Source of the DNA: Cyanobacteria bacterium auto_48_18
GTDB taxonomy: Bacteria > Cyanobacteriota > Vampirovibrionia > Obscuribacterales > Obscuribacteraceae
NCBI GenBank assembly: GCA_036170915.1
Contig: JAVHQC010000004.1
Span: 37,933-101,932 of the forward strand
Direction: 5' to 3'
DNA: 64,000 nt
In this document: piece after piece, positions 1 to 64,000 of the stretch
How the letters are laid out: each line of letters opens with the position of its first letter
Position numbering within the stretch: position 1 is the stretch's first letter
Position numbers and translations under genes: made by a program
The notes under the pieces: generated by a model
The model's database searches: none
What the model was told of the DNA's origin: nothing
Seen by the model: the letters and a program-made list of their open reading frames with translations, nothing else

Positions 1-420
1 TCTAGCCAACATAGATTGTTTTTTGATTTTAAAATCTCGATATTCTTCTTCGAGCTCATTCATTCTTTGTTTGAGGGCGGTGGTGGCTTTTTTCTGCTCA
101 CTAATCTGTACTGTGAGCGTGTCCACATTCTCTTTAAAATCTTTTTTCTTAGCAATGCACTGGCGTGCCAGGTCGTCATTATTCTGCTCCACGGCCATAA
201 CCGCTCGCTTTTCCCACATTGCTAGTTCGTCGCTGTTTTTTTGCAGCTGACCTTCCATCATTTTTTCATTGGTCAGAGCAGCGGTCACGGCTTCTTTAAC
301 TTTCTTAAGGCCGCTTTCCAACTCCATCTGTGCTTGCTCGGCCAGAATGGTTGGCGTCTCCATTTTGCTCACACCCTGGTTGAGCATGCCTTTGATTACG
401 TTTTTCAATCGGTCAAGCAT
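1..420 (-). CDS. pspA: PspA/IM30 (Vipp1) family protein, 5' part, runs off the window
   Basis: Not in the ORF track. Manual translation from ATG at 420: MLDRLKNVIKGMLNQGVSKMETPTILAEQAQMELESGLKKVKEAV...WEKRAVMAVEQNNDDLARQCIAKK, the typical PspA/IM30 pattern; purine-rich RBS-like sequence upstream. Confidence 0.9.
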   Translation of the reverse strand, partial: MLDRLKNVIKGMLNQGVSKMETPTILAEQAQMELESGLKKVKEAVTAALTNEKMMEGQLQKNSDELAMWEKRAVMAVEQNNDDLARQCIAKKKDFKENVDTLTVQISEQKKATTALKQRMNELEEEYRDFKIKKQSMLAR

Positions 421-502
421 TTTTAATTCCTACCTTAGCGGCGCCTGTTAGCTGCCCACCCATAATACCCCCGGAGCTCCAGTTTGTAACCGACCGGCCC
501 AG

Positions 503-2320
503 TTAATCAAGCAGTCGGTCAGCGCTATCCGTGCCTGTTGGTAAGAGAAAATTGAAGGAGGCACCGCCCTCGGCGCCGTTATCAACCCAGATTTTGCCCC
601 CGGCGCGCTCGACTATGGTTTTACACACGCTGAGCCCCAGGCCTGTAGATGGTGTGGATGTTTTTGAATTATCAAGCTGCTTAAACGGTGCGAAAATTTC
701 TTGGCGAGATTGAGCCGGAATGCCACTACCCTGATCCAGAACTGAAAAGATTACTTGATTGCCTTGAGGCAAAAAACTGTTTACTTTGTAGGGTCGCGAA
801 GCTACTTCAATACGGCTGCCCTCCGGAGTAAATTTAATAGCGTTAGAGATCAAATTGATTAAGACCCGCTCTAATTCTGACTCTGTGCCGCGCACCATTG
901 ACCAATCGACCTTCGAGACTATTTGTACGCCTTTGGCCTGTGCCAGGCTGCGCACGGCCTCGATAGAGCGACTGATAACTGTTTTATTTGAGCACATCCC
1001 TTGCGAGACGGCAATTTCAAGTTTGGTCGGGTCGGTGGATTGATCAAGTTGATTGAGAAGATTGCTCAATCGCTCAACATTAGAGGCAATGACGGCCAGT
1101 TGTTTATTGCTCCAGGTATCTTGAGCCGGTTTGGTTGCCGCAATTTGTTTTGCCTGGCTGATTAAGGAGGATATAGTTTTGAGCGGTGAACCCAGCTCTA
1201 GAGTAAGGTAGCGACTGATTTGATCCCGTAAGCGCTCAACATTAGTTGAGTCGGTAATGTCGTGTGCCACGCAAAAATATGACTGGGATTGTTCATTCCA
1301 GTTTACTGTCCACTGAGTGTGGTCAGGCACACTCAGGAGGTTTTGCGTATCGAGTTGAAATACTTTTCTTGCACCGGTCTCACGAGCCATTTCAACTTGG
1401 CTCTCCAGACGCAAACGCACAGTGCCACTGAAAAAACCAAATAAATTTTGATCGATTAAGTCAGGCATGCCCTGGGCAAGCCAGTTTGATACTGTGATGT
1501 TCCCTTTAACAATTTTTCCGCTGGGTGAAACTTCAAGCAAAAAGGCTGGTGATAGTTCATACAAATTATGCTGACGCGAGCTGGCGGTGGCCAGCGTTGA
1601 GGCAATATGCAAAAGAGCGCTGTCGATTTCTAGAAGCTCTTGTGGCGCTAACTGTAGCGGAACCAATTTTCTTTGGGCTGCCATTGCCCTAGCGTTTTGA
1701 AGAATGTGATAAATGGGTTTGTAAGCCAGCTGCCCCACAAGCCAGGCCAAACAAATACCACCAATAGAAGAAATTGCCAGGCCGGTGATCAAAAACTGTT
1801 TTACAGCAGCCAGAATGATTACGGTATCACCAGAGGTGCCCCGGGCGCGCTCAATAACTTCATTGGCGACCATATTAATGTCGGCAAAGATTTGAACGGT
1901 AGCCTTTTGTACTTCTGCATTTGCGTCTTTCTGTGAGTCAGAAAAAGATAGTTGTTTCATATCTTCTTCCAGTTTTTTTTGATGGGCCAGAATACTCTGC
2001 AGTCTTTTTCTGGCCTCTGGTGAAAGAGATTGATATTGAAAAACCTTGCGAGTAGTTCTGTCTATTGTAGAAGTAGTGGTGGCCTCGGCAAACAGGCTGG
2101 TGCTATTTTTCTCGAGCCTCACGGCCAGAAGTTTTTCCAGCATTGCTGTCACTAACTTTTGCAAATCAATAGTGTATCCACGAGCGGCAATTTCAGCTTT
2201 TACTGCTGATTCGGCGTTCCTTACTTGCCAGTAAAGTACTGTAGAAAAAATTATCTGGCAAACTAATGGAATGCACAGTACGAAAATACCAAGCCATTTA
2301 AGGGAGATTGAATATTTCAT
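503..2320 (-). CDS. Membrane PAS sensor histidine-kinase-like protein; intact HATPase, H-box His absent
   Basis: Two TM segments, PAS-like region, N box NLISNAIKF, G1 DQGSG, G2 GLGL; H-box position reads YLTLELGSPL. Confidence 0.85.
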   Translation of the reverse strand: MKYSISLKWLGIFVLCIPLVCQIIFSTVLYWQVRNAESAVKAEIAARGYTIDLQKLVTAMLEKLLAVRLEKNSTSLFAEATTTSTIDRTTRKVFQYQSLSPEARKRLQSILAHQKKLEEDMKQLSFSDSQKDANAEVQKATVQIFADINMVANEVIERARGTSGDTVIILAAVKQFLITGLAISSIGGICLAWLVGQLAYKPIYHILQNARAMAAQRKLVPLQLAPQELLEIDSALLHIASTLATASSRQHNLYELSPAFLLEVSPSGKIVKGNITVSNWLAQGMPDLIDQNLFGFFSGTVRLRLESQVEMARETGARKVFQLDTQNLLSVPDHTQWTVNWNEQSQSYFCVAHDITDSTNVERLRDQISRYLTLELGSPLKTISSLISQAKQIAATKPAQDTWSNKQLAVIASNVERLSNLLNQLDQSTDPTKLEIAVSQGMCSNKTVISRSIEAVRSLAQAKGVQIVSKVDWSMVRGTESELERVLINLISNAIKFTPEGSRIEVASRPYKVNSFLPQGNQVIFSVLDQGSGIPAQSRQEIFAPFKQLDNSKTSTPSTGLGLSVCKTIVERAGGKIWVDNGAEGGASFNFLLPTGTDSADRLLD

Positions 2321-4188
2321 TCCATTTCCTTCGATTGTGGCAATGAAACTGTGGCTTGCTGCACGAAGCCCTTGTCAAGAATCAGTGAAATACTGCCGCC
2401 GTGACTGCGAATAATGTTGTCAACCAGGTAGAAAGACATGGGTAAATTCAACTCCATGATTGAGTCGCTGTCTATGGTTATGGCTGCTGGTGAATTGGAA
2501 AAGTCACCGTCATTGGTGGCTTCTGGCAGGTAGCCGACAAAAGTGGTTTTGCCAAACGCTTCGCTTATGATCAGATTAAACTGCTGGGCGCGCACCACTC
2601 TTTCGATCAAAATCTCAAAAATCGAAATTAGTGAACGTGTCAGTAATTCTTTGTCACCGCTGATAGTGCTCTTGCGTTCACTAATGATGTCGGTGCTCAC
2701 AACCGGATAAAGCGTCTCCAGCCGTTCTGCCACTGCTGCCGCCAGCTCTAGAGCTGGTATTTTACTTTCAGTAATGCCGATATTGCCCGATTCGATTTTT
2801 TTCCAGTCGAGCACATCGGTCACCAGTTTAGTCAGCTTTTGCGATAATTGGCTCGCGTCTTTTAATAGAGATGCTTCGCGCGGAGTATTTTTTTCGGCGT
2901 TCTTCATCGCCAGTAACTCTATACTTGTAGACATCGACATTAATGGTGTGCGCATGTCGTGACTTAGAGTTGAACAAATATTTTCGCGCAAACTTTGCAT
3001 CTGGTGCTTCTGGGTAATGTCATGACAGACGCAGAGAAATTCTTTTTCGGCTGCTACCCAGTGAATAGTCCAGAGGAAAAAAGTCTCGATGCCGCTTACA
3101 TCTAAATGCTGGCATTCTACTGATCGCGAGCCACCTTCAAGTTTGGCCCGATTAAGTGTCTTGAGCATAGGTGCTACAAAGGGCTCAGCGATTAAATTTT
3201 CAACGCTGGTTCCAATTAGACTGTCTGCCGGATAACCCCAGAATACTTCACATGATTTATTCACTCTGGTAATCAAACCGTTTGCATTTAATGAGCAGAG
3301 CACATCACCAGAATATTGAACGATAGCTAATTCTGATTGGTGCAAATTACTAATTTCAATAAAAGCCGTCTGAATTTCTTTAGCGAGCTGAACTATTTCA
3401 TTGTTCGTGTGCCTGCTGCGCTCCAGATAAGCAGCGGTTCTTCGAGCATGAGCGTCTAGCTCATCATCATCATCATCACCAGCATAATCATAATCGTCTT
3501 CATTAGAGGACGATGGAATTTCTTCCGGGCGCCCAGTTTCGATTTGTTTCTTCAGTCGGTTTAGTGGGGCAATGATTTGTCCATTGAAAATACTGATGGA
3601 TAGCCAGGTCACCGCAAGGCTGAGAGCATTGCTGAGCAGAAGAAAAGGCAAGAACAACAATTCCTGGCGGTGCAAGTTGGCCAGAGAATTATGTTGCAAC
3701 CAGTCTTCAGCCTCTTCGCGAGCACCAAATAATGTTCTTGAAGCCAGTCCGATTGAGAAGAAGCCCATTCTCATCTGTTTTAGTTCTTTTGGACCAATGG
3801 GTTTCTTTAGTAGTAACCTTGTCTTTTCCGCTACGGCTACGAAGTTGTCGCAGAGTTCAATGGTCTCATCGTTGTACAGCGCCAAGCGCGGATTCTCGCG
3901 CACCGCGGCAGGAAAGTCCGCTCGCATGGTTTTAAGAGCGGCAATTACCATGGTGGCAAAGCGTTGTCCTTCTTCCGAATTTGCATTGGAATCGGTGCTT
4001 AGAAGCGTAAAAAGCATGCACAATTTTTCTTCAAAAGCGAGTACCATGCGCACTCTTTCAATAGAGTGTTTGTGAACGATATACTCGAACTGCAATTGGT
4101 TGAGGGCGTATGTGGCAATGACAATGCTAATCAGGCCGCTGCAAACGGGCAGCAGCATGAGCAGTATACATTTCAAGCGGATGGACAT
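2317..4188 (-). CDS. Membrane PAS sensor histidine-kinase-like protein; intact H-box, degenerate HATPase
   Basis: Two TM segments, PAS, H-box LSHDMRTPL; no recognisable N/G1/G2 boxes; ATGA overlap with the next gene. Confidence 0.85.
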   Translation of the reverse strand: MSIRLKCILLMLLPVCSGLISIVIATYALNQLQFEYIVHKHSIERVRMVLAFEEKLCMLFTLLSTDSNANSEEGQRFATMVIAALKTMRADFPAAVRENPRLALYNDETIELCDNFVAVAEKTRLLLKKPIGPKELKQMRMGFFSIGLASRTLFGAREEAEDWLQHNSLANLHRQELLFLPFLLLSNALSLAVTWLSISIFNGQIIAPLNRLKKQIETGRPEEIPSSSNEDDYDYAGDDDDDELDAHARRTAAYLERSRHTNNEIVQLAKEIQTAFIEISNLHQSELAIVQYSGDVLCSLNANGLITRVNKSCEVFWGYPADSLIGTSVENLIAEPFVAPMLKTLNRAKLEGGSRSVECQHLDVSGIETFFLWTIHWVAAEKEFLCVCHDITQKHQMQSLRENICSTLSHDMRTPLMSMSTSIELLAMKNAEKNTPREASLLKDASQLSQKLTKLVTDVLDWKKIESGNIGITESKIPALELAAAVAERLETLYPVVSTDIISERKSTISGDKELLTRSLISIFEILIERVVRAQQFNLIISEAFGKTTFVGYLPEATNDGDFSNSPAAITIDSDSIMELNLPMSFYLVDNIIRSHGGSISLILDKGFVQQATVSLPQSKEME

Positions 4189-4203
4189 ATTGTACTTAGG
4201 TAC

Positions 4204-6459
4204 TTAGTGTTGTTGACCGGGCAAGGGCAGGAGCTGTGAGCCACTTCCGGTTACCCAGCTGGTGTACAGGGTATGTTTGCTACCGGCCAACTGCTCGAGC
4301 CAGATTGGGGCCGTCCACATTCTATCTAAATTGGCAGTGATCGGATCTTTTCTGTGCACTTCAACAAAATATGCCGAGTTGTGACCAACTTTGCCGGTAA
4401 TCGGATCAAAGGCCACTGTTTTAGACGTTTGCAATAAATCGGCACCAGTCAAGACTCTTTCTTGTAGTACCGTGGCCAATTTGCCGTCACCGATTTTGGT
4501 ATCACCCCAGAGTTTGACTGTGTAGGCTGCAGCTGGGTCTACCACGCCGTCTATTTTCATTTTTAGAGCCAGGCTTGGCACCACACTTTGGTCAACAATG
4601 CTGCCCATGACAAACTTGTCGTTGGCGATCATCACTCCACTGAGATTTTTAGAGCTGGTTGTGGCAATTGTGCGACGTTCACGCATGGCTTCAAGAATGC
4701 TCGGTTTGTCTAAAGCTTTGGCATAAAATCCTGTTGCGCCTGGGTTTCCAACGGGCTCGCCAAAATGGAAATCGCGTCCAAAAGTAGGGCTGGCGTGGAC
4801 TTTTTTGTCAATGTAGCCGGCAAAGCTGGTGGGATCCAGGTCGCCGGGAGCGACTTTGTCCACCGGATTTTCTTTCATGGCGCCGCCCTTAATCAACTCA
4901 ATTTGTCTGACGTACTTATCGGCAAATCGCTCCAGCCATTCCTTTTGACTTTTGAATGATTTCTGACCGTAGTCGCGACCTCTCGCCCAGGCCGCAGTGG
5001 TGGGATTTTCATCAGCCAGGTAGCGGGGGTGATTGAGTTGAATGATTGGTGTGTTACCGGTCTTGTCCACAATTTTGTCTAGATGAGTGACCATGGCCTT
5101 ATAATCACCGTCGTTATATTTAATAACGTCTGGCACCGTCACCACCGGTTCTGGTTCTTTACCCATAGTTCTCATGATGAAGCTGCGCAAGCCGGTTCTA
5201 GGTTCTCGAATGGCCTCAAAAAAAGTAGGCACTTCAAAAAGATTGATGTGGTTGACTCCACCCAGGTGATCGGCTTCGTTAGATTCGTGGCGTGCTTTCT
5301 TTAGATCAAATAATCCGGCTACTGTTTTTGCTTCGCCCACACTCTCTGCGTTTACCATGCCGTGAGTGTGCCCGTGTTCCGCACCGGTTTTACCGATGGT
5401 ACCCATTTCGGTGCCAACAAGAGAAACATGCTTGCCATTAACAGTGGTGGCAGCAGCATCGGCAAAAGTCTGAGAATATGAGATGGGGTTTTCAGTATTG
5501 ATGGGGGTACCGGCTTGATCTTTGACTCTGGCGTCACCAGCGTGTATACCACCTCTGGCCGCGGCATGATTGTGGTCGGTAATGGTGGTGACGTGTTGGC
5601 CTTGAGCGGCAGCTTTGGCATATAAGTCTTTGGGCAGCCCCATACCGTCTGAATAACGTGAGTGGCCGTGCAGCGATCCGAAATACATTTGCATGCCATT
5701 GCTTTCGCCGGCCGTGCCACCATCTAAGGTGCGCTCGATATTTTTGTTGACGAAACTATATTGCTCTAAGCGTCTGGTTAAGGCGCCGGGTTTGAAGATA
5801 CCTTTTTCTAGAGGTGTGAGGATTGCCCCCGCTTCAGCCTCTTTGGCATTGGCAAGCACGTTAATTTTGCCAACATTTGCTGTGGGCGTTTCGCCAAAGC
5901 TATTTTTTAACCTTGCCAAAGCTACCAGAGCTTCATTTTCGCCTTTTTGAATAAGTTTCTGGCTGATTTGGCCAAAGCTACCGATGGCAGATTCATGCCT
6001 GGCCAGTTTGGAGCCGAGTTCTGTACCGCCGACGCCGCCCACCAGGCTGATGCCTAAATCAAAGCCACCGACAACGGCTTCGCCAGCCAGTTTCTTTGAA
6101 ACATCGTCCATGCTGACGCCTGATTTAATCTGGTTGCGGGCTTCTTCAACACGTCCGTAACCGCTTACAATTACTGGTATCGTGAAGGCGGCACCAATCA
6201 CCATGGCTGCTGGCCCTCTGGCCGGTAGCACGTAGCCTAGAGCTGCACCCATCGCGGCTGAAGACACTAAAGTCGTACCCACATGCAGTAGCGCTTCTGC
6301 TGGTTTTTCATAAAGCTCTTTGGCAAAGGCGACACTGGCATCAGGAATATGCTGAGCCGTCTCCTGTAGCAGTTCCACAGTCGACACATCGGTGCCGTTG
6401 CTGTTATTTGAATTTATTGCGCTGGACGCACTTTTGGAGACAAGGGGCATCTTCACCAC
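4204..6459 (-). CDS. PHP-domain (CehA/McbA-like) metal-dependent hydrolase with hydrophobic N-terminal extension
   Basis: LHGHSRYSDG, ITDHNH, LNHP and DFH motifs; start may be ATG 6450. Confidence 0.7.
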   Translation of the reverse strand: MVKMPLVSKSASSAINSNNSNGTDVSTVELLQETAQHIPDASVAFAKELYEKPAEALLHVGTTLVSSAAMGAALGYVLPARGPAAMVIGAAFTIPVIVSGYGRVEEARNQIKSGVSMDDVSKKLAGEAVVGGFDLGISLVGGVGGTELGSKLARHESAIGSFGQISQKLIQKGENEALVALARLKNSFGETPTANVGKINVLANAKEAEAGAILTPLEKGIFKPGALTRRLEQYSFVNKNIERTLDGGTAGESNGMQMYFGSLHGHSRYSDGMGLPKDLYAKAAAQGQHVTTITDHNHAAARGGIHAGDARVKDQAGTPINTENPISYSQTFADAAATTVNGKHVSLVGTEMGTIGKTGAEHGHTHGMVNAESVGEAKTVAGLFDLKKARHESNEADHLGGVNHINLFEVPTFFEAIREPRTGLRSFIMRTMGKEPEPVVTVPDVIKYNDGDYKAMVTHLDKIVDKTGNTPIIQLNHPRYLADENPTTAAWARGRDYGQKSFKSQKEWLERFADKYVRQIELIKGGAMKENPVDKVAPGDLDPTSFAGYIDKKVHASPTFGRDFHFGEPVGNPGATGFYAKALDKPSILEAMRERRTIATTSSKNLSGVMIANDKFVMGSIVDQSVVPSLALKMKIDGVVDPAAAYTVKLWGDTKIGDGKLATVLQERVLTGADLLQTSKTVAFDPITGKVGHNSAYFVEVHRKDPITANLDRMWTAPIWLEQLAGSKHTLYTSWVTGSGSQLLPLPGQQH

Positions 6460-6565
6460 CCGTTAGTGGCACTACTCTAAGGCCGAGGGTAGCGCGGGCC
6501 ATTGGGGAAAATACTGCTTCATGGGCAAATTACGAAAGAATTTAATGCTTGTCCGGAGAAACTCT

Positions 6566-6967
6566 TTACGAGCGCTGACTGCGATTGCGAATGGAAGAAA
6601 GAATAGCAATGGCAATTCTGCTGCCGTCAGCCTTATCTTTAATCAGATAGTTGTCTGCTCCGCTCTGTAACGCTTCGGCAAGGAGATCGCGATCCTCCAT
6701 TCCCGTAACGATGATAATAGGCGTGTTATTGGCCTGAGCTCTCATGTCCAGATAGGTTGAGAGGCCATTCGAATCAGGTAAATTCAAATCAAGAATAATG
6801 CACTCGTGTGTTTCTTTGCCATACTTTGTAATTGCTTCATCTAAGGTTTGCACATGGTCTAAGGTGTGAGGAAATTCCACCACTTCCAAAAGCATTTGAG
6901 TCATGAGCATAGCGTCTGAAGGACTATCTTCCACCAGCAAAACAGAAGTTGGCTTGATCTCAGTCAT
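6566..6967 (-). CDS. Single-domain response regulator
   Basis: LLVEDSPSD, ILDLNLPD, YLIK; ATG 6967 overlaps the end of the upstream gene. Confidence 0.85.
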   Translation of the reverse strand: MTEIKPTSVLLVEDSPSDAMLMTQMLLEVVEFPHTLDHVQTLDEAITKYGKETHECIILDLNLPDSNGLSTYLDMRAQANNTPIIIVTGMEDRDLLAEALQSGADNYLIKDKADGSRIAIAILSSIRNRSQRS

Positions 6968-7409
6968 TCCGACCGCCGTTAGGTGGAACAGTGGCGACAA
7001 CAAAATAAAAGTTTTGAATATCTTTGACTATACTGATGAACTTTTCAAAGTCTACCGGTTTCGTAATGTAGGCGCTGGCTTGCAGGTTGTACGATTCGAG
7101 CACGTCTCTTTCACTTTCTGATGTGGTCAAAATAATTACAGGAATTCGCTTGAGCAGAGGGTCTTGTTTGATTTCTGCCAATATCGAGTGACCATTTTTT
7201 ACAGGCAAATTTAAATCGAGCAAGATCAAGTCAGGCACCTGAGCATCGCTGTATTTGCCTTTCCTTTGTAAATACTCCATGGCATCGCCGCCATTGTCGA
7301 TAATCGTCAGGGTGTTCATCACGCGGCTTTGTTTGAAGGCTTCCACTGCCAGTTCGGCGTCTGATGGACTATCCTCCACCATCAAAATCTGAATATCTTT
7401 GACATTCAT
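6960..7409 (-). CDS. Rcp1-like single-domain response regulator
   Basis: VEDSPSD, PDLILLDLNLP, LKRIPVIILTTS, YITKPVDF. Confidence 0.9.
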   Translation of the reverse strand: MNVKDIQILMVEDSPSDAELAVEAFKQSRVMNTLTIIDNGGDAMEYLQRKGKYSDAQVPDLILLDLNLPVKNGHSILAEIKQDPLLKRIPVIILTTSESERDVLESYNLQASAYITKPVDFEKFISIVKDIQNFYFVVATVPPNGGRND

Positions 7410-8863
7410 TACGCTACTATCTCCTCTACTTTTTGTACTTTGATGGCGCCGGTGTTAATGGGCAATTTAATCATAAATTTCGAACCACTACCAACGGTTG
7501 AAATAGCAGTAATGGTGCCGCGATGCCTCTCAACAATGCGGCGACAGAGAGCCAAACCAATGCCTGTGCCTTCATATTGACTGCGTGAATGCAGGCGCTG
7601 GAAGAGCACAAATATTTTGTCTTGATGTTGCATGTCAAAACCGATGCCGTTGTCTTCAACGCATATTTGCCAGTTGGGAGTTATTTGCAAGGCGCTAATT
7701 TCTATTTTAGGAGTTCTATCGCCACGGTATTTGATTGCGTTATTAATCAAATTGACAAAAAGCAGGCGCAACTGGCTGGCATCACCTTGCAAGGTAGGCA
7801 AAGACTGATCGACTTTAATTTCTGCTGCAGTTTCAGCAATAAGAAGGCTCAAATCTTTGAGAGCGTCTTTAACTACCACGTTCAAGTCAATTGCTTCCAT
7901 CTGACCACCGCGCGATTCTACTCGAGCATACTGCAGCAAACCGTTAATCAGCGCACGCATGCGTTCAGCACCCGACACAGTCTGTTCAATCCATCCGTCT
8001 GCTTGTTCGCTCAGTTGACCCTTGTAGGTTTTGGCCAGTAAGGTTGTAAAACCTTGCACTGCCCGTAGTGGCTCTTGTAAATCGTGAGAGGCGACATATG
8101 CAAACTGTTGCAGATCTTGATTTGAGCGGGCTAAATATTCGCTAGCTTCACGCAAAGACTGTTCAGTGGCCAGGCGCAATTTTATTTCGGCTTCAAGTGC
8201 TTCGGTGCGTTTTCTTTGATCTTCAGCAAAAGCATTGTTCAGTTTGTAGGTATAAATTAGTGATGCTGCTTCCAATAAGGTGAAGACGGCGATCAATGCG
8301 CCTACTGAAACTTGTAAGGAGGCCACCGCAGCTTCGCGTTTCTTCAGCAGCTGATTTTGCCACATGTCTGATTCAGCAATTAAATTGCGAATTCTATCCA
8401 TGATCAGTTTGCCTTTATAGGTTTTGATTATTGCGATGGCCTCATCAGGTGACCTTGAATAAGACTTTATTATGGAATCGATAAAATCAAGTTTGTTTTT
8501 GACTTCTCCTCTGATTTTCTGCATGCGCGCAGTCTCAACCTCGTCATCGGCAGTCAAATTTTGCAGCCTATCGGCAATTTCGCCTGCTCGATGGCGTGAT
8601 TTGTTGAGAGGCTCGAGAAAAGTAGCATCACCAGTGGCCATGTATCCTCGTTGACCAGTTTCGCAGTCGAGGCAGACCAATAGTAGTTCTTTGCAACCGC
8701 TGATTACTTGATGACTGTGAGAAACCCATTGTTGAGCTACGCGCAATTGAGCGATTGCCCATCCGGTGGCGGCCAGGGCGAGCAAAAACAGACACCCGGC
8801 AATAGCCAGGGCGTAAGCCGTTTTCTTGTTGACACTCTGCGACAAATCCGCCTCACGTAGCAC
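7409..8863 (-). CDS. CHASE3 sensor histidine kinase with Cph1-like transmitter
   Basis: WVSHSHQV...ETGQRGY (CHASE3); FAYVASHDLQEPLR; LFQRLHSR; GTGIGL. Confidence 0.9.
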   Translation of the reverse strand: MLREADLSQSVNKKTAYALAIAGCLFLLALAATGWAIAQLRVAQQWVSHSHQVISGCKELLLVCLDCETGQRGYMATGDATFLEPLNKSRHRAGEIADRLQNLTADDEVETARMQKIRGEVKNKLDFIDSIIKSYSRSPDEAIAIIKTYKGKLIMDRIRNLIAESDMWQNQLLKKREAAVASLQVSVGALIAVFTLLEAASLIYTYKLNNAFAEDQRKRTEALEAEIKLRLATEQSLREASEYLARSNQDLQQFAYVASHDLQEPLRAVQGFTTLLAKTYKGQLSEQADGWIEQTVSGAERMRALINGLLQYARVESRGGQMEAIDLNVVVKDALKDLSLLIAETAAEIKVDQSLPTLQGDASQLRLLFVNLINNAIKYRGDRTPKIEISALQITPNWQICVEDNGIGFDMQHQDKIFVLFQRLHSRSQYEGTGIGLALCRRIVERHRGTITAISTVGSGSKFMIKLPINTGAIKVQKVEEIVA

Positions 8864-8908
8864 ACGGCTTATTATTGCAGCTTAGCTGGACAGTCACCTT
8901 AGTGAAAA

Positions 8909-8935
8909 GGAATTCGCGGTCTAAACACGAATTCC
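8909..8935 (-). terminator. Possible intrinsic terminator after the fasciclin gene
   Basis: GGAATTCG...CGAATTCC stem with short A/T runs on each side. Confidence 0.4.
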
Positions 8936-8985
8936 CTTTCTTCTGCAGCTCAAAAATCATGGAGCTGCAAAGTTTTGTTTGTAAT

Positions 8986-9543
8986 TTACTCAGCCAGTCT
9001 CGGCATAATGGGCTGGTCTATGATGTGAATCACACCGTTAGAACACTGAATATCAGCCTCTTTAATACGAGCCTTGTCTACATAAAGTTCTTTTTTATTG
9101 TCTTCAGTCTTGCTTGAAACATTGATTTTGTGTTTGAGGTCCATTGGTTGCAATGTTCTTTGCATAGCGATGGCGTCAGAATTGATTCTTTGGTCTTTGA
9201 GAACGTGATAGCTCAGTACTTCCGACACACGTTTTGGATTGTTGAAAAGTGACGTCTGGTCTTCACCTGGCATTTTGCCCCAGGCTTTGTCGTCTGGTGC
9301 AAAGAATGTGAATGGTCCTCGTCCTTTCAATTGATTGTCCATGTTGTAGGCAATGGAAAGGCCGTCGAGAGTTTTATGGAAAGAACCACGTCGTTTCAGC
9401 TCATTGACGATATCGAGCTTATCAGAGGTGGATCCTTTACCAATGACAGCTGGGTCTTTGGCAATACTTGGGGATTGAGCCAGGGCTGTTAAGGCTATTG
9501 CTGACAGAGCTGTGCATAGCCATTTGTTACTAGATGATTGCAT
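8986..9543 (-). CDS. Secreted fasciclin (FAS1) domain protein
   Basis: Signal peptide; GPFTFFAPDDKAW, LSYHV, ADIQCSNGVIHIID; start at 9543 inferred. Confidence 0.9.
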   Translation of the reverse strand: MQSSSNKWLCTALSAIALTALAQSPSIAKDPAVIGKGSTSDKLDIVNELKRRGSFHKTLDGLSIAYNMDNQLKGRGPFTFFAPDDKAWGKMPGEDQTSLFNNPKRVSEVLSYHVLKDQRINSDAIAMQRTLQPMDLKHKINVSSKTEDNKKELYVDKARIKEADIQCSNGVIHIIDQPIMPRLAE

Positions 9544-9755
9544 GAATTTTCTCCGTTGGGCTGTTTGGCACCGAATATGGTGCGGTTGCATTGATGTTTA
9601 GTTATTAGATGTTTATTTCTGGATAGTCATATCCGGGATTGAATTGTTTTAGTTTTTGAATTGCCGATCGCTCCTCCTTCGACTGACCTGCCGTCGAAAA
9701 GTTTCTTTCTGAACAAATTATTCTTTGCTGAGCAAGCTAAGTAGGCATGAGAGGA

Positions 9756-9780
9756 GGAACTTCCGCGGCGTGCTATGGTC
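9756..9780 (+). promoter_or_regulatory. ECF-type promoter GGAAC-N17-GTC for the cyclic glucan synthase
   Basis: ggaac ttccgcggcgtgctatg gtc. Confidence 0.75.
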
Positions 9781-9858
9781 TATGACTCCACCGCAGGAAG
9801 CTGGAGTCTGGAGCGTGTTGCCTGGGCAATATGGGCAAAACGCGTCAAGAGGTAGTCT

Positions 9859-12800
9859 TTGGCCATTTCGACATATGAAGTACCTGAACAAAAGGCCATA
9901 GGGGATACTCCTCTGCGGGCCGAATTGTTCAGTGCCGGGCAGATGGAGCAACATGGTTATGCCCTGGCCCGCCAACACGTGCTTGGTTCGGGCACGGGTG
10001 GTGATCGGCTGCTTGACCGACTGGCAGAAAATGAAGAGATTTTGCTGCAAGCCGTGCGCATTCTCACGGTTACAGTCAAAGCAAATAGCCGTGTCAGCCC
10101 AGCCGGTGAATGGCTGCTTGATAACTTTTATTTAGTCGAAGAACAAGTGCGCATAGCCAAAAGCCACTTGCCAAAAGGATACAGCCGTCAATTACCTCGC
10201 TTGTTGGGAGGCATAAACGCTAATTTTCCTCGCGTCTATGACATTGCTCTTGAAATCATTTCGCACGGTGACGGCAGATTGGATCCTGAAAGTCTCAGTC
10301 GCCTGATCACTGCCTATCAGACTATTACACCGCTAACTCTCGGCGAACTCTGGGCTATTCCCATTATGTTGCGCATGGCTCTAATTGAAAACTTGCGGCG
10401 CGTAGCCGCTCGCATTGCCTCAGATAGCCAGGAACGAGATTTTGCTGTGAGCTGGGCGGCTCAAATGATCGAGACGGCTGAAAAAGATCCAAAGAATTTA
10501 ATTCTCACATTGGCCGATATGGCTCGCTCAGGGCCCCCACGGGCCAGTGCTTTTGTTGCTGAGTTAACCAGATTATTGCGCGGTCAGGGGCCTGCACTGG
10601 CCCTTCCGATTTCATGGATTGAGCAATGGTTGTCAGAGGTGGGTTTAACCACTGAGCAACTTATACAAGCTGAAAGCCAGCTACAAGCTCAAGATCAAGT
10701 TTCAATTTCGAATACCATCTCCAGCTTGCGCTCTCTGGCATCTTTTAACTGGCGTGATTTTGTTGAAAGCCATAGCTTAGTTGAACAGATTTTACGCGAA
10801 GATCCTGAAGGCATCTATACCCGGATGGATTTTGCTACCCGCGACCACTATCGCCACGTGGTGGAAAAATTAGCCAAGTTGACGCACCTGTCTGAAAGTG
10901 AAGTGGCCAGACAAGCCATTAGTCGCGCTCGTGAAGCGGCTCAAGCCAATAGTGGCCCGCAGCTCAGTCACGTTGGATATTATCTAGTCGACAAAGGTTA
11001 TCCGCAGTTAGAAAAAATCGTTGAAGTAGATCTTTCGCTTGTGGATCACTTCCGGCGGGCTGCTAAACGCTATCCGCAGATAATCTATTTTGGCACCATG
11101 GCTGTCATCACTTTGTCGGTCACCATATTTTCTATCTGGCGATTCTATCAACTCAATCATCTTTCAAAAGTTGCCTGGGCCGGCGTAATTTTTCTACTGT
11201 TGTTGGCTGCCAGTCAGTTTGCCGTTGCTCTGGTTAACTGGCTTTCCACTACATTCGCTAAAGCTTATCCTCTGCCTAAAATGGATTATTCCAAAGGCAT
11301 ACCGGTGGAAGACTCGGCACTGGTAGTGGTGCCAACCATGCTCGGCAGCTTAAATGGTGTTGAAGACATGGTGGAGGCCTTAGAAGTTAGATATCTGGCG
11401 AATCAGGACGACAATGTTTTCTTCGCCTTGCTTACCGATTTTACTGATTCCCCTAACCAAGCACAGCCTCAAGATGCACAGCTGGTCAACCTTGTGGCTA
11501 AGCGGGTGCAAGAGCTCAATATCAAATACGGCGACGGCAAAGATGTATTTTATCTCTTTCACCGCCCCCGTCTCTGGAATTCTCTCGATAGTATATGGAT
11601 GGGTCACGAGCGTAAGCGTGGCAAACTGGGCGACCTCAATTGCTTGTTACGCGGCGGTAAAAATCATTTCTCCACAGTGGTGGGCGACGTCGCTGCTCTT
11701 GCTGACGTGCGCTACGTCATTACACTTGACGCTGATACGCAGTTACCACTCGAAGCTGCTAAGCAATTTGTCGGTGCTATTGCCCACCCACTTAATCGCG
11801 CTCGTTATGACGAGGCTAAGCAGCGAGTGGTAGAAGGTTATGGTATTTTGCAGCCTAGAGTTGATGTGAGCCTTTCGCCTCTCACTCATCGTTCGCCTTA
11901 CGCCAAACTTTATGGTGCCGGTGTTGGTATTGACCCATACACGCGCACCGTATCTGATGTCTATCAAGACTTATTCCATGAGGGTTCCTTTGTCGGCAAA
12001 GGCATTTACGAAATCGATGCTTTCGAACGCGCCCTGCGCGATCGCTTTTGCGAAAATCAAATTCTCAGTCACGACCTTCTTGAAGGCTGTTATGTCAGGT
12101 CTGGCCTGCTCAGCGACGCTCAGCTATACGAAGAATATCCCACCAGTTATAGTTTTGATGTGGCCAGACGCTCCCGCTGGATTCGTGGTGACTGGCAGCT
12201 TTTACCCTGGCTTTTGCCTTTTTCCAGGAATGGCGATCAGCGCAGAAGCAAGCCATTGTCTTTGCTTTCACGCTGGAAAATATTTGACAATTTGCGCCGC
12301 AGTTTGGTGGCAGCTGCACAAGTAGCGCTTTTCATACTCGGATGGACAGTGCTTGCCCCCCATCCCTTCTGCACCATATTGCTAGTCGCTATGATGTTTC
12401 TGCCGGCGGCAGTGGCTGTGTTTAGCGAACTAATTCGCAAGCCGGAAGAACTTGAGCTGACACAACACCTGACGACTGTAGCCGATTCTTGTCGCATACA
12501 TTTTGCCCAGGTGCTTTTCTCCCTTATATGTTTGCCTTATGAGGCTTTCTATAGTCTATCGGCTGTTTTGCGCACACTTTTCCGCATGTACGTGACTCAC
12601 CGCAAATTACTCGAATGGCGCACGGCAGGGGAAACGAGCGTCAGCAGCAACATGCTCTCGTTCTTCTGCTCAATGTGGATTGGCCCGTTTATAGCAATCG
12701 TTTGTTTGAGCTATTTATTTGTCAATGATCAAAAGACACTTGCTTATGCCATGCCGGTGCTGTTGTTCTGGTTGCTTTCGCCGGCGGTGGCATGTTGGTT

Positions 12801-15800
12801 CAGCCGGTCGTCACCAGTGGTGGTGGCAGAGCTTACCGTTGAGCAAAATTTATTCTTGCGTCAGATGGCACGCAAGACCTGGCAATTTTTCAAGGCACTT
12901 GTGGGGCCTGAAGACAACTGGCTGCCCCCCGACAATTACCAAGAAGAGCCTGTGGAGCGCACTGCTCACCGTACTTCGCCTACCAATATTGGTATGGCCT
13001 TGCTGGCTAATCTGGCTGCTTACGATTTCGGCTATATCCACACCACCGAATTGATTGAACGCACGCACTCGACTCTCACCACACTGAATCGGCTGGAGCG
13101 ATATCGCGGGCATTTTTATAACTGGTATGACACCATCAGTCTGGCACCATTGCATCCGCGCTATGTTTCTACTGTTGACAGCGGAAATCTAGCCGGGCAC
13201 TTATTAACCTTAAGACCTGGTTTAATCGGTCTGGTGGAATGTCCGGTTTTGCCGCCACATCTTTTTGATGCCATCGCTGATACTTGCAGATTGCTGCAGC
13301 TGGCGCTCGGTAGTAATAGCAATCAGTTAAATAGTTTTGAGACCATGTTAGAGGGAGTGCGGCGCAAACCGGCTACTAATCTCTCTTCCATACGCACAGA
13401 TTTACTCGGCCTGGAGAAAGCGGCCATAAGCTTTAATGCCGGCCTGATTTTGATGTGTGATCCTAGAGTGCGCACCGATAGCTCCATTGAAGTGGAAATT
13501 TGGTCTGCCGCCTTGCTGGATCAATGCCAGGCGGCCTTAAATGAATTGAATTTGCTCACGCCCTGGGTGCAAGAAGAAGCGCTGACAAAACTGTTGCCTC
13601 TACTGCCGGTGCTCGACGGAGTACCAACATTGCGATTGCTTGCAGGTTACGACGACCTGGTGGATCAAGTTGATCTTGCTACTCTTGTTCAGTTAGCAGA
13701 CTCAGACGTAGATCGCGAAAAAATTGATAACGTTCTAGAACTGGTTCGGCAGGCCAGTGTGCGCGCTCAGGAACTGATCATTACGATTGAGAATTTAGCC
13801 TCGTCGGTAGGTAAACTGGCGCAGATTCCATTTGATTTTCTCTATGACGAAAGGCGCCGCCTGCTCTCTATTGGTTACAACGTAGAAGACCACAGGCTCG
13901 ACGCCAGCTTCTATGACTTACTTGCCTCGGAGGCCCGGCTCGGTAATTTTGTCGCCATCGCTCAGGGCAAACTACCTAAAGAAAGTTGGTTCTCCCTCGG
14001 TCGCCTGCTCACACGTGCTGCTGGAGAATCAGTTTTGTTCTCCTGGAGCGGCTCAATGTTCGAATACTTGATGCCACTGCTGGTGATGCCCTCGTATGAC
14101 GACACGCTTTTAGCACAGACTTATCGGGTCTGTGTGGCCAGGCAGATTGAATACGGTAAGCAGCGCGGTGTGCCCTGGGGTGTTTCAGAGTCTGGATACA
14201 ACAGTGTCGACGTGCACCTCAACTATCAATATAGAGCATTTGGTGTACCTGGTCTCGGTTTAAAACGCGGTTTAGTTGAAGATTTGGTCATCGCGCCTTA
14301 TGCGTGCGTGATGGGGCTGATGGTGGCACCGGAAGAGTCTGTGGCCAATTTGCAGAAAATGCACGCCAGCGGATTTTCAGGTAAGTATGGATTTTACGAA
14401 GCGGTTGATTACACTGCTGCTCGGGTACCTCGCGGTCAGACTTATGTTCTTGTCAAATCGTTCATGGTGCACCACCTTGGTATGAGTCTGCTTTCCATGG
14501 CTTATCATCTGCTTGATAGGCCTATGCAAAAACGGTTTATGGCCGACCCATCTTTTCAGGCCACTGAGCTCTTGTTGCAAGAGAGAGTGCCCAAGGTCAG
14601 ACCTGTGCAATCGCTGACCTCAGAAATTGCCGACTTGCGCACCACCCCTGATAATTCCGAATCATCTCTGCGGGTTCTCACCAGCCCAGACACTCCGTCG
14701 CCAGAATTGCAACTCTTGTCGAATGGTCGTTATCATGTGATGGTGACTAACTCTGGTGGTGGCTATTCCAGATGGAAAGACATGGCCATTACGCGCTGGC
14801 GTGAAGACACTACGGCCGACAACTTTGGTAGCTTCTGCTATGTGCGCGATCGCGAAAGTGGTGACTTCTTCTCCACTACCTATCAGCCGACTTTAGAAGT
14901 ACCAGATGGTTTTGAGGCAATTTTCTCCGAAACAAAAGTAGAATTCAAACGCCGCGACGGCGACTTTGATACACACTGCGAAATTGTAGTCTCGCCTGAA
15001 GACGACGTAGAAGTGAGGCGCGTGCAGCTGACTAATCGCTCACGTACACGCAGAGTGATTGACATTACAAGCTACGGCGAGGTGGTTATCACTTCGCAAA
15101 ATGCCGATCTTGCCCACACTACTTTCAGCAATTTGTTTGTCCAAACCGAAATCGACAAAGAGCGTCAGGCCATTCTTTGCCACCGCCGTGCGCGTTCTGA
15201 AAATGAAGCCATTCCTTATATGTTCCACCTCATGGCAGTGCACGGGGCAGAGCCTGGTGAAGTTTCTTACGAAACTGATCGATCGCGCTTTATCGGTCGT
15301 GGTAACACTGTGGCCGATCCTCTGGCAATGAAGCGTCTTTCGGCATTGTCGAATACCCAGGGTAGTGTGCTTGATCCAATCGTTTCAATGCGCCACCGCA
15401 TTGTCATTGAGGCTGAAGCTAATGTCACTATCAATATCGTTTCTGGTATTCATGAGACAAAAGAAGGCTGTCTGGCTCTGGTTGATAAATATCGCGATCG
15501 TGGACTGGCCGAGCGCGTTTTCGATCTGGCCTGGACTCACGGTCAGGTTGTTTTAAGGCAGCTCAATGCTAATGAGGGTGATGCGCAGCTCTATAATCGC
15601 CTGGCCAGTTCCATTATCTATCCGAGCAAAGCGCTGCGGGCCGATGCCGATATTCTTTTGAAGAACAACCGCGGCCAGTCAGCTTTGTGGGGCTATACGG
15701 TTTCAGGCGATGTGCCTATCGTGCTTTTACAGATCAAAGAGCAAGCTAACAGCGAGCTGGTGCGCCAGCTGGTGCAGGCGCATGCTTACTGGCGATTGAA

Positions 15801-18543
15801 GGGTTTGACTTGTGATCTGGTGATATGGAATGAAGACCAGGCCGGTTACCGGCAAGTATTGCAAGAAGAAATTGTCGGCATCATTGCTTCGGGTTTCGAA
15901 GCCACCATGGGTGATGGCCCGGGTGGAATTTTTGTGCGCCCAGCAGAACAAATATCGGCCGAAGATAGAATTTTGTTCCAGGCCGTGGCTAGGGTTATAA
16001 TCACCGACTCAAAAGGCAGTTTGCTCGAACAAGTTGCCGGTTATGGCTTGCGTGAAAAGCGGCCGCCGCGGCTCGTTGCTACGCGTATCTATAAACCTGA
16101 TGTGGGGAAAGGTGTAAGTGAACTGAGATCTGATTTGATTCTCGTTAATGGTCTGGGAGGCTTCACCAGCGACGGCCGTGAATATGTAATTTCTACTGAT
16201 CAAAATCAAGTGACACCGGCACCCTGGTCGAATGTTTTGGCAAATCGTAATTTCGGCACAGTGGTGACCGAAAGTGGTTCGGTTTACACCTGGGCGGAAA
16301 ACGCACACGAATTTCGTTTGACCCCATGGAACAACGACCCTATTAGTGATTCCAGTGGTGAAGCTTTTTATATACGAGACGAAGAAACGGCCAACTTCTG
16401 GTCACCATCGCCGCTGCCGGCGCGGGGTTCCGCGCCCTATACCAGCCGTCACGGGTTTGGTTATAGCGTCTTTGAGCACACCGAATCTGGTATCGAATCT
16501 GAACTGCTGGTTTTTGTCGCTTTAGATGATAACGTCAAATTTTCAGTACTTAAGGTGAAGAATCGCTCCGGGCGACCACGAAAACTTTCAGCTACCGGTT
16601 ATGTGGAATGGATACTGGGTGATTTGAAATCAAAAACCAGCATGCACGTGGCCACTGAGCTTGATGCCAAAACAGGAGCGCTTCTGGCTCGCAATGCCTA
16701 CAACTCAGAGTTTGCCGGTCGAGTCGCTTTCTTTGATGTTAGTGACACCACACGCACAATCACAGGCGATCGCACTGAATTTTTAGGGCGCAATGGTAGC
16801 CTCGCTTCTCCTGCGGCAATGAGACGGGTGCGCCTCTCAGGCAAATTCGGAGCAGGACTTGATCCCTGTGCCGCCATTCAAATTCCATTTGAGCTGGCCG
16901 ATGGTGAAGAGCGCGAAATTGTCTTCAGACTTGGTGTCGGTAACGATATTAATCATGCTCGCGGCATTATTAATCGCTTCCGCGGCCTGGCTGCAAAACG
17001 TGATGCTTACGAGAATATCTGCCATTACTGGAAGCATACATTGGGTGCAGTCAATGTTGAAACTCCAGATGCATCTATTAATATGCTTATTAATGGTTGG
17101 CTCTTGTATCAAACCATCGGCTGTCGCATTTGGGGTAGAACTGGCTATTACCAGTCTGGTGGTGCCTTTGGTTTTAGAGACCAGTTGCAAGATTGCATGG
17201 CCCTGGTGCACTGCGAGCCCTTGATTTTGCGTGATCAGTTGCTTAAGAGTGCATCGCGCCAGTTTGTTGAAGGTGACGCACAACACTGGTGGCATCCTCC
17301 TAGTGGCCGCGGCGTGCGCACCCATTGTTCAGACGATTATTTGTGGCTGCCTTTTGCCGCTCATCGCTATGTCACATGCACAGGAGACACTGGCATCCTC
17401 GACGAGAAAGTATCGTTTTTAACCGGACGCCTGCTCAATGCCGACGAAGAGTCGTATTATGATCAGCCGCAGATTTCGGATCAAAGTGCATCTTTGTATG
17501 AGCACTGTCTTCGCGCGATCAAACATGGTTTGCGCATGGGTGAACATGGCCTACCGCTTATTGGCGCCGGAGACTGGAACGATGGTATGAACCTCGTTGG
17601 TGAACACGGCAAAGGCGAAAGTATCTGGTTGGCCTTCTTCCTTTATGATGTCTTATGTCGGTTTTCTGAACTGGCCGCTAAACGCGAAGATCAAGAAACA
17701 GTAGATTTATGCGCTACCGAGGCGGCAAAGCTCAAAGAAAATGTGGCTGCACATGGCTGGGACGGCGAGTGGTATCGCCGTGCTTACTTTGACGACGGTA
17801 CGCCGCTTGGTACCTCCAATGGCAGTGAATGCCAGATTGATTCTATTGCCCAGAGCTGGTCGGTGCTCTCAGGTGGTGGTGATCATGCCCGTTGTAAGCA
17901 AGCCATGGGTAGTCTCAATAAACGCCTCGTGCGTAGAGAACATGCATTGATTCAACTTCTTGACCCACCATTTGATCAAGGCACCCTTAACCCGGGTTAT
18001 ATCAAAGGCTATGTGCCTGGTGTGCGCGAGAATGGTGGACAATATACTCACAGCGCTGTGTGGGCGGCAATGGCTTTCGCCAAACTGGGCGACAGCAGGC
18101 TAGCCTGGGAATTGACCACCATGATCAACCCCGTTAACCACGGCAATTCTCCCGAGAAGGTTGCTCTCTATAAAGTCGAGCCTTATGTCATTGCAGCTGA
18201 TGTATACGGTGTGACGCCGCACACCGGCCGTGGTGGCTGGACCTGGTACACAGGCTCGGCCGGCTGGTTCTATCGCTTATTAGTTGAGTCGCTATTGGGC
18301 TTAAGGCTCGACATCGACAAACTCTACTTCACGCCGTGTTTGCCTGCAGACTGGAATTCTTATAAGTTGCACTATCGCTACCGCGAAACTGTATTCCATA
18401 TCACGGTGACTCAACAAGATCAGCTCGAACGTGAGGTGATGATTAAGTTGGATGGCGTTGATTGCGGCGAAAGCTTGCCACTTTCAGCTGATCGCAAAGA
18501 TCATTTTGTAGAAGTGCAAGTCAGGCGCCAGCGGTTAGGTTGA
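9859..18543 (+). CDS. ndvB: Cyclic beta-1,2-glucan synthase (GT84 plus glucoamylase-like and GH94 phosphorylase domains)
   Basis: 2894 aa; [84 protein letters not shown]. Confidence 0.93.
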
Positions 18544-18576
18544 GAAAATACGTTCGAACTTATTGTTCATAGAAAG

Positions 18577-18606
18577 AGAGCAGGGCATTAGCCCTGCTCT
18601 TTATTT
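18577..18606. terminator. Intrinsic terminator, probably bidirectional
   Basis: AGAGCAGGGC-atta-GCCCTGCTCT followed by a T-rich run. Confidence 0.75.
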
Positions 18607-18707
18607 CCTGTGCGCTTATGCGAAAGCTTAAAATCCGAATTGAATTATTTGAGATAACGGTTCGGCGTCTATTTGTTTCTTGCACTTCAGGAATGTACAG
18701 AACATAG

Positions 18708-18732
18708 GACTAAATGCATGCCCTTTAGTTCC
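18708..18732 (-). promoter_or_regulatory. ECF-type promoter GGAAC-N17-GTC with no annotated gene downstream
   Basis: gac-N17-gttcc on the + strand. Confidence 0.6.
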
Positions 18733-18786
18733 ATTTCTTTTGAAAGATTTTTTTGAATTTAAAGAGAGGCAACTCAACGGTATTTT

Positions 18787-18811
18787 GGAACCAATAGCGC
18801 CGGTGGCAGTC
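18787..18811 (+). promoter_or_regulatory. ECF-type promoter GGAAC-N17-GTC
   Basis: ggaac caatagcgccggtggca gtc. Confidence 0.75.
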
Positions 18812-18863
18812 TATGCCTGTGTCAGAGAATGACACTTGAAGAAACCCATTTGGAGACATTGAA

Positions 18864-19013
18864 ATGATAAATACATTGATTTCGCTGCTTATTTTATTCT
18901 GGATTGTCGGTCTCGTGTCACACATTGGCGGCGACTTCATTCACACACTTTTGGTGTTGGCCGTTGCTGTCTTCATTTTCAATATCGTCACGGGCCGTGG
19001 CGCTCGAGTTTAA
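18864..19013 (+). CDS. lmo0937/DUF5670-family small membrane protein, 49 aa, below the ORF-track cutoff
   Basis: GGAG RBS; MINTLISLLILFWIVGLVSHIGGDFIHTLLVLAVAVFIFNIVTGRGARV. Confidence 0.85.
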   Translation: MINTLISLLILFWIVGLVSHIGGDFIHTLLVLAVAVFIFNIVTGRGARV

Positions 19014-19060
19014 ATTATTTGCTTGCGCCGGCCCGTCATAATCATCACAAGGAGTGATCA

Positions 19061-19960
19061 ATGAGAAATTTACCTGTGTTTTTAGCAGGTGTAATACTTG
19101 CAGGTACTGTTGCTATGCCCGCCCTGGCAGATGAAATCACCACTGTAAGAACTACTACAACCACCACAGACAGTGCTCCAGCAGCTGTAGTTACCCTCAC
19201 CCCCGGCGGCAATTACATGGTAGTTGACCCGGTTACTGGCGTCATGAAGGGCGTTTATGATCCCGCTCGAGGTCTGGTTGGTTCGTCTATAGCACCAGGC
19301 CTTGTTGTTATCGACAACACTTCAAATCGCGTGGTTGCAACATTTGACTCTGGCGGCCGAGTTATTGCTTTAACCAATGCACCTGCCTATGACAGTCTTG
19401 TTGTATCAATTGATGCACGTCGTGCTGAATTAGAAAAAATGATCGCAGCTGGTCGACCGCTCATGAGCGACGCTGTTGCAGCTGTATTGCGTGAAGAACT
19501 AACCAGCATCGCTTCTCAAGAATCGGCATACAGACAGTCAGGCCGGCCGCTCAACTATGAAGAAGCGCTTTCTTTAGCCCAGCGCCTTAACTCTTTGAGT
19601 GATCGCGTGGTGCCTTATGTAAAAGGTGTCACCTTTAGACCGCTGATTGGAAGCAGCTTTGTCACCACTTCTGGCAGTCTGGTGATGGTTGACGAGTATT
19701 CATCGCGCAATCTCAGAATGCAAAGGCGGATTGATGATGAATATGCAGCCGGAAGATTGTCTAATGACAATGTGGCAAGACTTAAAAGTAGCTTGAATGA
19801 AGTAGCTTCACTGCAGACCAAATATACAAAAAATGGTCGGCTTAATCCAAGTAGAACTAAGACTATAGCCACTCGATTAGACAAAGTGCAATCAAGTATG
19901 GATCGCGACATCGCCGATATCAACGCTAAACGTGCTCGTATTGGTATCAAGGTTAATTAG
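19061..19960 (+). CDS. Secreted hypothetical protein with C-terminal helical repeats
   Basis: AAGGAG RBS, signal peptide ending ALA, Thr-rich linker. Confidence 0.85.
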   Translation: MRNLPVFLAGVILAGTVAMPALADEITTVRTTTTTTDSAPAAVVTLTPGGNYMVVDPVTGVMKGVYDPARGLVGSSIAPGLVVIDNTSNRVVATFDSGGRVIALTNAPAYDSLVVSIDARRAELEKMIAAGRPLMSDAVAAVLREELTSIASQESAYRQSGRPLNYEEALSLAQRLNSLSDRVVPYVKGVTFRPLIGSSFVTTSGSLVMVDEYSSRNLRMQRRIDDEYAAGRLSNDNVARLKSSLNEVASLQTKYTKNGRLNPSRTKTIATRLDKVQSSMDRDIADINAKRARIGIKVN

Positions 19961-20039
19961 CCGATAAGGCTGAGACCAAGCTGACAGAAAAGGCCATAAA
20001 GAGGCTAAATAGCCCACTGGTGAGGCGTTGGGTTCTAGA

Positions 20040-20097
20040 AAAATAACTAGATTGATATCAATCTAGTTATTTTCCAGAATCAGATTGATATCAATCT
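20040..20097. repeat. Tandem pair of 16-bp palindromes AGATTGATATCAATCT, copy 1
   Basis: Cores at 20049-20064 and 20082-20097; the first extends to a 34-bp perfect palindrome at 20040-20073. Confidence 0.95.
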
Positions 20098-20190
20098 AAG
20101 ATCGAAGCTGACTGCCTAAAGTCATAATTTAAAAAGCTTGAACGACCCGACCAACGGTTCATTCAGGCTTTTTATACAGTTTCAGTAGAA

Positions 20191-20577
20191 CTAGTCTAAA
20201 GCTTCTGGATCCGGTACAGGGGCCGGCTTAAGCTCAGGAATCTTAGGCATGGGCGGCTTCGGTTCTTCTGGCTTAGGTGCGGGTTGGCCAGGGACCGGAT
20301 TGGGCGACGGTGCGGGGTTTGGCCCTGGGCTTGGCTGACCAGGCATGGGGTTTGGCACCGGCACTGGAATAGGGCTTGGAACAGGTACTGGAATGGAAGG
20401 CTCAGCCCGACGCAAGTGACCAGGCGAGCCCTGAGGCGCTTCGCGTTTTGGTAAATTGGCACCCGGCGGGTGGTTCGGCATGATAACCGCCAGTGCTGGG
20501 GCCAAAAATGCTGCCTGAGCCTGACACATAGTCTGGCAAACAAGGGCTAAAATCAGATATTTTTGCTTCGCAGACAT
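20191..20577 (-). CDS. Secreted proline-rich protein
   Basis: Signal-like N-terminus, then Pro-rich low-complexity sequence; ECF motif upstream. Confidence 0.75.
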   Translation of the reverse strand: MSAKQKYLILALVCQTMCQAQAAFLAPALAVIMPNHPPGANLPKREAPQGSPGHLRRAEPSIPVPVPSPIPVPVPNPMPGQPSPGPNPAPSPNPVPGQPAPKPEEPKPPMPKIPELKPAPVPDPEALD

Positions 20578-20627
20578 TTGCTTATACCAGTGTTTCTACT
20601 ATCCAGGTTTCTACAACCCGCCACAAT

Positions 20628-20652
20628 GACATAGAAATCAAGCACTGGTTCC
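20628..20652 (-). promoter_or_regulatory. ECF-type promoter GGAAC-N17-GTC
   Basis: gac-N17-gttcc. Confidence 0.7.
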
Positions 20653-20704
20653 CAAATGTAATGTTTTTTTAGCAGATGTCATGTTACAGGTTGCGCCAGG
20701 GTAT

Positions 20705-21829
20705 TTAACTGGCCCTTTCCTGAACGCTGGAATCAATGATTTCGATGTTGTCAATCTGTTCAATTGTTTCCATTACATTCAACTTTTCCTGCCCATCTAA
20801 TGCTGTGTTCTCGTAATTGATTTGATCAAAGATGGCGGGTGGCACTAGAACGTATACGGCATTCGGAATCACTGTGACACGCATGGGTGTTGTACCTGCT
20901 TCTTCGCCATCAATCATGGCTGTCACGGCGTTATTTCGTGGGCTTAAAGCGCTGCCGGCGCTGGTCAAAACTGACCTTGCTTTTTTTGCCACATTTTGAA
21001 AAGCTGAGCGAAGTCCGCGTCGAGGCACCACGTCGATCACTGCTTCTTTTACCTTCAACACGATGTGAGGTGCCTCTCCATCAATCTGGCCACCAGCAAA
21101 GCGGAAACCAATTTTCACATAATCGTTGAATCTTTTAGGGTTCAATATATGCAGTTCCATAAGGCCGTCGTATAGCATGCTGGTATCAGCAGTTTTCCCC
21201 AGGCCGAGATCTTCTACATTGCCGACAAACACTCCAGAGGCTTGCACCTTGAAGGTTTGACCGCCAGTGGTGATTTTGAATATTACTGGTCTTTCAGCGA
21301 TTGTATTTATCATTGCTACGGCATATGCCATCATCTTGAACTTAGTTTTTAGTTGCCTGGCAGGAAAGACAAAGGCGTCTGAAAGTGGCCCTGCGCCTGC
21401 CATGCCAGCGAAAAATTCGCCATTCATCATGCCCATATCAATGCGCATAGGCTTGCCGTTTTTGATCACCTCAAGCGCGTTTTCGAGCGGATCGGCGAAA
21501 AACTTTTCGGCCACGATACCTAAATTGCGAGCTAACACGTTACCTGTACCGAGTGGCATAATCGCGGCAGGAATATTTGACTTGGCTTCAGCCAGCGCTG
21601 CCAGGGCAAATCGTATAGTGCCATCACCGCCAGCGGCAATGACGAGGTCTAGTGGTGGCTTTAATAGTGGCACAAGATGCTGGGCTGTGGTTTCTATTGA
21701 CGTTGGATATAAAGTAACTAGAAACTCGCCGTCTTTAGTTAGTTCGGTAACAAACTGTCCGAGCCAAGCTTCGGCGTGAGTTTGCGAACGGGCAGAAGGG
21801 TTGTAAACGAGCAAGACATTTTTTGGCAT
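20705..21829 (-). CDS. Diacylglycerol kinase family (YegS/DAGK) lipid kinase
   Basis: VYNPSA, AAGGDGTI, PLGTGNVLARNLG, IDGE. Confidence 0.9.
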   Translation of the reverse strand: MPKNVLLVYNPSARSQTHAEAWLGQFVTELTKDGEFLVTLYPTSIETTAQHLVPLLKPPLDLVIAAGGDGTIRFALAALAEAKSNIPAAIMPLGTGNVLARNLGIVAEKFFADPLENALEVIKNGKPMRIDMGMMNGEFFAGMAGAGPLSDAFVFPARQLKTKFKMMAYAVAMINTIAERPVIFKITTGGQTFKVQASGVFVGNVEDLGLGKTADTSMLYDGLMELHILNPKRFNDYVKIGFRFAGGQIDGEAPHIVLKVKEAVIDVVPRRGLRSAFQNVAKKARSVLTSAGSALSPRNNAVTAMIDGEEAGTTPMRVTVIPNAVYVLVPPAIFDQINYENTALDGQEKLNVMETIEQIDNIEIIDSSVQERAS

Positions 21830-21922
21830 ATTGTTATTTTAGTTGTGGGGTTCCATACTGTTTCGTTCTACTAGTGTCGCTGAAACACCCCAGATTGTTC
21901 CATTTTTATTGTCGCGTTATCT

Positions 21923-21947
21923 GGAACTCTTTATTGGCTTCACCGTC
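21923..21947 (+). promoter_or_regulatory. ECF-type promoter GGAAC-N17-GTC for the ABC exporter operon
   Basis: ggaac tctttattggcttcacc gtc. Confidence 0.75.
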
Positions 21948-21981
21948 TCAGACTTTGAATCTCATAATTGGTGCTTCTAAT

Positions 21982-23010
21982 ATGAACAGTGAGTCCACAG
22001 AGATGCCCGCAGCGTCTGAACCGAAGGTTAACTCAAAATCAGACTCGGGTGTCGTTAATCGCAGTAATAGCAAATTAGTAGCGATATTAGTTGTACTTAC
22101 TATCTGTGGAATTTTGTCTTATTTGGTTTTCGATGGTATGAAAACCAATTCGGCGAATAACCAACTTTTTGTCAGCGGTCGCATTGAGGCACCCGAAACA
22201 TATATTTCATCGGCCACAGCAACAAGAGTGCAATCGGTCAATATAAAAGAAGGCGATCACGTGCGCAAAGGCCAGCTGATTTTGACATTAGACGCCTCGT
22301 CTGTTGAAAACAAACTGGATGCTTCGGGTTCAGCCATCGCTCTGGCACAGAGTGCGAAAGCCAAGGCCAATGCGCAAATTGCTGCTACTCAGAGTGAAAT
22401 CAACACGGCCAAGAAAAAGTCTAAAGGTTTTTTCGCCAAGATTTTTACCAGCAAAAAGAAAAAGGCTGAGGTAACTGCTCATTTTAAACAAGAGATGACC
22501 GAAGCTCAGATGCTGCTGCAAAAGACTCAGGAGGCAGAATTGCGCGCAAGAGCCATGCGCGCCGAAGCATCGTCAAAGCTTTCATATTTTTATTTGAAGA
22601 GTCCTATTGATGGTGTCTGCACCATTCGTAGTGTTCAACCAGGCGAACTGGTGGCAGCCGGACAGATACTTCTGACCATCAGCAATCCCAAATCAGCTTT
22701 TATGAAAGGATACATTCCTGAAGGTAAGGTAGGCGAAATCAAGGTTGGGCAGCCTGCCATTATTACCCTCGATTCCAACCACCAACTGAAAGCGCATATC
22801 ACCGCCATTGATACCACGCCCTCTTTTACTCCGGAGAATGTCTATTTTAAGGAAGACCGAGTACGTCAGGTTTTTGGGTTGAAGCTGGCCATCGACCAGA
22901 ATGACGGCAGTGCTAAAGCCGGAATGCCTGCCGAAGCAGAAATATTGCGCCCAGGCCAGACAACCAGCAGTCTTAAACAAAAGCCGAAAACTCCGGAGCT
23001 TTCTAAATGA
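21982..23010 (+). CDS. HlyD-family membrane fusion protein (YbhG-like)
   Basis: TM anchor, SGRIEA, SPIDG, FTPENVYFKEDRVRQVFG; start moved downstream of the promoter motif. Confidence 0.9.
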   Translation: MNSESTEMPAASEPKVNSKSDSGVVNRSNSKLVAILVVLTICGILSYLVFDGMKTNSANNQLFVSGRIEAPETYISSATATRVQSVNIKEGDHVRKGQLILTLDASSVENKLDASGSAIALAQSAKAKANAQIAATQSEINTAKKKSKGFFAKIFTSKKKKAEVTAHFKQEMTEAQMLLQKTQEAELRARAMRAEASSKLSYFYLKSPIDGVCTIRSVQPGELVAAGQILLTISNPKSAFMKGYIPEGKVGEIKVGQPAIITLDSNHQLKAHITAIDTTPSFTPENVYFKEDRVRQVFGLKLAIDQNDGSAKAGMPAEAEILRPGQTTSSLKQKPKTPELSK

Positions 23011-24977
23011 GTGTGGACGCGCCTTCTCCCCTGGTCAAGTCCACAACCGAAACGGTGATTGGCACCACCGGTCTGACCAAAATCTACAAAGGAAAAGTTA
23101 AGGCTCTGGACGGCTTCAATTTAGAAGTCAATCACGGCGATCTTTTTGGCCTGGTGGGGCCTGACGGCGCCGGTAAGTCTACAGCTTTGAAAATTCTAGC
23201 TGGCATTATGGAAGCAAGCAGTGGCGATGCCACAGTCTTTGGTCAGAAACCCTCTGCTGTGAGAGGTTCCATTGGTTATGTACCGCAAAATTGCGCTCTT
23301 TATCCAGAACTTACTGTAGACGAAAGTCTGCAATACGAAGCTGGTTTGCACAATGTAGACCAGGCCACTTTCGAAAAGTTGCGTGCCACCCATCTCGAGC
23401 GCATGGGCCTGGCAAAATTTGGATCGCGCTTGACGTCGAAGTTGTCTGGTGGCATGCGGCAAAATCTGGCCTTGTGTTGTGCCCTAGTCTCGCAGCCCAA
23501 GCTGATTTTGCTCGACGAGCCCACCACCGGCCTTGACCCTATTGCCCGCCGTGAATTGTGGCAGACATTGATTGCATTAACCGCTGAGGGTGTGACAACG
23601 GTTATCGCTACTCCCTTTCTCGATGAAGCTGAAAGGTGCACTCGCATAGCATTAATGTATGAGGGGAAAATACACCAGAGCGGCTCACCGGAAGAATTAC
23701 AGAACGCTCTTGGTGTGAGACGTTTAGAGATACTGGTGAGAGGCGCAGATAGCCAATCGGTGTCAGCGCTGAGTGAGAAACTCTCGAACCATTCTGAAAA
23801 CATCGTAGACCTCTACCCGTTCGGCGACCATCTGGAGATTCTTGCTAAAGACGGAAAAGCCGCACAGACAGAGGTGGAAGCTGCCTTTGCTGGAGATGCA
23901 AACAACCTTGTTAGCCACGAAACTACGCCGAGCATGGAAAATGTATTCGTCATGCGCTTACGCGAATTAGGCCTGACTGAAATTCAGCCGCCAGCGTTTC
24001 CTTCATTAGATGACGGTCAGAAAAGAGCTGCTAAAGCTACTTCTGCCATTGCTGCTAAAAACCTGGTTAAGACTTTTGGCGCGTTTAAAGCTGTAGACGA
24101 CTTGAGCGTTGATATCAAATATGGTGAGATTTATGGCCTTCTGGGCGCTAACGGTGCGGGAAAGACCACTACCATTAAGATGCTTTGCGGCCTGCTTTCT
24201 CCCACTTCCGGACAGGTGACACTGGCTGGCGAAAGTGGTAGTTTGCGCAGCCGCGACGTGCGGCGCAAGATTGGCTATATGAGCCAAAAATTCACTTTGT
24301 ATGATGGTCTGACTGTTTTTGAAAATTTGCAATTTTATGCTGGCATCTATGAGCTGCCTTTGTCAAAGCGTAAGCAACAGCTTGACTGGGCTCTAGCCGC
24401 TTGTGGTCTGGCAGAAACCAGAGATGTGGTGGTGGGCAGTTTACCTTTAGGCTGGAAACAACGCATCGCATTTGGTGCGGCTGTCATGCATGATCCGCAA
24501 GTAATTTTTCTAGACGAACCGACAGCCGGGGTTGATCCCCTGGCGCGCAGGCAATTGTGGCGCATGATTAGAGAGTTTTCTGCGCGGGGAGCGGCGATTT
24601 TAGTCACCACCCATTACCTTGATGAAGCAGAATATTGCAACCGTCTCAGTTTTGTTTCTGCCAGCCGTATGATCGCTGAGGGTACTCCAAGTGAAATCAA
24701 GACGATTGGAGACGGTGAACTCTTTGAAGTAATCTGCCATCAGCCGCAAGAGGCTTTCACGGCTCTGGCTAACACTCTTGAACCCTGGCGCATTTCTATT
24801 TTTGGCAAAGCCCTGCATATATTTCTTGATCATCCTGAAACGGATCTACCGCCGGTGAAGGCACTTTTAGAAAAAGCTGATCTGGTCAAGCAAGAAATTC
24901 GCTCCATTCCTTTTTCTCTTGAAGACGCCTTCATTGCTCGTGTTCAACACGGCAAAAAAGGATCAGGTGCAGGCTAA
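23007..24977 (+). CDS. ABC transporter with two ATP-binding domains (YbhF-like)
   Basis: Two Walker A motifs (GPDGAGKS, GANGAGKT), LSGGM, LDEPT twice. Confidence 0.93.
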   Translation: MSVDAPSPLVKSTTETVIGTTGLTKIYKGKVKALDGFNLEVNHGDLFGLVGPDGAGKSTALKILAGIMEASSGDATVFGQKPSAVRGSIGYVPQNCALYPELTVDESLQYEAGLHNVDQATFEKLRATHLERMGLAKFGSRLTSKLSGGMRQNLALCCALVSQPKLILLDEPTTGLDPIARRELWQTLIALTAEGVTTVIATPFLDEAERCTRIALMYEGKIHQSGSPEELQNALGVRRLEILVRGADSQSVSALSEKLSNHSENIVDLYPFGDHLEILAKDGKAAQTEVEAAFAGDANNLVSHETTPSMENVFVMRLRELGLTEIQPPAFPSLDDGQKRAAKATSAIAAKNLVKTFGAFKAVDDLSVDIKYGEIYGLLGANGAGKTTTIKMLCGLLSPTSGQVTLAGESGSLRSRDVRRKIGYMSQKFTLYDGLTVFENLQFYAGIYELPLSKRKQQLDWALAACGLAETRDVVVGSLPLGWKQRIAFGAAVMHDPQVIFLDEPTAGVDPLARRQLWRMIREFSARGAAILVTTHYLDEAEYCNRLSFVSASRMIAEGTPSEIKTIGDGELFEVICHQPQEAFTALANTLEPWRISIFGKALHIFLDHPETDLPPVKALLEKADLVKQEIRSIPFSLEDAFIARVQHGKKGSGAG

Positions 24978-26101
24978 TGAAACGAATTTGGGCACAAGCA
25001 GTTAAGGAGTGGCAAGAATTTCGGCGCGATCGCCTCAGTTTGGCGCTGGCCTTTTTATTGCCCTTATTTTCATTGCTTCTATTTGGTTATGGCATCAGAC
25101 TGGAATCGAAAAATATTCCCATTGTGGTGCAAGACAATGATCAGACCTCATTTAGTCGCGAATATGTTGAAAGACTTTATGCCACCAATATTCTTTCTCG
25201 CGCCAATATTGCAGGCGCCAAATCGCCGCGCGATGCCATCGATCGCGGGTTGGCAAAAGTATCTATCACCATTCCTGAGGGGTTTACACAAAAAGTTTTG
25301 CGCCGTGAAACTTCATCTCTCGATGTGCTGATCGACGGCACTGACATCGCCAACACTCAAATTGTCTCTAACAGCATCAAAGCAGCGAATATTTATTTTG
25401 TTGCCATGCTTAAGGCATCCAAGACTGCCGGCGATCCTAACGATTTAAAAGTGGTGGCACCACAGGTGCGCGTCTGGTACAACCCGGGCCGGCTCGAGCC
25501 TTTGTTTATTGTGCCGGGTGCCATCGGCATCATACTCTGGATGTATCCGGCACTTCTGGCTGCCGTGGCCGCTTCACGCGAGAAAGAACAAGAGACGATT
25601 ATCAGGGTCTATTCTTCGTCTATCAAACCGCTCGAGTTTTTGTTGGGCAAGGCTCTGGTTTATTTTCTAGTGGGAATGGTAATGGCACTACTGGTAATAA
25701 CACTAGGTTGGATTTTATTTGCAGTAAAAATTGTGGGTGATCCCACTCCGCTACTCGTTTGTATACCAATTTATGTATTTGCTGCAGTTCTATTCGGTCT
25801 GATGCTTGGTACCTTTGCCAATTCGCAAACCGTTGCTGTGCAGGCCACCTCTACTGCGGGATTTTTCCCTTGCCTTCTGCTTTCGGGCTTTGTTTATCCG
25901 ATTTATAACATTCCCATGCCGCTCAATTTACTTACGTTGGTTGTGCCGGCACGTTATTTCATTCAACTCACTCGTGACACCTTTGTGCGCGGAATGGGTT
26001 GGCCTGCAGTCTGGTTTGTGCCCCTGATTTTACTGGTTTTCTGCCTGGCATACCTGGCGCTCAGTTGGCTCAATTTGCGCCGCATGCAATTAAAAGATTA
26101 G
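24977..26101 (+). CDS. ABC-2 permease (YbhS-like)
   Basis: KEWQEFRRD, WYNP, multiple TM segments. Confidence 0.9.
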   Translation: MKRIWAQAVKEWQEFRRDRLSLALAFLLPLFSLLLFGYGIRLESKNIPIVVQDNDQTSFSREYVERLYATNILSRANIAGAKSPRDAIDRGLAKVSITIPEGFTQKVLRRETSSLDVLIDGTDIANTQIVSNSIKAANIYFVAMLKASKTAGDPNDLKVVAPQVRVWYNPGRLEPLFIVPGAIGIILWMYPALLAAVAASREKEQETIIRVYSSSIKPLEFLLGKALVYFLVGMVMALLVITLGWILFAVKIVGDPTPLLVCIPIYVFAAVLFGLMLGTFANSQTVAVQATSTAGFFPCLLLSGFVYPIYNIPMPLNLLTLVVPARYFIQLTRDTFVRGMGWPAVWFVPLILLVFCLAYLALSWLNLRRMQLKD

Positions 26102-26113
26102 AGGTGAAGTAAC

Positions 26114-27274
26114 ATGGCAGAGCCGATGGCAAAAAATCACTCCGGACCTTTCGATTTTATTATTGGCAGCAGGCTCTGGGCGCTCGTAGCAAAAGAATGT
26201 CGGGAAATTTTGCGCAATAAGTATTTGCTTTTTCTGATTCTCTTTCCGCCAATTATTCAGCTATTAATTTTAGGCGGCGCTTTAGATCCGCAAGTGCGCA
26301 ATTTGGCTTTGGGCATTGTCGATCGCTCCGACAGCACTCAGAGCCATCTGCTCATTGATAGTTTGCTCAAAGACGATGTCTTCAAGAAAGCTCAGCATTT
26401 TAAAGATGAAGAGACCATGTGTCGCGCTCTTGATTTGGGCAAGTTAGCTGTGGCCATTGTCATTCCTAAAGAATTTGCGCCAAATTTGCAGAATGGTAAA
26501 CCAGCACCTGTGCAGGTTCTGGTCGATGGAGCAGACGCCTACAGTGCGGGAGTGGCCAGCGCTTTTGTCAAACGCACTATGAGTCGCTTTGACCCAGGCG
26601 GTTTGAAGAAAAAATATGTTGATCCAGACTCTATTGTCGACCCGAAAATGCAGATTCTTTATAATCCTGAGCAGTTAAGCAGCTGGTATTTTGTGCCTGG
26701 AGTGCTGGGCGCTTGCCTCACTTTAGTTTCCACCTTGATTGCCTCAGCTACGATCTTGAAAGAGCGTGAAAATGGCACCATGGAGCAACTACTGATGACT
26801 CCTGCTGAGCCCTGGGAAATTTTACTGGCGAAAATTATCCCCCTGGTGGCATTTTTGCTCGCCGACGTTTGCATCGCCATCGCCCTGGCGCATGTGGTGT
26901 TCGGGCTGCCCTTCCGCGGCAATTTTCTTGTCTTTCTGTTTGCTTCTGCACTTTATGCCTTTGTCGGCATTGGCTTTGGCATGCTACTAGGCTCTGTTTG
27001 TCAGAGTCAGAGGCAAGCGCAGCTTACATCTTTCTTTATCAATATTCCCCTCATTCTATTGTCTGGCACAGTGGTGCCATTTGACACAATGCCCCAAGCC
27101 ATGCAAGCGGTGGCTATTTTCGACCCTCTGCGCTACTACACTCTGGTGGCCCGGGGTATCATTCTTAAAGGAGCGACTCTGGAGATGCTCTGGCCGGACA
27201 TCGCTCTTTTGGTGGTCTTTGCCATTCTGTTATTGTGGCTTAGTGCTAGCCGCTTCCGCCGTCAGCTGATTTAA
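26114..27274 (+). CDS. ABC-2 permease (YbhR-like)
   Basis: YNP, KERENGTMEQLLMTP, multiple TM segments. Confidence 0.9.
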   Translation: MAEPMAKNHSGPFDFIIGSRLWALVAKECREILRNKYLLFLILFPPIIQLLILGGALDPQVRNLALGIVDRSDSTQSHLLIDSLLKDDVFKKAQHFKDEETMCRALDLGKLAVAIVIPKEFAPNLQNGKPAPVQVLVDGADAYSAGVASAFVKRTMSRFDPGGLKKKYVDPDSIVDPKMQILYNPEQLSSWYFVPGVLGACLTLVSTLIASATILKERENGTMEQLLMTPAEPWEILLAKIIPLVAFLLADVCIAIALAHVVFGLPFRGNFLVFLFASALYAFVGIGFGMLLGSVCQSQRQAQLTSFFINIPLILLSGTVVPFDTMPQAMQAVAIFDPLRYYTLVARGIILKGATLEMLWPDIALLVVFAILLLWLSASRFRRQLI

Positions 27275-27285
27275 AGGGTTCTTTT

Positions 27286-27762
27286 GTGGATAATTTTATG
27301 GAAGTGCCAATCAGCAATTTTCACAAGGTTGACGATGTTCTTTATCGAGGCGGACAGCCAAAGGAGCTGGGTCTGGTGGCGCTCAGTGAGATGAAAATCA
27401 AAAGCGTTGTGTCTTTACGTTGGCGCAAGCAGAGAATTGAAGCCGAACGCGCTCTGGTTGAAGGCTTAGGACTTAAGTTTTTCAGCATTCCCCTAAATTA
27501 TTGGACTTTGCCTAAGCAAAAGGATGTTAGGGCGCTTTTGGCAGTTGTTGACGATGAAGCTAATCAGCCTGTTTTTGTGCATTGTTTCCATGGGGCCGAT
27601 CGAACAGGCGTGCTGGTAGCAATGTACCGCATCTTGCGCAATGATTGGAGCCTGCAGGAGGCATACAAAGAGATGCGCGAATGCGGTCATCATCGTATCA
27701 GCACACACCATTTTAAATTAGCACTCTGGCGCCTGGCCCATGAAGCGGCAAAAACTGTGTAA
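27286..27762 (+). CDS. Cys-based dual-specificity / PFA-DSP (Siw14-like) phosphatase
   Basis: NFHKVD-LYRGGQP; P-loop VHCFHGADRTG. Confidence 0.9.
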   Translation: MDNFMEVPISNFHKVDDVLYRGGQPKELGLVALSEMKIKSVVSLRWRKQRIEAERALVEGLGLKFFSIPLNYWTLPKQKDVRALLAVVDDEANQPVFVHCFHGADRTGVLVAMYRILRNDWSLQEAYKEMRECGHHRISTHHFKLALWRLAHEAAKTV

Positions 27763-27797
27763 CCACATTTGGTGGCGCGGATATTTTGTGATTTAAT

Positions 27798-27822
27798 GGA
27801 ACTAGTTATCAAGCTCAACGTC
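27798..27822 (+). promoter_or_regulatory. ECF-type promoter GGAAC-N17-GTC
   Basis: ggaac tagttatcaagctcaac gtc. Confidence 0.75.
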
Positions 27823-27853
27823 ACTCGCTCAATAGTGAACAGAGGATCGGTTA

Positions 27854-28654
27854 ATGGGCAGAATCAACGTAGCCACAAGCGCAAAACTAAACCTCACAGC
27901 TTTATGTTTGGGTGCTACCCTGGCCTTCTATCCGTCCATAGTTTCTGCTTTTTCCGTGGCCGTGTATGCTCCACCGATTAAGAACAACGGACCGCAGCCA
28001 AATCCAGTGGCCGTAAATAAGTCTCAGCTCGCGGCATTGAAAAACTATGATGTGATCGTCTTTATTGACGCAAGCAATTCAATGAAGGTTGGAGATTGTG
28101 ATCAAGGCCGCAGCACTCGCTGGCAGTGGTGTCAGCAGCAAACTACGGCACTGCGCAACACGTTAGGCACTTCGATGAATGGACATCTTAAGATAGTCGC
28201 CTTTAGCGATCATTTCAAAGTTTATCCAAATGTCGAAATGGACAGCATCCCAAGTTTTTTTGCCGAGCATAAACCTTCGGGCAGCACTGATACCACCCGC
28301 GCAATTAAAAGCCAGCTAAATCAGTATTTCGCCAGTCGCAAAGCCGACAAGACAACTAGGCCACTGCTAGTCGCAATGATTACCGACGGTTTGCCTGATA
28401 GACCCCAATCGCTCAGCGACGTTATTGTTCAGGCCACTCAGCAAATGGAAGATCCCAAAGAAATTGCCATTACCTTTTTGCAAGTAGGTACCGACAGCAA
28501 AGCGACAAAATATTTGCAAGAGCTCGATGAATGCCTCATTAGCCGAAAAGCTCGATACGACATCGTCACCACTAAAACCTATGACCAGCTAAGTGCTGGT
28601 CTGGCCAGTGCTCTGTTGCAGCTGGTTAGCCCCGAGACAGTTGCTTTGAAATAG
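27854..28654 (+). CDS. Secreted vWA-domain protein
   Basis: MIDAS motif DASNS, GSTDT, ITDG; FLQVG. Confidence 0.85.
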   Translation: MGRINVATSAKLNLTALCLGATLAFYPSIVSAFSVAVYAPPIKNNGPQPNPVAVNKSQLAALKNYDVIVFIDASNSMKVGDCDQGRSTRWQWCQQQTTALRNTLGTSMNGHLKIVAFSDHFKVYPNVEMDSIPSFFAEHKPSGSTDTTRAIKSQLNQYFASRKADKTTRPLLVAMITDGLPDRPQSLSDVIVQATQQMEDPKEIAITFLQVGTDSKATKYLQELDECLISRKARYDIVTTKTYDQLSAGLASALLQLVSPETVALK

Positions 28655-28690
28655 TGTTCGCCGAAAGGCGGCTTGCTCTATCTGTTCTAT

Positions 28691-29764
28691 CTACGTAATC
28701 GGCATCTTCAGTAAATGCGGTGAAACATAGTTGATCAATGCGCTTCGGCCAAGTGGCGGCTGATCTAGAAAAGCCGAGAGTAGTACTCCTTCTTTCCAGG
28801 TTTTTTGATCAACGCAATACCAAAAAATGGCCAAATAGAGCTGCAGGCATTTTCGAGAAACACCTTGAAAATATTTTCGAATGAAGGTGATGGCTGCGCC
28901 TATGATTTCAGAGGTCGGAGTCGATACTCCGCGCAAGATTGTGCCCGGCTCTTTTTGTACAGTTCTTATGTAGCGCCCACCAGGCATATCTTGAATTAAG
29001 CCATCCAGTGCCAGCATCACCACAGTGCTTCCCAAAATTCCTGCTGGTTGTCCCGTCATGTCACAAAGATCATCAATTGAAATTGGAGTGTCGCCTATAA
29101 ACTCGAGTACTTGTTTTTGCAAGGAACTGAGATTTGTTAGAGCGTCGCTTATAGGGAAGTTAGACATTTCCTGGGCCGCAGAACTGTCGCTGCTTTCTAA
29201 TGAGTCGTTTGCACTGTATTTTTCTGCCAACTCTTTTTCGACTTCATCTTGTTCTGCTTGAGGGTGCAATCGTGCCGGAGTTTCGCTACTACGCCTGAAT
29301 ATTATTTGCAGTAGTTCACCGCCAATCAGCACTGGTGCTGATTCATCAATGCTACCGGCAACAATCATGGCAGCTCTTAGTAGGCAGTTGCGCGCTGTGG
29401 CGAAAGCAACTTTAGCAATCTTTGAAAACCCCAACGCGCTTATTGCAATATTGTTTTCGGCAAAGTGAATTGCTCCCAGCCAGGCTTGAAGGCGGCTCAC
29501 GTCTTCAAAGGCTGTTCCTACAGTAAAGTAGGTTCGCAGTTTGCAGAGTCGGCAAATGAAAAAGCGCGACCCTTCGTGCCGATTTAGATTACTTGATCCG
29601 CAACAGCAGACTATTCGTCCTTTTGCTTCAAGAGCCTTAAAAATAGTGTCGGCCGCTGCATCGTCTGACGGTACCTTGCGGATAAAGAGCTTCCATTGGG
29701 CTTTCGCCACGCTGTATTTGTCGTTCCTCTCGTTTTTGCGTTTCACCATGAGTAAGTCCTCCAT
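28691..29764 (-). CDS. IS1595-transposase-derived Zn-ribbon/HTH protein fused to a DprA-like winged helix; no evident DDE core
   Basis: CCCGS...CRLCK..TVGTAFE..WLGAI..ISALG; winged helix QVLEFIGDTPISIDDLC...LALDGLIQDMPGGRY; tail FQGVSRKCLQLYL. Confidence 0.7.
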   Translation of the reverse strand: MEDLLMVKRKNERNDKYSVAKAQWKLFIRKVPSDDAAADTIFKALEAKGRIVCCCGSSNLNRHEGSRFFICRLCKLRTYFTVGTAFEDVSRLQAWLGAIHFAENNIAISALGFSKIAKVAFATARNCLLRAAMIVAGSIDESAPVLIGGELLQIIFRRSSETPARLHPQAEQDEVEKELAEKYSANDSLESSDSSAAQEMSNFPISDALTNLSSLQKQVLEFIGDTPISIDDLCDMTGQPAGILGSTVVMLALDGLIQDMPGGRYIRTVQKEPGTILRGVSTPTSEIIGAAITFIRKYFQGVSRKCLQLYLAIFWYCVDQKTWKEGVLLSAFLDQPPLGRSALINYVSPHLLKMPIT

Positions 29765-29929
29765 GTGTCAGGAAATATAACTCAGGAGATTGCAAACGGT
29801 TCAACTAATCGGCAAAAGTGCGCAAACATTTGGATTGTTTTGCTGTTTTTTCTAGTATTTAAAGACTTAGAATTTTACTGTAGTTGCTTTGCCAGTGGTT
29901 GGCTGGTTGGTAGTGTAAGGATTGGATTT

Positions 29930-29988
29930 TAGATTGATATCAATCTAGCTTTTAAGAGAATTGCAGATTGATATCAATCTGCAATTCT
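29930..29988. repeat. Tandem pair of 16-bp palindromes AGATTGATATCAATCT, copy 2
   Basis: Cores at 29931-29946 and 29965-29980; the second extends to a 32-bp palindrome at 29957-29988. Confidence 0.95.
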
Positions 29989-30061
29989 TTCCAGGCATCG
30001 AACCCCCTCCGGTGCGCAAAAATTGCTGATAGAACTCATTTCGTATTCGACATTCAAAGTT

Positions 30062-30087
30062 GGAACTTTTAACTTATCCCAAATGTC
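30062..30087 (+). promoter_or_regulatory. ECF-type promoter GGAAC-N18-GTC with no annotated gene downstream
   Basis: ggaac ttttaacttatcccaaat gtc. Confidence 0.55.
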
Positions 30088-30092
30088 ATAGA

Positions 30093-30180
30093 CAACATAG
30101 ATTTCTCGGTGGAACAAAGGAGAGCTCACCTTTGAAATGCCCCGAGGTGATGAGCAGCTAATTTACATTAGCTGCTTTGT
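30093..30180 (+). ncRNA. Candidate structured sRNA of about 90 nt
   Basis: Promoter motif, nested stems CTCGG/CCGAG and CAAAGG/CCTTTG, then a terminator-like hairpin. Confidence 0.35.
30153..30180. terminator. Terminator-like hairpin
   Basis: AGCAGCTAAT-ttac-ATTAGCTGCT followed by TTGT. Confidence 0.65.
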
Positions 30181-30184
30181 CGCT

Positions 30185-30820
30185 TTAAGGTTTTTCAGTC
30201 TTAAAATCTAGATAGTGCTCCACCATTTCGCGCATTCGTGGATGCTCACCTTTTATGGTCTTGATCCACGGCTCAAATGGCGGAACTGGTTCACTGACAC
30301 GGAAAAGGAAATAGTACACGCTCATTTCACCAATAAATCTAAAGCGCTTCTGTATGTCTGCGCTTAGATCTTCATAACTGCCGAACGAGCGCAAATAATT
30401 TTGGAAGCTTCCGAAAGCGCGGTTAAGTTCTAAAATTGCTTTTGTATTGTCTATGGTTGCGACTATCTTTTTCTCGCTGTGCACAATTCCTGGCGTAGTT
30501 AGTAAGCGGGAAATGTCTTTTCTATTGAATTTCGCCACAACCCGCGGTTCAAATTGAGCAAAGGCATTCCTGAAGTCTTCCCATTTGCCTTGAATTTGGG
30601 CCCAGCTGACTCCCGCTTGAAATACGGCCATTGTAACTACATCTAGGTAATCGCCCAGTGCAGGAGCTGAAATTCTCTCTGGAATATAAGACTGTTTGGC
30701 ACCAGTTGCACCAGTTGCATCAGGGCGACCAATCGCATTAGATGCAACCTTTTCAGCCACCACCGCCTTGTTTTTCTTGCCCTTCTTGCTTAGTGATGTA
30801 AGCAGCACAATTTTCTTCAT
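30185..30820 (-). CDS. DNA-3-methyladenine glycosylase I (Tag)-like protein
   Basis: AVFQAGVSW, FRNAFAQF, GIVHSEKKIVATIDN, KRFRFIG. Confidence 0.8.
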   Translation of the reverse strand: MKKIVLLTSLSKKGKKNKAVVAEKVASNAIGRPDATGATGAKQSYIPERISAPALGDYLDVVTMAVFQAGVSWAQIQGKWEDFRNAFAQFEPRVVAKFNRKDISRLLTTPGIVHSEKKIVATIDNTKAILELNRAFGSFQNYLRSFGSYEDLSADIQKRFRFIGEMSVYYFLFRVSEPVPPFEPWIKTIKGEHPRMREMVEHYLDFKTEKP

Positions 30821-30839
30821 GCCAGATTTCAGGGAAGTC

Positions 30840-31262
30840 TTATGGTTTTGACCTAGCCAAATCTTTTAATTCGTCTTTAGCCACTTGAGCGTTGCGATCG
30901 ACAACTTTTTTAGCAATCTCTTCTTGTTTGTCTAAGTTTTTCTTTGCTACTTCAGTGCTTTCCTTGACGTTCGACTTTTGGGCGTCAATATTGCTTTTCT
31001 CAATGTCTAGTTGCTTTTTAGTTGCTTCGAGAGTTTGTAGACTGTGGTCTTTTTGGCGCTCAACGTCTTGCTTCAATTCTTCAGTTGTCTTTTCGACTAC
31101 TTTCATCTGTACTTCTTTTTGCTTGTCAATGTCTTTTTCGCGCTCTGCTAACTCGTGCTGCGTATTGCTGCAAGCGCTGGTGCTAAGAGTGACGAAGGCA
31201 AAGGCAAGAAGAATTTTGCCAGCTTGACTTAAACTCTTACTACTGGTCGAACTAGAAATCAT
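30840..31262 (-). CDS. Charged coiled-coil lipoprotein (hydrophilin/LEA-like composition)
   Basis: Lipobox-like TSAC; K/E/Q-rich; GAGGG RBS before ATG 31262. Confidence 0.75.
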   Translation of the reverse strand: MISSSTSSKSLSQAGKILLAFAFVTLSTSACSNTQHELAEREKDIDKQKEVQMKVVEKTTEELKQDVERQKDHSLQTLEATKKQLDIEKSNIDAQKSNVKESTEVAKKNLDKQEEIAKKVVDRNAQVAKDELKDLARSKP

Positions 31263-31296
31263 TAATATAACCCTCATTAATCGGTCCGTAGAGCTA

Positions 31297-31321
31297 GACC
31301 GTTATTTTGCAGTTTGGTTCC
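31297..31321 (-). promoter_or_regulatory. ECF-type promoter GGAAC-N17-GTC
   Basis: gac-N17-gttcc. Confidence 0.75.
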
Positions 31322-31401
31322 TTCTTGCGCGAAATCAGCTACAAGGTCGGAAATCTCAAAATGGGTTTGCGCGCCGAGTCGCCTAGAGACAGAGGTCCAC
31401 A

Positions 31402-32739
31402 TTAAGCCTCGCGCCGGTCTAGGTCAATGTGCGCAACAGAATTTCCGTAACCATAAAGAACAGTTGTGAAAGTATCGCACCAGAGTTGGAGCGGATTGGC
31501 TTGCAATGATTGCTTTAGTTTTTTCGTGCGGCGGTAACGTTGAGCTTTTGGCATATTCAAACAGCGTAAGGTTGCTGCCGCCATTGCAGAAATATTTCCG
31601 GGCTCAAAGGTAATGGCATGCGGTGAGAATTCTTCGGCCACACCGGCTCCTGTGGAGAGGGCTAGAATACCGGGCCGCTCTTCTGTTTGGCAAGCAATGA
31701 ATTCCTTGGCCGTCAGATTTAAGCCATCCCGCACAGGGCTAACAAGCATCACTGTCGCTCTTCTATAAAGATAGGTCAGTTCATCGCTGTTCAGTGATTG
31801 CGTTATAGAAACAACTGGCTTCCAGCTGTTTGTGCCGTATTTCTGCTGCAGATAATCTATTTGTTCCTGGCAGTCTTTCCAATAATTGTCATAAGCTTTG
31901 ATACCAGGTCTGGTGCGCCCACAAATTTGCACAAAAGTTACTGCTTCGCGTAATTCCGGATTGCGCTCGAACAGCAGGTCGATAGCCTTAAGCCGGTCAA
32001 CCACACCTTTTGTATAGTCGGCGCGCTCTACAGATAGTACGAAAGGAGTTGTTTCTAGCTGCTCGGTGATACTGCAATGTTTTCCTTCATTGTGCTCAGT
32101 CCAGTGGTCAAGGTCGATTCCCAACGGAGCTGCTACAACTTCTGCCACAGGACCAAATGCGCGGGAGGTGCCGAAAAACGGCAGGTGTTGCTCAACAAAA
32201 TTATTGAAATTGTCCACGTACTCTTGAGTATGGAAACCGATGGCTTTGGCTGTGAGCATTGCCTGCGCCAGGTCAACAATGGGCGCGACGAATTCTTGGG
32301 GTACTGACTTCGGCCAGGGAATATGCCAGAAAATGGCTGAGTCGCGCCCTTGACGCTTGAGTAATTTGGGCAACAGGGCCAGTTGATAATCTTGCACGAA
32401 GTATGGGTCGTGACTCTGTTGTCTGCCAATTTGTGCTGCGAAAATTGCGTTGAAGCGGCTATATAAGAAGTAGTCTTCTTCTTTGTAAATGGCGTGTTCC
32501 GGTAAATCGTGCATGATCGGCCAAATGAATTCATTGCAAAACCGATAATGCGCATCGCATAGTTGCGATGGCATCTTTTCGCCGTTATACAGACGAACAG
32601 CGCTCTTTGACTGCGCTTTCACCTGGTCTTGATCCAGGTACCACCAAGACTGACTGCGTCCACCAGATTTACATAGACGATCCAGGGCTGTGGATACACC
32701 ACCAGACATCCCTGGTCCTCTGTACGAAACAATGTTCAT
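31402..32739 (-). CDS. otsA: Trehalose-6-phosphate synthase (GT20)
   Basis: SGG, WPIMH, VQDYQL, FWHIPWP, IGFH, ERADYTKG, RDGLNLTAKEF; otsB nearby. Confidence 0.88.
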   Translation of the reverse strand: MNIVSYRGPGMSGGVSTALDRLCKSGGRSQSWWYLDQDQVKAQSKSAVRLYNGEKMPSQLCDAHYRFCNEFIWPIMHDLPEHAIYKEEDYFLYSRFNAIFAAQIGRQQSHDPYFVQDYQLALLPKLLKRQGRDSAIFWHIPWPKSVPQEFVAPIVDLAQAMLTAKAIGFHTQEYVDNFNNFVEQHLPFFGTSRAFGPVAEVVAAPLGIDLDHWTEHNEGKHCSITEQLETTPFVLSVERADYTKGVVDRLKAIDLLFERNPELREAVTFVQICGRTRPGIKAYDNYWKDCQEQIDYLQQKYGTNSWKPVVSITQSLNSDELTYLYRRATVMLVSPVRDGLNLTAKEFIACQTEERPGILALSTGAGVAEEFSPHAITFEPGNISAMAAATLRCLNMPKAQRYRRTKKLKQSLQANPLQLWCDTFTTVLYGYGNSVAHIDLDRREA

Positions 32740-32775
32740 CTTTGAACTCCGTGTCTCTTCTGTTGCAACGCTTTT

Positions 32776-32800
32776 GACTACTGAGTCTCCATGAAGTTCC
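32776..32800 (-). promoter_or_regulatory. ECF-type promoter GGAAC-N17-GTC for otsA
   Basis: gac-N17-gttcc. Confidence 0.75.
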
Positions 32801-32834
32801 CGACCAGCTCCCTTCTTGGTTAGTGATTTAATCT

Positions 32835-32859
32835 GGAACTAATTGGCCGGCTTGCCGTC
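32835..32859 (+). promoter_or_regulatory. ECF-type promoter GGAAC-N17-GTC for the otsB unit
   Basis: ggaac taattggccggcttgcc gtc. Confidence 0.75.
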
Positions 32860-32895
32860 CGCTTCACCGTGCAATAAATGAATAGATGAGCCAAA

Positions 32896-33180
32896 GTGAG
32901 GCGAGCGAGAAACATGAAAAGCGAGATGCGGTCGCAAGGTTTAATTGTGTTCAGTGGTGCACTGATTTGTTCGCTGCTGATTCTGCTTCTATATATGGCT
33001 GCCCCTGGTCAGTTTTCGCAAATGCACCATACTACAGTAACTGAATTTTATTCCAACTCGGCACCACCCTCGATACCAAAATGGGCCAGCAGTCGAGCGG
33101 CACGGGGTGTGACCTTGATTCAGCCCGCCGTGGCGTCCGACGCTCCAGTGCTTACTAGTAACTCAGGTGCGAAGCAATAG
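32896..33180 (+). CDS. Small single-TM hypothetical protein
   Basis: One hydrophobic helix; lies between the promoter and otsB; start may be 32914. Confidence 0.55.
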   Translation: MRRARNMKSEMRSQGLIVFSGALICSLLILLLYMAAPGQFSQMHHTTVTEFYSNSAPPSIPKWASSRAARGVTLIQPAVASDAPVLTSNSGAKQ

Positions 33181-33225
33181 CAGTGGTGATTTTTAAAGCT
33201 AAATAGTAGTAATATCCATTGATAT

Positions 33226-34038
33226 ATGGACTCAGTTTATCCAATCTTTTGTGATGCCGCCCGGGTAGCCGGAGCATTTAGTTCGCCTCCTGCCTTAATC
33301 GGGCTTGACCGGGATGGTACCCTGGTACCTTACGCAGAGCGTCCTGAGGAAGCTGTGGTGGATGAGCCTTTGCGTCAATTGCTCAGAGACGTTTCTTTAA
33401 TAGAAGATACTTTCGTAGCGGTGGTCAGTGCACGCAGCCTGGCCCAGTTGAAACTTGATTTCGGCGGTATCGACAATATCATTCTGGCTGGCAACTACGG
33501 CATGGAAATTCTGTATCCTGATGGCGAGGCTATAATCAGTTCTGAGGCCACTTTGCTCAGGCCCCAGCTGCGGGCGGCTGTGCAGACAATTGCTCCGCTG
33601 GCAAACAAATTGACTAATTGTATTCTCGAAGATCATGGCCTCAGTGCGTGTTTGCATTTTCAACACTCACCCGATTATGAGCTACCTAAGGTTCATGCGG
33701 TGGCGGCTGATATTTCTACTCAGTTTGAATCTTTGCAAGTGCGGCGGCAACCCACCAGCTACGAATTTCTGCCCAAATTTTCTCACGGTAAAGGTGACGC
33801 TCTAGCAGCCATCGAAGCCGCTGTATTGGGTTTGGAGCACAGTCGGCCTGTGTTTTTCGCAGGCGACACTGAAGGTGATGAAAGCGCGTTTGCCTGGGTC
33901 AATGCTCGCTCTGGTGTCAGTGTCAAAGTTGGGAAACATGTTGAGCCGTCCTGTGCCCAGTTTCAATTGGCGGCTCCTCCCGATTTGCGCCAGGTTTTAG
34001 CTTTGATGCAGAAGCGATTTGCTGCTTCATCAAAATGA
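33226..34038 (+). CDS. otsB: Trehalose-6-phosphate phosphatase (HAD)
   Basis: LDRDGTL, VVSAR, GNYGME, KG, AGDTEGDESAF, VKVG. Confidence 0.9.
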   Translation: MDSVYPIFCDAARVAGAFSSPPALIGLDRDGTLVPYAERPEEAVVDEPLRQLLRDVSLIEDTFVAVVSARSLAQLKLDFGGIDNIILAGNYGMEILYPDGEAIISSEATLLRPQLRAAVQTIAPLANKLTNCILEDHGLSACLHFQHSPDYELPKVHAVAADISTQFESLQVRRQPTSYEFLPKFSHGKGDALAAIEAAVLGLEHSRPVFFAGDTEGDESAFAWVNARSGVSVKVGKHVEPSCAQFQLAAPPDLRQVLALMQKRFAASSK

Positions 34039-34069
34039 GAAATTGTTCATAAAATTGTTCTCAAAAAAG

Positions 34070-34094
34070 GGAACTTTTAGAAAGTGCCCTGGTC
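34070..34094 (+). promoter_or_regulatory. ECF-type promoter GGAAC-N17-GTC for the hybrid kinase
   Basis: ggaac ttttagaaagtgccctg gtc. Confidence 0.75.
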
Positions 34095-34245
34095 TTTCAA
34101 TGGCCGAGCTAGATGTCTGATGTCAACAGAAGCTTGGCAACGATTTAGACTTTCGCGCACTGTAATAGCAACGTTAATAGCTAGAGATCTATAGACCATT
34201 AATGACCAGAGATCGCCAAAATCGAATACGCAGACCCAAGGAGAT

Positions 34246-37200
34246 GTGACAATGGCCACCGCCACTACCGCCACCGCTGATAGTGCATTTCTTGTAGATG
34301 CTCGGCCGCTTTTAAAAGCGTTGAGGAGCATGAAACGAGGAGACTTCTCGGTGCGCATGCCACTTGATGGTATTGGCGTCGACGGAGAAATTGCAGAAGC
34401 GTTCAATGACGTTGTGGAGCTAAACGAGAGGCTGTTAAACGAGCTGCAGCGCATCGGCAATATTGTTGGTCGCGAGGGCAAAATCACTCACCGGGCGCAG
34501 TTAGGCGATGCCGCCGGTTCGTGGGCGAAAGCGATTACCGCGGTCAACACTTTAGTGGGTGACCTGGTGCGGCCAACCACCGAGGTGGCCCGAGTGATCG
34601 GTTCTGTAGCGAAAGGTGACCTCAGTCAGACAATGGCGCTTGAGATGGAGGGTGGTCCGCTCAAGGGTGAATTTTTACGCACAGCAAAAACCATTAACAC
34701 CATGGTTGAGCAGCTCAGTTCGTTTGCATCAGAAGTAACACGGGTGGCTCGCGAAGTAGGTACGGAAGGAAAGCTCGGTGGTCAGGCGCAAGTAAAAGGT
34801 GTGTCTGGTACCTGGAAAGATTTGACAGACTCAGTTAACTCGATGGCATCCAACCTTACAGCTCAGGTGCGAAATATTGCAGAAGTGACGACGGCTGTGG
34901 CGACTGGTGACCTGTCTAAGAAAATTACTGTAGATGTTAAAGGCGAAATTTTAGAACTGAAAAATACGATCAACACCATGGTTGACCAGCTCGGATCGTT
35001 CGCCTCAGAAGTAACCCGGGTAGCCCGTGAAGTAGGTACGGAAGGGAAGCTCGGAGGTCAGGCGCAAGTAAAAGGCGTCTCTGGTACGTGGAAAGATTTG
35101 ACCGATAACGTCAATTCGATGGCGGGCAACCTGACAGCCCAGGTGCGGAATATTGCTGATGTGACCACAGCTGTAGCCAACGGTGACCTCGGTAAGAAAA
35201 TTACGGTAGACGTAAAGGGCGAAATTCTCGAGCTGAAAATTACAATCAACACCATGGTTGACCAGCTCGGATCCTTCGCCTCAGAAGTAACTCGCGTAGC
35301 AAGAGAGGTTGGTACTGACGGGAAACTCGGTGGTCAGGCAAACGTAAAAGGCGTGGCTGGTACCTGGAAGGATTTAACAGACTCGGTAAATTACATGGCC
35401 TCAAACCTGACATCACAGGTAAGAAACATCGCCGAAGTAACGACAGCGGTGGCCAACGGCGATCTGTCTAAGAAGATTACGGTAGACGTAAAAGGCGAAA
35501 TTTCGGAGCTGAAAAATACAATCAATACCATGGTTGATCAGCTTAGTTCCTTTGCATCAGAAGTAACGCGCGTGGCCCGTGAAGTAGGTACGGAAGGGAA
35601 TCTTGGAGGTCAGGCGCAAGTAAAAGGCGTCTCTGGCACGTGGAAAGACTTAACCGATAACGTAAATTCAATGGCCGGTAATCTTACTGACCAGGTGCGA
35701 AACATCGCAGATGTGACCACGGCTGTTGCTCGAGGTGACCTTTCTAAGAAGATTACGGTAGACGTTAAAGGCGAGATCCTAGAGCTGAAAAATACGATCA
35801 ACACAATGGTGGATCAGCTCAGCTCATTTGCAGCTGAAGTCACCCGCGTAGCAAGAGAGGTTGGAAGCGAAGGGAAACTAGGTGGTCAAGCTTATGTAAA
35901 AGGTGTTTCCGGTACGTGGAAGGACTTAACCGATAACGTCAACTCGATGGCCGGAAACCTCACAGGTCAGGTGCGAAACATTGCTGAGGTGACGACGGCT
36001 GTTGCTAACGGCGATCTTTCGAAGAAAATTACAGTAGACGTTAAAGGCGAAATCTTAGAGCTGAAAAATACGATCAACACCATGGTTGACCAGCTCAGTT
36101 CATTCGCATCAGAAGTAACCCGGGTGGCCCGCGAAGTAGGTACTGAAGGAAAGCTCGGTGGACAGGCGCAAGTGATTGGTGTCGGCGGTATTTGGAAAGA
36201 CCTTACCGATAACGTGAACTTCATGGCCGGCAACCTGACAGGACAGGTGCGTGGTATCGCGGTGGTTGTTACGGCGGTAGCCAATGGCGATCTCAATCGC
36301 AAACTGGTCTTGCAAGCGAAAGGTGAAATAGCGGCGCTGTCTGACACCATTAACGAGATGATCGACACACTGGCCACATTCGCCGACCAGGTGACTACGG
36401 TGGCCAGAGAAGTAGGGGTGGAAGGTAAGTTGGGAGGCCAGGCGAAGGTGCCTGGTGCGGCCGGAACGTGGAGAGACTTAACCGACAACGTAAACCAGCT
36501 GGCTGCCAACTTAACTACTCAGGTACGAGCCATCGCCGACGTAGCAACAGCGGTGACAAAAGGCGACTTGACGCGAACAATTTCGGTTGAAGCTTTAGGC
36601 GAAGTTGCGGCGCTCAAAGACAACATCAACGAGATGATTTTCAACCTCAAAGATACGACGCGTAAAAACACTGAGCAAGACTGGCTCAAGACCAACCTCA
36701 CCAAGTTCACTCGAATGCTGCAAGGCCAAAGAGATTTGCTCACTGTAGCAAATTTGATTTTGTCTGAGGTATCACCCCTGGTGCAGGCACAACACGGTGT
36801 GTTCTATATATGTGATGGTGAAGCTGGCGATGAGACTCTAAAGCTGATAGGCAGTTACGCCTATCAGACTCGCAAGAATTTGGGCGATCGTTTCCGCTTA
36901 GGTGAAAGTTTGGTTGGCCAATGCGCGCTTGAGAAACAAAGAATACTGGTTCAACAGGTGCCCGCAGATTATGTGCGCATCACCTCCGGCCTTGGTGAGT
37001 GCACACCACGCAACATCATTGTGTTGCCGGTGCTCTTTGAAGGTCAGGTGCGAGCTGTAATTGAATTGGCTTCAATGCAGGACTTTAACGACACTCACTT
37101 AAACCTGCTTGATCAGTTGACTGAATCTATTGGTATCGTGCTTAACACCATTGAAGCCAACACTCGCACAGAGAACCTTCTCAAACAATCACAATCACTG

Positions 37201-39477
37201 GCCCACGAATTGCAAAGTCAGCAGCAAGAACTTACCGAAACCAACAGAAGATTGGAGCAACAAGCCAATACTCTGCGGGAGTCAGAAGTCTTGCTTACTC
37301 AGCAACAAGAAAAATTGCGTCAGACCAACCAGCAGTTGCAAGAAAAAGCAGAGCTCTTGGCTATACAAAACAAAGAGGTGGAGCAAAACAATCGCGAAAT
37401 TGAAACCGCGAGAATATCAGTGGAAGAAAAAGCTAAGCAATTGGCTCTTACTTCAAAATATAAATCTGAGTTCCTCGCCAATATGTCTCACGAATTGAGA
37501 ACTCCGTTAAACAGTTTGCTCATTCTCTCTAGATTGCTGGCTGAAAACGACGAAGGCAACTTGACTGCAGATCAAGTTGAGTACGCTGAAACCGTTCACG
37601 CTGCCGGCTCAGAACTGCTTCTGCTCATCAACGACATTCTTGACCTGTCGAAAATTGAGTCTGGAAACATGACTCTTGACCTAGGCGAGATGTTGCTTAC
37701 TGATATCAAAGAAGACATGGAACGAGGCTTCAAGCACGTGGCAGAGAATAAAAATCTCTCCTTTGCCGTTGAACTCGAACCCGGTTTGCCGGTTTCTCTA
37801 TACACTGACGGCAAGCGACTGAGTCAGATTTTGAAAAATCTGCTTTCTAACGCTTTCAAGTTTACTGAACATGGTGGCGTTACTTTGACGCTGAAACCCA
37901 GTAGCGGACGCGAGCTGGCCTTCGTTGTCACTGATACCGGAATCGGTATCAGCAAAGACAAACAGCAACTGATATTTGAAGCCTTCCAGCAGGCGGATGG
38001 CACCACCAGCCGCAAGTATGGCGGCACCGGTCTTGGCCTGGCCATCAGTCGTGAAATTGCCGCTTTACTGGGCGGCCGTTTAATTGTTGACAGTGCACCA
38101 GGTGAAGGCAGTTCATTCACTTTCTTCATTCCGCTTTCTCGCTCACTGGTTCCTCCTGAAGAAATCGTCAGAGAGGATTACGAACAGCGCCGTCGGTCAG
38201 TGCTTGAGCGGCAGGTGGGAAGGATGTCGGCGGTAGAAGATACCTTAACTGACGATCGCACATCTATTAATCCTGGCGATAAAGTGGTTTTGATTATTGA
38301 AGATGATTTGCAATTTGCAAAACTCTTGAGTCAACTGGCGTCGGTACAGAATCTGAAAACCATCACCACCGCCCATGGTGAGGAAGGTGTGCTATTAGCC
38401 AGTCAATATAAACCGCTGGCGATAACGCTTGATTTGCATCTACTGGACGGTTCAGGCTGGACGGTACTTGATCAGCTTAAGCACAATCTGGCCACTAAAA
38501 ATATTCCGGTGCATTTGATTTCGGTTGATCCCGAAGACAAACGAGCTTTGCGCCTTGGCGCCCAGAGCTTCATTCAAAAGCCTGTCACTAGAGAAATTCT
38601 GGAATCCATGCTGGCTACCATTTCTGATAAGCAAACGCAAGTTGATAAGCATGTTTTGATCGTAGATCCAGACCCTGAACATCAGCGTTCGCTTTTAGAG
38701 ATGCTCGGCTCCACAAAAGATGTGTCTATACATAGTGCTGCTACCGCAGCTGAAGCGCTGGATAAAATAAAATCGGAGCCCATTGATTATGTAGTAACTT
38801 CTTTGTCTTTGCCTGATATGTCGGGCTTTGAATTCATCAAAGAAACACGTAAATCACGGCCACTACCCATAGTGGTCCATAGCCCTGAGCAGCTCACCGA
38901 GGAACAGGCTAGTGAGTTGAGAAGTCTCCACAGCCAAGACGCTCTAGAAGCGGTGCTGACTATGGATCAAGTCTGCCAGACTTTACTGCGCAACTTGCAG
39001 ATTCAAACAAATGGCTCAGGCAATGGCGGCTCCAGCGCTACCGCTGCAAAAGCTATGCCCCAATCGGCCAGCGGACGCAGTGCTGTTGTCTACGATAATA
39101 CGCTGTCTAATCGCACTATATTGATTGTGGACGACGATCCGCGCAATATCATGGCGATGAAATCAATGTTGGCCAAGCAAAATTTGAAGATTTTGCATGC
39201 TGAAGACGGCCGCAAAGGCATTGAGATGCTCGAGGCCAATCCTGATGTGGAATGTGTCTTGATGGATATCATGATGCCTAATTTGAACGGCTATGAGGCC
39301 ATGAGAGAGATTCGCCGTAAAGACAAGTTTGTCAATTTGCCCATTATTGCTTTGACTGCTAAAGCAATGAAAGGCGACCGGGAAAAATGTCTTGATGCCG
39401 GTGCATCTGACTACATTGCTAAGCCCGTGGATTACGATCGCTTACTCTCGCTCTTGAGAGTCTGGCTATACAAATAA
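34246..39477 (+). CDS. Soluble poly-HAMP/GAF hybrid histidine kinase with three receiver domains
   Basis: About seven 92-aa HAMP repeats, [23 protein letters not shown], three REC domains (last has MDIMMP). Confidence 0.93.
34711..36640 (+). repeat. In-frame 276-bp tandem repeats encoding poly-HAMP
   Basis: Units start near 34711, 34987, 35263, 35539, 35815, 36091 and 36367. Confidence 0.9.
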
Positions 39478-39480
39478 ATG

Positions 39481-39505
39481 GGAACCGGCAGGTTCATTTT
39501 GCGTC
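39481..39505 (+). promoter_or_regulatory. ECF-type promoter GGAAC-N17-GTC
   Basis: ggaac cggcaggttcattttgc gtc. Confidence 0.75.
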
Positions 39506-39553
39506 AAATCATCCGTGAAGTTCCAAAAAAGCTTTGAAGGAGACGAAGAGACA

Positions 39554-39766
39554 ATGAACATGCAACAAGTCGGAAGTGACGACAAAAATTCTGATAATAG
39601 CTGTCCATTGAAATTGCTAATTGGCGGCGCTGCTTCGGTGGCTGAAATCAACGTTATAGAATTTCCTGCTGCCAACGTGATTGAATTTACAGAATTGGAA
39701 AGTGAAGCTCGTTGTCAGAACGGCGTCTGTAGCTTGAACTGGAAGCCCAAACGCAACGTTGCTTAA
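39554..39766 (+). CDS. Small Cys-containing hypothetical protein
   Basis: GAAGGAG RBS; C-terminal CQNGVCSLNWKP; own promoter and downstream hairpin. Confidence 0.7.
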   Translation: MNMQQVGSDDKNSDNSCPLKLLIGGAASVAEINVIEFPAANVIEFTELESEARCQNGVCSLNWKPKRNVA

Positions 39767-39789
39767 TTCTTGAAATCGTCAGTTGTAGA

Positions 39790-39816
39790 AGTGCGGTTTG
39801 CCAGGCAAACCGCACT
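39790..39816 (+). terminator. Hairpin / possible terminator
   Basis: AGTGCGGTTTGC-cag-GCAAACCGCACT. Confidence 0.6.
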
Positions 39817-39992
39817 CTGTCTTAGTTTTAGTATTTCGTCAGTGTCGAGAAAAATGTTTGGTAACCGATGGAACTTTGTGATAAGTTATCTTTTCCTTCT
39901 ATACTAAGCTTGATTGAGAAGGCCTTTCCACAGTATTTCGGTGCTGTTTAAGATTTACAGAAGCAGATTTTTTAGTTACAAGGACCACAGCA

Positions 39993-40823
39993 ATGAATAC
40001 AGCTGAAGAGATTCATACGCCGGAAAGACCACTAGTGCTGCTGGTTGAAGACAATTTGCTCAACCAAAAAGTAGCCGCTATCTTGTTGCAAAGACTGGGT
40101 TTAACGGTGCAAATTGCCAACAATGGCAAGGAAGCCCTGGATGCCGTTGCCGAAGACAAATTTGCCTTGATCTTGATGGACTGCCACATGCCTGAAATGG
40201 ATGGCTTTGAAGCAGCCGTGGGCATTAGAAAGCTGGAAGCTCTTTCAGGAACCTATACTCCAATCATCGCTGTCACGGCTCTGGCTATGGGCGGAGACCG
40301 TGAGCGTTGTATCGCTGCCGGCATGGATGATTACATCTCTAAGCCCATTGACAAGGATCTTCTCAAACTCAAGATCAATCACTGGTTGCGAACTGACGTG
40401 GTGTACGAAAGCCATAAATTGCGTCGCAAGTATTTACGTCCAAACTCGACTTTGACTCTTGTAGACGGCAAACCAATCGATCTGGACGAGCTGGAAGAAT
40501 TCTACGGCGCTGAGCAGATGAATCAGATGATGAGCATGTTCATTGCCGACACTGACGATATGCTCAAGCGCATTCGCCCCCAAATGTTTGAACGCCATGC
40601 GCGTGGAATTGCCGGATTGGCCCACGAAGTTAAAGCCTCATGTGCTTCCATTGGCGCTAAGCAGCTGGCTCGCCTTTGCCTCTATCTAGAACAGGCTGTC
40701 GGCCAGCAGGATTGGATTGAGGCTGAACAAACCTTGACCTCACTCGAGCGCTCTTTTGAGAGCTTGAAAAATTACGTTGAAGGTCAGATTCAAGAACAGT
40801 CGCCAATTTCGCATAATAGCTAA
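39993..40823 (+). CDS. Receiver + Hpt phosphorelay protein
   Basis: VEDN, MDCHMPEMDG, YISKP; Hpt motif AHEVKASCASIGA. Confidence 0.9.
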   Translation: MNTAEEIHTPERPLVLLVEDNLLNQKVAAILLQRLGLTVQIANNGKEALDAVAEDKFALILMDCHMPEMDGFEAAVGIRKLEALSGTYTPIIAVTALAMGGDRERCIAAGMDDYISKPIDKDLLKLKINHWLRTDVVYESHKLRRKYLRPNSTLTLVDGKPIDLDELEEFYGAEQMNQMMSMFIADTDDMLKRIRPQMFERHARGIAGLAHEVKASCASIGAKQLARLCLYLEQAVGQQDWIEAEQTLTSLERSFESLKNYVEGQIQEQSPISHNS

Positions 40824-41389
40824 GTTAGGGTAACTAGACCTATTTAGAGTTCTAAGCCTATCTTCTATATATAGGTAGGTTTGAGCGCGATCAGTTTTGT
40901 CTGTTCGGCAAATAGTGTGCAATCGTGTTGACGTCAAGTCACAAGTGACTGTTTTTCGCTCTGCATTCAACCTACACTCAGCCCTGCCAAGATGAGCGCT
41001 CGAATTGTTGAAATTCAGCCGAGTTCGTCAAAATGCCCGCAGGTTCAGGCTGTTAGTGATAATTGTGTAGCTGTTACGCTACACCGCAAAAGTTCCCAGT
41101 TGAGCTCGGAAATTACAACTATTATGGAAAACCCCTAGTGGTGCCCCTTTAATTATTGTGTAGATATTGTAATAAGTCGCTACAGGACTGCTTTGTGCTC
41201 GATAACTGCGAGTGGAATCAAAAAGTTTGCCTTAGGGGTTTTTCCAATTGTGTTGGTAAGTGGCTTCTGCAAGAATAGCAATATCGACAAATCGAACGCG
41301 GTGTTCTAACTAAACAAATCGAGTGACGTGCAGGCTGCACGTCTAGCTGACGCCTGCGATTAATACCTTTTCTCTGGGAGATTAGATAA

Positions 41390-42049
41390 ATGAATTCTCT
41401 GTCTATCGTCAAAAAGTCTGCTCCTGTCCTGCGTGTTGTAGAGCAACCTAAAAATTATGCAGATATGACAGATGCTGAACTTGTAATTGCCTGCCAACAA
41501 AACGACCAGCAAGCTATGACAACACTTCTTGCTCGTCATGAAAGAACTGTAATTGCCATGTTCTATAAACTCGCTCCAGACTGGAGAGATAACTCCGACA
41601 TGGTTCAAGAAGCAATGATTCGCATGTGGCGCTCAGTGCCTAAGTTGAAAAATCCCTACGCTTTTAAAACCTGGTTGAATCAGATCGTGAACAACCTCTT
41701 TTATGATGAATTGCGCAAACGTCCTCGTGACACTCAGTTCGTTTCACTCGATGAAAGATTGACTTCAGATACTGGATCCGACATGGGTACACGCGAAATT
41801 GCCGCAACTGCTCCACAGCCAGAAGACAGACTGCTCACAAACGAATTGTCTGATGTTCTTGAAAAAGCAATGGCAAAAATGCCTGCTCGTTTCCGCAAAG
41901 TAGCAATGCTGCGTGATGTAGAAGGTTATTCGTACGAGCAAATCGCTCAAATAACTGACACTGAGCTTGGTACTGTTAAATCACGTATCGCTCGCGCTAG
42001 AGCAAAAATGCAACGTACCATCAATGTGTATTTGCAAGACGCTGCTTAG
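41390..42049 (+). CDS. ECF sigma factor, cyanobacterial SigG/RpoE-like
   Basis: LAPDWRDNSDMVQE, FKTWLNQIVNNLFYDELRKR, region 4 YSYEQIAQIT..LGTVKSRIARAR; GGGAG RBS. Confidence 0.93.
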   Translation: MNSLSIVKKSAPVLRVVEQPKNYADMTDAELVIACQQNDQQAMTTLLARHERTVIAMFYKLAPDWRDNSDMVQEAMIRMWRSVPKLKNPYAFKTWLNQIVNNLFYDELRKRPRDTQFVSLDERLTSDTGSDMGTREIAATAPQPEDRLLTNELSDVLEKAMAKMPARFRKVAMLRDVEGYSYEQIAQITDTELGTVKSRIARARAKMQRTINVYLQDAA

Positions 42050-42070
42050 TTCGAACAATCTGTAGTCTTG

Positions 42071-42104
42071 AGGCCCTCCGATTTTCGGAGGGCCTTTTTC
42101 TTTT
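42071..42104 (+). terminator. Intrinsic terminator directly after the ECF sigma gene
   Basis: AGGCCCTCCG-attt(t)-CGGAGGGCCT followed by a T tract. Confidence 0.85.
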
Positions 42105-42189
42105 CTTGGTCACAGTTGGTCATTGGTTAACAGCCGTTCGCTCTCACCAGGAAAGCCTCTTGGTCGTGCGACTTCCTATAAATTGGATT

Positions 42190-42242
42190 CTAGATTGATA
42201 TCAATCTAGTTTTTGCTTTTGAACCAGATTGATATCAATCTG
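42190..42242. repeat. Tandem pair of 16-bp palindromes AGATTGATATCAATCT, copy 3
   Basis: Cores at 42192-42207 and 42226-42241. Confidence 0.95.
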
Positions 42243-42330
42243 ATTTTGATTTGCTGGCCTGATGTAGTTCTGATGACATTTGAGGGATTGTCTAGTGCGG
42301 CCAGGACTCTAAAACGCAAAGTATATATAG

Positions 42331-42366
42331 TAAAAAACTCCCGAATGTAATTCGAGAGTTTTTTTA
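42331..42366. terminator. Bidirectional terminator
   Basis: AAAAAACTC-c-CGAA...TTCG-a-GAGTTTTTTT. Confidence 0.65.
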
Positions 42367-42397
42367 CGTAGACTATGCTTCGCTCCAGCCAACAATT

Positions 42398-42949
42398 CTA
42401 AGCAGCTTTGGAAGAATTATTGTTAGCGGAAACGATTGAAAGGTGACGTGATTTAGATTTGGCAGGTTCCTTAACAAGAGCGGTTAGTAGACCACCATCT
42501 CGGCCGAACTTTTGAAACCATTCTAGTTGGTGTTCAAGATCATGCTTAAGTGCAAGTGTTAGTCTATTGATGCTTTCATCGTCGCAGACAGCCATCGAAA
42601 TTGGCAGTGATGGCGGCGCATAGCTTTCGGTTCGTTTGATCAATATTGGCATGAACGAAAGGTTGTTATTTTGGCTAGCCGGAGCGTCATTCTCCATAAC
42701 AATCATGTCGCTGGGTAAGAAGATAAGGGCGCTAATTTTCTTGCCGGCACTCGCAAGTTTTTGTCCCAGTTCTACCAAGTCAGACCTTAAATCTCTGATT
42801 GTGTTGACCAGCAGAGATGAAAGTCTTTTTTCAATGCGCTTTATTTGTTTCGTGGCATTGTCGAAGGCATCAGCACTCGCAGTACATTGATGTAGATTGA
42901 GAGCACGGGCTAATTGCCTGTCGTAGAGATCTTGTTCGCTCGCTGTCAT
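42398..42949 (-). CDS. Hypothetical protein
   Basis: 183-aa ORF with GAGG RBS and ECF motif upstream. Confidence 0.7.
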   Translation of the reverse strand: MTASEQDLYDRQLARALNLHQCTASADAFDNATKQIKRIEKRLSSLLVNTIRDLRSDLVELGQKLASAGKKISALIFLPSDMIVMENDAPASQNNNLSFMPILIKRTESYAPPSLPISMAVCDDESINRLTLALKHDLEHQLEWFQKFGRDGGLLTALVKEPAKSKSRHLSIVSANNNSSKAA

Positions 42950-42983
42950 TTTATTGTCCTCTCATGTGCTCTACAAAACTAGA

Positions 42984-43009
42984 GACTGCACTACCCTCGA
43001 GTTAGTTCC
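42984..43009 (-). promoter_or_regulatory. ECF-type promoter GGAAC-N18-GTC
   Basis: gac-N18-gttcc. Confidence 0.65.
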
Positions 43010-43010
43010 C

Positions 43011-43047
43011 AAAAAAGAAAAAAGAGACCGCGGGAAGCGGCCTCTTT
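43011..43047 (-). terminator. Intrinsic terminator after csbD
   Basis: A tract plus AAAGAG-a-CCGC...GCGG-c-CTCTTT. Confidence 0.65.
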
Positions 43048-43101
43048 ACAAGGTCTTGAGACTTTAGTGTTTTGATTTCGAAGACTACAGTTGTATATAC
43101 C

Positions 43102-43299
43102 TTAGAGTGTCTTGCAGAAATCGTCCAATTCTTTTTCAGCTTGTTCTTTTGCCAGGCCATAACGTTCTTGGATGCGGCCGGCCAATTCGTCTCTTTTACC
43201 TTCAACTGTGGTCATGTCGTCGTCAGTGAGTTTGCCCCACTGAGCTTTCACTTTGCCTTGCAATTGTTTCCAGTCGCCTTTGATTTGATCCATATTCAT
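43102..43299 (-). CDS. csbD: CsbD/YjbJ family stress protein
   Basis: DQIKGDWKQLQGKVKAQWGKLTDDD...LAGRIQERYG. Confidence 0.95.
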   Translation of the reverse strand: MNMDQIKGDWKQLQGKVKAQWGKLTDDDMTTVEGKRDELAGRIQERYGLAKEQAEKELDDFCKTL

Positions 43300-43313
43300 T
43301 GTTATATTCTCCT

Positions 43314-43838
43314 TTAACGGTTGTTCTGTACTTTTTCTTCATTGACACAACTAATGTCGTGGGCGCCATTGTCCTGGCATATCTGTGTGGCACGACGAGC
43401 AAGTTCGGCATTTTCCGTGTGAATGGAAACCAGCAGATTACCTTCTCTCAGTTTGCCTTCATATTGTTTGGCCTCGTACTCAGGCACGCCTAAACCAATC
43501 AGTCCGCCGGCGATACCACCTACGGTGCCACCGACGGCAGCTCCGCTCAGTCCTGCCATAATCGGACCGGCGGCAACGAACGGTCCAAGACCTGGAATGG
43601 CCAGCGCACCAATGCCGGCTAGAACACCGACAGCACCGCCAATTAGCGCTCCAGACGCAAGACCTGTTGTGGCACCTTCAGGTGCTTTACTGTGTTTTTC
43701 ATAGCCCATATCTCGAATACCGGTTTCATCCGGCATTAGAACTGAGATATCGCTGTTGCTGAAGCCTTCGTTTTTCAAATGACCAACAAGGCTGTCGGCT
43801 TGCGAAAATGTATTTACAAGGCAGATTACGGCTTGCAT
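43314..43838 (-). CDS. General stress membrane protein (17M-like with Gly-zipper)
   Basis: GFSNSDISVL, KAPEGA, LAIPGLGPFVAAGP, LIGLGVPEYEAKQYE. Confidence 0.9.
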   Translation of the reverse strand: MQAVICLVNTFSQADSLVGHLKNEGFSNSDISVLMPDETGIRDMGYEKHSKAPEGATTGLASGALIGGAVGVLAGIGALAIPGLGPFVAAGPIMAGLSGAAVGGTVGGIAGGLIGLGVPEYEAKQYEGKLREGNLLVSIHTENAELARRATQICQDNGAHDISCVNEEKVQNNR

Positions 43839-43866
43839 CGTTAGCCCTCCTTCTTTCGCTCGTGGA

Positions 43867-43891
43867 GACGGGCAAGCGCTACATTAGTTCC
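43867..43891 (-). promoter_or_regulatory. ECF-type promoter GGAAC-N17-GTC
   Basis: gac-N17-gttcc. Confidence 0.75.
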
Positions 43892-43900
43892 AAATCTGCA

Positions 43901-43935
43901 AAAAAGAAGCTGCTCTCACTGAGCAGCCTCTTTTT
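43901..43935 (-). terminator. Intrinsic terminator
   Basis: AAAAAGA-a-GCTGCTC...GAGCAGC-c-TCTTTTT. Confidence 0.7.
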
Positions 43936-43952
43936 CAATTCTGTGGTTGAGC

Positions 43953-44213
43953 TTATACAGTGCTAGTGCTTCGGGTAAACATAGCGACCATAAAGATCAC
44001 CAACCCTGAACCAATAATGGCAGGTACCACAGCCACACCTTCTAAAACTGGACCAAAACTACCCATTAGACTGGAGCCGACCCAGGCGCCGATGATACCA
44101 AATACGGCGGCAGTGAAGAAACCACCAGGCACACGTCCAGGCACTATTGATGCCGCAATCCAGGCACATGCGGCGGCAACGAATAAGTAAATAATAAAAC
44201 CTAAAATAGACAT
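43953..44213 (-). CDS. GlsB/YeaQ/YmgE family stress membrane protein
   Basis: WIAASIVPG..PGGF...GIIGAWVG...AIIGS. Confidence 0.9.
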   Translation of the reverse strand: MSILGFIIYLFVAAACAWIAASIVPGRVPGGFFTAAVFGIIGAWVGSSLMGSFGPVLEGVAVVPAIIGSGLVIFMVAMFTRSTSTV

Positions 44214-44236
44214 GATCCATACCCCTCAATTTGTAG

Positions 44237-44425
44237 CTAGTTAGCGCTTTGCGCTGTTGGAAATTTTTCACTCAAACGTTTTACATTTGATTCAAAACGA
44301 TCAATATCAGGGAAGCTTAGTGAACCGTTTCAACTTAGTGTTTCTGCTGCTCTTAACGATCTCTCTTTACGTAAATCTTCGACTTTTATGACGGTCAATC
44401 TCTCTCGTTGTTCCGCATCTTTTCA
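44237..44425 (-). pseudogene. Decayed paralog of the secreted helical protein at 60233-60580
   Basis: KDAEQRERLTVIKVEDLRKERSLRAAETLS*NGSLSFPDIDRFESNVKRLSEKF aligns with RAQRSGELTLREANDLRNQNRSIRENEQ..NGGRLSYADINKIESRLNDLSNRL; in-frame stop at 44330-44332. Confidence 0.65.
44390..44414 (-). promoter_or_regulatory. ECF-type promoter GGAAC-N17-GTC inside the pseudogene, upstream of the GlsB-like gene
   Basis: gac-N17-gttcc. Confidence 0.5.
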
Positions 44426-44481
44426 TAACCACCGGAAAAATATTTAGCCATACCTTATTGCTTTCAGTTGGCGATTTATAT

Positions 44482-44506
44482 GACTGAGAGTCAATCTAGT
44501 GGTTCC
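44482..44506 (-). promoter_or_regulatory. ECF-type promoter GGAAC-N17-GTC
   Basis: gac-N17-gttcc. Confidence 0.7.
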
Positions 44507-44523
44507 ATTTATTCCATGCGCAA

Positions 44524-46107
44524 CTAACCTTCCAGGGGTGTAATTTGTGCTGTCAGTATCGACAGCTGCTCGTCGTCTCCGGCAATTTCGCAAGCCTCAA
44601 GATCGTGATTGGCGGGGCCATCCAGCACTTTGCCACAGGAGTCAAAACGTGAGCCGTGAGCTGGGCAGTCCCAACTTTTTTCTAGAGAATTCCAGCGCAC
44701 TACGGCTTTCATGTGCGGACAAATAGCGGTACAGCTAATAGCTGAACCATTCTCGGCGCGAAAAACGGCTACCTTATGCAATCCTTTTGAAATTACTTCA
44801 CCTTCACCAGGGGCTATATCATTAAGCTCAGCTGCAGCGCTGCCGAAATGCTCAAAATACTGACTAGCAGTGCTGATATTTTCCTTCAAGAATTCTCCAG
44901 CCGCACCAATAGTAACTCTGGTAGGTTCGTATATTGATTTTAAGACGTTTTCTTTGCCGGCAATTAAATCACTGAGTAGAAGGGCTGCTAGGGCGCTTTC
45001 TGAGATGCCGACTCCAGACATACCGGTGGCCACGTAAACGTTTTTAGTGTGCCCCGGATCGTGACCTATATACGGCATGCCGTCGACAGTTTCGTAGACT
45101 TGACCTGACCACTGATATTCCAACGGCCCCAGGTCAGGAATAAGGCTGCGAGCCCATTTTTCCAATTTGTCAAAACGCGATTGATAATCGTTTTCCTGGC
45201 CGGTGCGATGATCTTCACCACCAACGATAATGTAGTTTTTGTCGTCAATCTTCTGGCATCGTATATAGTGATATGGTTCTTCAGTGTCCCAAAATAAGCC
45301 GTCAGTCATTTCGCCACATTGGGCAGCGAAAGCATAGGTGCGGTACGCCGAAACTTTAGAGTGAATTGCAAGCCAGTTGCTGATTGGGCTATTCGTAGCT
45401 ACTACAACACTGGCGGCTTCAATGGTGCGTCCATTGTTCGTAAGTAGGCTTACTTTATCGCCGTCTTTGATTTCGGTTATGTGACAGTGATTGAATATTT
45501 TTCCACCCATACTATTTATGCCATGCGCCACACCAGTTAAAAACTCAAGTATGTGAAATTGCGCCTGGTTTTGTAGTTTGATACCTGTGACTTGAGTACC
45601 GGATCTAGCCAAAGCATTTACTACAATTGCCCCATCCAATCCTACCCTTGCAAGAGCAGCAAGTTCTTTTTCCAGTTCTTCATGCTTTTCTTTGAATTTG
45701 GCTGCATCACTATTTGGGTCAATAAATAGGTAGCCTGGCAGACGAGAAAACTGGCAGGAGATTTGTTCGCGTTCGATAATTTCTTCGAGCCAGTCAATGG
45801 CCGAGCTGTGGCTTTGAGCCACCAGGCGAGCGTTGTCCGTACCGTGCATAGCTTCCAACTCATAATAGCGACTGTCGAGCATTGCTGTAATGTGTGCGGT
45901 GGTTCGTTGAGTTTGTGCTCCGGTAATCTTGCCGTCATCAACTACTACAACGTTCAGGCCGTCTTGTAGAAGTTTGTAGGCAGTGAGTAGACCGGCTACA
46001 CCAGCACCAATCACGGCAACATCACAGCAAAGATTTTCAGTTACTTCAGAAAAAATCGGCGTCTCATGGCCCATCCATATTGATTGAGTTGGTCGATTAA
46101 TGTCCAT
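44524..46107 (-). CDS. FAD-dependent oxidoreductase with C-terminal Rieske domain (YhfW-like)
   Basis: GAGVAG, TQRTTAHIT, GGEDHRTG, WSGQ; CPHM and WDCPAHGSRF. Confidence 0.92.
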   Translation of the reverse strand: MDINRPTQSIWMGHETPIFSEVTENLCCDVAVIGAGVAGLLTAYKLLQDGLNVVVVDDGKITGAQTQRTTAHITAMLDSRYYELEAMHGTDNARLVAQSHSSAIDWLEEIIEREQISCQFSRLPGYLFIDPNSDAAKFKEKHEELEKELAALARVGLDGAIVVNALARSGTQVTGIKLQNQAQFHILEFLTGVAHGINSMGGKIFNHCHITEIKDGDKVSLLTNNGRTIEAASVVVATNSPISNWLAIHSKVSAYRTYAFAAQCGEMTDGLFWDTEEPYHYIRCQKIDDKNYIIVGGEDHRTGQENDYQSRFDKLEKWARSLIPDLGPLEYQWSGQVYETVDGMPYIGHDPGHTKNVYVATGMSGVGISESALAALLLSDLIAGKENVLKSIYEPTRVTIGAAGEFLKENISTASQYFEHFGSAAAELNDIAPGEGEVISKGLHKVAVFRAENGSAISCTAICPHMKAVVRWNSLEKSWDCPAHGSRFDSCGKVLDGPANHDLEACEIAGDDEQLSILTAQITPLEG

Positions 46108-46147
46108 TGCTTTACCTTATTTACGCAGTGCTCAGGGTGATTTTTAT

Positions 46148-46172
46148 GGCGCCTGTGGGCCTTAAAAGTTCC
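46148..46172 (-). promoter_or_regulatory. Near-consensus promoter GGAAC-N17-GCC
   Basis: One mismatch in the -10 element; correct position for the oxidoreductase gene. Confidence 0.5.
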
Positions 46173-46183
46173 ATTGGGCAAAT

Positions 46184-46209
46184 GGAACTAAAGTGTTTGC
46201 CCTACCGTC
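46184..46209 (+). promoter_or_regulatory. ECF-type promoter GGAAC-N18-GTC
   Basis: ggaac taaagtgtttgccctacc gtc. Confidence 0.7.
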
Positions 46210-46248
46210 GAGATTGGGGCAATGTAGCCAGTACTGTGGAGAGACCAA

Positions 46249-46680
46249 ATGGACGTATTTAAGTATTTGAAAGATGACGGCGAAGCTATTGCGCATCGTC
46301 TTAACGAGACGGTAGCCGAGTTTGCTCAATGGCCACAGGACCGTTTATTCGAAGAAAGCAAAAAGGCGTTTACTTCACTGGAAGCGCATTTCGAGAAAGA
46401 AGAAATGATTGTCAACAATATTAATGACAGCGAAGTAATTGTGCCCTTAAGTGAGAAAGCTGGCGCGCAAATCAAAGATATGAAAGAAGCGATTGACAGC
46501 ATTATTATGATTCACATCGATGAACCGGGTTATCTTAATGCATTGAAAAATTTAGCTGTGAAGATGAATGAGCATTTACGATTCTGTCTTGAGGAGTATT
46601 ATCCTGCGCTGGCTTCAGGTCTGTCGGCTAAGGATAAAGAGAACGTCAATTCGCAATTTGAAAATATGGTTTTGAGCTAG
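46249..46680 (+). CDS. Hemerythrin-like four-helix protein, degenerate
   Basis: DVFKYLKDD, LEAHFEKEE, NEHL..EEYYP. Confidence 0.65.
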   Translation: MDVFKYLKDDGEAIAHRLNETVAEFAQWPQDRLFEESKKAFTSLEAHFEKEEMIVNNINDSEVIVPLSEKAGAQIKDMKEAIDSIIMIHIDEPGYLNALKNLAVKMNEHLRFCLEEYYPALASGLSAKDKENVNSQFENMVLS

Positions 46681-46697
46681 TTTTGTGAGGAATCAGT

Positions 46698-46901
46698 ATG
46701 AAAGCTAAGATGCCCAACAAGCCGGCGGAACCGGCCACTTACTCTTGCAACAAGTGCAGTAAGCAATTCAAATTTGAGCAGGGAGCTCTGATTTGCCCCA
46801 ATTGTCAGAATACCAACAAAGGTGATCTGGTGGTTATTTCCATGAAAGACAGTCCCGAAGAAAATCAACTTTATACCGATGACGATTTTCCCGGCGGTTA
46901 G
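46698..46901 (+). CDS. Small zinc-ribbon protein with acidic tail
   Basis: CNKC-x10-CPNC; GAGG RBS. Confidence 0.75.
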   Translation: MKAKMPNKPAEPATYSCNKCSKQFKFEQGALICPNCQNTNKGDLVVISMKDSPEENQLYTDDDFPGG

Positions 46902-46919
46902 TTGACTTTCAGATAAATG

Positions 46920-46951
46920 AAAAAAGAGGCAACAGTTGCCTCTTTTTTTTT
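46920..46951. terminator. Bidirectional terminator between convergent genes
   Basis: AAAAAGAGGCAAC-a-GTTGCCTCTTTTTTT. Confidence 0.85.
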
Positions 46952-46979
46952 ATGCTTCAGCCAATCTAGTTATGCTCAA

Positions 46980-48023
46980 TTATCTAGTTTTTGATGGCTG
47001 CAGCAGTTGCTCATAAACGCCGAGATAGTTTTCAATCATGGCTTGATTGCTGAACTTTAGCGCTTGCTGTCGGCATTTGCTGCGGTCAAATTTTTGCAAT
47101 TCAGGATAGCGCTGCACCAGCTCGTCAACGGTATTACCAATGATGGCATTTTCACCGTCTATTAGAAGCTCTCTGACCGAGCCGCGGTCGAAAGCCATAA
47201 GTGGTGTGTTGGTGGCAAGCGCTTCGGCCATAACTAGTCCGAATGGCTCTTCGAAATTAATTGGATAGACAACCGCAAGAGCTTCAGCATATAAAGCCAG
47301 CTTTTGCTCAGGACCTACTTCGCCTATATATTCAATCAAAGTCGGCTTTAGCCGCGGCTTGACTTGAGTGTCAAAATATTCCTTGTCTAGTGCGTCCACC
47401 TTGCCGGCAATTTTAAGCGGTAAATTTAGTTTTTCGGCAATTTCAATTGCCTCTTTGGTACCTTTATCGCGGCAGACGCGGCCGAGAAACAGCAAATATT
47501 TGCGCTCTTTTTCTTGGGGCACAAAAGCATCCACATCAATGCCATTGTATATAGTGGCAACATAGTTAAGTAAATCGCCATAATTAAAGCGCCGGTAAGC
47601 GTTGCTTATAGAGACGTACGGTAGCGTGCTGTAAGCTTTGAAGATTGGTGCGCAATAAGTCTTGATGCCGTTATGGAGAGTTGTCACCACTGCACAATCC
47701 AGATCTGCCAAATATGGTAAAGCCTGATAGCCCATATGGTTGTGAATTAAGTCAAACTCTGATGCCATATCTCGAACTTTCATCATCATTTGAATATCGA
47801 AGGCCTGCCACTGTGTAGTGCGATATTGTTCATTGGTGCGCAGAGCTGTTGATGTCACCGAAACCAGGCGAGCACTTGTTTGTGAGTCGCCTGTAGCAAA
47901 TAGAGTAACGTCATGACCAGCCCGGGTGAACCCTTCAGTGAGATAGTGCACAATCAATTCTGTGCCGCCATAACCGACTGGTGGCACACATTCAACATTG
48001 GTGGCAAGCTGAGCTATTCTCAT
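46980..48023 (-). CDS. GT4 family glycosyltransferase
   Basis: VPPVGYGGTE, GHDVTLFATGDS, EEPFGLVMAEA. Confidence 0.92.
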   Translation of the reverse strand: MRIAQLATNVECVPPVGYGGTELIVHYLTEGFTRAGHDVTLFATGDSQTSARLVSVTSTALRTNEQYRTTQWQAFDIQMMMKVRDMASEFDLIHNHMGYQALPYLADLDCAVVTTLHNGIKTYCAPIFKAYSTLPYVSISNAYRRFNYGDLLNYVATIYNGIDVDAFVPQEKERKYLLFLGRVCRDKGTKEAIEIAEKLNLPLKIAGKVDALDKEYFDTQVKPRLKPTLIEYIGEVGPEQKLALYAEALAVVYPINFEEPFGLVMAEALATNTPLMAFDRGSVRELLIDGENAIIGNTVDELVQRYPELQKFDRSKCRQQALKFSNQAMIENYLGVYEQLLQPSKTR

Positions 48024-48025
48024 TA

Positions 48026-50224
48026 TTATGACTCCATAATTACTTTTACGATGCCGCTTTTATTTATCACGCGGCAAGCGGTCATGCCTCCGATGTGCGT
48101 AAATCCTAGTTCGAGTGAGGCGGCGCCCACCTTTAAACCCTTGATTGAAACTTCTGGTAGCCATGGTGGCAACTGTGGGTCTACAATTCTCAAAGTTTTA
48201 TTGGCTGCATCTGCTTGTAGATTTAGGCAAGCTGTAAGCAATTGGAAGATTGTGCCCGATGCCCATGCCTGAGGTGAGCATGCAACTGGGTAATCTATCG
48301 GCTTTTCTGCTTGATGGCGTTCAAACCCGCAGATGAGTTCAGGTAGTCTGAACTCTGGCTCGGCCTTTGTCACTTGCAAAAGGCTCTGCAAAATTTGGTG
48401 TACGCCATCAACGCGACCAATTTTGCGCATGCCTTGGGCGATGATGGCATTGTCGTGGGGCCATACTGTGCCATTGTGATAACTCATAGGATTATAAGCC
48501 TTTGCTTGACTCGACAAAGTGCGCACGCCCCACCCTGAGAATAACTCGGCAGAGAGCAAACGACTGGCCACCAAATCTGCTTTCTGATGATCGAGAATAC
48601 CGGTAAAAAGAAGATGCCCGGGGTTCGATGAAATCACGTTGATTTGCTTGCCGTCACCATCCAAACCAAGTGCGATAAATTGCTCGTTTTCCATCCAAAA
48701 ATCTTTTTGAAAACGTTGTTTGAGCTGGCCAGCCAAATACGATAAATTGCGCGCAAGATCGAATTTGCCCAGACTGTCAGCCAAGCGAGCTACCTCTAAC
48801 CAGCATGTATAGAGATAACCCTGTGGTTCGCAAAGAGCAATAGGACCTTTCGCCAGGGCACCATTGTCGTACATGATGCAATCGTTAGAGTCTTTCCAGC
48901 CCTGGTTGGGCAAACCTTGTGTAGAGCGACACTGATAAGCCAGGTAACCGCTTTCAAGATTAGTTTCAAGCCAGTGCAACGCACTTTCAACATTGGGCCA
49001 CAGGCGTTCGGCTGTTTCAAGGTCACCTGACCAATCTACATATTGGCATAATAGATAGAGCCATAATTGAGTCGAGTCAATGCTGCCATAATATGGTGAG
49101 TGAGGTATTTGTTTTGAGCGCGCCAGCTCACCCAGCCTCAATTCGTGAATGATGCGACCGGCATTTTCTTCGGTAAAGTCGTCATCTTTTTTGCCTTGAT
49201 AAGCTGCCAGCACATCAACGCATTCTTTACCTATTTGCGGAATGAAGGGTAAAACTTGCCATGCGGTAATGGCGCTATCTCTGCCAAAAAGTGTGCTGTA
49301 CCAGGGTACACCAGCCGCCATGCCGATTCCTTTAGGTGTAGGTTGCCGCAAAATATACAAATCTCGCATGGCACCACTGATGGTTAAATCGAGTAGCTTG
49401 TCAGCTGTGAGAATTTTGCATCCATTATCGCTCCAGCTTTTAAATTCATTGTCAGCAGCATTGCGCGCCGCCCAGTATGAATTGTGATTATGCACCAGGT
49501 CAGGCACTTTGCCTTCCCAACGCGATGAGATGCAAAATTGCATATCAATCACTTGATGTGGTGCCAGTTCGATATGGAATATTGCTTCGCCGTCTGTGAA
49601 ATTTAACACGTTGGGCACAAGGCCGACAAATTTAATTTCGGTTTCAACCAGAATGTTATCAACGCCGCGATAAGCAAGAAACAAACTCTTATTTTGCTTA
49701 TCTGTGAGAGGCAACATATGTTTGCCCCGCTCAGGGCGGTTCAGGCCCCTGACTTCAAACATGTCTGCAAAGTCAGACTGAAACGTAAACTTGAGGGCAA
49801 ACTTAGCCGTGTGATTGTGATAATTCTGAATCGTGAAATTTTCCCAGAGCAAATCGCTCAGCACCATGTCGCGCTGAATCATCAGTGTTTGCTGAGGCAG
49901 ACTACCTGTTTCAGAATTAGTATAAAGAAAACTGCCGGCATAACCGGCATCAACTGAGGCTGCCAGCAGTGATGGTGCCACATCGTCGAGAGTCAGCTCC
50001 CAGCGGCTTATGTGTCTGGTGTCATAACGATAGTAACCGTAGCCTAGAGTGTTGCAGCCGGGAATCATTCCGGTTTGATCCATTACTAAAAAATGACTGC
50101 CACGCTTTAAGATCAAACGCGGATGTGCAGGATCGGTGAGAACAAATTGCATACCAGAACAGAGCGGCCTATCATCAACTTGATATTCAGCTGAGTCTGG
50201 ATAAACGTCATTTTCTTCTAGCAT
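48026..50224 (-). CDS. Amylo-alpha-1,6-glucosidase / glycogen debranching enzyme-like glycoside hydrolase
   Basis: DFADMFEVRG, AAGVPWYSTLFGRDS, YYGSIDST, NQGWKDS, SYHNGTVWPHDN, PQAW. Confidence 0.92.
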   Translation of the reverse strand: MLEENDVYPDSAEYQVDDRPLCSGMQFVLTDPAHPRLILKRGSHFLVMDQTGMIPGCNTLGYGYYRYDTRHISRWELTLDDVAPSLLAASVDAGYAGSFLYTNSETGSLPQQTLMIQRDMVLSDLLWENFTIQNYHNHTAKFALKFTFQSDFADMFEVRGLNRPERGKHMLPLTDKQNKSLFLAYRGVDNILVETEIKFVGLVPNVLNFTDGEAIFHIELAPHQVIDMQFCISSRWEGKVPDLVHNHNSYWAARNAADNEFKSWSDNGCKILTADKLLDLTISGAMRDLYILRQPTPKGIGMAAGVPWYSTLFGRDSAITAWQVLPFIPQIGKECVDVLAAYQGKKDDDFTEENAGRIIHELRLGELARSKQIPHSPYYGSIDSTQLWLYLLCQYVDWSGDLETAERLWPNVESALHWLETNLESGYLAYQCRSTQGLPNQGWKDSNDCIMYDNGALAKGPIALCEPQGYLYTCWLEVARLADSLGKFDLARNLSYLAGQLKQRFQKDFWMENEQFIALGLDGDGKQINVISSNPGHLLFTGILDHQKADLVASRLLSAELFSGWGVRTLSSQAKAYNPMSYHNGTVWPHDNAIIAQGMRKIGRVDGVHQILQSLLQVTKAEPEFRLPELICGFERHQAEKPIDYPVACSPQAWASGTIFQLLTACLNLQADAANKTLRIVDPQLPPWLPEVSIKGLKVGAASLELGFTHIGGMTACRVINKSGIVKVIMES

Positions 50225-50658
50225 GCTGTCTTTTTTCTCAAGGCTGTGAGCAAAGATTGTGTTCTTTTTTGACCCGGCAACAAGGTTTTTACAACGAGGT
50301 TACGGGAATGATCGTCAAGATTTGGCAGCCGTCTCAAGTAGTCTTGCACACTTCTAATTTCTTCTTCTTCCAGAGCAATTATTGCAACTTTTTCGCCGGC
50401 TGTTGAAAAAACGCTCTCGATAATTTTTCCGATGGTATCAAAATGAGAGCTGCCGTGATCAGGTTCGCCGCCTAATTCAGTCACTCTGGCTTCGAGCAAT
50501 TGGGCCCTCTGTTGGTGAGCCTGACTGGCCACGGTCAACTCCTGCTTAATATACCAATCTGGAGCCGCCGAGAGAGCCTGTTTATAGACTCGACTGGCCG
50601 ACCACTCGGTTTTCAACAGAAAATTCAAATCTTCCACCGCATTCTGTTTGTTGAACAT
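50218..50658 (-). CDS. Ferritin-like four-helix-bundle stress protein (DUF2383/PA2169-like)
   Basis: LNFLLKTE..A..Y, H, LGGEP, LEEEE...DY; GGAG RBS before ATG 50658. Confidence 0.8.
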   Translation of the reverse strand: MFNKQNAVEDLNFLLKTEWSASRVYKQALSAAPDWYIKQELTVASQAHQQRAQLLEARVTELGGEPDHGSSHFDTIGKIIESVFSTAGEKVAIIALEEEEIRSVQDYLRRLPNLDDHSRNLVVKTLLPGQKRTQSLLTALRKKTAC

Positions 50659-50704
50659 CAGAAAGACTCCAGTCAAGCGTCATATAACCCGCACTAGCTC
50701 TTCC

Positions 50705-50729
50705 GACGGAACCACGGCCTTCTGGTTCC
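50705..50729 (-). promoter_or_regulatory. ECF-type promoter GGAAC-N17-GTC
   Basis: gac-N17-gttcc. Confidence 0.75.
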
Positions 50730-50818
50730 AGTTTGCCACTTTATATAGGAATGGGCTGTGCTAAAACCGCCACAAGTCAATAGCTTGAACTTTTAACCTC
50801 AGCAATTGAAGCGGAACA

Positions 50819-50843
50819 GGAACTAATGGCGTTTGTAATAGTC
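50819..50843 (+). promoter_or_regulatory. ECF-type promoter GGAAC-N17-GTC
   Basis: ggaac taatggcgtttgtaata gtc. Confidence 0.75.
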
Positions 50844-50897
50844 GTCCGAATTCGTGCTCGATCTCCTAGCGGGAAGAGTCAGTGAAGGAGGATTGTT

Positions 50898-51389
50898 ATG
50901 GGTAATATGGATTGTTCGAGCTCTGGCAGCCAATCGTGTTCAAGCGCTATTGAATTGCTGCAAGGTGAACAGAAGGCAGTGAGAAAGCTGTTTAATGATT
51001 ATGACCAAGCTAAAGACTTTAAAGGTAAAGAAGATGTTGTCGGCGCTCTGTCTTTAGCGCTGTCACTCTATTGCAGCCTTGAAACCGAAATTATTTACCC
51101 TGCTATGAAGGCTAATGGCTCATGTTCTGAAGAAGCAGAACCGTGTCAGGGTGAAGAAAACCATCATCAAGCCAAGCTTTTGATCGATCAATTGCAAAGA
51201 TTAACAGCTGACGTTGACGGCGAAAAATATGATGCTGCAGTAAAGGAACTGAAAGTTGTGGTGGAAAAACATTTCTCGGAAGAGGAGAAAACACTTATTC
51301 CAGAGATGAAGAAGTCAGGAAACAACTTTGAAAAATTGAGCGCTCACATCGAAAATTTCAAAGCTGAACATAAAGCTCAATTGGTTTAA
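50898..51389 (+). CDS. Hemerythrin-domain protein, partly degenerate
   Basis: AIELL..EQ..VRKLF, ETEIIYPA, EENH, KHFSEEE. Confidence 0.8.
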   Translation: MGNMDCSSSGSQSCSSAIELLQGEQKAVRKLFNDYDQAKDFKGKEDVVGALSLALSLYCSLETEIIYPAMKANGSCSEEAEPCQGEENHHQAKLLIDQLQRLTADVDGEKYDAAVKELKVVVEKHFSEEEKTLIPEMKKSGNNFEKLSAHIENFKAEHKAQLV

Positions 51390-51411
51390 TTGCATATATA
51401 AGGAGTGGAGA

Positions 51412-51831
51412 ATGAAGAAGATTAGTTTATTGGCATTAGCTGTTCTTGCCAGTGGCTGTACAGGTTTGACTGCTGCCATGGCCGAAGATGCTGCGAAAAG
51501 CGAACAGAAGTTCGAAGAATCGCAGCAAAAGGGGCCCGATAACACCGGAAAAAATACACGGGACCAAAAACTTGGTAAACCCACAGCACAGAATCAATCC
51601 AATCAAAAGAAAGATGTGGACATTACACGTGAATTGCGCAAATCCATTATGGAAGCAAAAGGTCTTTCAGTGGATGCTCAAAACATAAAAATCATTACCC
51701 AGAAAGGCAAAGTGACTTTGCGCGGACCGGTTGAGAGCGAAAGCGAGAAAAAGATGATTGACGATCTGGTGAAAAATTGCGGCAACGTTGCTAGCTACAC
51801 CAACCAATTAGAAGTAAAAAAGAATAACTAA
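51412..51831 (+). CDS. Secreted BON-domain protein
   Basis: DNTGKNTRD..PTAQNQSN..DITRELRK..NIKIITQKGKVTLRGPV. Confidence 0.92.
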   Translation: MKKISLLALAVLASGCTGLTAAMAEDAAKSEQKFEESQQKGPDNTGKNTRDQKLGKPTAQNQSNQKKDVDITRELRKSIMEAKGLSVDAQNIKIITQKGKVTLRGPVESESEKKMIDDLVKNCGNVASYTNQLEVKKNN

Positions 51832-51838
51832 GACGGAG

Positions 51839-51866
51839 GGTGCCACTGTCAGTCGACGGTGGCACC
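51839..51866. other. GC-rich inverted repeat between the BON and zinc-ribbon genes
   Basis: GGTGCCACTGTC-agtc-GACGGTGGCACC (one G-U pair), no T tract. Confidence 0.6.
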
Positions 51867-51902
51867 CGATGCTCATTAGCCCGAAGTGGGAGGTCGAATA
51901 TT

Positions 51903-52196
51903 ATGTCTGGCGATATAACAGTCAACTGTCGTTCTTGTTTCAAAAGATTTGTCTTTTCTATTGAAGAGCAGGAATTTTTCAACAGTTGCGGCCTCACCAA
52001 CTCACCTAAGCGCTGCCACAATTGCCGCCTGGTTTCACGGGTGCAACGAGTCTCAGGAAGTACCGAACATACCTCAGCTGTACAGTGTGCTGAATGTGGA
52101 ACGCGCACTGTTGTGCCATTTATACCGAAAAACGGGAAGCCTATCTACTGTAATCAATGCTTCCGTAACAAGCGGTCTGAATCTCTGGCGGTCTAG
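51903..52196 (+). CDS. Zinc-ribbon + CxxC-x17-CxxC domain protein
   Basis: CRSC..FVFSIEEQEFF..PKRCHNC; CAECG..VPFIP...PIYCNQC; GGAGG RBS. Confidence 0.9.
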   Translation: MSGDITVNCRSCFKRFVFSIEEQEFFNSCGLTNSPKRCHNCRLVSRVQRVSGSTEHTSAVQCAECGTRTVVPFIPKNGKPIYCNQCFRNKRSESLAV

Positions 52197-52215
52197 AAGA
52201 ATTTAGAAAATTTTT

Positions 52216-52240
52216 GGAACTTATGGGACCTCCTCTAGTC
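52216..52240 (+). promoter_or_regulatory. ECF-type promoter GGAAC-N17-GTC for the Ser/Thr kinase
   Basis: ggaac ttatgggacctcctcta gtc. Confidence 0.75.
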
Positions 52241-52270
52241 TGAAGCGGCACAAGATTAGAGGGTTGTCAG

Positions 52271-53272
52271 ATGGCAATTTTAAGACAAGTTCAGAGCGAT
52301 AAGCGAATGTGCCTGGTGTGCCAACTAGCCTTTGTTGGTACGACTAAAAAATGCCCCAACGACGGCACACCTCTAGTGCTGATCAGTGACCCTTTAATAG
52401 GAAGCTTTTTAGACCAGGGTTATCAAATAATCGAGCAGGTGGGCCGTGGTGCTATGGGCTCGGTCTACAAAGCCAATGGTGAAGACGGCGAAATTGTGGC
52501 GGTGAAAGTGCTGCATAAATCGCTTGTTGGAGAGCTTGAGCCGGTGCGCCGCTTTCAGATGGAGGCAGAGCTGACTAGCCGTCTGTCACATCGCAACATT
52601 ATTACTGTGGATGATTTTGGCGTGCTCGAGGATGGCCGCCCATACATGATTATGGATTACATCGAAGGCGAATGTATTAACGACATCGTGGACGCGTATG
52701 GCCCTCTATCCTTGCAAGAAGCACTACCCATCTTTATACAGGTAGCGCAGGCACTCGGTTATGCGCACGAACAAAATATTATTCATCGAGATGTAAAACT
52801 GAGCAATATTATGCTCATCAATTTGCCGCATCAGCGCAATGTGGTCAAGCTGGTTGATTTTGGTATTGCCAAGCAACTCACTTCTGATTGCTCCTTTGAA
52901 GATCAAAACGGTTTAACTGATGCTGGTCAGGTAGTTGGTAGCCCACTATACATGAGCCCAGAACAATGCATGGGCCAGGCTCTTGATCACCGCACAGACA
53001 TTTATTCTCTTGGTTGTGTTATGTATTACGCGCTTACTGGTAGACCGGTGTTCACTGCCGAGAGCATTATGCAGTTGATGCGTCACCAAATTGCGCGCCC
53101 ACCTCAACCTTTACGCACATTGACCAGCTCTGTATCAGAAGAAGTGGAAAAAATTGTGCTCAAAGCTTTGGCAAAGCGGCCTGAAGATCGTTATCAGTCC
53201 ATGAATGAGATGGTAGCGGACCTTGAACAAGCTCTTGACCGAGTATCTCCGCTGCATATTGTTGCCGCCTAA
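52271..53272 (+). CDS. Soluble Hanks-type Ser/Thr protein kinase with N-terminal Cys knuckle
   Basis: GRGAMGSV, VAVK, HRDVKLSN, DFG, YMSPEQ. Confidence 0.95.
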   Translation: MAILRQVQSDKRMCLVCQLAFVGTTKKCPNDGTPLVLISDPLIGSFLDQGYQIIEQVGRGAMGSVYKANGEDGEIVAVKVLHKSLVGELEPVRRFQMEAELTSRLSHRNIITVDDFGVLEDGRPYMIMDYIEGECINDIVDAYGPLSLQEALPIFIQVAQALGYAHEQNIIHRDVKLSNIMLINLPHQRNVVKLVDFGIAKQLTSDCSFEDQNGLTDAGQVVGSPLYMSPEQCMGQALDHRTDIYSLGCVMYYALTGRPVFTAESIMQLMRHQIARPPQPLRTLTSSVSEEVEKIVLKALAKRPEDRYQSMNEMVADLEQALDRVSPLHIVAA

Positions 53273-53306
53273 TTGGTTTGATTTACATAATTAGCTCGGC
53301 AAATGT

Positions 53307-53331
53307 GGAACTAAAAAGTCTTCTGTTAGTC
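53307..53331 (+). promoter_or_regulatory. ECF-type promoter GGAAC-N17-GTC
   Basis: ggaac taaaaagtcttctgtta gtc. Confidence 0.75.
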
Positions 53332-53393
53332 AACTCTAGCGTGAGGCTATGCTGTGGTTTACAGCTGTCGATCAACCATTCGAGGTGTGACTG

Positions 53394-53711
53394 ATGAATT
53401 ATCGCATTACACAACAAGTAGAAGACTTTCTCCCTAATATCGTGGAATTTATTACAGATCCCACCATTAAAGGTGACGTGGTCGGCGAGGAAGGAAAGCT
53501 AACTCTTTATTCCTTTACTGATGACGACGCCATTCTCGGCGAGCTTGTGTTTTCACACAGCAATTGGCGCGGTTCAGTTTCTATTAATGGCGAAGTGTCC
53601 ATTGGTGAGTGGGACGATCAAACCAAAAGTTTATTTATTGCCGCCAACGGTGGCTCCTGCCAGGTCAGGGGCGAACAAATGGTAGTAGAAATCACAAGCC
53701 CGGTAATCTAG
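53394..53711 (+). CDS. Hypothetical protein
   Basis: GAGGTG RBS; 105 aa. Confidence 0.7.
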   Translation: MNYRITQQVEDFLPNIVEFITDPTIKGDVVGEEGKLTLYSFTDDDAILGELVFSHSNWRGSVSINGEVSIGEWDDQTKSLFIAANGGSCQVRGEQMVVEITSPVI

Positions 53712-53746
53712 CTTGTCCAAGTTGAGCAAAGCTGGCGACACCATTT

Positions 53747-54679
53747 ATGGAGCAGATAATGTTATTCAATTTACGCCTGACACGATTTTTGCCGCTTATG
53801 CTCGCATGCAGTGTCACTATGCCCGCTCTAGCGGCCGACAAGGCAGAGCCACCTGTAGGTGGTCCTAACCTCGAGGCTCGCATTAAGGCGGAGAACAAGA
53901 AGCCAGACAAAGCTGAGAAACTTCCGGTTGGCAGAAAGGAAAAGGGCGACAAAGCCACCATTACAGTCAAGGCTGACCTGGCCAAAAAAGATTCCACAGC
54001 GAAAGAAGAAAAAGACGCTAAGGCAGTGCAGGCCAATCGTGATTTGCAACCGGGCTCCAGCAGCGATCCTACAGATTCTGACGATCCGCCGATTAAAGGT
54101 TTCCACCCAATTAAACGTGCACTGGCCCCGGTGGTACGTTTAGAGAAAAATAGCCGACAGTTGCAAAAACAGATTGTCAAATTGGAAAAGCCCATTAGTA
54201 ATTTGCAGCCGGCCATGAATGGTCTGCACGAAAAAATGGACGGTGTTGATAAGAGCCTGAAAACAATGGACAGCCACCTCACCACTATGGATGGCCATGT
54301 CACCACTGTTGGTGCCCAAGTGACTGGCGTGCGCGGCGATTTGAGCGCTATGCGCAAAGATCTTGCAGCTCTCCAATCACCCCTGCGCGCCCTGCTTGAA
54401 CCATTGCATAATGTGGCTACTCCGCTTGAACAAGTGCGCAAAGAATTGGCCGACATGCGCGCGCTATTAGCTACAGTACTTGGAGCCATCGTTGTTGCCA
54501 CGATTGGTATTGCCATCGGCACTCCACTTGCTGCAATTCTGATTTTTAAGAATAGACGCAAAATCTTCCCCAAAATGGATGAGAAAGATTTTCCTGGCAC
54601 TCAGGCAGCGGCGGCGGATGGGCAGGTCAATGAATCAGCGACGGAGCCGGTCAAAGAACCTGTCAAAGTGGCAAAATAA
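53747..54679 (+). CDS. Exported coiled-coil protein with C-terminal TM anchor
   Basis: Signal peptide, heptad repeats, hydrophobic C-terminal helix. Confidence 0.8.
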   Translation: MEQIMLFNLRLTRFLPLMLACSVTMPALAADKAEPPVGGPNLEARIKAENKKPDKAEKLPVGRKEKGDKATITVKADLAKKDSTAKEEKDAKAVQANRDLQPGSSSDPTDSDDPPIKGFHPIKRALAPVVRLEKNSRQLQKQIVKLEKPISNLQPAMNGLHEKMDGVDKSLKTMDSHLTTMDGHVTTVGAQVTGVRGDLSAMRKDLAALQSPLRALLEPLHNVATPLEQVRKELADMRALLATVLGAIVVATIGIAIGTPLAAILIFKNRRKIFPKMDEKDFPGTQAAAADGQVNESATEPVKEPVKVAK

Positions 54680-54725
54680 ATACGATCGAACGTTGTCGAG
54701 TTAAGACAGCATCCTGGAGGTTATT

Positions 54726-55259
54726 ATGAAAGAGTCTGTATATTGTTCCGTGGCCCGCCACGAAGAATTGAATAAACTAGTTGATTCGCTTAAGGCAGCT
54801 GGTTTCAAGCCTGAAGATATTTCAGTGATCTTAGATGACAAACCAGGCACATGGGACGCAGACAGTGGACGCGCGCCTGAAGGCACCGTTATTGGTGCCG
54901 GCACCGGAGCCGCTGTTGGTGGAGCTTTGGGTTTAATGGCAGCGCTAGGCTTGGTGGCAGTGCCTATAGCTGGTCCATTTCTGGCAGCTGGGCCTCTTCT
55001 CGCAGCCTTAGGGGGTGCAGTGGCAGGAACGGCTGTTGGTGGCTTAACTGGTGCTTTTGTCGGCATGGGCATTCCTAAGGAACAAGCCGAGAAATTTGAA
55101 GGACGCATTTTGGAAGGTAGTGCAGTGGTGGCAGTTCACACTCCAAGCGCTACTAGTATGGATAAAGCTGTAGAGCTATGCGAAAGTGTCGGCGCCATTG
55201 ATATAACTCGTGTTGAAGGGCCTGAAGTGCTAGCCGCGTCTAAGACCACTGTGTCCTAA
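54726..55259 (+). CDS. General stress membrane protein, paralog of 43314-43838
   Basis: GFKPEDISV, RAPEG, VPIAGPFLAAGP, GMGIPKEQAEKFE; GGAGG RBS. Confidence 0.9.
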   Translation: MKESVYCSVARHEELNKLVDSLKAAGFKPEDISVILDDKPGTWDADSGRAPEGTVIGAGTGAAVGGALGLMAALGLVAVPIAGPFLAAGPLLAALGGAVAGTAVGGLTGAFVGMGIPKEQAEKFEGRILEGSAVVAVHTPSATSMDKAVELCESVGAIDITRVEGPEVLAASKTTVS

Positions 55260-55276
55260 TTCCGTATTCTAAGAAT

Positions 55277-55301
55277 GGAACTTTGCTCGCAAGGTTCCGT
55301 C
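55277..55301 (+). promoter_or_regulatory. ECF-type promoter GGAAC-N17-GTC
   Basis: ggaac tttgctcgcaaggttcc gtc. Confidence 0.75.
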
Positions 55302-55321
55302 ACGAGCCCCAGAGGTGTCTC

Positions 55322-55744
55322 GTGGAAACTACGCATACACAAAAAGCTGTACTTCGCCTGCATGATTATCCAGCAGTATTAATCATTGAAGACGATCTGT
55401 TACAACGAAAGCTATACAAACTCATTGCCACCCAAGTGCAGATGAAGCCTACGATTGTGGGCGACGCGGCCGCGGCGGTTATAGCAGCCGGCCAGTCTGA
55501 TTTTGCCCTTGTGATTATGGATTTGCAGATGCCTGATTCTGATGGTTTTCTTTGCGCTCAAAGTTTGCGTCAGTTGCCTCGGATTTCTGGTAACGGCACG
55601 CCCATAATCGCTGTCACCGCTCATGCCATGCAGGGTGATCGGGAGCGTTGCCTGGCAGCAGGTATGGATGACTATTTAAGTAAACCGTTCACTTTGCTCG
55701 AGCTGCGTACCAAGATTGCCCAGTGGACAGGCGCCCGCACTTAG
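55322..55744 (+). CDS. Single-domain response regulator
   Basis: IEDD, MDLQMPD, AVTAHAM, YLSKP; GTG start after GAGGTG, downstream of the promoter. Confidence 0.88.
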   Translation: METTHTQKAVLRLHDYPAVLIIEDDLLQRKLYKLIATQVQMKPTIVGDAAAAVIAAGQSDFALVIMDLQMPDSDGFLCAQSLRQLPRISGNGTPIIAVTAHAMQGDRERCLAAGMDDYLSKPFTLLELRTKIAQWTGART

Positions 55745-55767
55745 TTCGGGCCGGCTCTGCGCCTCAC

Positions 55768-58614
55768 CTATAGATTGAGCTTTTTCTTCAAGTCATTGCG
55801 GTGTTGCAAAATACCCGCCCAGATATCACCTTTCGTTGCTAGCCTTTCAGGCATGGTGAAAACTGTGAAATCAGTGGGATAGACATGGCCCAGCTCTTTC
55901 CAGTCGAGGGGTGTTGATGCTGATGCCTCCACTGCAGAACGCAGTGAATATGGCACAGGCAGTGTCTTACCTCTGGCGTTCATATTGTGATCAAAGAAAA
56001 TTTTACCTGGCCTTTTTTTGATACTCCATTCCATGGTGATGTCTTCAGGATGAGCGGCCAGCAGGTGGCGGCCTAGAATCTCGCAGCAGCTGCGCACTGC
56101 GTCATAGGGAATATTGCGCTCAATAGGAATATAAATATGCAAACCGGTTTTGCCAGACGTTTTCACAAATGCCTCTAGCTTGAGACCATCTAGTATTTCT
56201 TTAAGCCAGAGCGCGCTTTCGCAAGTTTTATCGAAACCCTTTTGATGTAATTGTGGCTCTTCTTTGTGCTTTTCTTTGCCGCTATAAATATAGGGATCGA
56301 GATCGAGCACGAGATAATCTGGGTGATTAGCTACGCTGTTTTCAACATTTTTCAGCGATCCGGTAGTTTTACCCGGCAGATTTTTTTCGGGCGCAATGCG
56401 AGTGTGCGAGGCATGCAGCTCCAGACCCCCCATTTGACCGCACCAGACAAGGGTAGCCAGATTGTTGCACAATAAAAATTCGCCGTCGCCATCGCTATGT
56501 TCAGAATAATAGTCAACAGTTTCTAAAAATGGTGGCACAGTGTTCTTCTGATGCTTCTGGAAAAAACGCTGACCATTGATACCATCCGGCATTCTGATCA
56601 TAGTGAATGGCCTATCTTTTAAATGCTGCAAAATATAGGGCGAGGCTTGCAGCAAGTAACGGATGTAATCACGTTTGGTTACGGCGTCTGTGCTCTCAGA
56701 AGCTGGCCAGAATATTTTGTTTAGATGACTGAGTTTGACTTCGTAATCTTCAACTTTGAAAAGACCATTTTCAGGTGCACTGTCGAGACGCTCAATTAAT
56801 TCAGCGATTTCAGGGCTGCTGTTAGCGCTTTTTGTTCTTTTGGCAGGAGACTTGCTGAGGGCTTTAGCGCCTGTTTTTTTTGTCGCTACTTTAATTGTCT
56901 TCTTTTCGCTTTTGACTGTTTTCTTTTCGTCGACCACAACCACCGCCTCAGGTACAATTTTCACAGGATCAATATCTGCTCGCAAGTGCATAAAGACTGG
57001 TGCGCGTAATAAACCCTGTTTTGTCTTTTCTGAATATTTTATTTCGGCTACAAGCTCGGGTTTGACCCAGGTAACGTCCTTGCTTGCATATTCTTTGGGT
57101 ACTGTTACCGGTGACTTCGCTACTTTAATAGTCTTAAGTTGTTTGGTCAATTCCTTAAGCAGTCTGGTATTAAATCCAGTGCCAACTTTTCCAGCGTATT
57201 GTAGACTGCCGTCTTTGTTGCGCTCGGCGATAATTAGTGCTCCGAGTAAGCCATTTCGTGCTCCACCACCTGCTGAAAAACCGCAGACAACAAATTCTGA
57301 GCTTTTGTTGCCTTTTACTTTCAACCAGTTGGCACTGCGCTTACCTGGTGTATAGACGCTATCGAGTGACTTAGCGACAATACCTTCCATACCTTCCTCC
57401 ATAGCTTTCTGAAAGGCTTTCTTACCATCGCCAGTATAGGCCTCAACTACTAAAACGTTTTTGTTGCTCTTTCTGCTTACATGTTTTTTTAGCAGCGGCA
57501 GCCTGGCTGAAAGTGGTTCATTGAGCAAGCTAGCAGTATCGGCTTGCAAAATATCAAACACGTAAAAGCGAATAAGTGGACCACTGGCTGTTTTGCCCTT
57601 CGACTTAAACATTGACCTCGCCTGCAACAATTCAAAGGACGGCACACCTTTATCGTTAATGGCGACAATCTCACCATCGATGATCATGTTGGTGGTCAAT
57701 TTTGTTAGTTGATCGACAATTTGTGGAAACTTGTCGGTAATATCGATGCCATTGCGAGAGAGCATTTTCACCTGGCCTTTGAAAATGTAGGCAATGGCGC
57801 GAATGCCGTCAAATTTTGGTTCGTAAATCCAGTTAGTGGTGGAGAATGGCTGTGATGCCAGAGAAGCCAGCATTGGCTCAATCAACTTAGGCGGCTTGGC
57901 CGCGGCAGCTGAAACGGTCTTTTTAGAAATTGTGGATTTTGCTACTGCAGCTTTTGTTGGTGTGGATTTTGCTCGAGTTGATTTTGCTTTAGTAGATTTT
58001 GCTGGAGATGCGGCTTCAGGGTCCTTTAAAGTTTTTTTTGACAGCACTGACCTGATATCATCGGTAATTTCTTGATCACTACCAGTCTTGGCAAATTCGT
58101 CATCTCCTTTAACTAGCAACCAGTTTTTCTCTGCGCCAGGTCGGCTTAGTTGAATCAAAGTAAAGGCGCCGTTCAATTTTTTGCCATGCATAATGATGGT
58201 CAATTTGCCTTTGGCAATGCCTCTAAGAACAGCTTTGCCCATCTCGTCCTTGGTGGCCGTTGCCGGCAACCCTTCAACCCTAAAAGTGCCGATGTCCCAG
58301 ACAATTACATCACCACCACCATACTCACCTTGAGGAATGGACCCCTCAAAACTGGCATAACCAATCGGATGATCTTCAACATGAACAGCCAGCCTTTTTT
58401 GACCGGGATCTAAAGACGGCCCCTTTGGCACGGCCCACGAGACTAAAACACCTTGAGCTTCTAGTCGAAAATCATAGTGTAAATGGCTGGCAGCGTGCTT
58501 TTGCACACAGAACAGCAGTTGCTTCTTGCTGGCTTTCACATTTTCAGCGCCGGAAGGCTCGCTGGTTTTTTTGAAGTCGCGTTTATTTTGGTAGGTTTTC
58601 AGGGCCGTACTCAT
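55768..58614 (-). CDS. ligD: NHEJ DNA ligase D (phosphoesterase-ligase-polymerase order)
   Basis: QKHAASHLHYDFRLE, EPKFDGIR, EGIVAK, LDLDP, KTSGKTGLH; start MSTALKTY downstream of the promoter motif. Confidence 0.95.
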   Translation of the reverse strand: MSTALKTYQNKRDFKKTSEPSGAENVKASKKQLLFCVQKHAASHLHYDFRLEAQGVLVSWAVPKGPSLDPGQKRLAVHVEDHPIGYASFEGSIPQGEYGGGDVIVWDIGTFRVEGLPATATKDEMGKAVLRGIAKGKLTIIMHGKKLNGAFTLIQLSRPGAEKNWLLVKGDDEFAKTGSDQEITDDIRSVLSKKTLKDPEAASPAKSTKAKSTRAKSTPTKAAVAKSTISKKTVSAAAAKPPKLIEPMLASLASQPFSTTNWIYEPKFDGIRAIAYIFKGQVKMLSRNGIDITDKFPQIVDQLTKLTTNMIIDGEIVAINDKGVPSFELLQARSMFKSKGKTASGPLIRFYVFDILQADTASLLNEPLSARLPLLKKHVSRKSNKNVLVVEAYTGDGKKAFQKAMEEGMEGIVAKSLDSVYTPGKRSANWLKVKGNKSSEFVVCGFSAGGGARNGLLGALIIAERNKDGSLQYAGKVGTGFNTRLLKELTKQLKTIKVAKSPVTVPKEYASKDVTWVKPELVAEIKYSEKTKQGLLRAPVFMHLRADIDPVKIVPEAVVVVDEKKTVKSEKKTIKVATKKTGAKALSKSPAKRTKSANSSPEIAELIERLDSAPENGLFKVEDYEVKLSHLNKIFWPASESTDAVTKRDYIRYLLQASPYILQHLKDRPFTMIRMPDGINGQRFFQKHQKNTVPPFLETVDYYSEHSDGDGEFLLCNNLATLVWCGQMGGLELHASHTRIAPEKNLPGKTTGSLKNVENSVANHPDYLVLDLDPYIYSGKEKHKEEPQLHQKGFDKTCESALWLKEILDGLKLEAFVKTSGKTGLHIYIPIERNIPYDAVRSCCEILGRHLLAAHPEDITMEWSIKKRPGKIFFDHNMNARGKTLPVPYSLRSAVEASASTPLDWKELGHVYPTDFTVFTMPERLATKGDIWAGILQHRNDLKKKLNL

Positions 58615-58648
58615 TGCTTCAACCTTTTCAGTGACATCTTGCTGTCTC

Positions 58649-58673
58649 GACCTCACTAATATTGAATTGTTCC
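58649..58673 (-). promoter_or_regulatory. ECF-type promoter GGAAC-N17-GTC for ligD
   Basis: gac-N17-gttcc. Confidence 0.75.
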
Positions 58674-58690
58674 CTTTGGTTGAGCTTGGT

Positions 58691-58715
58691 GGAACTTTGG
58701 CAACGCGGTGCCGTC
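58691..58715 (+). promoter_or_regulatory. ECF-type promoter GGAAC-N17-GTC for ku
   Basis: ggaac tttggcaacgcggtgcc gtc. Confidence 0.75.
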
Positions 58716-58739
58716 TCAACACCTGCCTCAAAGGAGATT

Positions 58740-59738
58740 ATGGCAATGGCGCATGCAATGTGGACTGGCACGATTAGTTTCGGCCTGGTTTCTATCCCTG
58801 TAAGACTGATGGCAGCTACCAGTCGTAAAGGCGTTTCTTTTAACCTCTTGCATAAAGAATGTCACAACCGTATTCAAGAGAAACGCTGGTGCCCCGAGTG
58901 CGATAAAGAAATTACCTGGGATGACGTGGAGAAAGGCTATCAGTATGCCAAAGACGAGTATGTTTCCTTTTCTCCTGAAGATTTTGAATCGCTCCCTCTA
59001 CCCAGCAAAAATATTTTAGAAGTAGAGTCATTTGTGGAAATCGACGAGATTGATCCTATTTATTTTGACAGCAGTTATTTTTTGCAGCCAGATAAGAAAG
59101 GAAATAATTCCTATAATCTTTTGCGCACCGCTCTTGAGAAAAAGAAGATGGTGGCAGTGGGTAAAATTGCCCTGCGAACTAAAGAACGTCTTTGCATTGT
59201 GAGGGTTTATGGTTCGCATCTTGTGGTGGAGACTTTGTTGTATCCTGATGAAATCAATATGCAAGATGAAGAAATCGCTAAAACCGCGCCTTCAAAACAA
59301 GAATTGAGTATTGCTGAGCATTTGGTTGATTTGATGACCAGCCCCTTTGATCCTGAGCAATACAAAGATAATTATCGCGAGGCTTTAGAAGAACTAGTTG
59401 AAGCCAAAGTTAGCGGCAGTGGCATCAAAGCACCAGCCAAGAAAGCCACCACCGGTAAGGTGCTTGATCTCATGGAAGCTTTGCGTGAAAGCGTATTGTC
59501 AGCCAAAAAAGGCGGCAGCAGTAGCAAGCGTTCTGCCGGCAGAGCAGGAGCTGAAGACGATGTAGCTGACTCTGAAAAAGTAAAGGCGGCACCAAGAAAG
59601 AAATTGGCGACTGTTAAAAAGCCAGCTGCAACCACACGCCGCACCGCAGCTCCAGCTAAGAAGGCTGCTGCACGCGCCAAAGAAACTGCCGCTAAGAAGA
59701 AAGTCAGTCCGATTCAGCGCAAGAGAAAAGCCAGCTAA
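58740..59738 (+). CDS. ku: NHEJ Ku protein with long basic tail
   Basis: WTGTISFGLVSIPV, KGY, YKDNYRE, DLMEALRES; AAGGAG RBS. Confidence 0.95.
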   Translation: MAMAHAMWTGTISFGLVSIPVRLMAATSRKGVSFNLLHKECHNRIQEKRWCPECDKEITWDDVEKGYQYAKDEYVSFSPEDFESLPLPSKNILEVESFVEIDEIDPIYFDSSYFLQPDKKGNNSYNLLRTALEKKKMVAVGKIALRTKERLCIVRVYGSHLVVETLLYPDEINMQDEEIAKTAPSKQELSIAEHLVDLMTSPFDPEQYKDNYREALEELVEAKVSGSGIKAPAKKATTGKVLDLMEALRESVLSAKKGGSSSKRSAGRAGAEDDVADSEKVKAAPRKKLATVKKPAATTRRTAAPAKKAAARAKETAAKKKVSPIQRKRKAS

Positions 59739-59784
59739 TAACTAGCTGGCTTCTCGAGTCTTGTGAGTGATAGCCTAAAGTTTT

Positions 59785-60213
59785 TTAGCCTATTTTCTCT
59801 TGCAGGGCTTTCACAATGCGCTGCGTTTCTTCTTGCTGCGTGAGCAGCTGGGTCGCAAGTGTTTGAATGGCCGGATCAGCTTTCGTTGTTTCAACAAGCT
59901 CGCGATATTGTTGAATACCACGTTCTTCGCCTTCTTCAAGCAGAGCAACTGCCATTTTGTCGGTCACTACTTCGCCGCCGGCATCTAATGCCCTTGAGGT
60001 CTTACCCCATATTCCTGACGATTCGGTGGGGCTGCCACCAAGTGCGTAGAGTGTGCCGGCAAGGGTATCTACCCGTTTTACGTGACAATCACGAGCAATT
60101 TCTAACTGCTGTATATCGTCTTCGTGGTGAAACGATTCTATTGCTTGATTGTAGGTCTCAACGGCAGACATTTCTGCGCAAAGAAGTTTTGTCAGGTCGC
60201 TGGTGGCCGTCAT
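59785..60213 (-). CDS. Ferritin-like DUF2383/PA2169-like protein
   Basis: EMSAVETYNQAI, H, LGG-P-ESSGIWG, LEEGEERG..QY. Confidence 0.85.
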   Translation of the reverse strand: MTATSDLTKLLCAEMSAVETYNQAIESFHHEDDIQQLEIARDCHVKRVDTLAGTLYALGGSPTESSGIWGKTSRALDAGGEVVTDKMAVALLEEGEERGIQQYRELVETTKADPAIQTLATQLLTQQEETQRIVKALQEKIG

Positions 60214-60232
60214 CCGGTATTCCTCACGTTGT

Positions 60233-60580
60233 TTAGTTTACTCTTTTCGAAAGAGCCTTCCGATGAAGGCGATTGCTTAGATCATTCAGTCTGCTCTCGA
60301 TCTTGTTAATATCGGCGTAACTAAGTCTGCCACCGTTTTTCATTCTCATTTTCTGCTCATTCTCGCGAATGCTTCTATTTTGGTTGCGTAAGTCATTTGC
60401 TTCGCGAAGTGTCAGTTCACCGCTGCGTTGAGCACGATTGATTTTCGCCAGAAGAGCGCTGTGCCGCTGGTCGATGGTCAGGCGATGCGACCGGGCATCT
60501 GCTGCATTAACGTTAACGCTGCTGAATGCAAGCGGCAGTATAAAAGATATGGCGAGAACAACGGGTCTGATTTTTCTCAT
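60233..60580 (-). CDS. Secreted basic helical-bundle protein
   Basis: Signal peptide from ATG 60580; GELT..EA..LR, GRLS motifs. Confidence 0.8.
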   Translation of the reverse strand: MRKIRPVVLAISFILPLAFSSVNVNAADARSHRLTIDQRHSALLAKINRAQRSGELTLREANDLRNQNRSIRENEQKMRMKNGGRLSYADINKIESRLNDLSNRLHRKALSKRVN

Positions 60581-60636
60581 TGAAATTTTCCTAGTTTGAC
60601 ATGTTACAGATTTATGAGTGCTTACACCTCGGCGAA

Positions 60637-60661
60637 GACGTCGGCACAGTGCGATAGTTCC
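60637..60661 (-). promoter_or_regulatory. ECF-type promoter GGAAC-N17-GTC
   Basis: gac-N17-gttcc. Confidence 0.75.
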
Positions 60662-60673
60662 AAAAAACATTTT

Positions 60674-60699
60674 GGAACAACCTGTTGGTGGGTTCCGTC
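60674..60699 (+). promoter_or_regulatory. ECF-type promoter GGAAC-N18-GTC
   Basis: ggaac aacctgttggtgggttcc gtc. Confidence 0.7.
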
Positions 60700-60749
60700 A
60701 ATTGCCGCAGAAACAAAGACCCAATCAATGTGAAAAGCATGGAGAAGTG

Positions 60750-61205
60750 ATGAAAGAAGTTGAAACTACCGTAGTACGGACTACTGATGGCGTTCCGGTA
60801 CGAGTTGAAGACACGTCGTCGAACTGGACTGTGGGCTTCTTGATACTGGCCGCGATTGCCCTTGTTATTGGTGCAGTCACTATGTACAACAATGGTGCTT
60901 CGACCAGTTTAAGACAACAAACAATTGAGTCGCAACAAACATCACTTCAGCAACAGCAAAGTGAGACCCAAAGATTGCAAGATATGACTGCTGCTCAACA
61001 AGCTTCTATGAATCAGATGCCCAAGTCAACGACTACTAATGTAGTTATAACTGACGGATTGAACGGCGGCGCCGGACCTGGTTCGAAAACAGTTGCTACA
61101 CCCCCCACGCTTCAGGTAATTGAGACCCATTCGCCAGCTCCAGCAGCCCCTCCTGCACCTGCGACACCTTCCGAACCCATTGAATCCACTACCGTTAATC
61201 CTTAA
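60750..61205 (+). CDS. Single-TM Gln/Pro/Thr-rich protein
   Basis: GGAG RBS; one TM helix; low-complexity tail. Confidence 0.75.
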   Translation: MKEVETTVVRTTDGVPVRVEDTSSNWTVGFLILAAIALVIGAVTMYNNGASTSLRQQTIESQQTSLQQQQSETQRLQDMTAAQQASMNQMPKSTTTNVVITDGLNGGAGPGSKTVATPPTLQVIETHSPAPAAPPAPATPSEPIESTTVNP

Positions 61206-61241
61206 CTAACTAATTCCTTTTTTCATAGTCCGGGTAAATAG

Positions 61242-61268
61242 TCTGGCAGTATCATTGATGCTGCCAGA
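61242..61268 (+). terminator. Hairpin / possible terminator
   Basis: TCTGGCAGTATCA-t-TGATGCTGCCAGA then TTATTATTT. Confidence 0.55.
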
Positions 61269-61301
61269 TTATTATTTGATGGTCTATTGAGTTGAGGGAA
61301 T

Positions 61302-61973
61302 ATGGACGCAGTTATCGAAACGAAATTTGGTCAGAAAGCACTTCATGTTTGCAAAGACGGCAGCGCTGAGAACACCGATTGGATAGCAATTTATGAAGAG
61401 GCATTTCCGCCCGACCAGAGGCAAGACCTCGATGATCTCAAGGCACAGTTACAAGCGGGATCGATGGAGCTGGATGAAACCCGCGATCAAGATAACAATA
61501 TATTGTGCATGACCATTACTGAGGTTTTTCGCGATCCGCCAATGCTACCGACTTTTCTACTTGCCTGTTATACGGCAGTGGTGCCTGACATGAGGGGAAT
61601 CGGCATCGGTTCCATTCACCGCAGTAAACTAGATGCGCTGCTCGCTCAAGAATATCCAAACTTCATTGGCATCGTCAGCGAGATCGAGTCAACATTTGAA
61701 GAAGGAGTTTCTCCTGAAGCAATGCATATAAGAGTTAAACGCAAAGCTTTCTTTATGAAACTTGGGCTGGTGCCACTTGCCATTGACTATTATTTCCCTA
61801 GTTATGCCGCAGGTGAGAAGCCCATTCCAGGCGAACTTCTCTGGGTGCCGTTTAATGACACCGTAGTAGATAAAGACACGCTGGCCGGAGTGGTGACAAG
61901 AATTTATACAGAAGGCTACAGACTAGACAGCGGTGATCCTTTAATTGAAAAAGTAATTAAATCAATTAGGTAG
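61302..61973 (+). CDS. GNAT-fold acetyltransferase-like protein
   Basis: IYEEAFPPDQR, YTAV.P.MRGIGIGS, R.AFF.KLG. Confidence 0.75.
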   Translation: MDAVIETKFGQKALHVCKDGSAENTDWIAIYEEAFPPDQRQDLDDLKAQLQAGSMELDETRDQDNNILCMTITEVFRDPPMLPTFLLACYTAVVPDMRGIGIGSIHRSKLDALLAQEYPNFIGIVSEIESTFEEGVSPEAMHIRVKRKAFFMKLGLVPLAIDYYFPSYAAGEKPIPGELLWVPFNDTVVDKDTLAGVVTRIYTEGYRLDSGDPLIEKVIKSIR

Positions 61974-61978
61974 TTTTT

Positions 61979-63718
61979 TCATATCAATCTTTTGGCGGGT
62001 AGCTTACTCCATGATGCATTTTCTTGCGGCAATGGCTCCGTGGCCTTTGTGCCACCTATTTCTATATCCAGCGCTAATCCGCCGCTATAAAAACTGCGGC
62101 GCGGTTGCAAGAATAGTGTGTTGCCATCGAATGTTTTGAACAAACCAAAGTTTGGATCGTTGATTGCTTCGTCGGGTTGAGCCGTGCCACGTGGGTCGAC
62201 CACTGTTAAATGTGTGCCCATGCGACCCTTACCTAGAGCAATAGCAACGTGTTCATCTCCGCCATATTCAGGTAGCTCGCACCAGTTGAGCGGATAGCCT
62301 GTAAGCGGCTGACCACAATGCTTTCCTCCTTTGGCAAGACTGAGATTTTTGACGTCGTTTCTAAATATTATTATCGGTGTAATTCCACCTTGCAGTGTTG
62401 TGTCGGCAATAGTTGAAAACTGATTTTCGGAGGTGACACTAATTGGAAATGGATCTTTGGCAATAATTCTTCTTGAGATACCACCATTGCGTTTAAATTC
62501 GTAAGCATAAATTTCAGCCGGTCCAGATTGAAAAGGTTCATCCAACATGGCTAGCACTGCGTCTAGTTTGGGCTGCGTGTGACCATTGCGCAACCAGTAA
62601 TAAAAATGTTCGGCGAATTGCTGTGCAGTGTTCGGCAAAACTTCCGGAAAGTTTTGCACCATTCTGGCTTCTTTGTCGGTAGGATAATCTCCGTCGGCCA
62701 CATCGTATGTGGTGACTTTGTTGTCGTGAAAAGTGCCGGCGTTTAAAAAATCTTTCCAGCAACGCAGGCCATGCACTCTGCCACCAGTAAAGCGCAAAGT
62801 AAGTAAGCCTTTGGGACCGTTGTCGGCCATAGAGTAAGGTTGGCCGCAGGCTGCACCGTAAATATTGCAGAGCTGATCTTCTTTGAATGGAATTTTGACG
62901 AGACCGAAATTGTCAATTTTCAGAACACATTCTATTTTCACTATTGAGCAGATGTGCTTTGTGTCTGCGGTACGAAAAGCTGATTGGCTTACAAGCGACG
63001 ACTTCGCACCAACACCGGCAAAATTGAAATTGCGATGATTGGCAGGAATATTAACGAAGGCTCGGTAAGTGCCGTTCCGCTCAGTGCCTGGCTTTATTTG
63101 TGCCATTACGGCAGGTTCCGGTACAGCGATGGTGGTTTCACCTTCACCATCGAGCCAACCGTTTACAAGTTTGACTGACGTCACATGTATGTTATCTGGC
63201 AAATTCGCCTGCAGAAAAACTTTCACATCTTGTAAGGGGTTAACGGTGTTTCCTTGAATATCAAAGAACTTTGCTTTCCCGTCTCCTTCCAGTGCTTTAC
63301 TTATGGTCGTGTTTAAATTTTTAATGGTGTCATCCAGTGCCTCTCGATCTTTGTCGACCAGGTTTGTCAAAGTAGAATTTTCCATTTCTTGCGCCAGAAT
63401 GGTGTTTTGCCTTAGGGTAGCCACCAGAGTATTTATGCCTATTACGGGTCGGGGCTCACCATCTGGGGCACAAGTGCCCTTGCCGATGGGCGGATAATTG
63501 CTGAGCGATACCAGACCAAAATCATCGTCTTCTACAATTATTTTTGAGAGGTCATTTGCTGCTACCAGGCAAGCAGCTTCAATAATTGACTGGGCGCGTG
63601 TGCGCGCAATTATTTGCAAACATGATTCGCACAAAATAATTAGGACCGGCACCACTACAAAACAAATGCAAGCGAACACCATCAAAAGTATGTTGCCCCT
63701 GGCAGATCGTCTTTTCAT
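61979..63718 (-). CDS. Hypothetical exported protein with pseudopilin/TadG-like N-terminus
   Basis: MKRRSARG followed by a hydrophobic helix and AQ...EAACLVAA; GGAGG RBS. Confidence 0.7.
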   Translation of the reverse strand: MKRRSARGNILLMVFACICFVVVPVLIILCESCLQIIARTRAQSIIEAACLVAANDLSKIIVEDDDFGLVSLSNYPPIGKGTCAPDGEPRPVIGINTLVATLRQNTILAQEMENSTLTNLVDKDREALDDTIKNLNTTISKALEGDGKAKFFDIQGNTVNPLQDVKVFLQANLPDNIHVTSVKLVNGWLDGEGETTIAVPEPAVMAQIKPGTERNGTYRAFVNIPANHRNFNFAGVGAKSSLVSQSAFRTADTKHICSIVKIECVLKIDNFGLVKIPFKEDQLCNIYGAACGQPYSMADNGPKGLLTLRFTGGRVHGLRCWKDFLNAGTFHDNKVTTYDVADGDYPTDKEARMVQNFPEVLPNTAQQFAEHFYYWLRNGHTQPKLDAVLAMLDEPFQSGPAEIYAYEFKRNGGISRRIIAKDPFPISVTSENQFSTIADTTLQGGITPIIIFRNDVKNLSLAKGGKHCGQPLTGYPLNWCELPEYGGDEHVAIALGKGRMGTHLTVVDPRGTAQPDEAINDPNFGLFKTFDGNTLFLQPRRSFYSGGLALDIEIGGTKATEPLPQENASWSKLPAKRLI

Positions 63719-63795
63719 TCCTCACCTCCAATATTCGATCATGGGTGCGGCTGTCCCATTGAAGCCGCACTCATGGACCGAGTTGTAGTCCTCAG

Positions 63796-64000
63796 TTATC
63801 GGCGAAACAACCCTTGTAAAAATCGCACTAGCGCGGTTATTCCAGCTTGCACATTAGGAGGCAAACTGCGAAACATCTGTTGAGGCGTTGGTCTAGGTCT
63901 AGGAGTTGGAGTAGGCGTAGGAGTTGGAGTAGGAGTAGGCGTAGGAGTAGGTGTAGGAGTAGGTGTAGGAGTAGGCGTAGGAGTAGGCGTAGGAGTAGGA
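63796..64000 (-). CDS. 3' end of a protein with a Pro-Thr repeat linker (partial)
   Basis: (PT)n-PRPRPTPQQMFRSLPPNVQAGITALVRFLQGLFRR*; TAA at 63796-63798. Confidence 0.7.
   Translation of the reverse strand, partial: PTPTPTPTPTPTPTPTPTPTPTPTPTPTPTPTPRPRPTPQQMFRSLPPNVQAGITALVRFLQGLFRR
63900..64000. repeat. Hexamer tandem repeat (GTAGGA/GTAGGC/GTAGGT)n
   Basis: Degenerate only at codon third positions; encodes PT repeats. Confidence 0.9.

Follow-up and report, generated by a model that had tools for sequence, protein, structure and literature searches.

Which regulator runs a large cluster of stress genes that share one promoter-like motif, and what keeps that regulator in check? The question is raised by a 64-kb stretch of an Obscuribacterales genome (the whole stretch analyzed, here called the window, in which all positions are given unless a contig is named). 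A first-pass annotation had described it as a physically clustered general-stress island driven by a resident SigG-like ECF sigma factor encoded at 41390. We propose, with moderate confidence, that 41390 is an orphan, proteolysis-limited duplicate of an ECF25 sigma factor and that it runs a general-stress regulon reaching well beyond the cluster.

A promoter-like motif marks a cluster of stress genes

Both strands of the window together hold 28 exact copies of GGAAC-N17/18-GTC, 22 with a 17-nt spacer and six with an 18-nt spacer, compared with a mean of 2.36 and a maximum of 6 in 100 shuffles. As controls we used spacer-shifted patterns and avoided a backward-read pattern, because its word content differs; the 14 control spacers (10–16 and 19–25) gave 0–2 matches each. 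The earlier count of 26 captured the pattern and all 22 of the 17-nt sites; it fell short in the 18-nt class (four rather than six), having omitted two sites deep within coding DNA, 38901 in the kinase gene and 42445 in the 42398 gene. Twenty-four of the 28 sites aim at a downstream gene (22 by script, the remainder from start codons read by hand), as had been described, and two have no ORF ahead (18708, minus strand; 30062, plus strand). The single GCC variant reported before is present at 46148-46172 on the minus strand, 5′ of the FAD oxidoreductase gene. Exact sites extend from 9756 to 60699, and the earlier statement that none precedes or follows this range holds inside the window; the contig carries two further sites a short way beyond the window's left edge (C4:37564 and C4:32753).

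GGAAC and GTC are the published promoter elements of ECF25, a group whose studied member is Nostoc SigG and in which an anti-sigma gene at +1 is typical, according to the supplement of PMC7826278; the ECF-type promoter proposed at first thus has a named counterpart. We infer promoter activity at such sites, which across the genome lie mostly 20–70 nt ahead of a start codon and carry [TCA][AT] after the −35 element. Pfam bore out the gene names of the first-pass annotation and, through them, its general-stress gene set (Table 1). No Rfam family and no tRNA was detected within the window.

Table 1. Features of the motif-bearing cluster, in window positions.
Feature	Position	Strand	Basis or remark
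Cyclic beta-1,2-glucan synthase (NdvB/Cgs type)	9859..18543	+	Pfam
DUF5670 small membrane protein and secreted hypothetical protein	18864..19960	+	Pfam
HlyD, ABC ATPase, two ABC-2 permeases, dual-specificity phosphatase	21823..27762	+	Pfam
Trehalose synthesis, otsA and otsB	31402..34038	otsA minus, otsB plus	Divergent motif pair 32776/32835
Poly-HAMP-GAF hybrid histidine kinase, three receiver domains, OsaA-like layout	34246..39477	+	Own motif 34070
Small protein ending Val-Ala	39515..39766	+	Motif 39481; found in three relatives' loci
Stand-alone REC-HPt phosphorelay protein	39993..40823	+	Pfam
Conserved blocks 5′ of sigma gene	41090..41320	+	Alignment of window with nine relatives
ECF25/SigG-type sigma, duplicate copy	41390..42049	+	Regions 2 and 4 only
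Helical protein, genus-specific, convergent on sigma	42398..42949	minus	Own motif 42984
csbD, YflT-like and GlsB/transglycosylase-associated stress proteins	43102..44213	minus	Pfam
FAD oxidoreductase-Rieske, hemerythrin-like proteins, glycosyltransferase, debranching enzyme, DUF2383, BON, zinc-finger protein	44524..52196	both	Pfam
Ser/Thr kinase	52271..53272	+	Absent at this place from relatives' clusters examined
Single-domain receiver protein	55283..55744	+	Motif-preceded; conserved in genus cluster
ligD and ku	55768..59738	ligD minus, ku plus	Divergent motif pair 58649/58691

The predicted regulon extends beyond the cluster

Genome-wide, the motif occurs 123 times with a 17-nt spacer and 74 times with an 18-nt spacer, versus 36–59 times for the 14 control spacers. 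Outside the window, and with crude gene calls, promoter-like placement was found for 69 of 101 sites at 17 nt and 29 of 68 at 18 nt, versus 3–14 for ten control spacers, a promoter-like excess of about 80 sites. The cluster is by far the densest region, with 27 sites in the top 50-kb bin and 8 and 7 in the next of 119 bins; the window, about 1% of the genome, thus accounts for about one quarter of the predicted regulon. Because roughly three in four of the excess promoter-like sites fall outside, the regulon is not confined to the cluster, and in this respect the first-pass annotation does not stand. Among the 98 outside targets, 41 were scanned with Pfam, and these include genes for a long catalase (katE), KGG, BON and YtxH proteins, hemerythrins, an alcohol dehydrogenase (ADH), a ligase, a cupin and a fasciclin; 24 of the 41 have no Pfam family. 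We arrive at an estimate of some 100 promoters for the regulon, about one in four of them grouped around the sigma gene. Dense clusters around an extra sigma gene also occur in genomes G127 (17 sites in 40 kb) and G119 (14 sites). Since 14 of 16 fetched regions hold only 0–4 sites, such clustering is not general.

Two SigG-type sigma factors, one without an anti-sigma gene

The genome encodes 12 sigma-70 proteins, four of them of ECF size. Two are of SigG type and 50% identical to each other, namely 41390 and a class-wide copy that adjoins metK on contig C35. The latter, which the first-pass annotation missed, has nearly the same DNA-reading helix and is the main rival driver. At +1 the class-wide copy has a gene for a three-zinc-finger membrane anti-sigma with a single helix. 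No anti-sigma gene lies at +1 of 41390, where a terminator and a gene in convergent orientation are found instead, and an HxxxCxxC gene at +1 was found for none of 17 extra copies. Neither SigG-type gene has a GGAAC/GTC promoter of its own upstream; for 41390 this departs from the habit of most ECFs and counts against the reading that we prefer.

Single-copy orthologs from photosynthetic members of the phylum are 41–46% identical to 41390 (44% for the single-copy cyanobacterial ortholog), and in 18 of 19 cyanobacterial loci the motif precedes the gene by about 60 nt. We take these orthologs to be SigG from their single copy, the anti-sigma-like gene at +1 and the upstream motif. The 41390 protein groups with them; when two further ECFs from its genome served as the comparison, this clade had a support of 0.98. 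The extra copies form one clade with a support of 0.86 in one tree, a grouping left open in another, and plasmid searches returned only distant ECFs.

Degron-like signals on the orphan sigma

The 41390 protein has an N-terminal extension with an LRVV motif and ends in Ala-Ala. Tail statistics were taken from the best 120 of 2603 homologs, 100 lying outside a conserved clade and 20 inside. A terminal Ala is present in 97 of the 100 outside versus 0 of the 20 inside (and in 6.5% of the proteome), the outside set including 64 Ala-Ala and 24 Cys-Ala ends; after thinning to 70% identity it is kept in 34 of 36. Extra copies taken directly from genomes agree, with a terminal Ala in nine of ten and in all 17 picked as likely extra copies. 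The N-terminal motif L[RKSTQ][VLI][VI] occurs in 51 of the 100, versus 1.3 in shuffles.

Both ends resemble described signals. According to PMC7142297, the orphan ECF sigma-AntA is degraded by ClpXP via its terminal Ala-Ala, and PMC8808172 gives LRVVK as the end of the SspB tail that docks on the N-domain of ClpX. The 41390 family shares with sigma-AntA the combination of a missing cognate anti-sigma and a conserved C-terminal Ala-Ala. A ClpX with its zinc domain is encoded in the genome (contig C25), and SspB was not found there. This pattern of termini suggests that the extra sigma copies may be turned over by ClpXP. The signals are not uniform, and this speaks against a degron: the N-terminal motif is retained in only 16 of the 36 thinned homologs, one of ten paralogs lacks the terminal Ala, and the Cys-Ala ends make up about a quarter of the outside set.

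The same regulon and sigma could be restrained differently, by a soluble anti-sigma that binds the orphan or by the class-wide copy's anti-sigma acting in trans. A candidate for the soluble factor is the 42398 protein, which would itself be removed by ClpXP via its own Ala-Ala. It adjoins the sigma gene in 12 relatives' loci and, like many anti-sigmas, is helical and poorly conserved. Its conserved tail, RxL[ST][LI][IV], ends in Ala-Ala in 31 of 31 homologs, and 30 of the 31 carry the same kind of ClpX-tether-like motif as the sigma. Against this, searches of five genomes, including four of other genera that have extra sigmas, did not find 42398, which also has no Pfam family and no usable ESM Atlas match; its AlphaFold model is poor (pLDDT 62, pTM 0.22). 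An anti-sigma would also leave the conservation of the sigma's own tail unexplained. We therefore regard restraint by an anti-sigma as unlikely, and retain proteolysis of 41390 as the preferred reading.

The motif tracks extra sigma copies across the order

If 41390 and its kin read the motif, genomes with extra copies should be richer in it. We compared 85 genomes of the order, scoring the excess as 17-nt minus 21-nt sites, a noisy measure with one control spacer per genome. The median excess was 39.5 in the 64 genomes with at least two SigG-type copies versus 6 in the 21 with none or one. Taken by genus (18 versus 8 genera, with five mixed genera left out), the difference had p=0.002, a value to be read with the non-independence of kin in mind. 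The excess thus tracks the extra copies, in line with the SigG-like driver named at the outset, and we infer that 41390 is the main reader. Exceptions occur on both sides. Three genomes scored with no or one copy have an excess above 25: G110 (+38) and G158 (+27), each with one copy, and G013 (+40), explained as an exception by a contig that ends 200 nt after the kinase gene. Five multi-copy genomes have an excess below 10 (G140, G104, G134, G121 and G102), and G099 has no exact site in 20 kb among the stress genes beside its extra sigma.

The comparison also bears on whether the class-wide copy, with its zinc-finger membrane anti-sigma, is instead the main reader and 41390 merely an amplifier. 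The two proteins are identical at 22 of 29 positions in the −35-reading region and at 23 of 33 in the −10 region. With DNA-reading segments so nearly alike, the class-wide copy can probably read these promoters too, and cross-talk is likely. Many targets are envelope proteins, and the group with no or one copy keeps a small excess (979 versus 751 sites), both of which would suit the class-wide copy as reader. That group's median is only 6, however, and 14 genomes of other families that hold the class-wide copy alone show no excess (246 versus 244 with a 14-nt control, or 220 versus 199 when G028, which has a repeat in its control, is removed). Moreover, csbD, ku-ligD, otsA and YflT genes adjoin the extra copies in several genera and do not adjoin the class-wide copy. 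A leading role for the class-wide copy is accordingly improbable in our judgment, and we continue with 41390 as the likely reader.

A candidate phosphorelay upstream of the sigma gene

Few products of the cluster are as well conserved as the REC-HPt protein, which is 88–99% identical in the genus, with Asp63 and His211 kept. In a survey that scored 29 candidates per genome and dropped two matches in long fused frames, a stand-alone REC-HPt gene was found in 42 of the 64 multi-copy genomes (not found in 22) versus 0 of the 21 others. The conserved blocks 5′ of the sigma gene comprise a reverse GGAAC half-site, two opposed TAGGGG boxes and a promoter-like TTGT...AGAAT block, which a sigma-70 scan did not call. 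The TAGGGG boxes presumably resemble NarL-type sites, and the genome encodes eight NarL-type domains. Such boxes lie 5′ of four of 17 extra copies and 0 of 10 others. Genome-wide they are not enriched (17 of 64 intergenic), so we rejected them as a genome-wide operator, their frequency being that of control words. RNA pairing of the opposed boxes was likewise rejected, because changes in one box are unmatched in the other, as was phosphorylation by the neighboring Ser/Thr kinase, which is missing from the relatives' clusters. The input may act either through sigma-gene transcription or through control of turnover.

An inherited cluster

Among relatives' loci, 12 of 14 carry sites at orthologous places despite changed spacer sequences, with 3–12 per locus at 17 nt and 0–2 at any control spacer; the remaining two, with 0 and 1 sites, reach no further than from the kinase gene to the sigma gene. 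A core order is kept (kinase, REC-HPt, sigma, 42398, csbD, YflT), and the sigma is 85–100% identical in relatives within Ca. Obscuribacter and the Obscuribacterales. The ligD-ku genes, the Ser/Thr kinase gene, otsB and the debranching unit vary, and most relatives lack them at this place.

Such differences in gene content are what one would see if a stress island carrying its own sigma had recently been acquired, as the word island in the first-pass annotation might imply. The common flanks (the left in four relatives, the right in eight) and the typical composition instead indicate an inherited cluster: its GC content is 47.4%, and its tetranucleotide usage is closer to the genome mean than that of 32 of 78 blocks. 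The marks of a genomic island, namely odd composition, a tRNA or integrase at the border and an empty site in relatives, were not found here; Pfam identified no integrase among the window ORFs scanned, and the sigma branches within the order's own SigG family. Recent acquisition is therefore highly improbable and already largely refuted; the cluster is vertically inherited in Ca. Obscuribacter, gaining and losing genes. We give as little credence to the idea that the motif is the operator of a dimeric transcription factor, or that the terminal Ala and the N-terminal motif are signals for a protease other than ClpXP (Lon, FtsH, ClpC) or for none at all: the roles of motif and tail are indeed read from sequence, and non-polar C-termini are recognised by several proteases, but the motif is directional, with a spacer fixed at 17–18 nt, and its placement before start codons and its match to a published ECF promoter fit a sigma factor.

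Discussion

We propose that in the Obscuribacterales the one ECF25 (SigG-type) envelope sigma gave rise to a second copy by duplication. The original would have retained its membrane anti-sigma, and the new copy, 41390, would have retained the specificity for a GGAAC −35 and a GTC −10 element 17 nt apart, lost the anti-sigma and become master of a general-stress regulon. Without an anti-sigma, 41390 would be kept low by a ClpXP-type protease acting on a C-terminal degron of a small residue followed by Ala, and docking of the SspB-tail-like N-terminal motif on ClpX may assist its turnover. Stress would be sensed by the poly-HAMP hybrid kinase and relayed through the REC-HPt protein, with more sigma-gene transcription or slower sigma degradation as the predicted output.

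Parts of this scheme are already known: the ECF25 promoter and sigma family, and, each separately, general-stress regulons and tail-dependent turnover of ECF sigmas. By promoter, sequence family (44% identity) and clade, 41390 resembles SigG of the SigG-SapG pair of Nostoc punctiforme as given in the PMC7826278 supplement. On that description the class-wide copy, with its zinc-finger, single-helix anti-sigma, fits ECF25 fully; 41390 fits in clade and promoter and differs in having no +1 anti-sigma, no autoregulatory promoter, a terminal Ala-Ala and general-stress rather than cell-wall targets. The feature set is thus a general-stress regulon in function and ECF25 in descent, minus the anti-sigma that marks the group.

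Other systems are similar in part. The EcfG-NepR-PhyR system (ECF15), as far as the available text of PMC7083833 describes it, likewise has an ECF sigma, a GGAAC −35 element, a regulon of similar size that includes csbD, catalases and ku-ligD, and kinase input; it belongs to another ECF group, its −10 element is CGTT rather than GTC, and its kinase is of the HWE/HisKA2 type rather than the HisKA poly-HAMP type found here. NepR (PF18557) was not found in this 86% complete genome, in a search that detected the Caulobacter positive control, and Pfam identified no PhyR among the window ORFs. In Streptomyces, sigma-AntA (ECF282) provides demonstrated ClpXP turnover of an orphan ECF; it belongs to a different lineage and group and controls two operons of an antibiotic cluster rather than a global regulon, and the part of PMC7142297 available describes no N-terminal tether. 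OsaA of Streptomyces coelicolor, in the available text of PMC9739842, is also a large cytosolic many-HAMP hybrid kinase with links to osmotic stress and SigB; it is not known to have an HPt partner, whereas here a REC-HPt gene follows the kinase gene, and the likeness is one of layout only. With the SigB regulon the likeness lies in target genes alone, as SigB is a group 3 sigma governed by partner switching and 41390 has regions 2 and 4 only. RpoS likewise works in a circuit with a receiver-domain protein, but it belongs to the group 2 sigmas, carries its degron internally and relies on an adaptor of its own. The RpoS-RssB-ClpXP system of E. coli also shares with our proposal, on the available text of PMC7226468, a general-stress sigma limited by proteolysis.

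We also raise, more tentatively, a fuller version in which the Obscuribacterales evolved a general-stress switch of their own beside RpoS, SigB and EcfG. Here a two-part degradation signal, made of a ClpX tether at the N terminus and a C-terminal Ala, would replace the anti-sigma in a genome where no SspB was found, the poly-HAMP/REC-HPt relay would gate turnover, and tail-bearing co-regulated proteins such as 42398 might keep the response locked on by serving as decoys for the protease.

In a literature search made mostly without subscription journals we found no published account of an ECF regulon for this lineage, and PMC11119718 has nothing on it. The present analysis provides a first regulatory map for the Obscuribacterales, uncultured non-photosynthetic sister lineages of cyanobacteria that are common in soil and water. 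It points to a general-stress regulon that would have arisen again from a different sigma family, converging on csbD, katE, otsAB, ku-ligD and KGG genes. In 2020 sigma-AntA was described as the sole case of direct proteolysis of an ECF sigma; our analysis predicts a family of such sigmas that spans the order.

Features within and beside the stress cluster

Upstream of the sigma gene lies a conserved 10-mer that corresponds to a GGAAC −35 element on the opposite strand, with no matching −10 element in any of the 10/10 sequences in which it is found. Two motif sites that precede no open reading frame (18708, minus; 30062, plus) each face a hairpin about 100 nt further on, and we propose the regions behind them as candidate sigma-dependent small RNAs. 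Their folding z-scores are about −4.5 and −4.9, a signal contributed mainly by terminator hairpins shared with convergent genes, and neither region has a match in the relatives' loci.

Paired copies of a perfect 16-bp palindrome, 33-36 nt apart, lie in intergenic positions at the ends of genes. Of its ten copies in the genome, eight fall on the same contig stretch as the cluster, and the pairs could represent either an operator or a small repeat element. At the left edge, the genes between the flank and ndvB are absent from the corresponding place in four relatives, but the receiver-kinase trio among them is present within the stress clusters of three genomes from other genera; these genes may be part of the stress cluster.

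Coordinates of features (window positions unless a contig of the host genome, G000, is named)
Feature	Position	Strand
Two receivers, CHASE3 kinase, fasciclin	6566-9591	
Candidate small RNA	18565-18702	minus
Palindrome pair	20050/20083; 29932/29966; 42193/42227	
Further palindrome pair	G000:C4:36666/36702	
DprA-type winged-helix gene, within cluster, no motif	28691-29764	
Candidate small RNA	30093-30185	plus
Small protein	39515-39766	
Opposite-strand GGAAC 10-mer	41090-41099	
Smaller motif cluster	G000:C11:155000-173000	

Related loci and motif clusters elsewhere

In a relative (G099, locus L226), an additional sigma that lacks the N-terminal extension is adjoined by csbD, YflT, BON, ku and ligD. 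Because 20 kb of this locus contains no exact motif match, we propose that its promoters have eroded or changed. Another locus (L054), titled Flavobacterium, carries the window's kinase, REC-HPt protein and sigma at 74-88% identity, and is probably a mislabelled or misbinned record. Within the host genome, smaller motif clusters also occur on C11, C13, C15 and C29, with at most eight sites per 50 kb and genes for ADH, Gfo/Idh/MocA, hemerythrin, ChaB, KGG and Crp-like proteins.

Possible C-terminal signals

The genome's tmRNA tag ends in Ala-Val-Ala and contains NVIKF. The small protein encoded between the kinase and REC-HPt genes contains NVIEF twice and ends in Val-Ala, though its three homologs retain chiefly a CxNGVC tail.

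Genome-wide, with crude gene calls, terminal Ala-Ala occurs in 8/116 first genes downstream of promoter-like sites versus 25/4160 other genes, and in 0/74 first genes behind control-spacer sites. This distribution suggests that a portion of the regulon's products would be cleared by the same protease as that proposed for the sigma.
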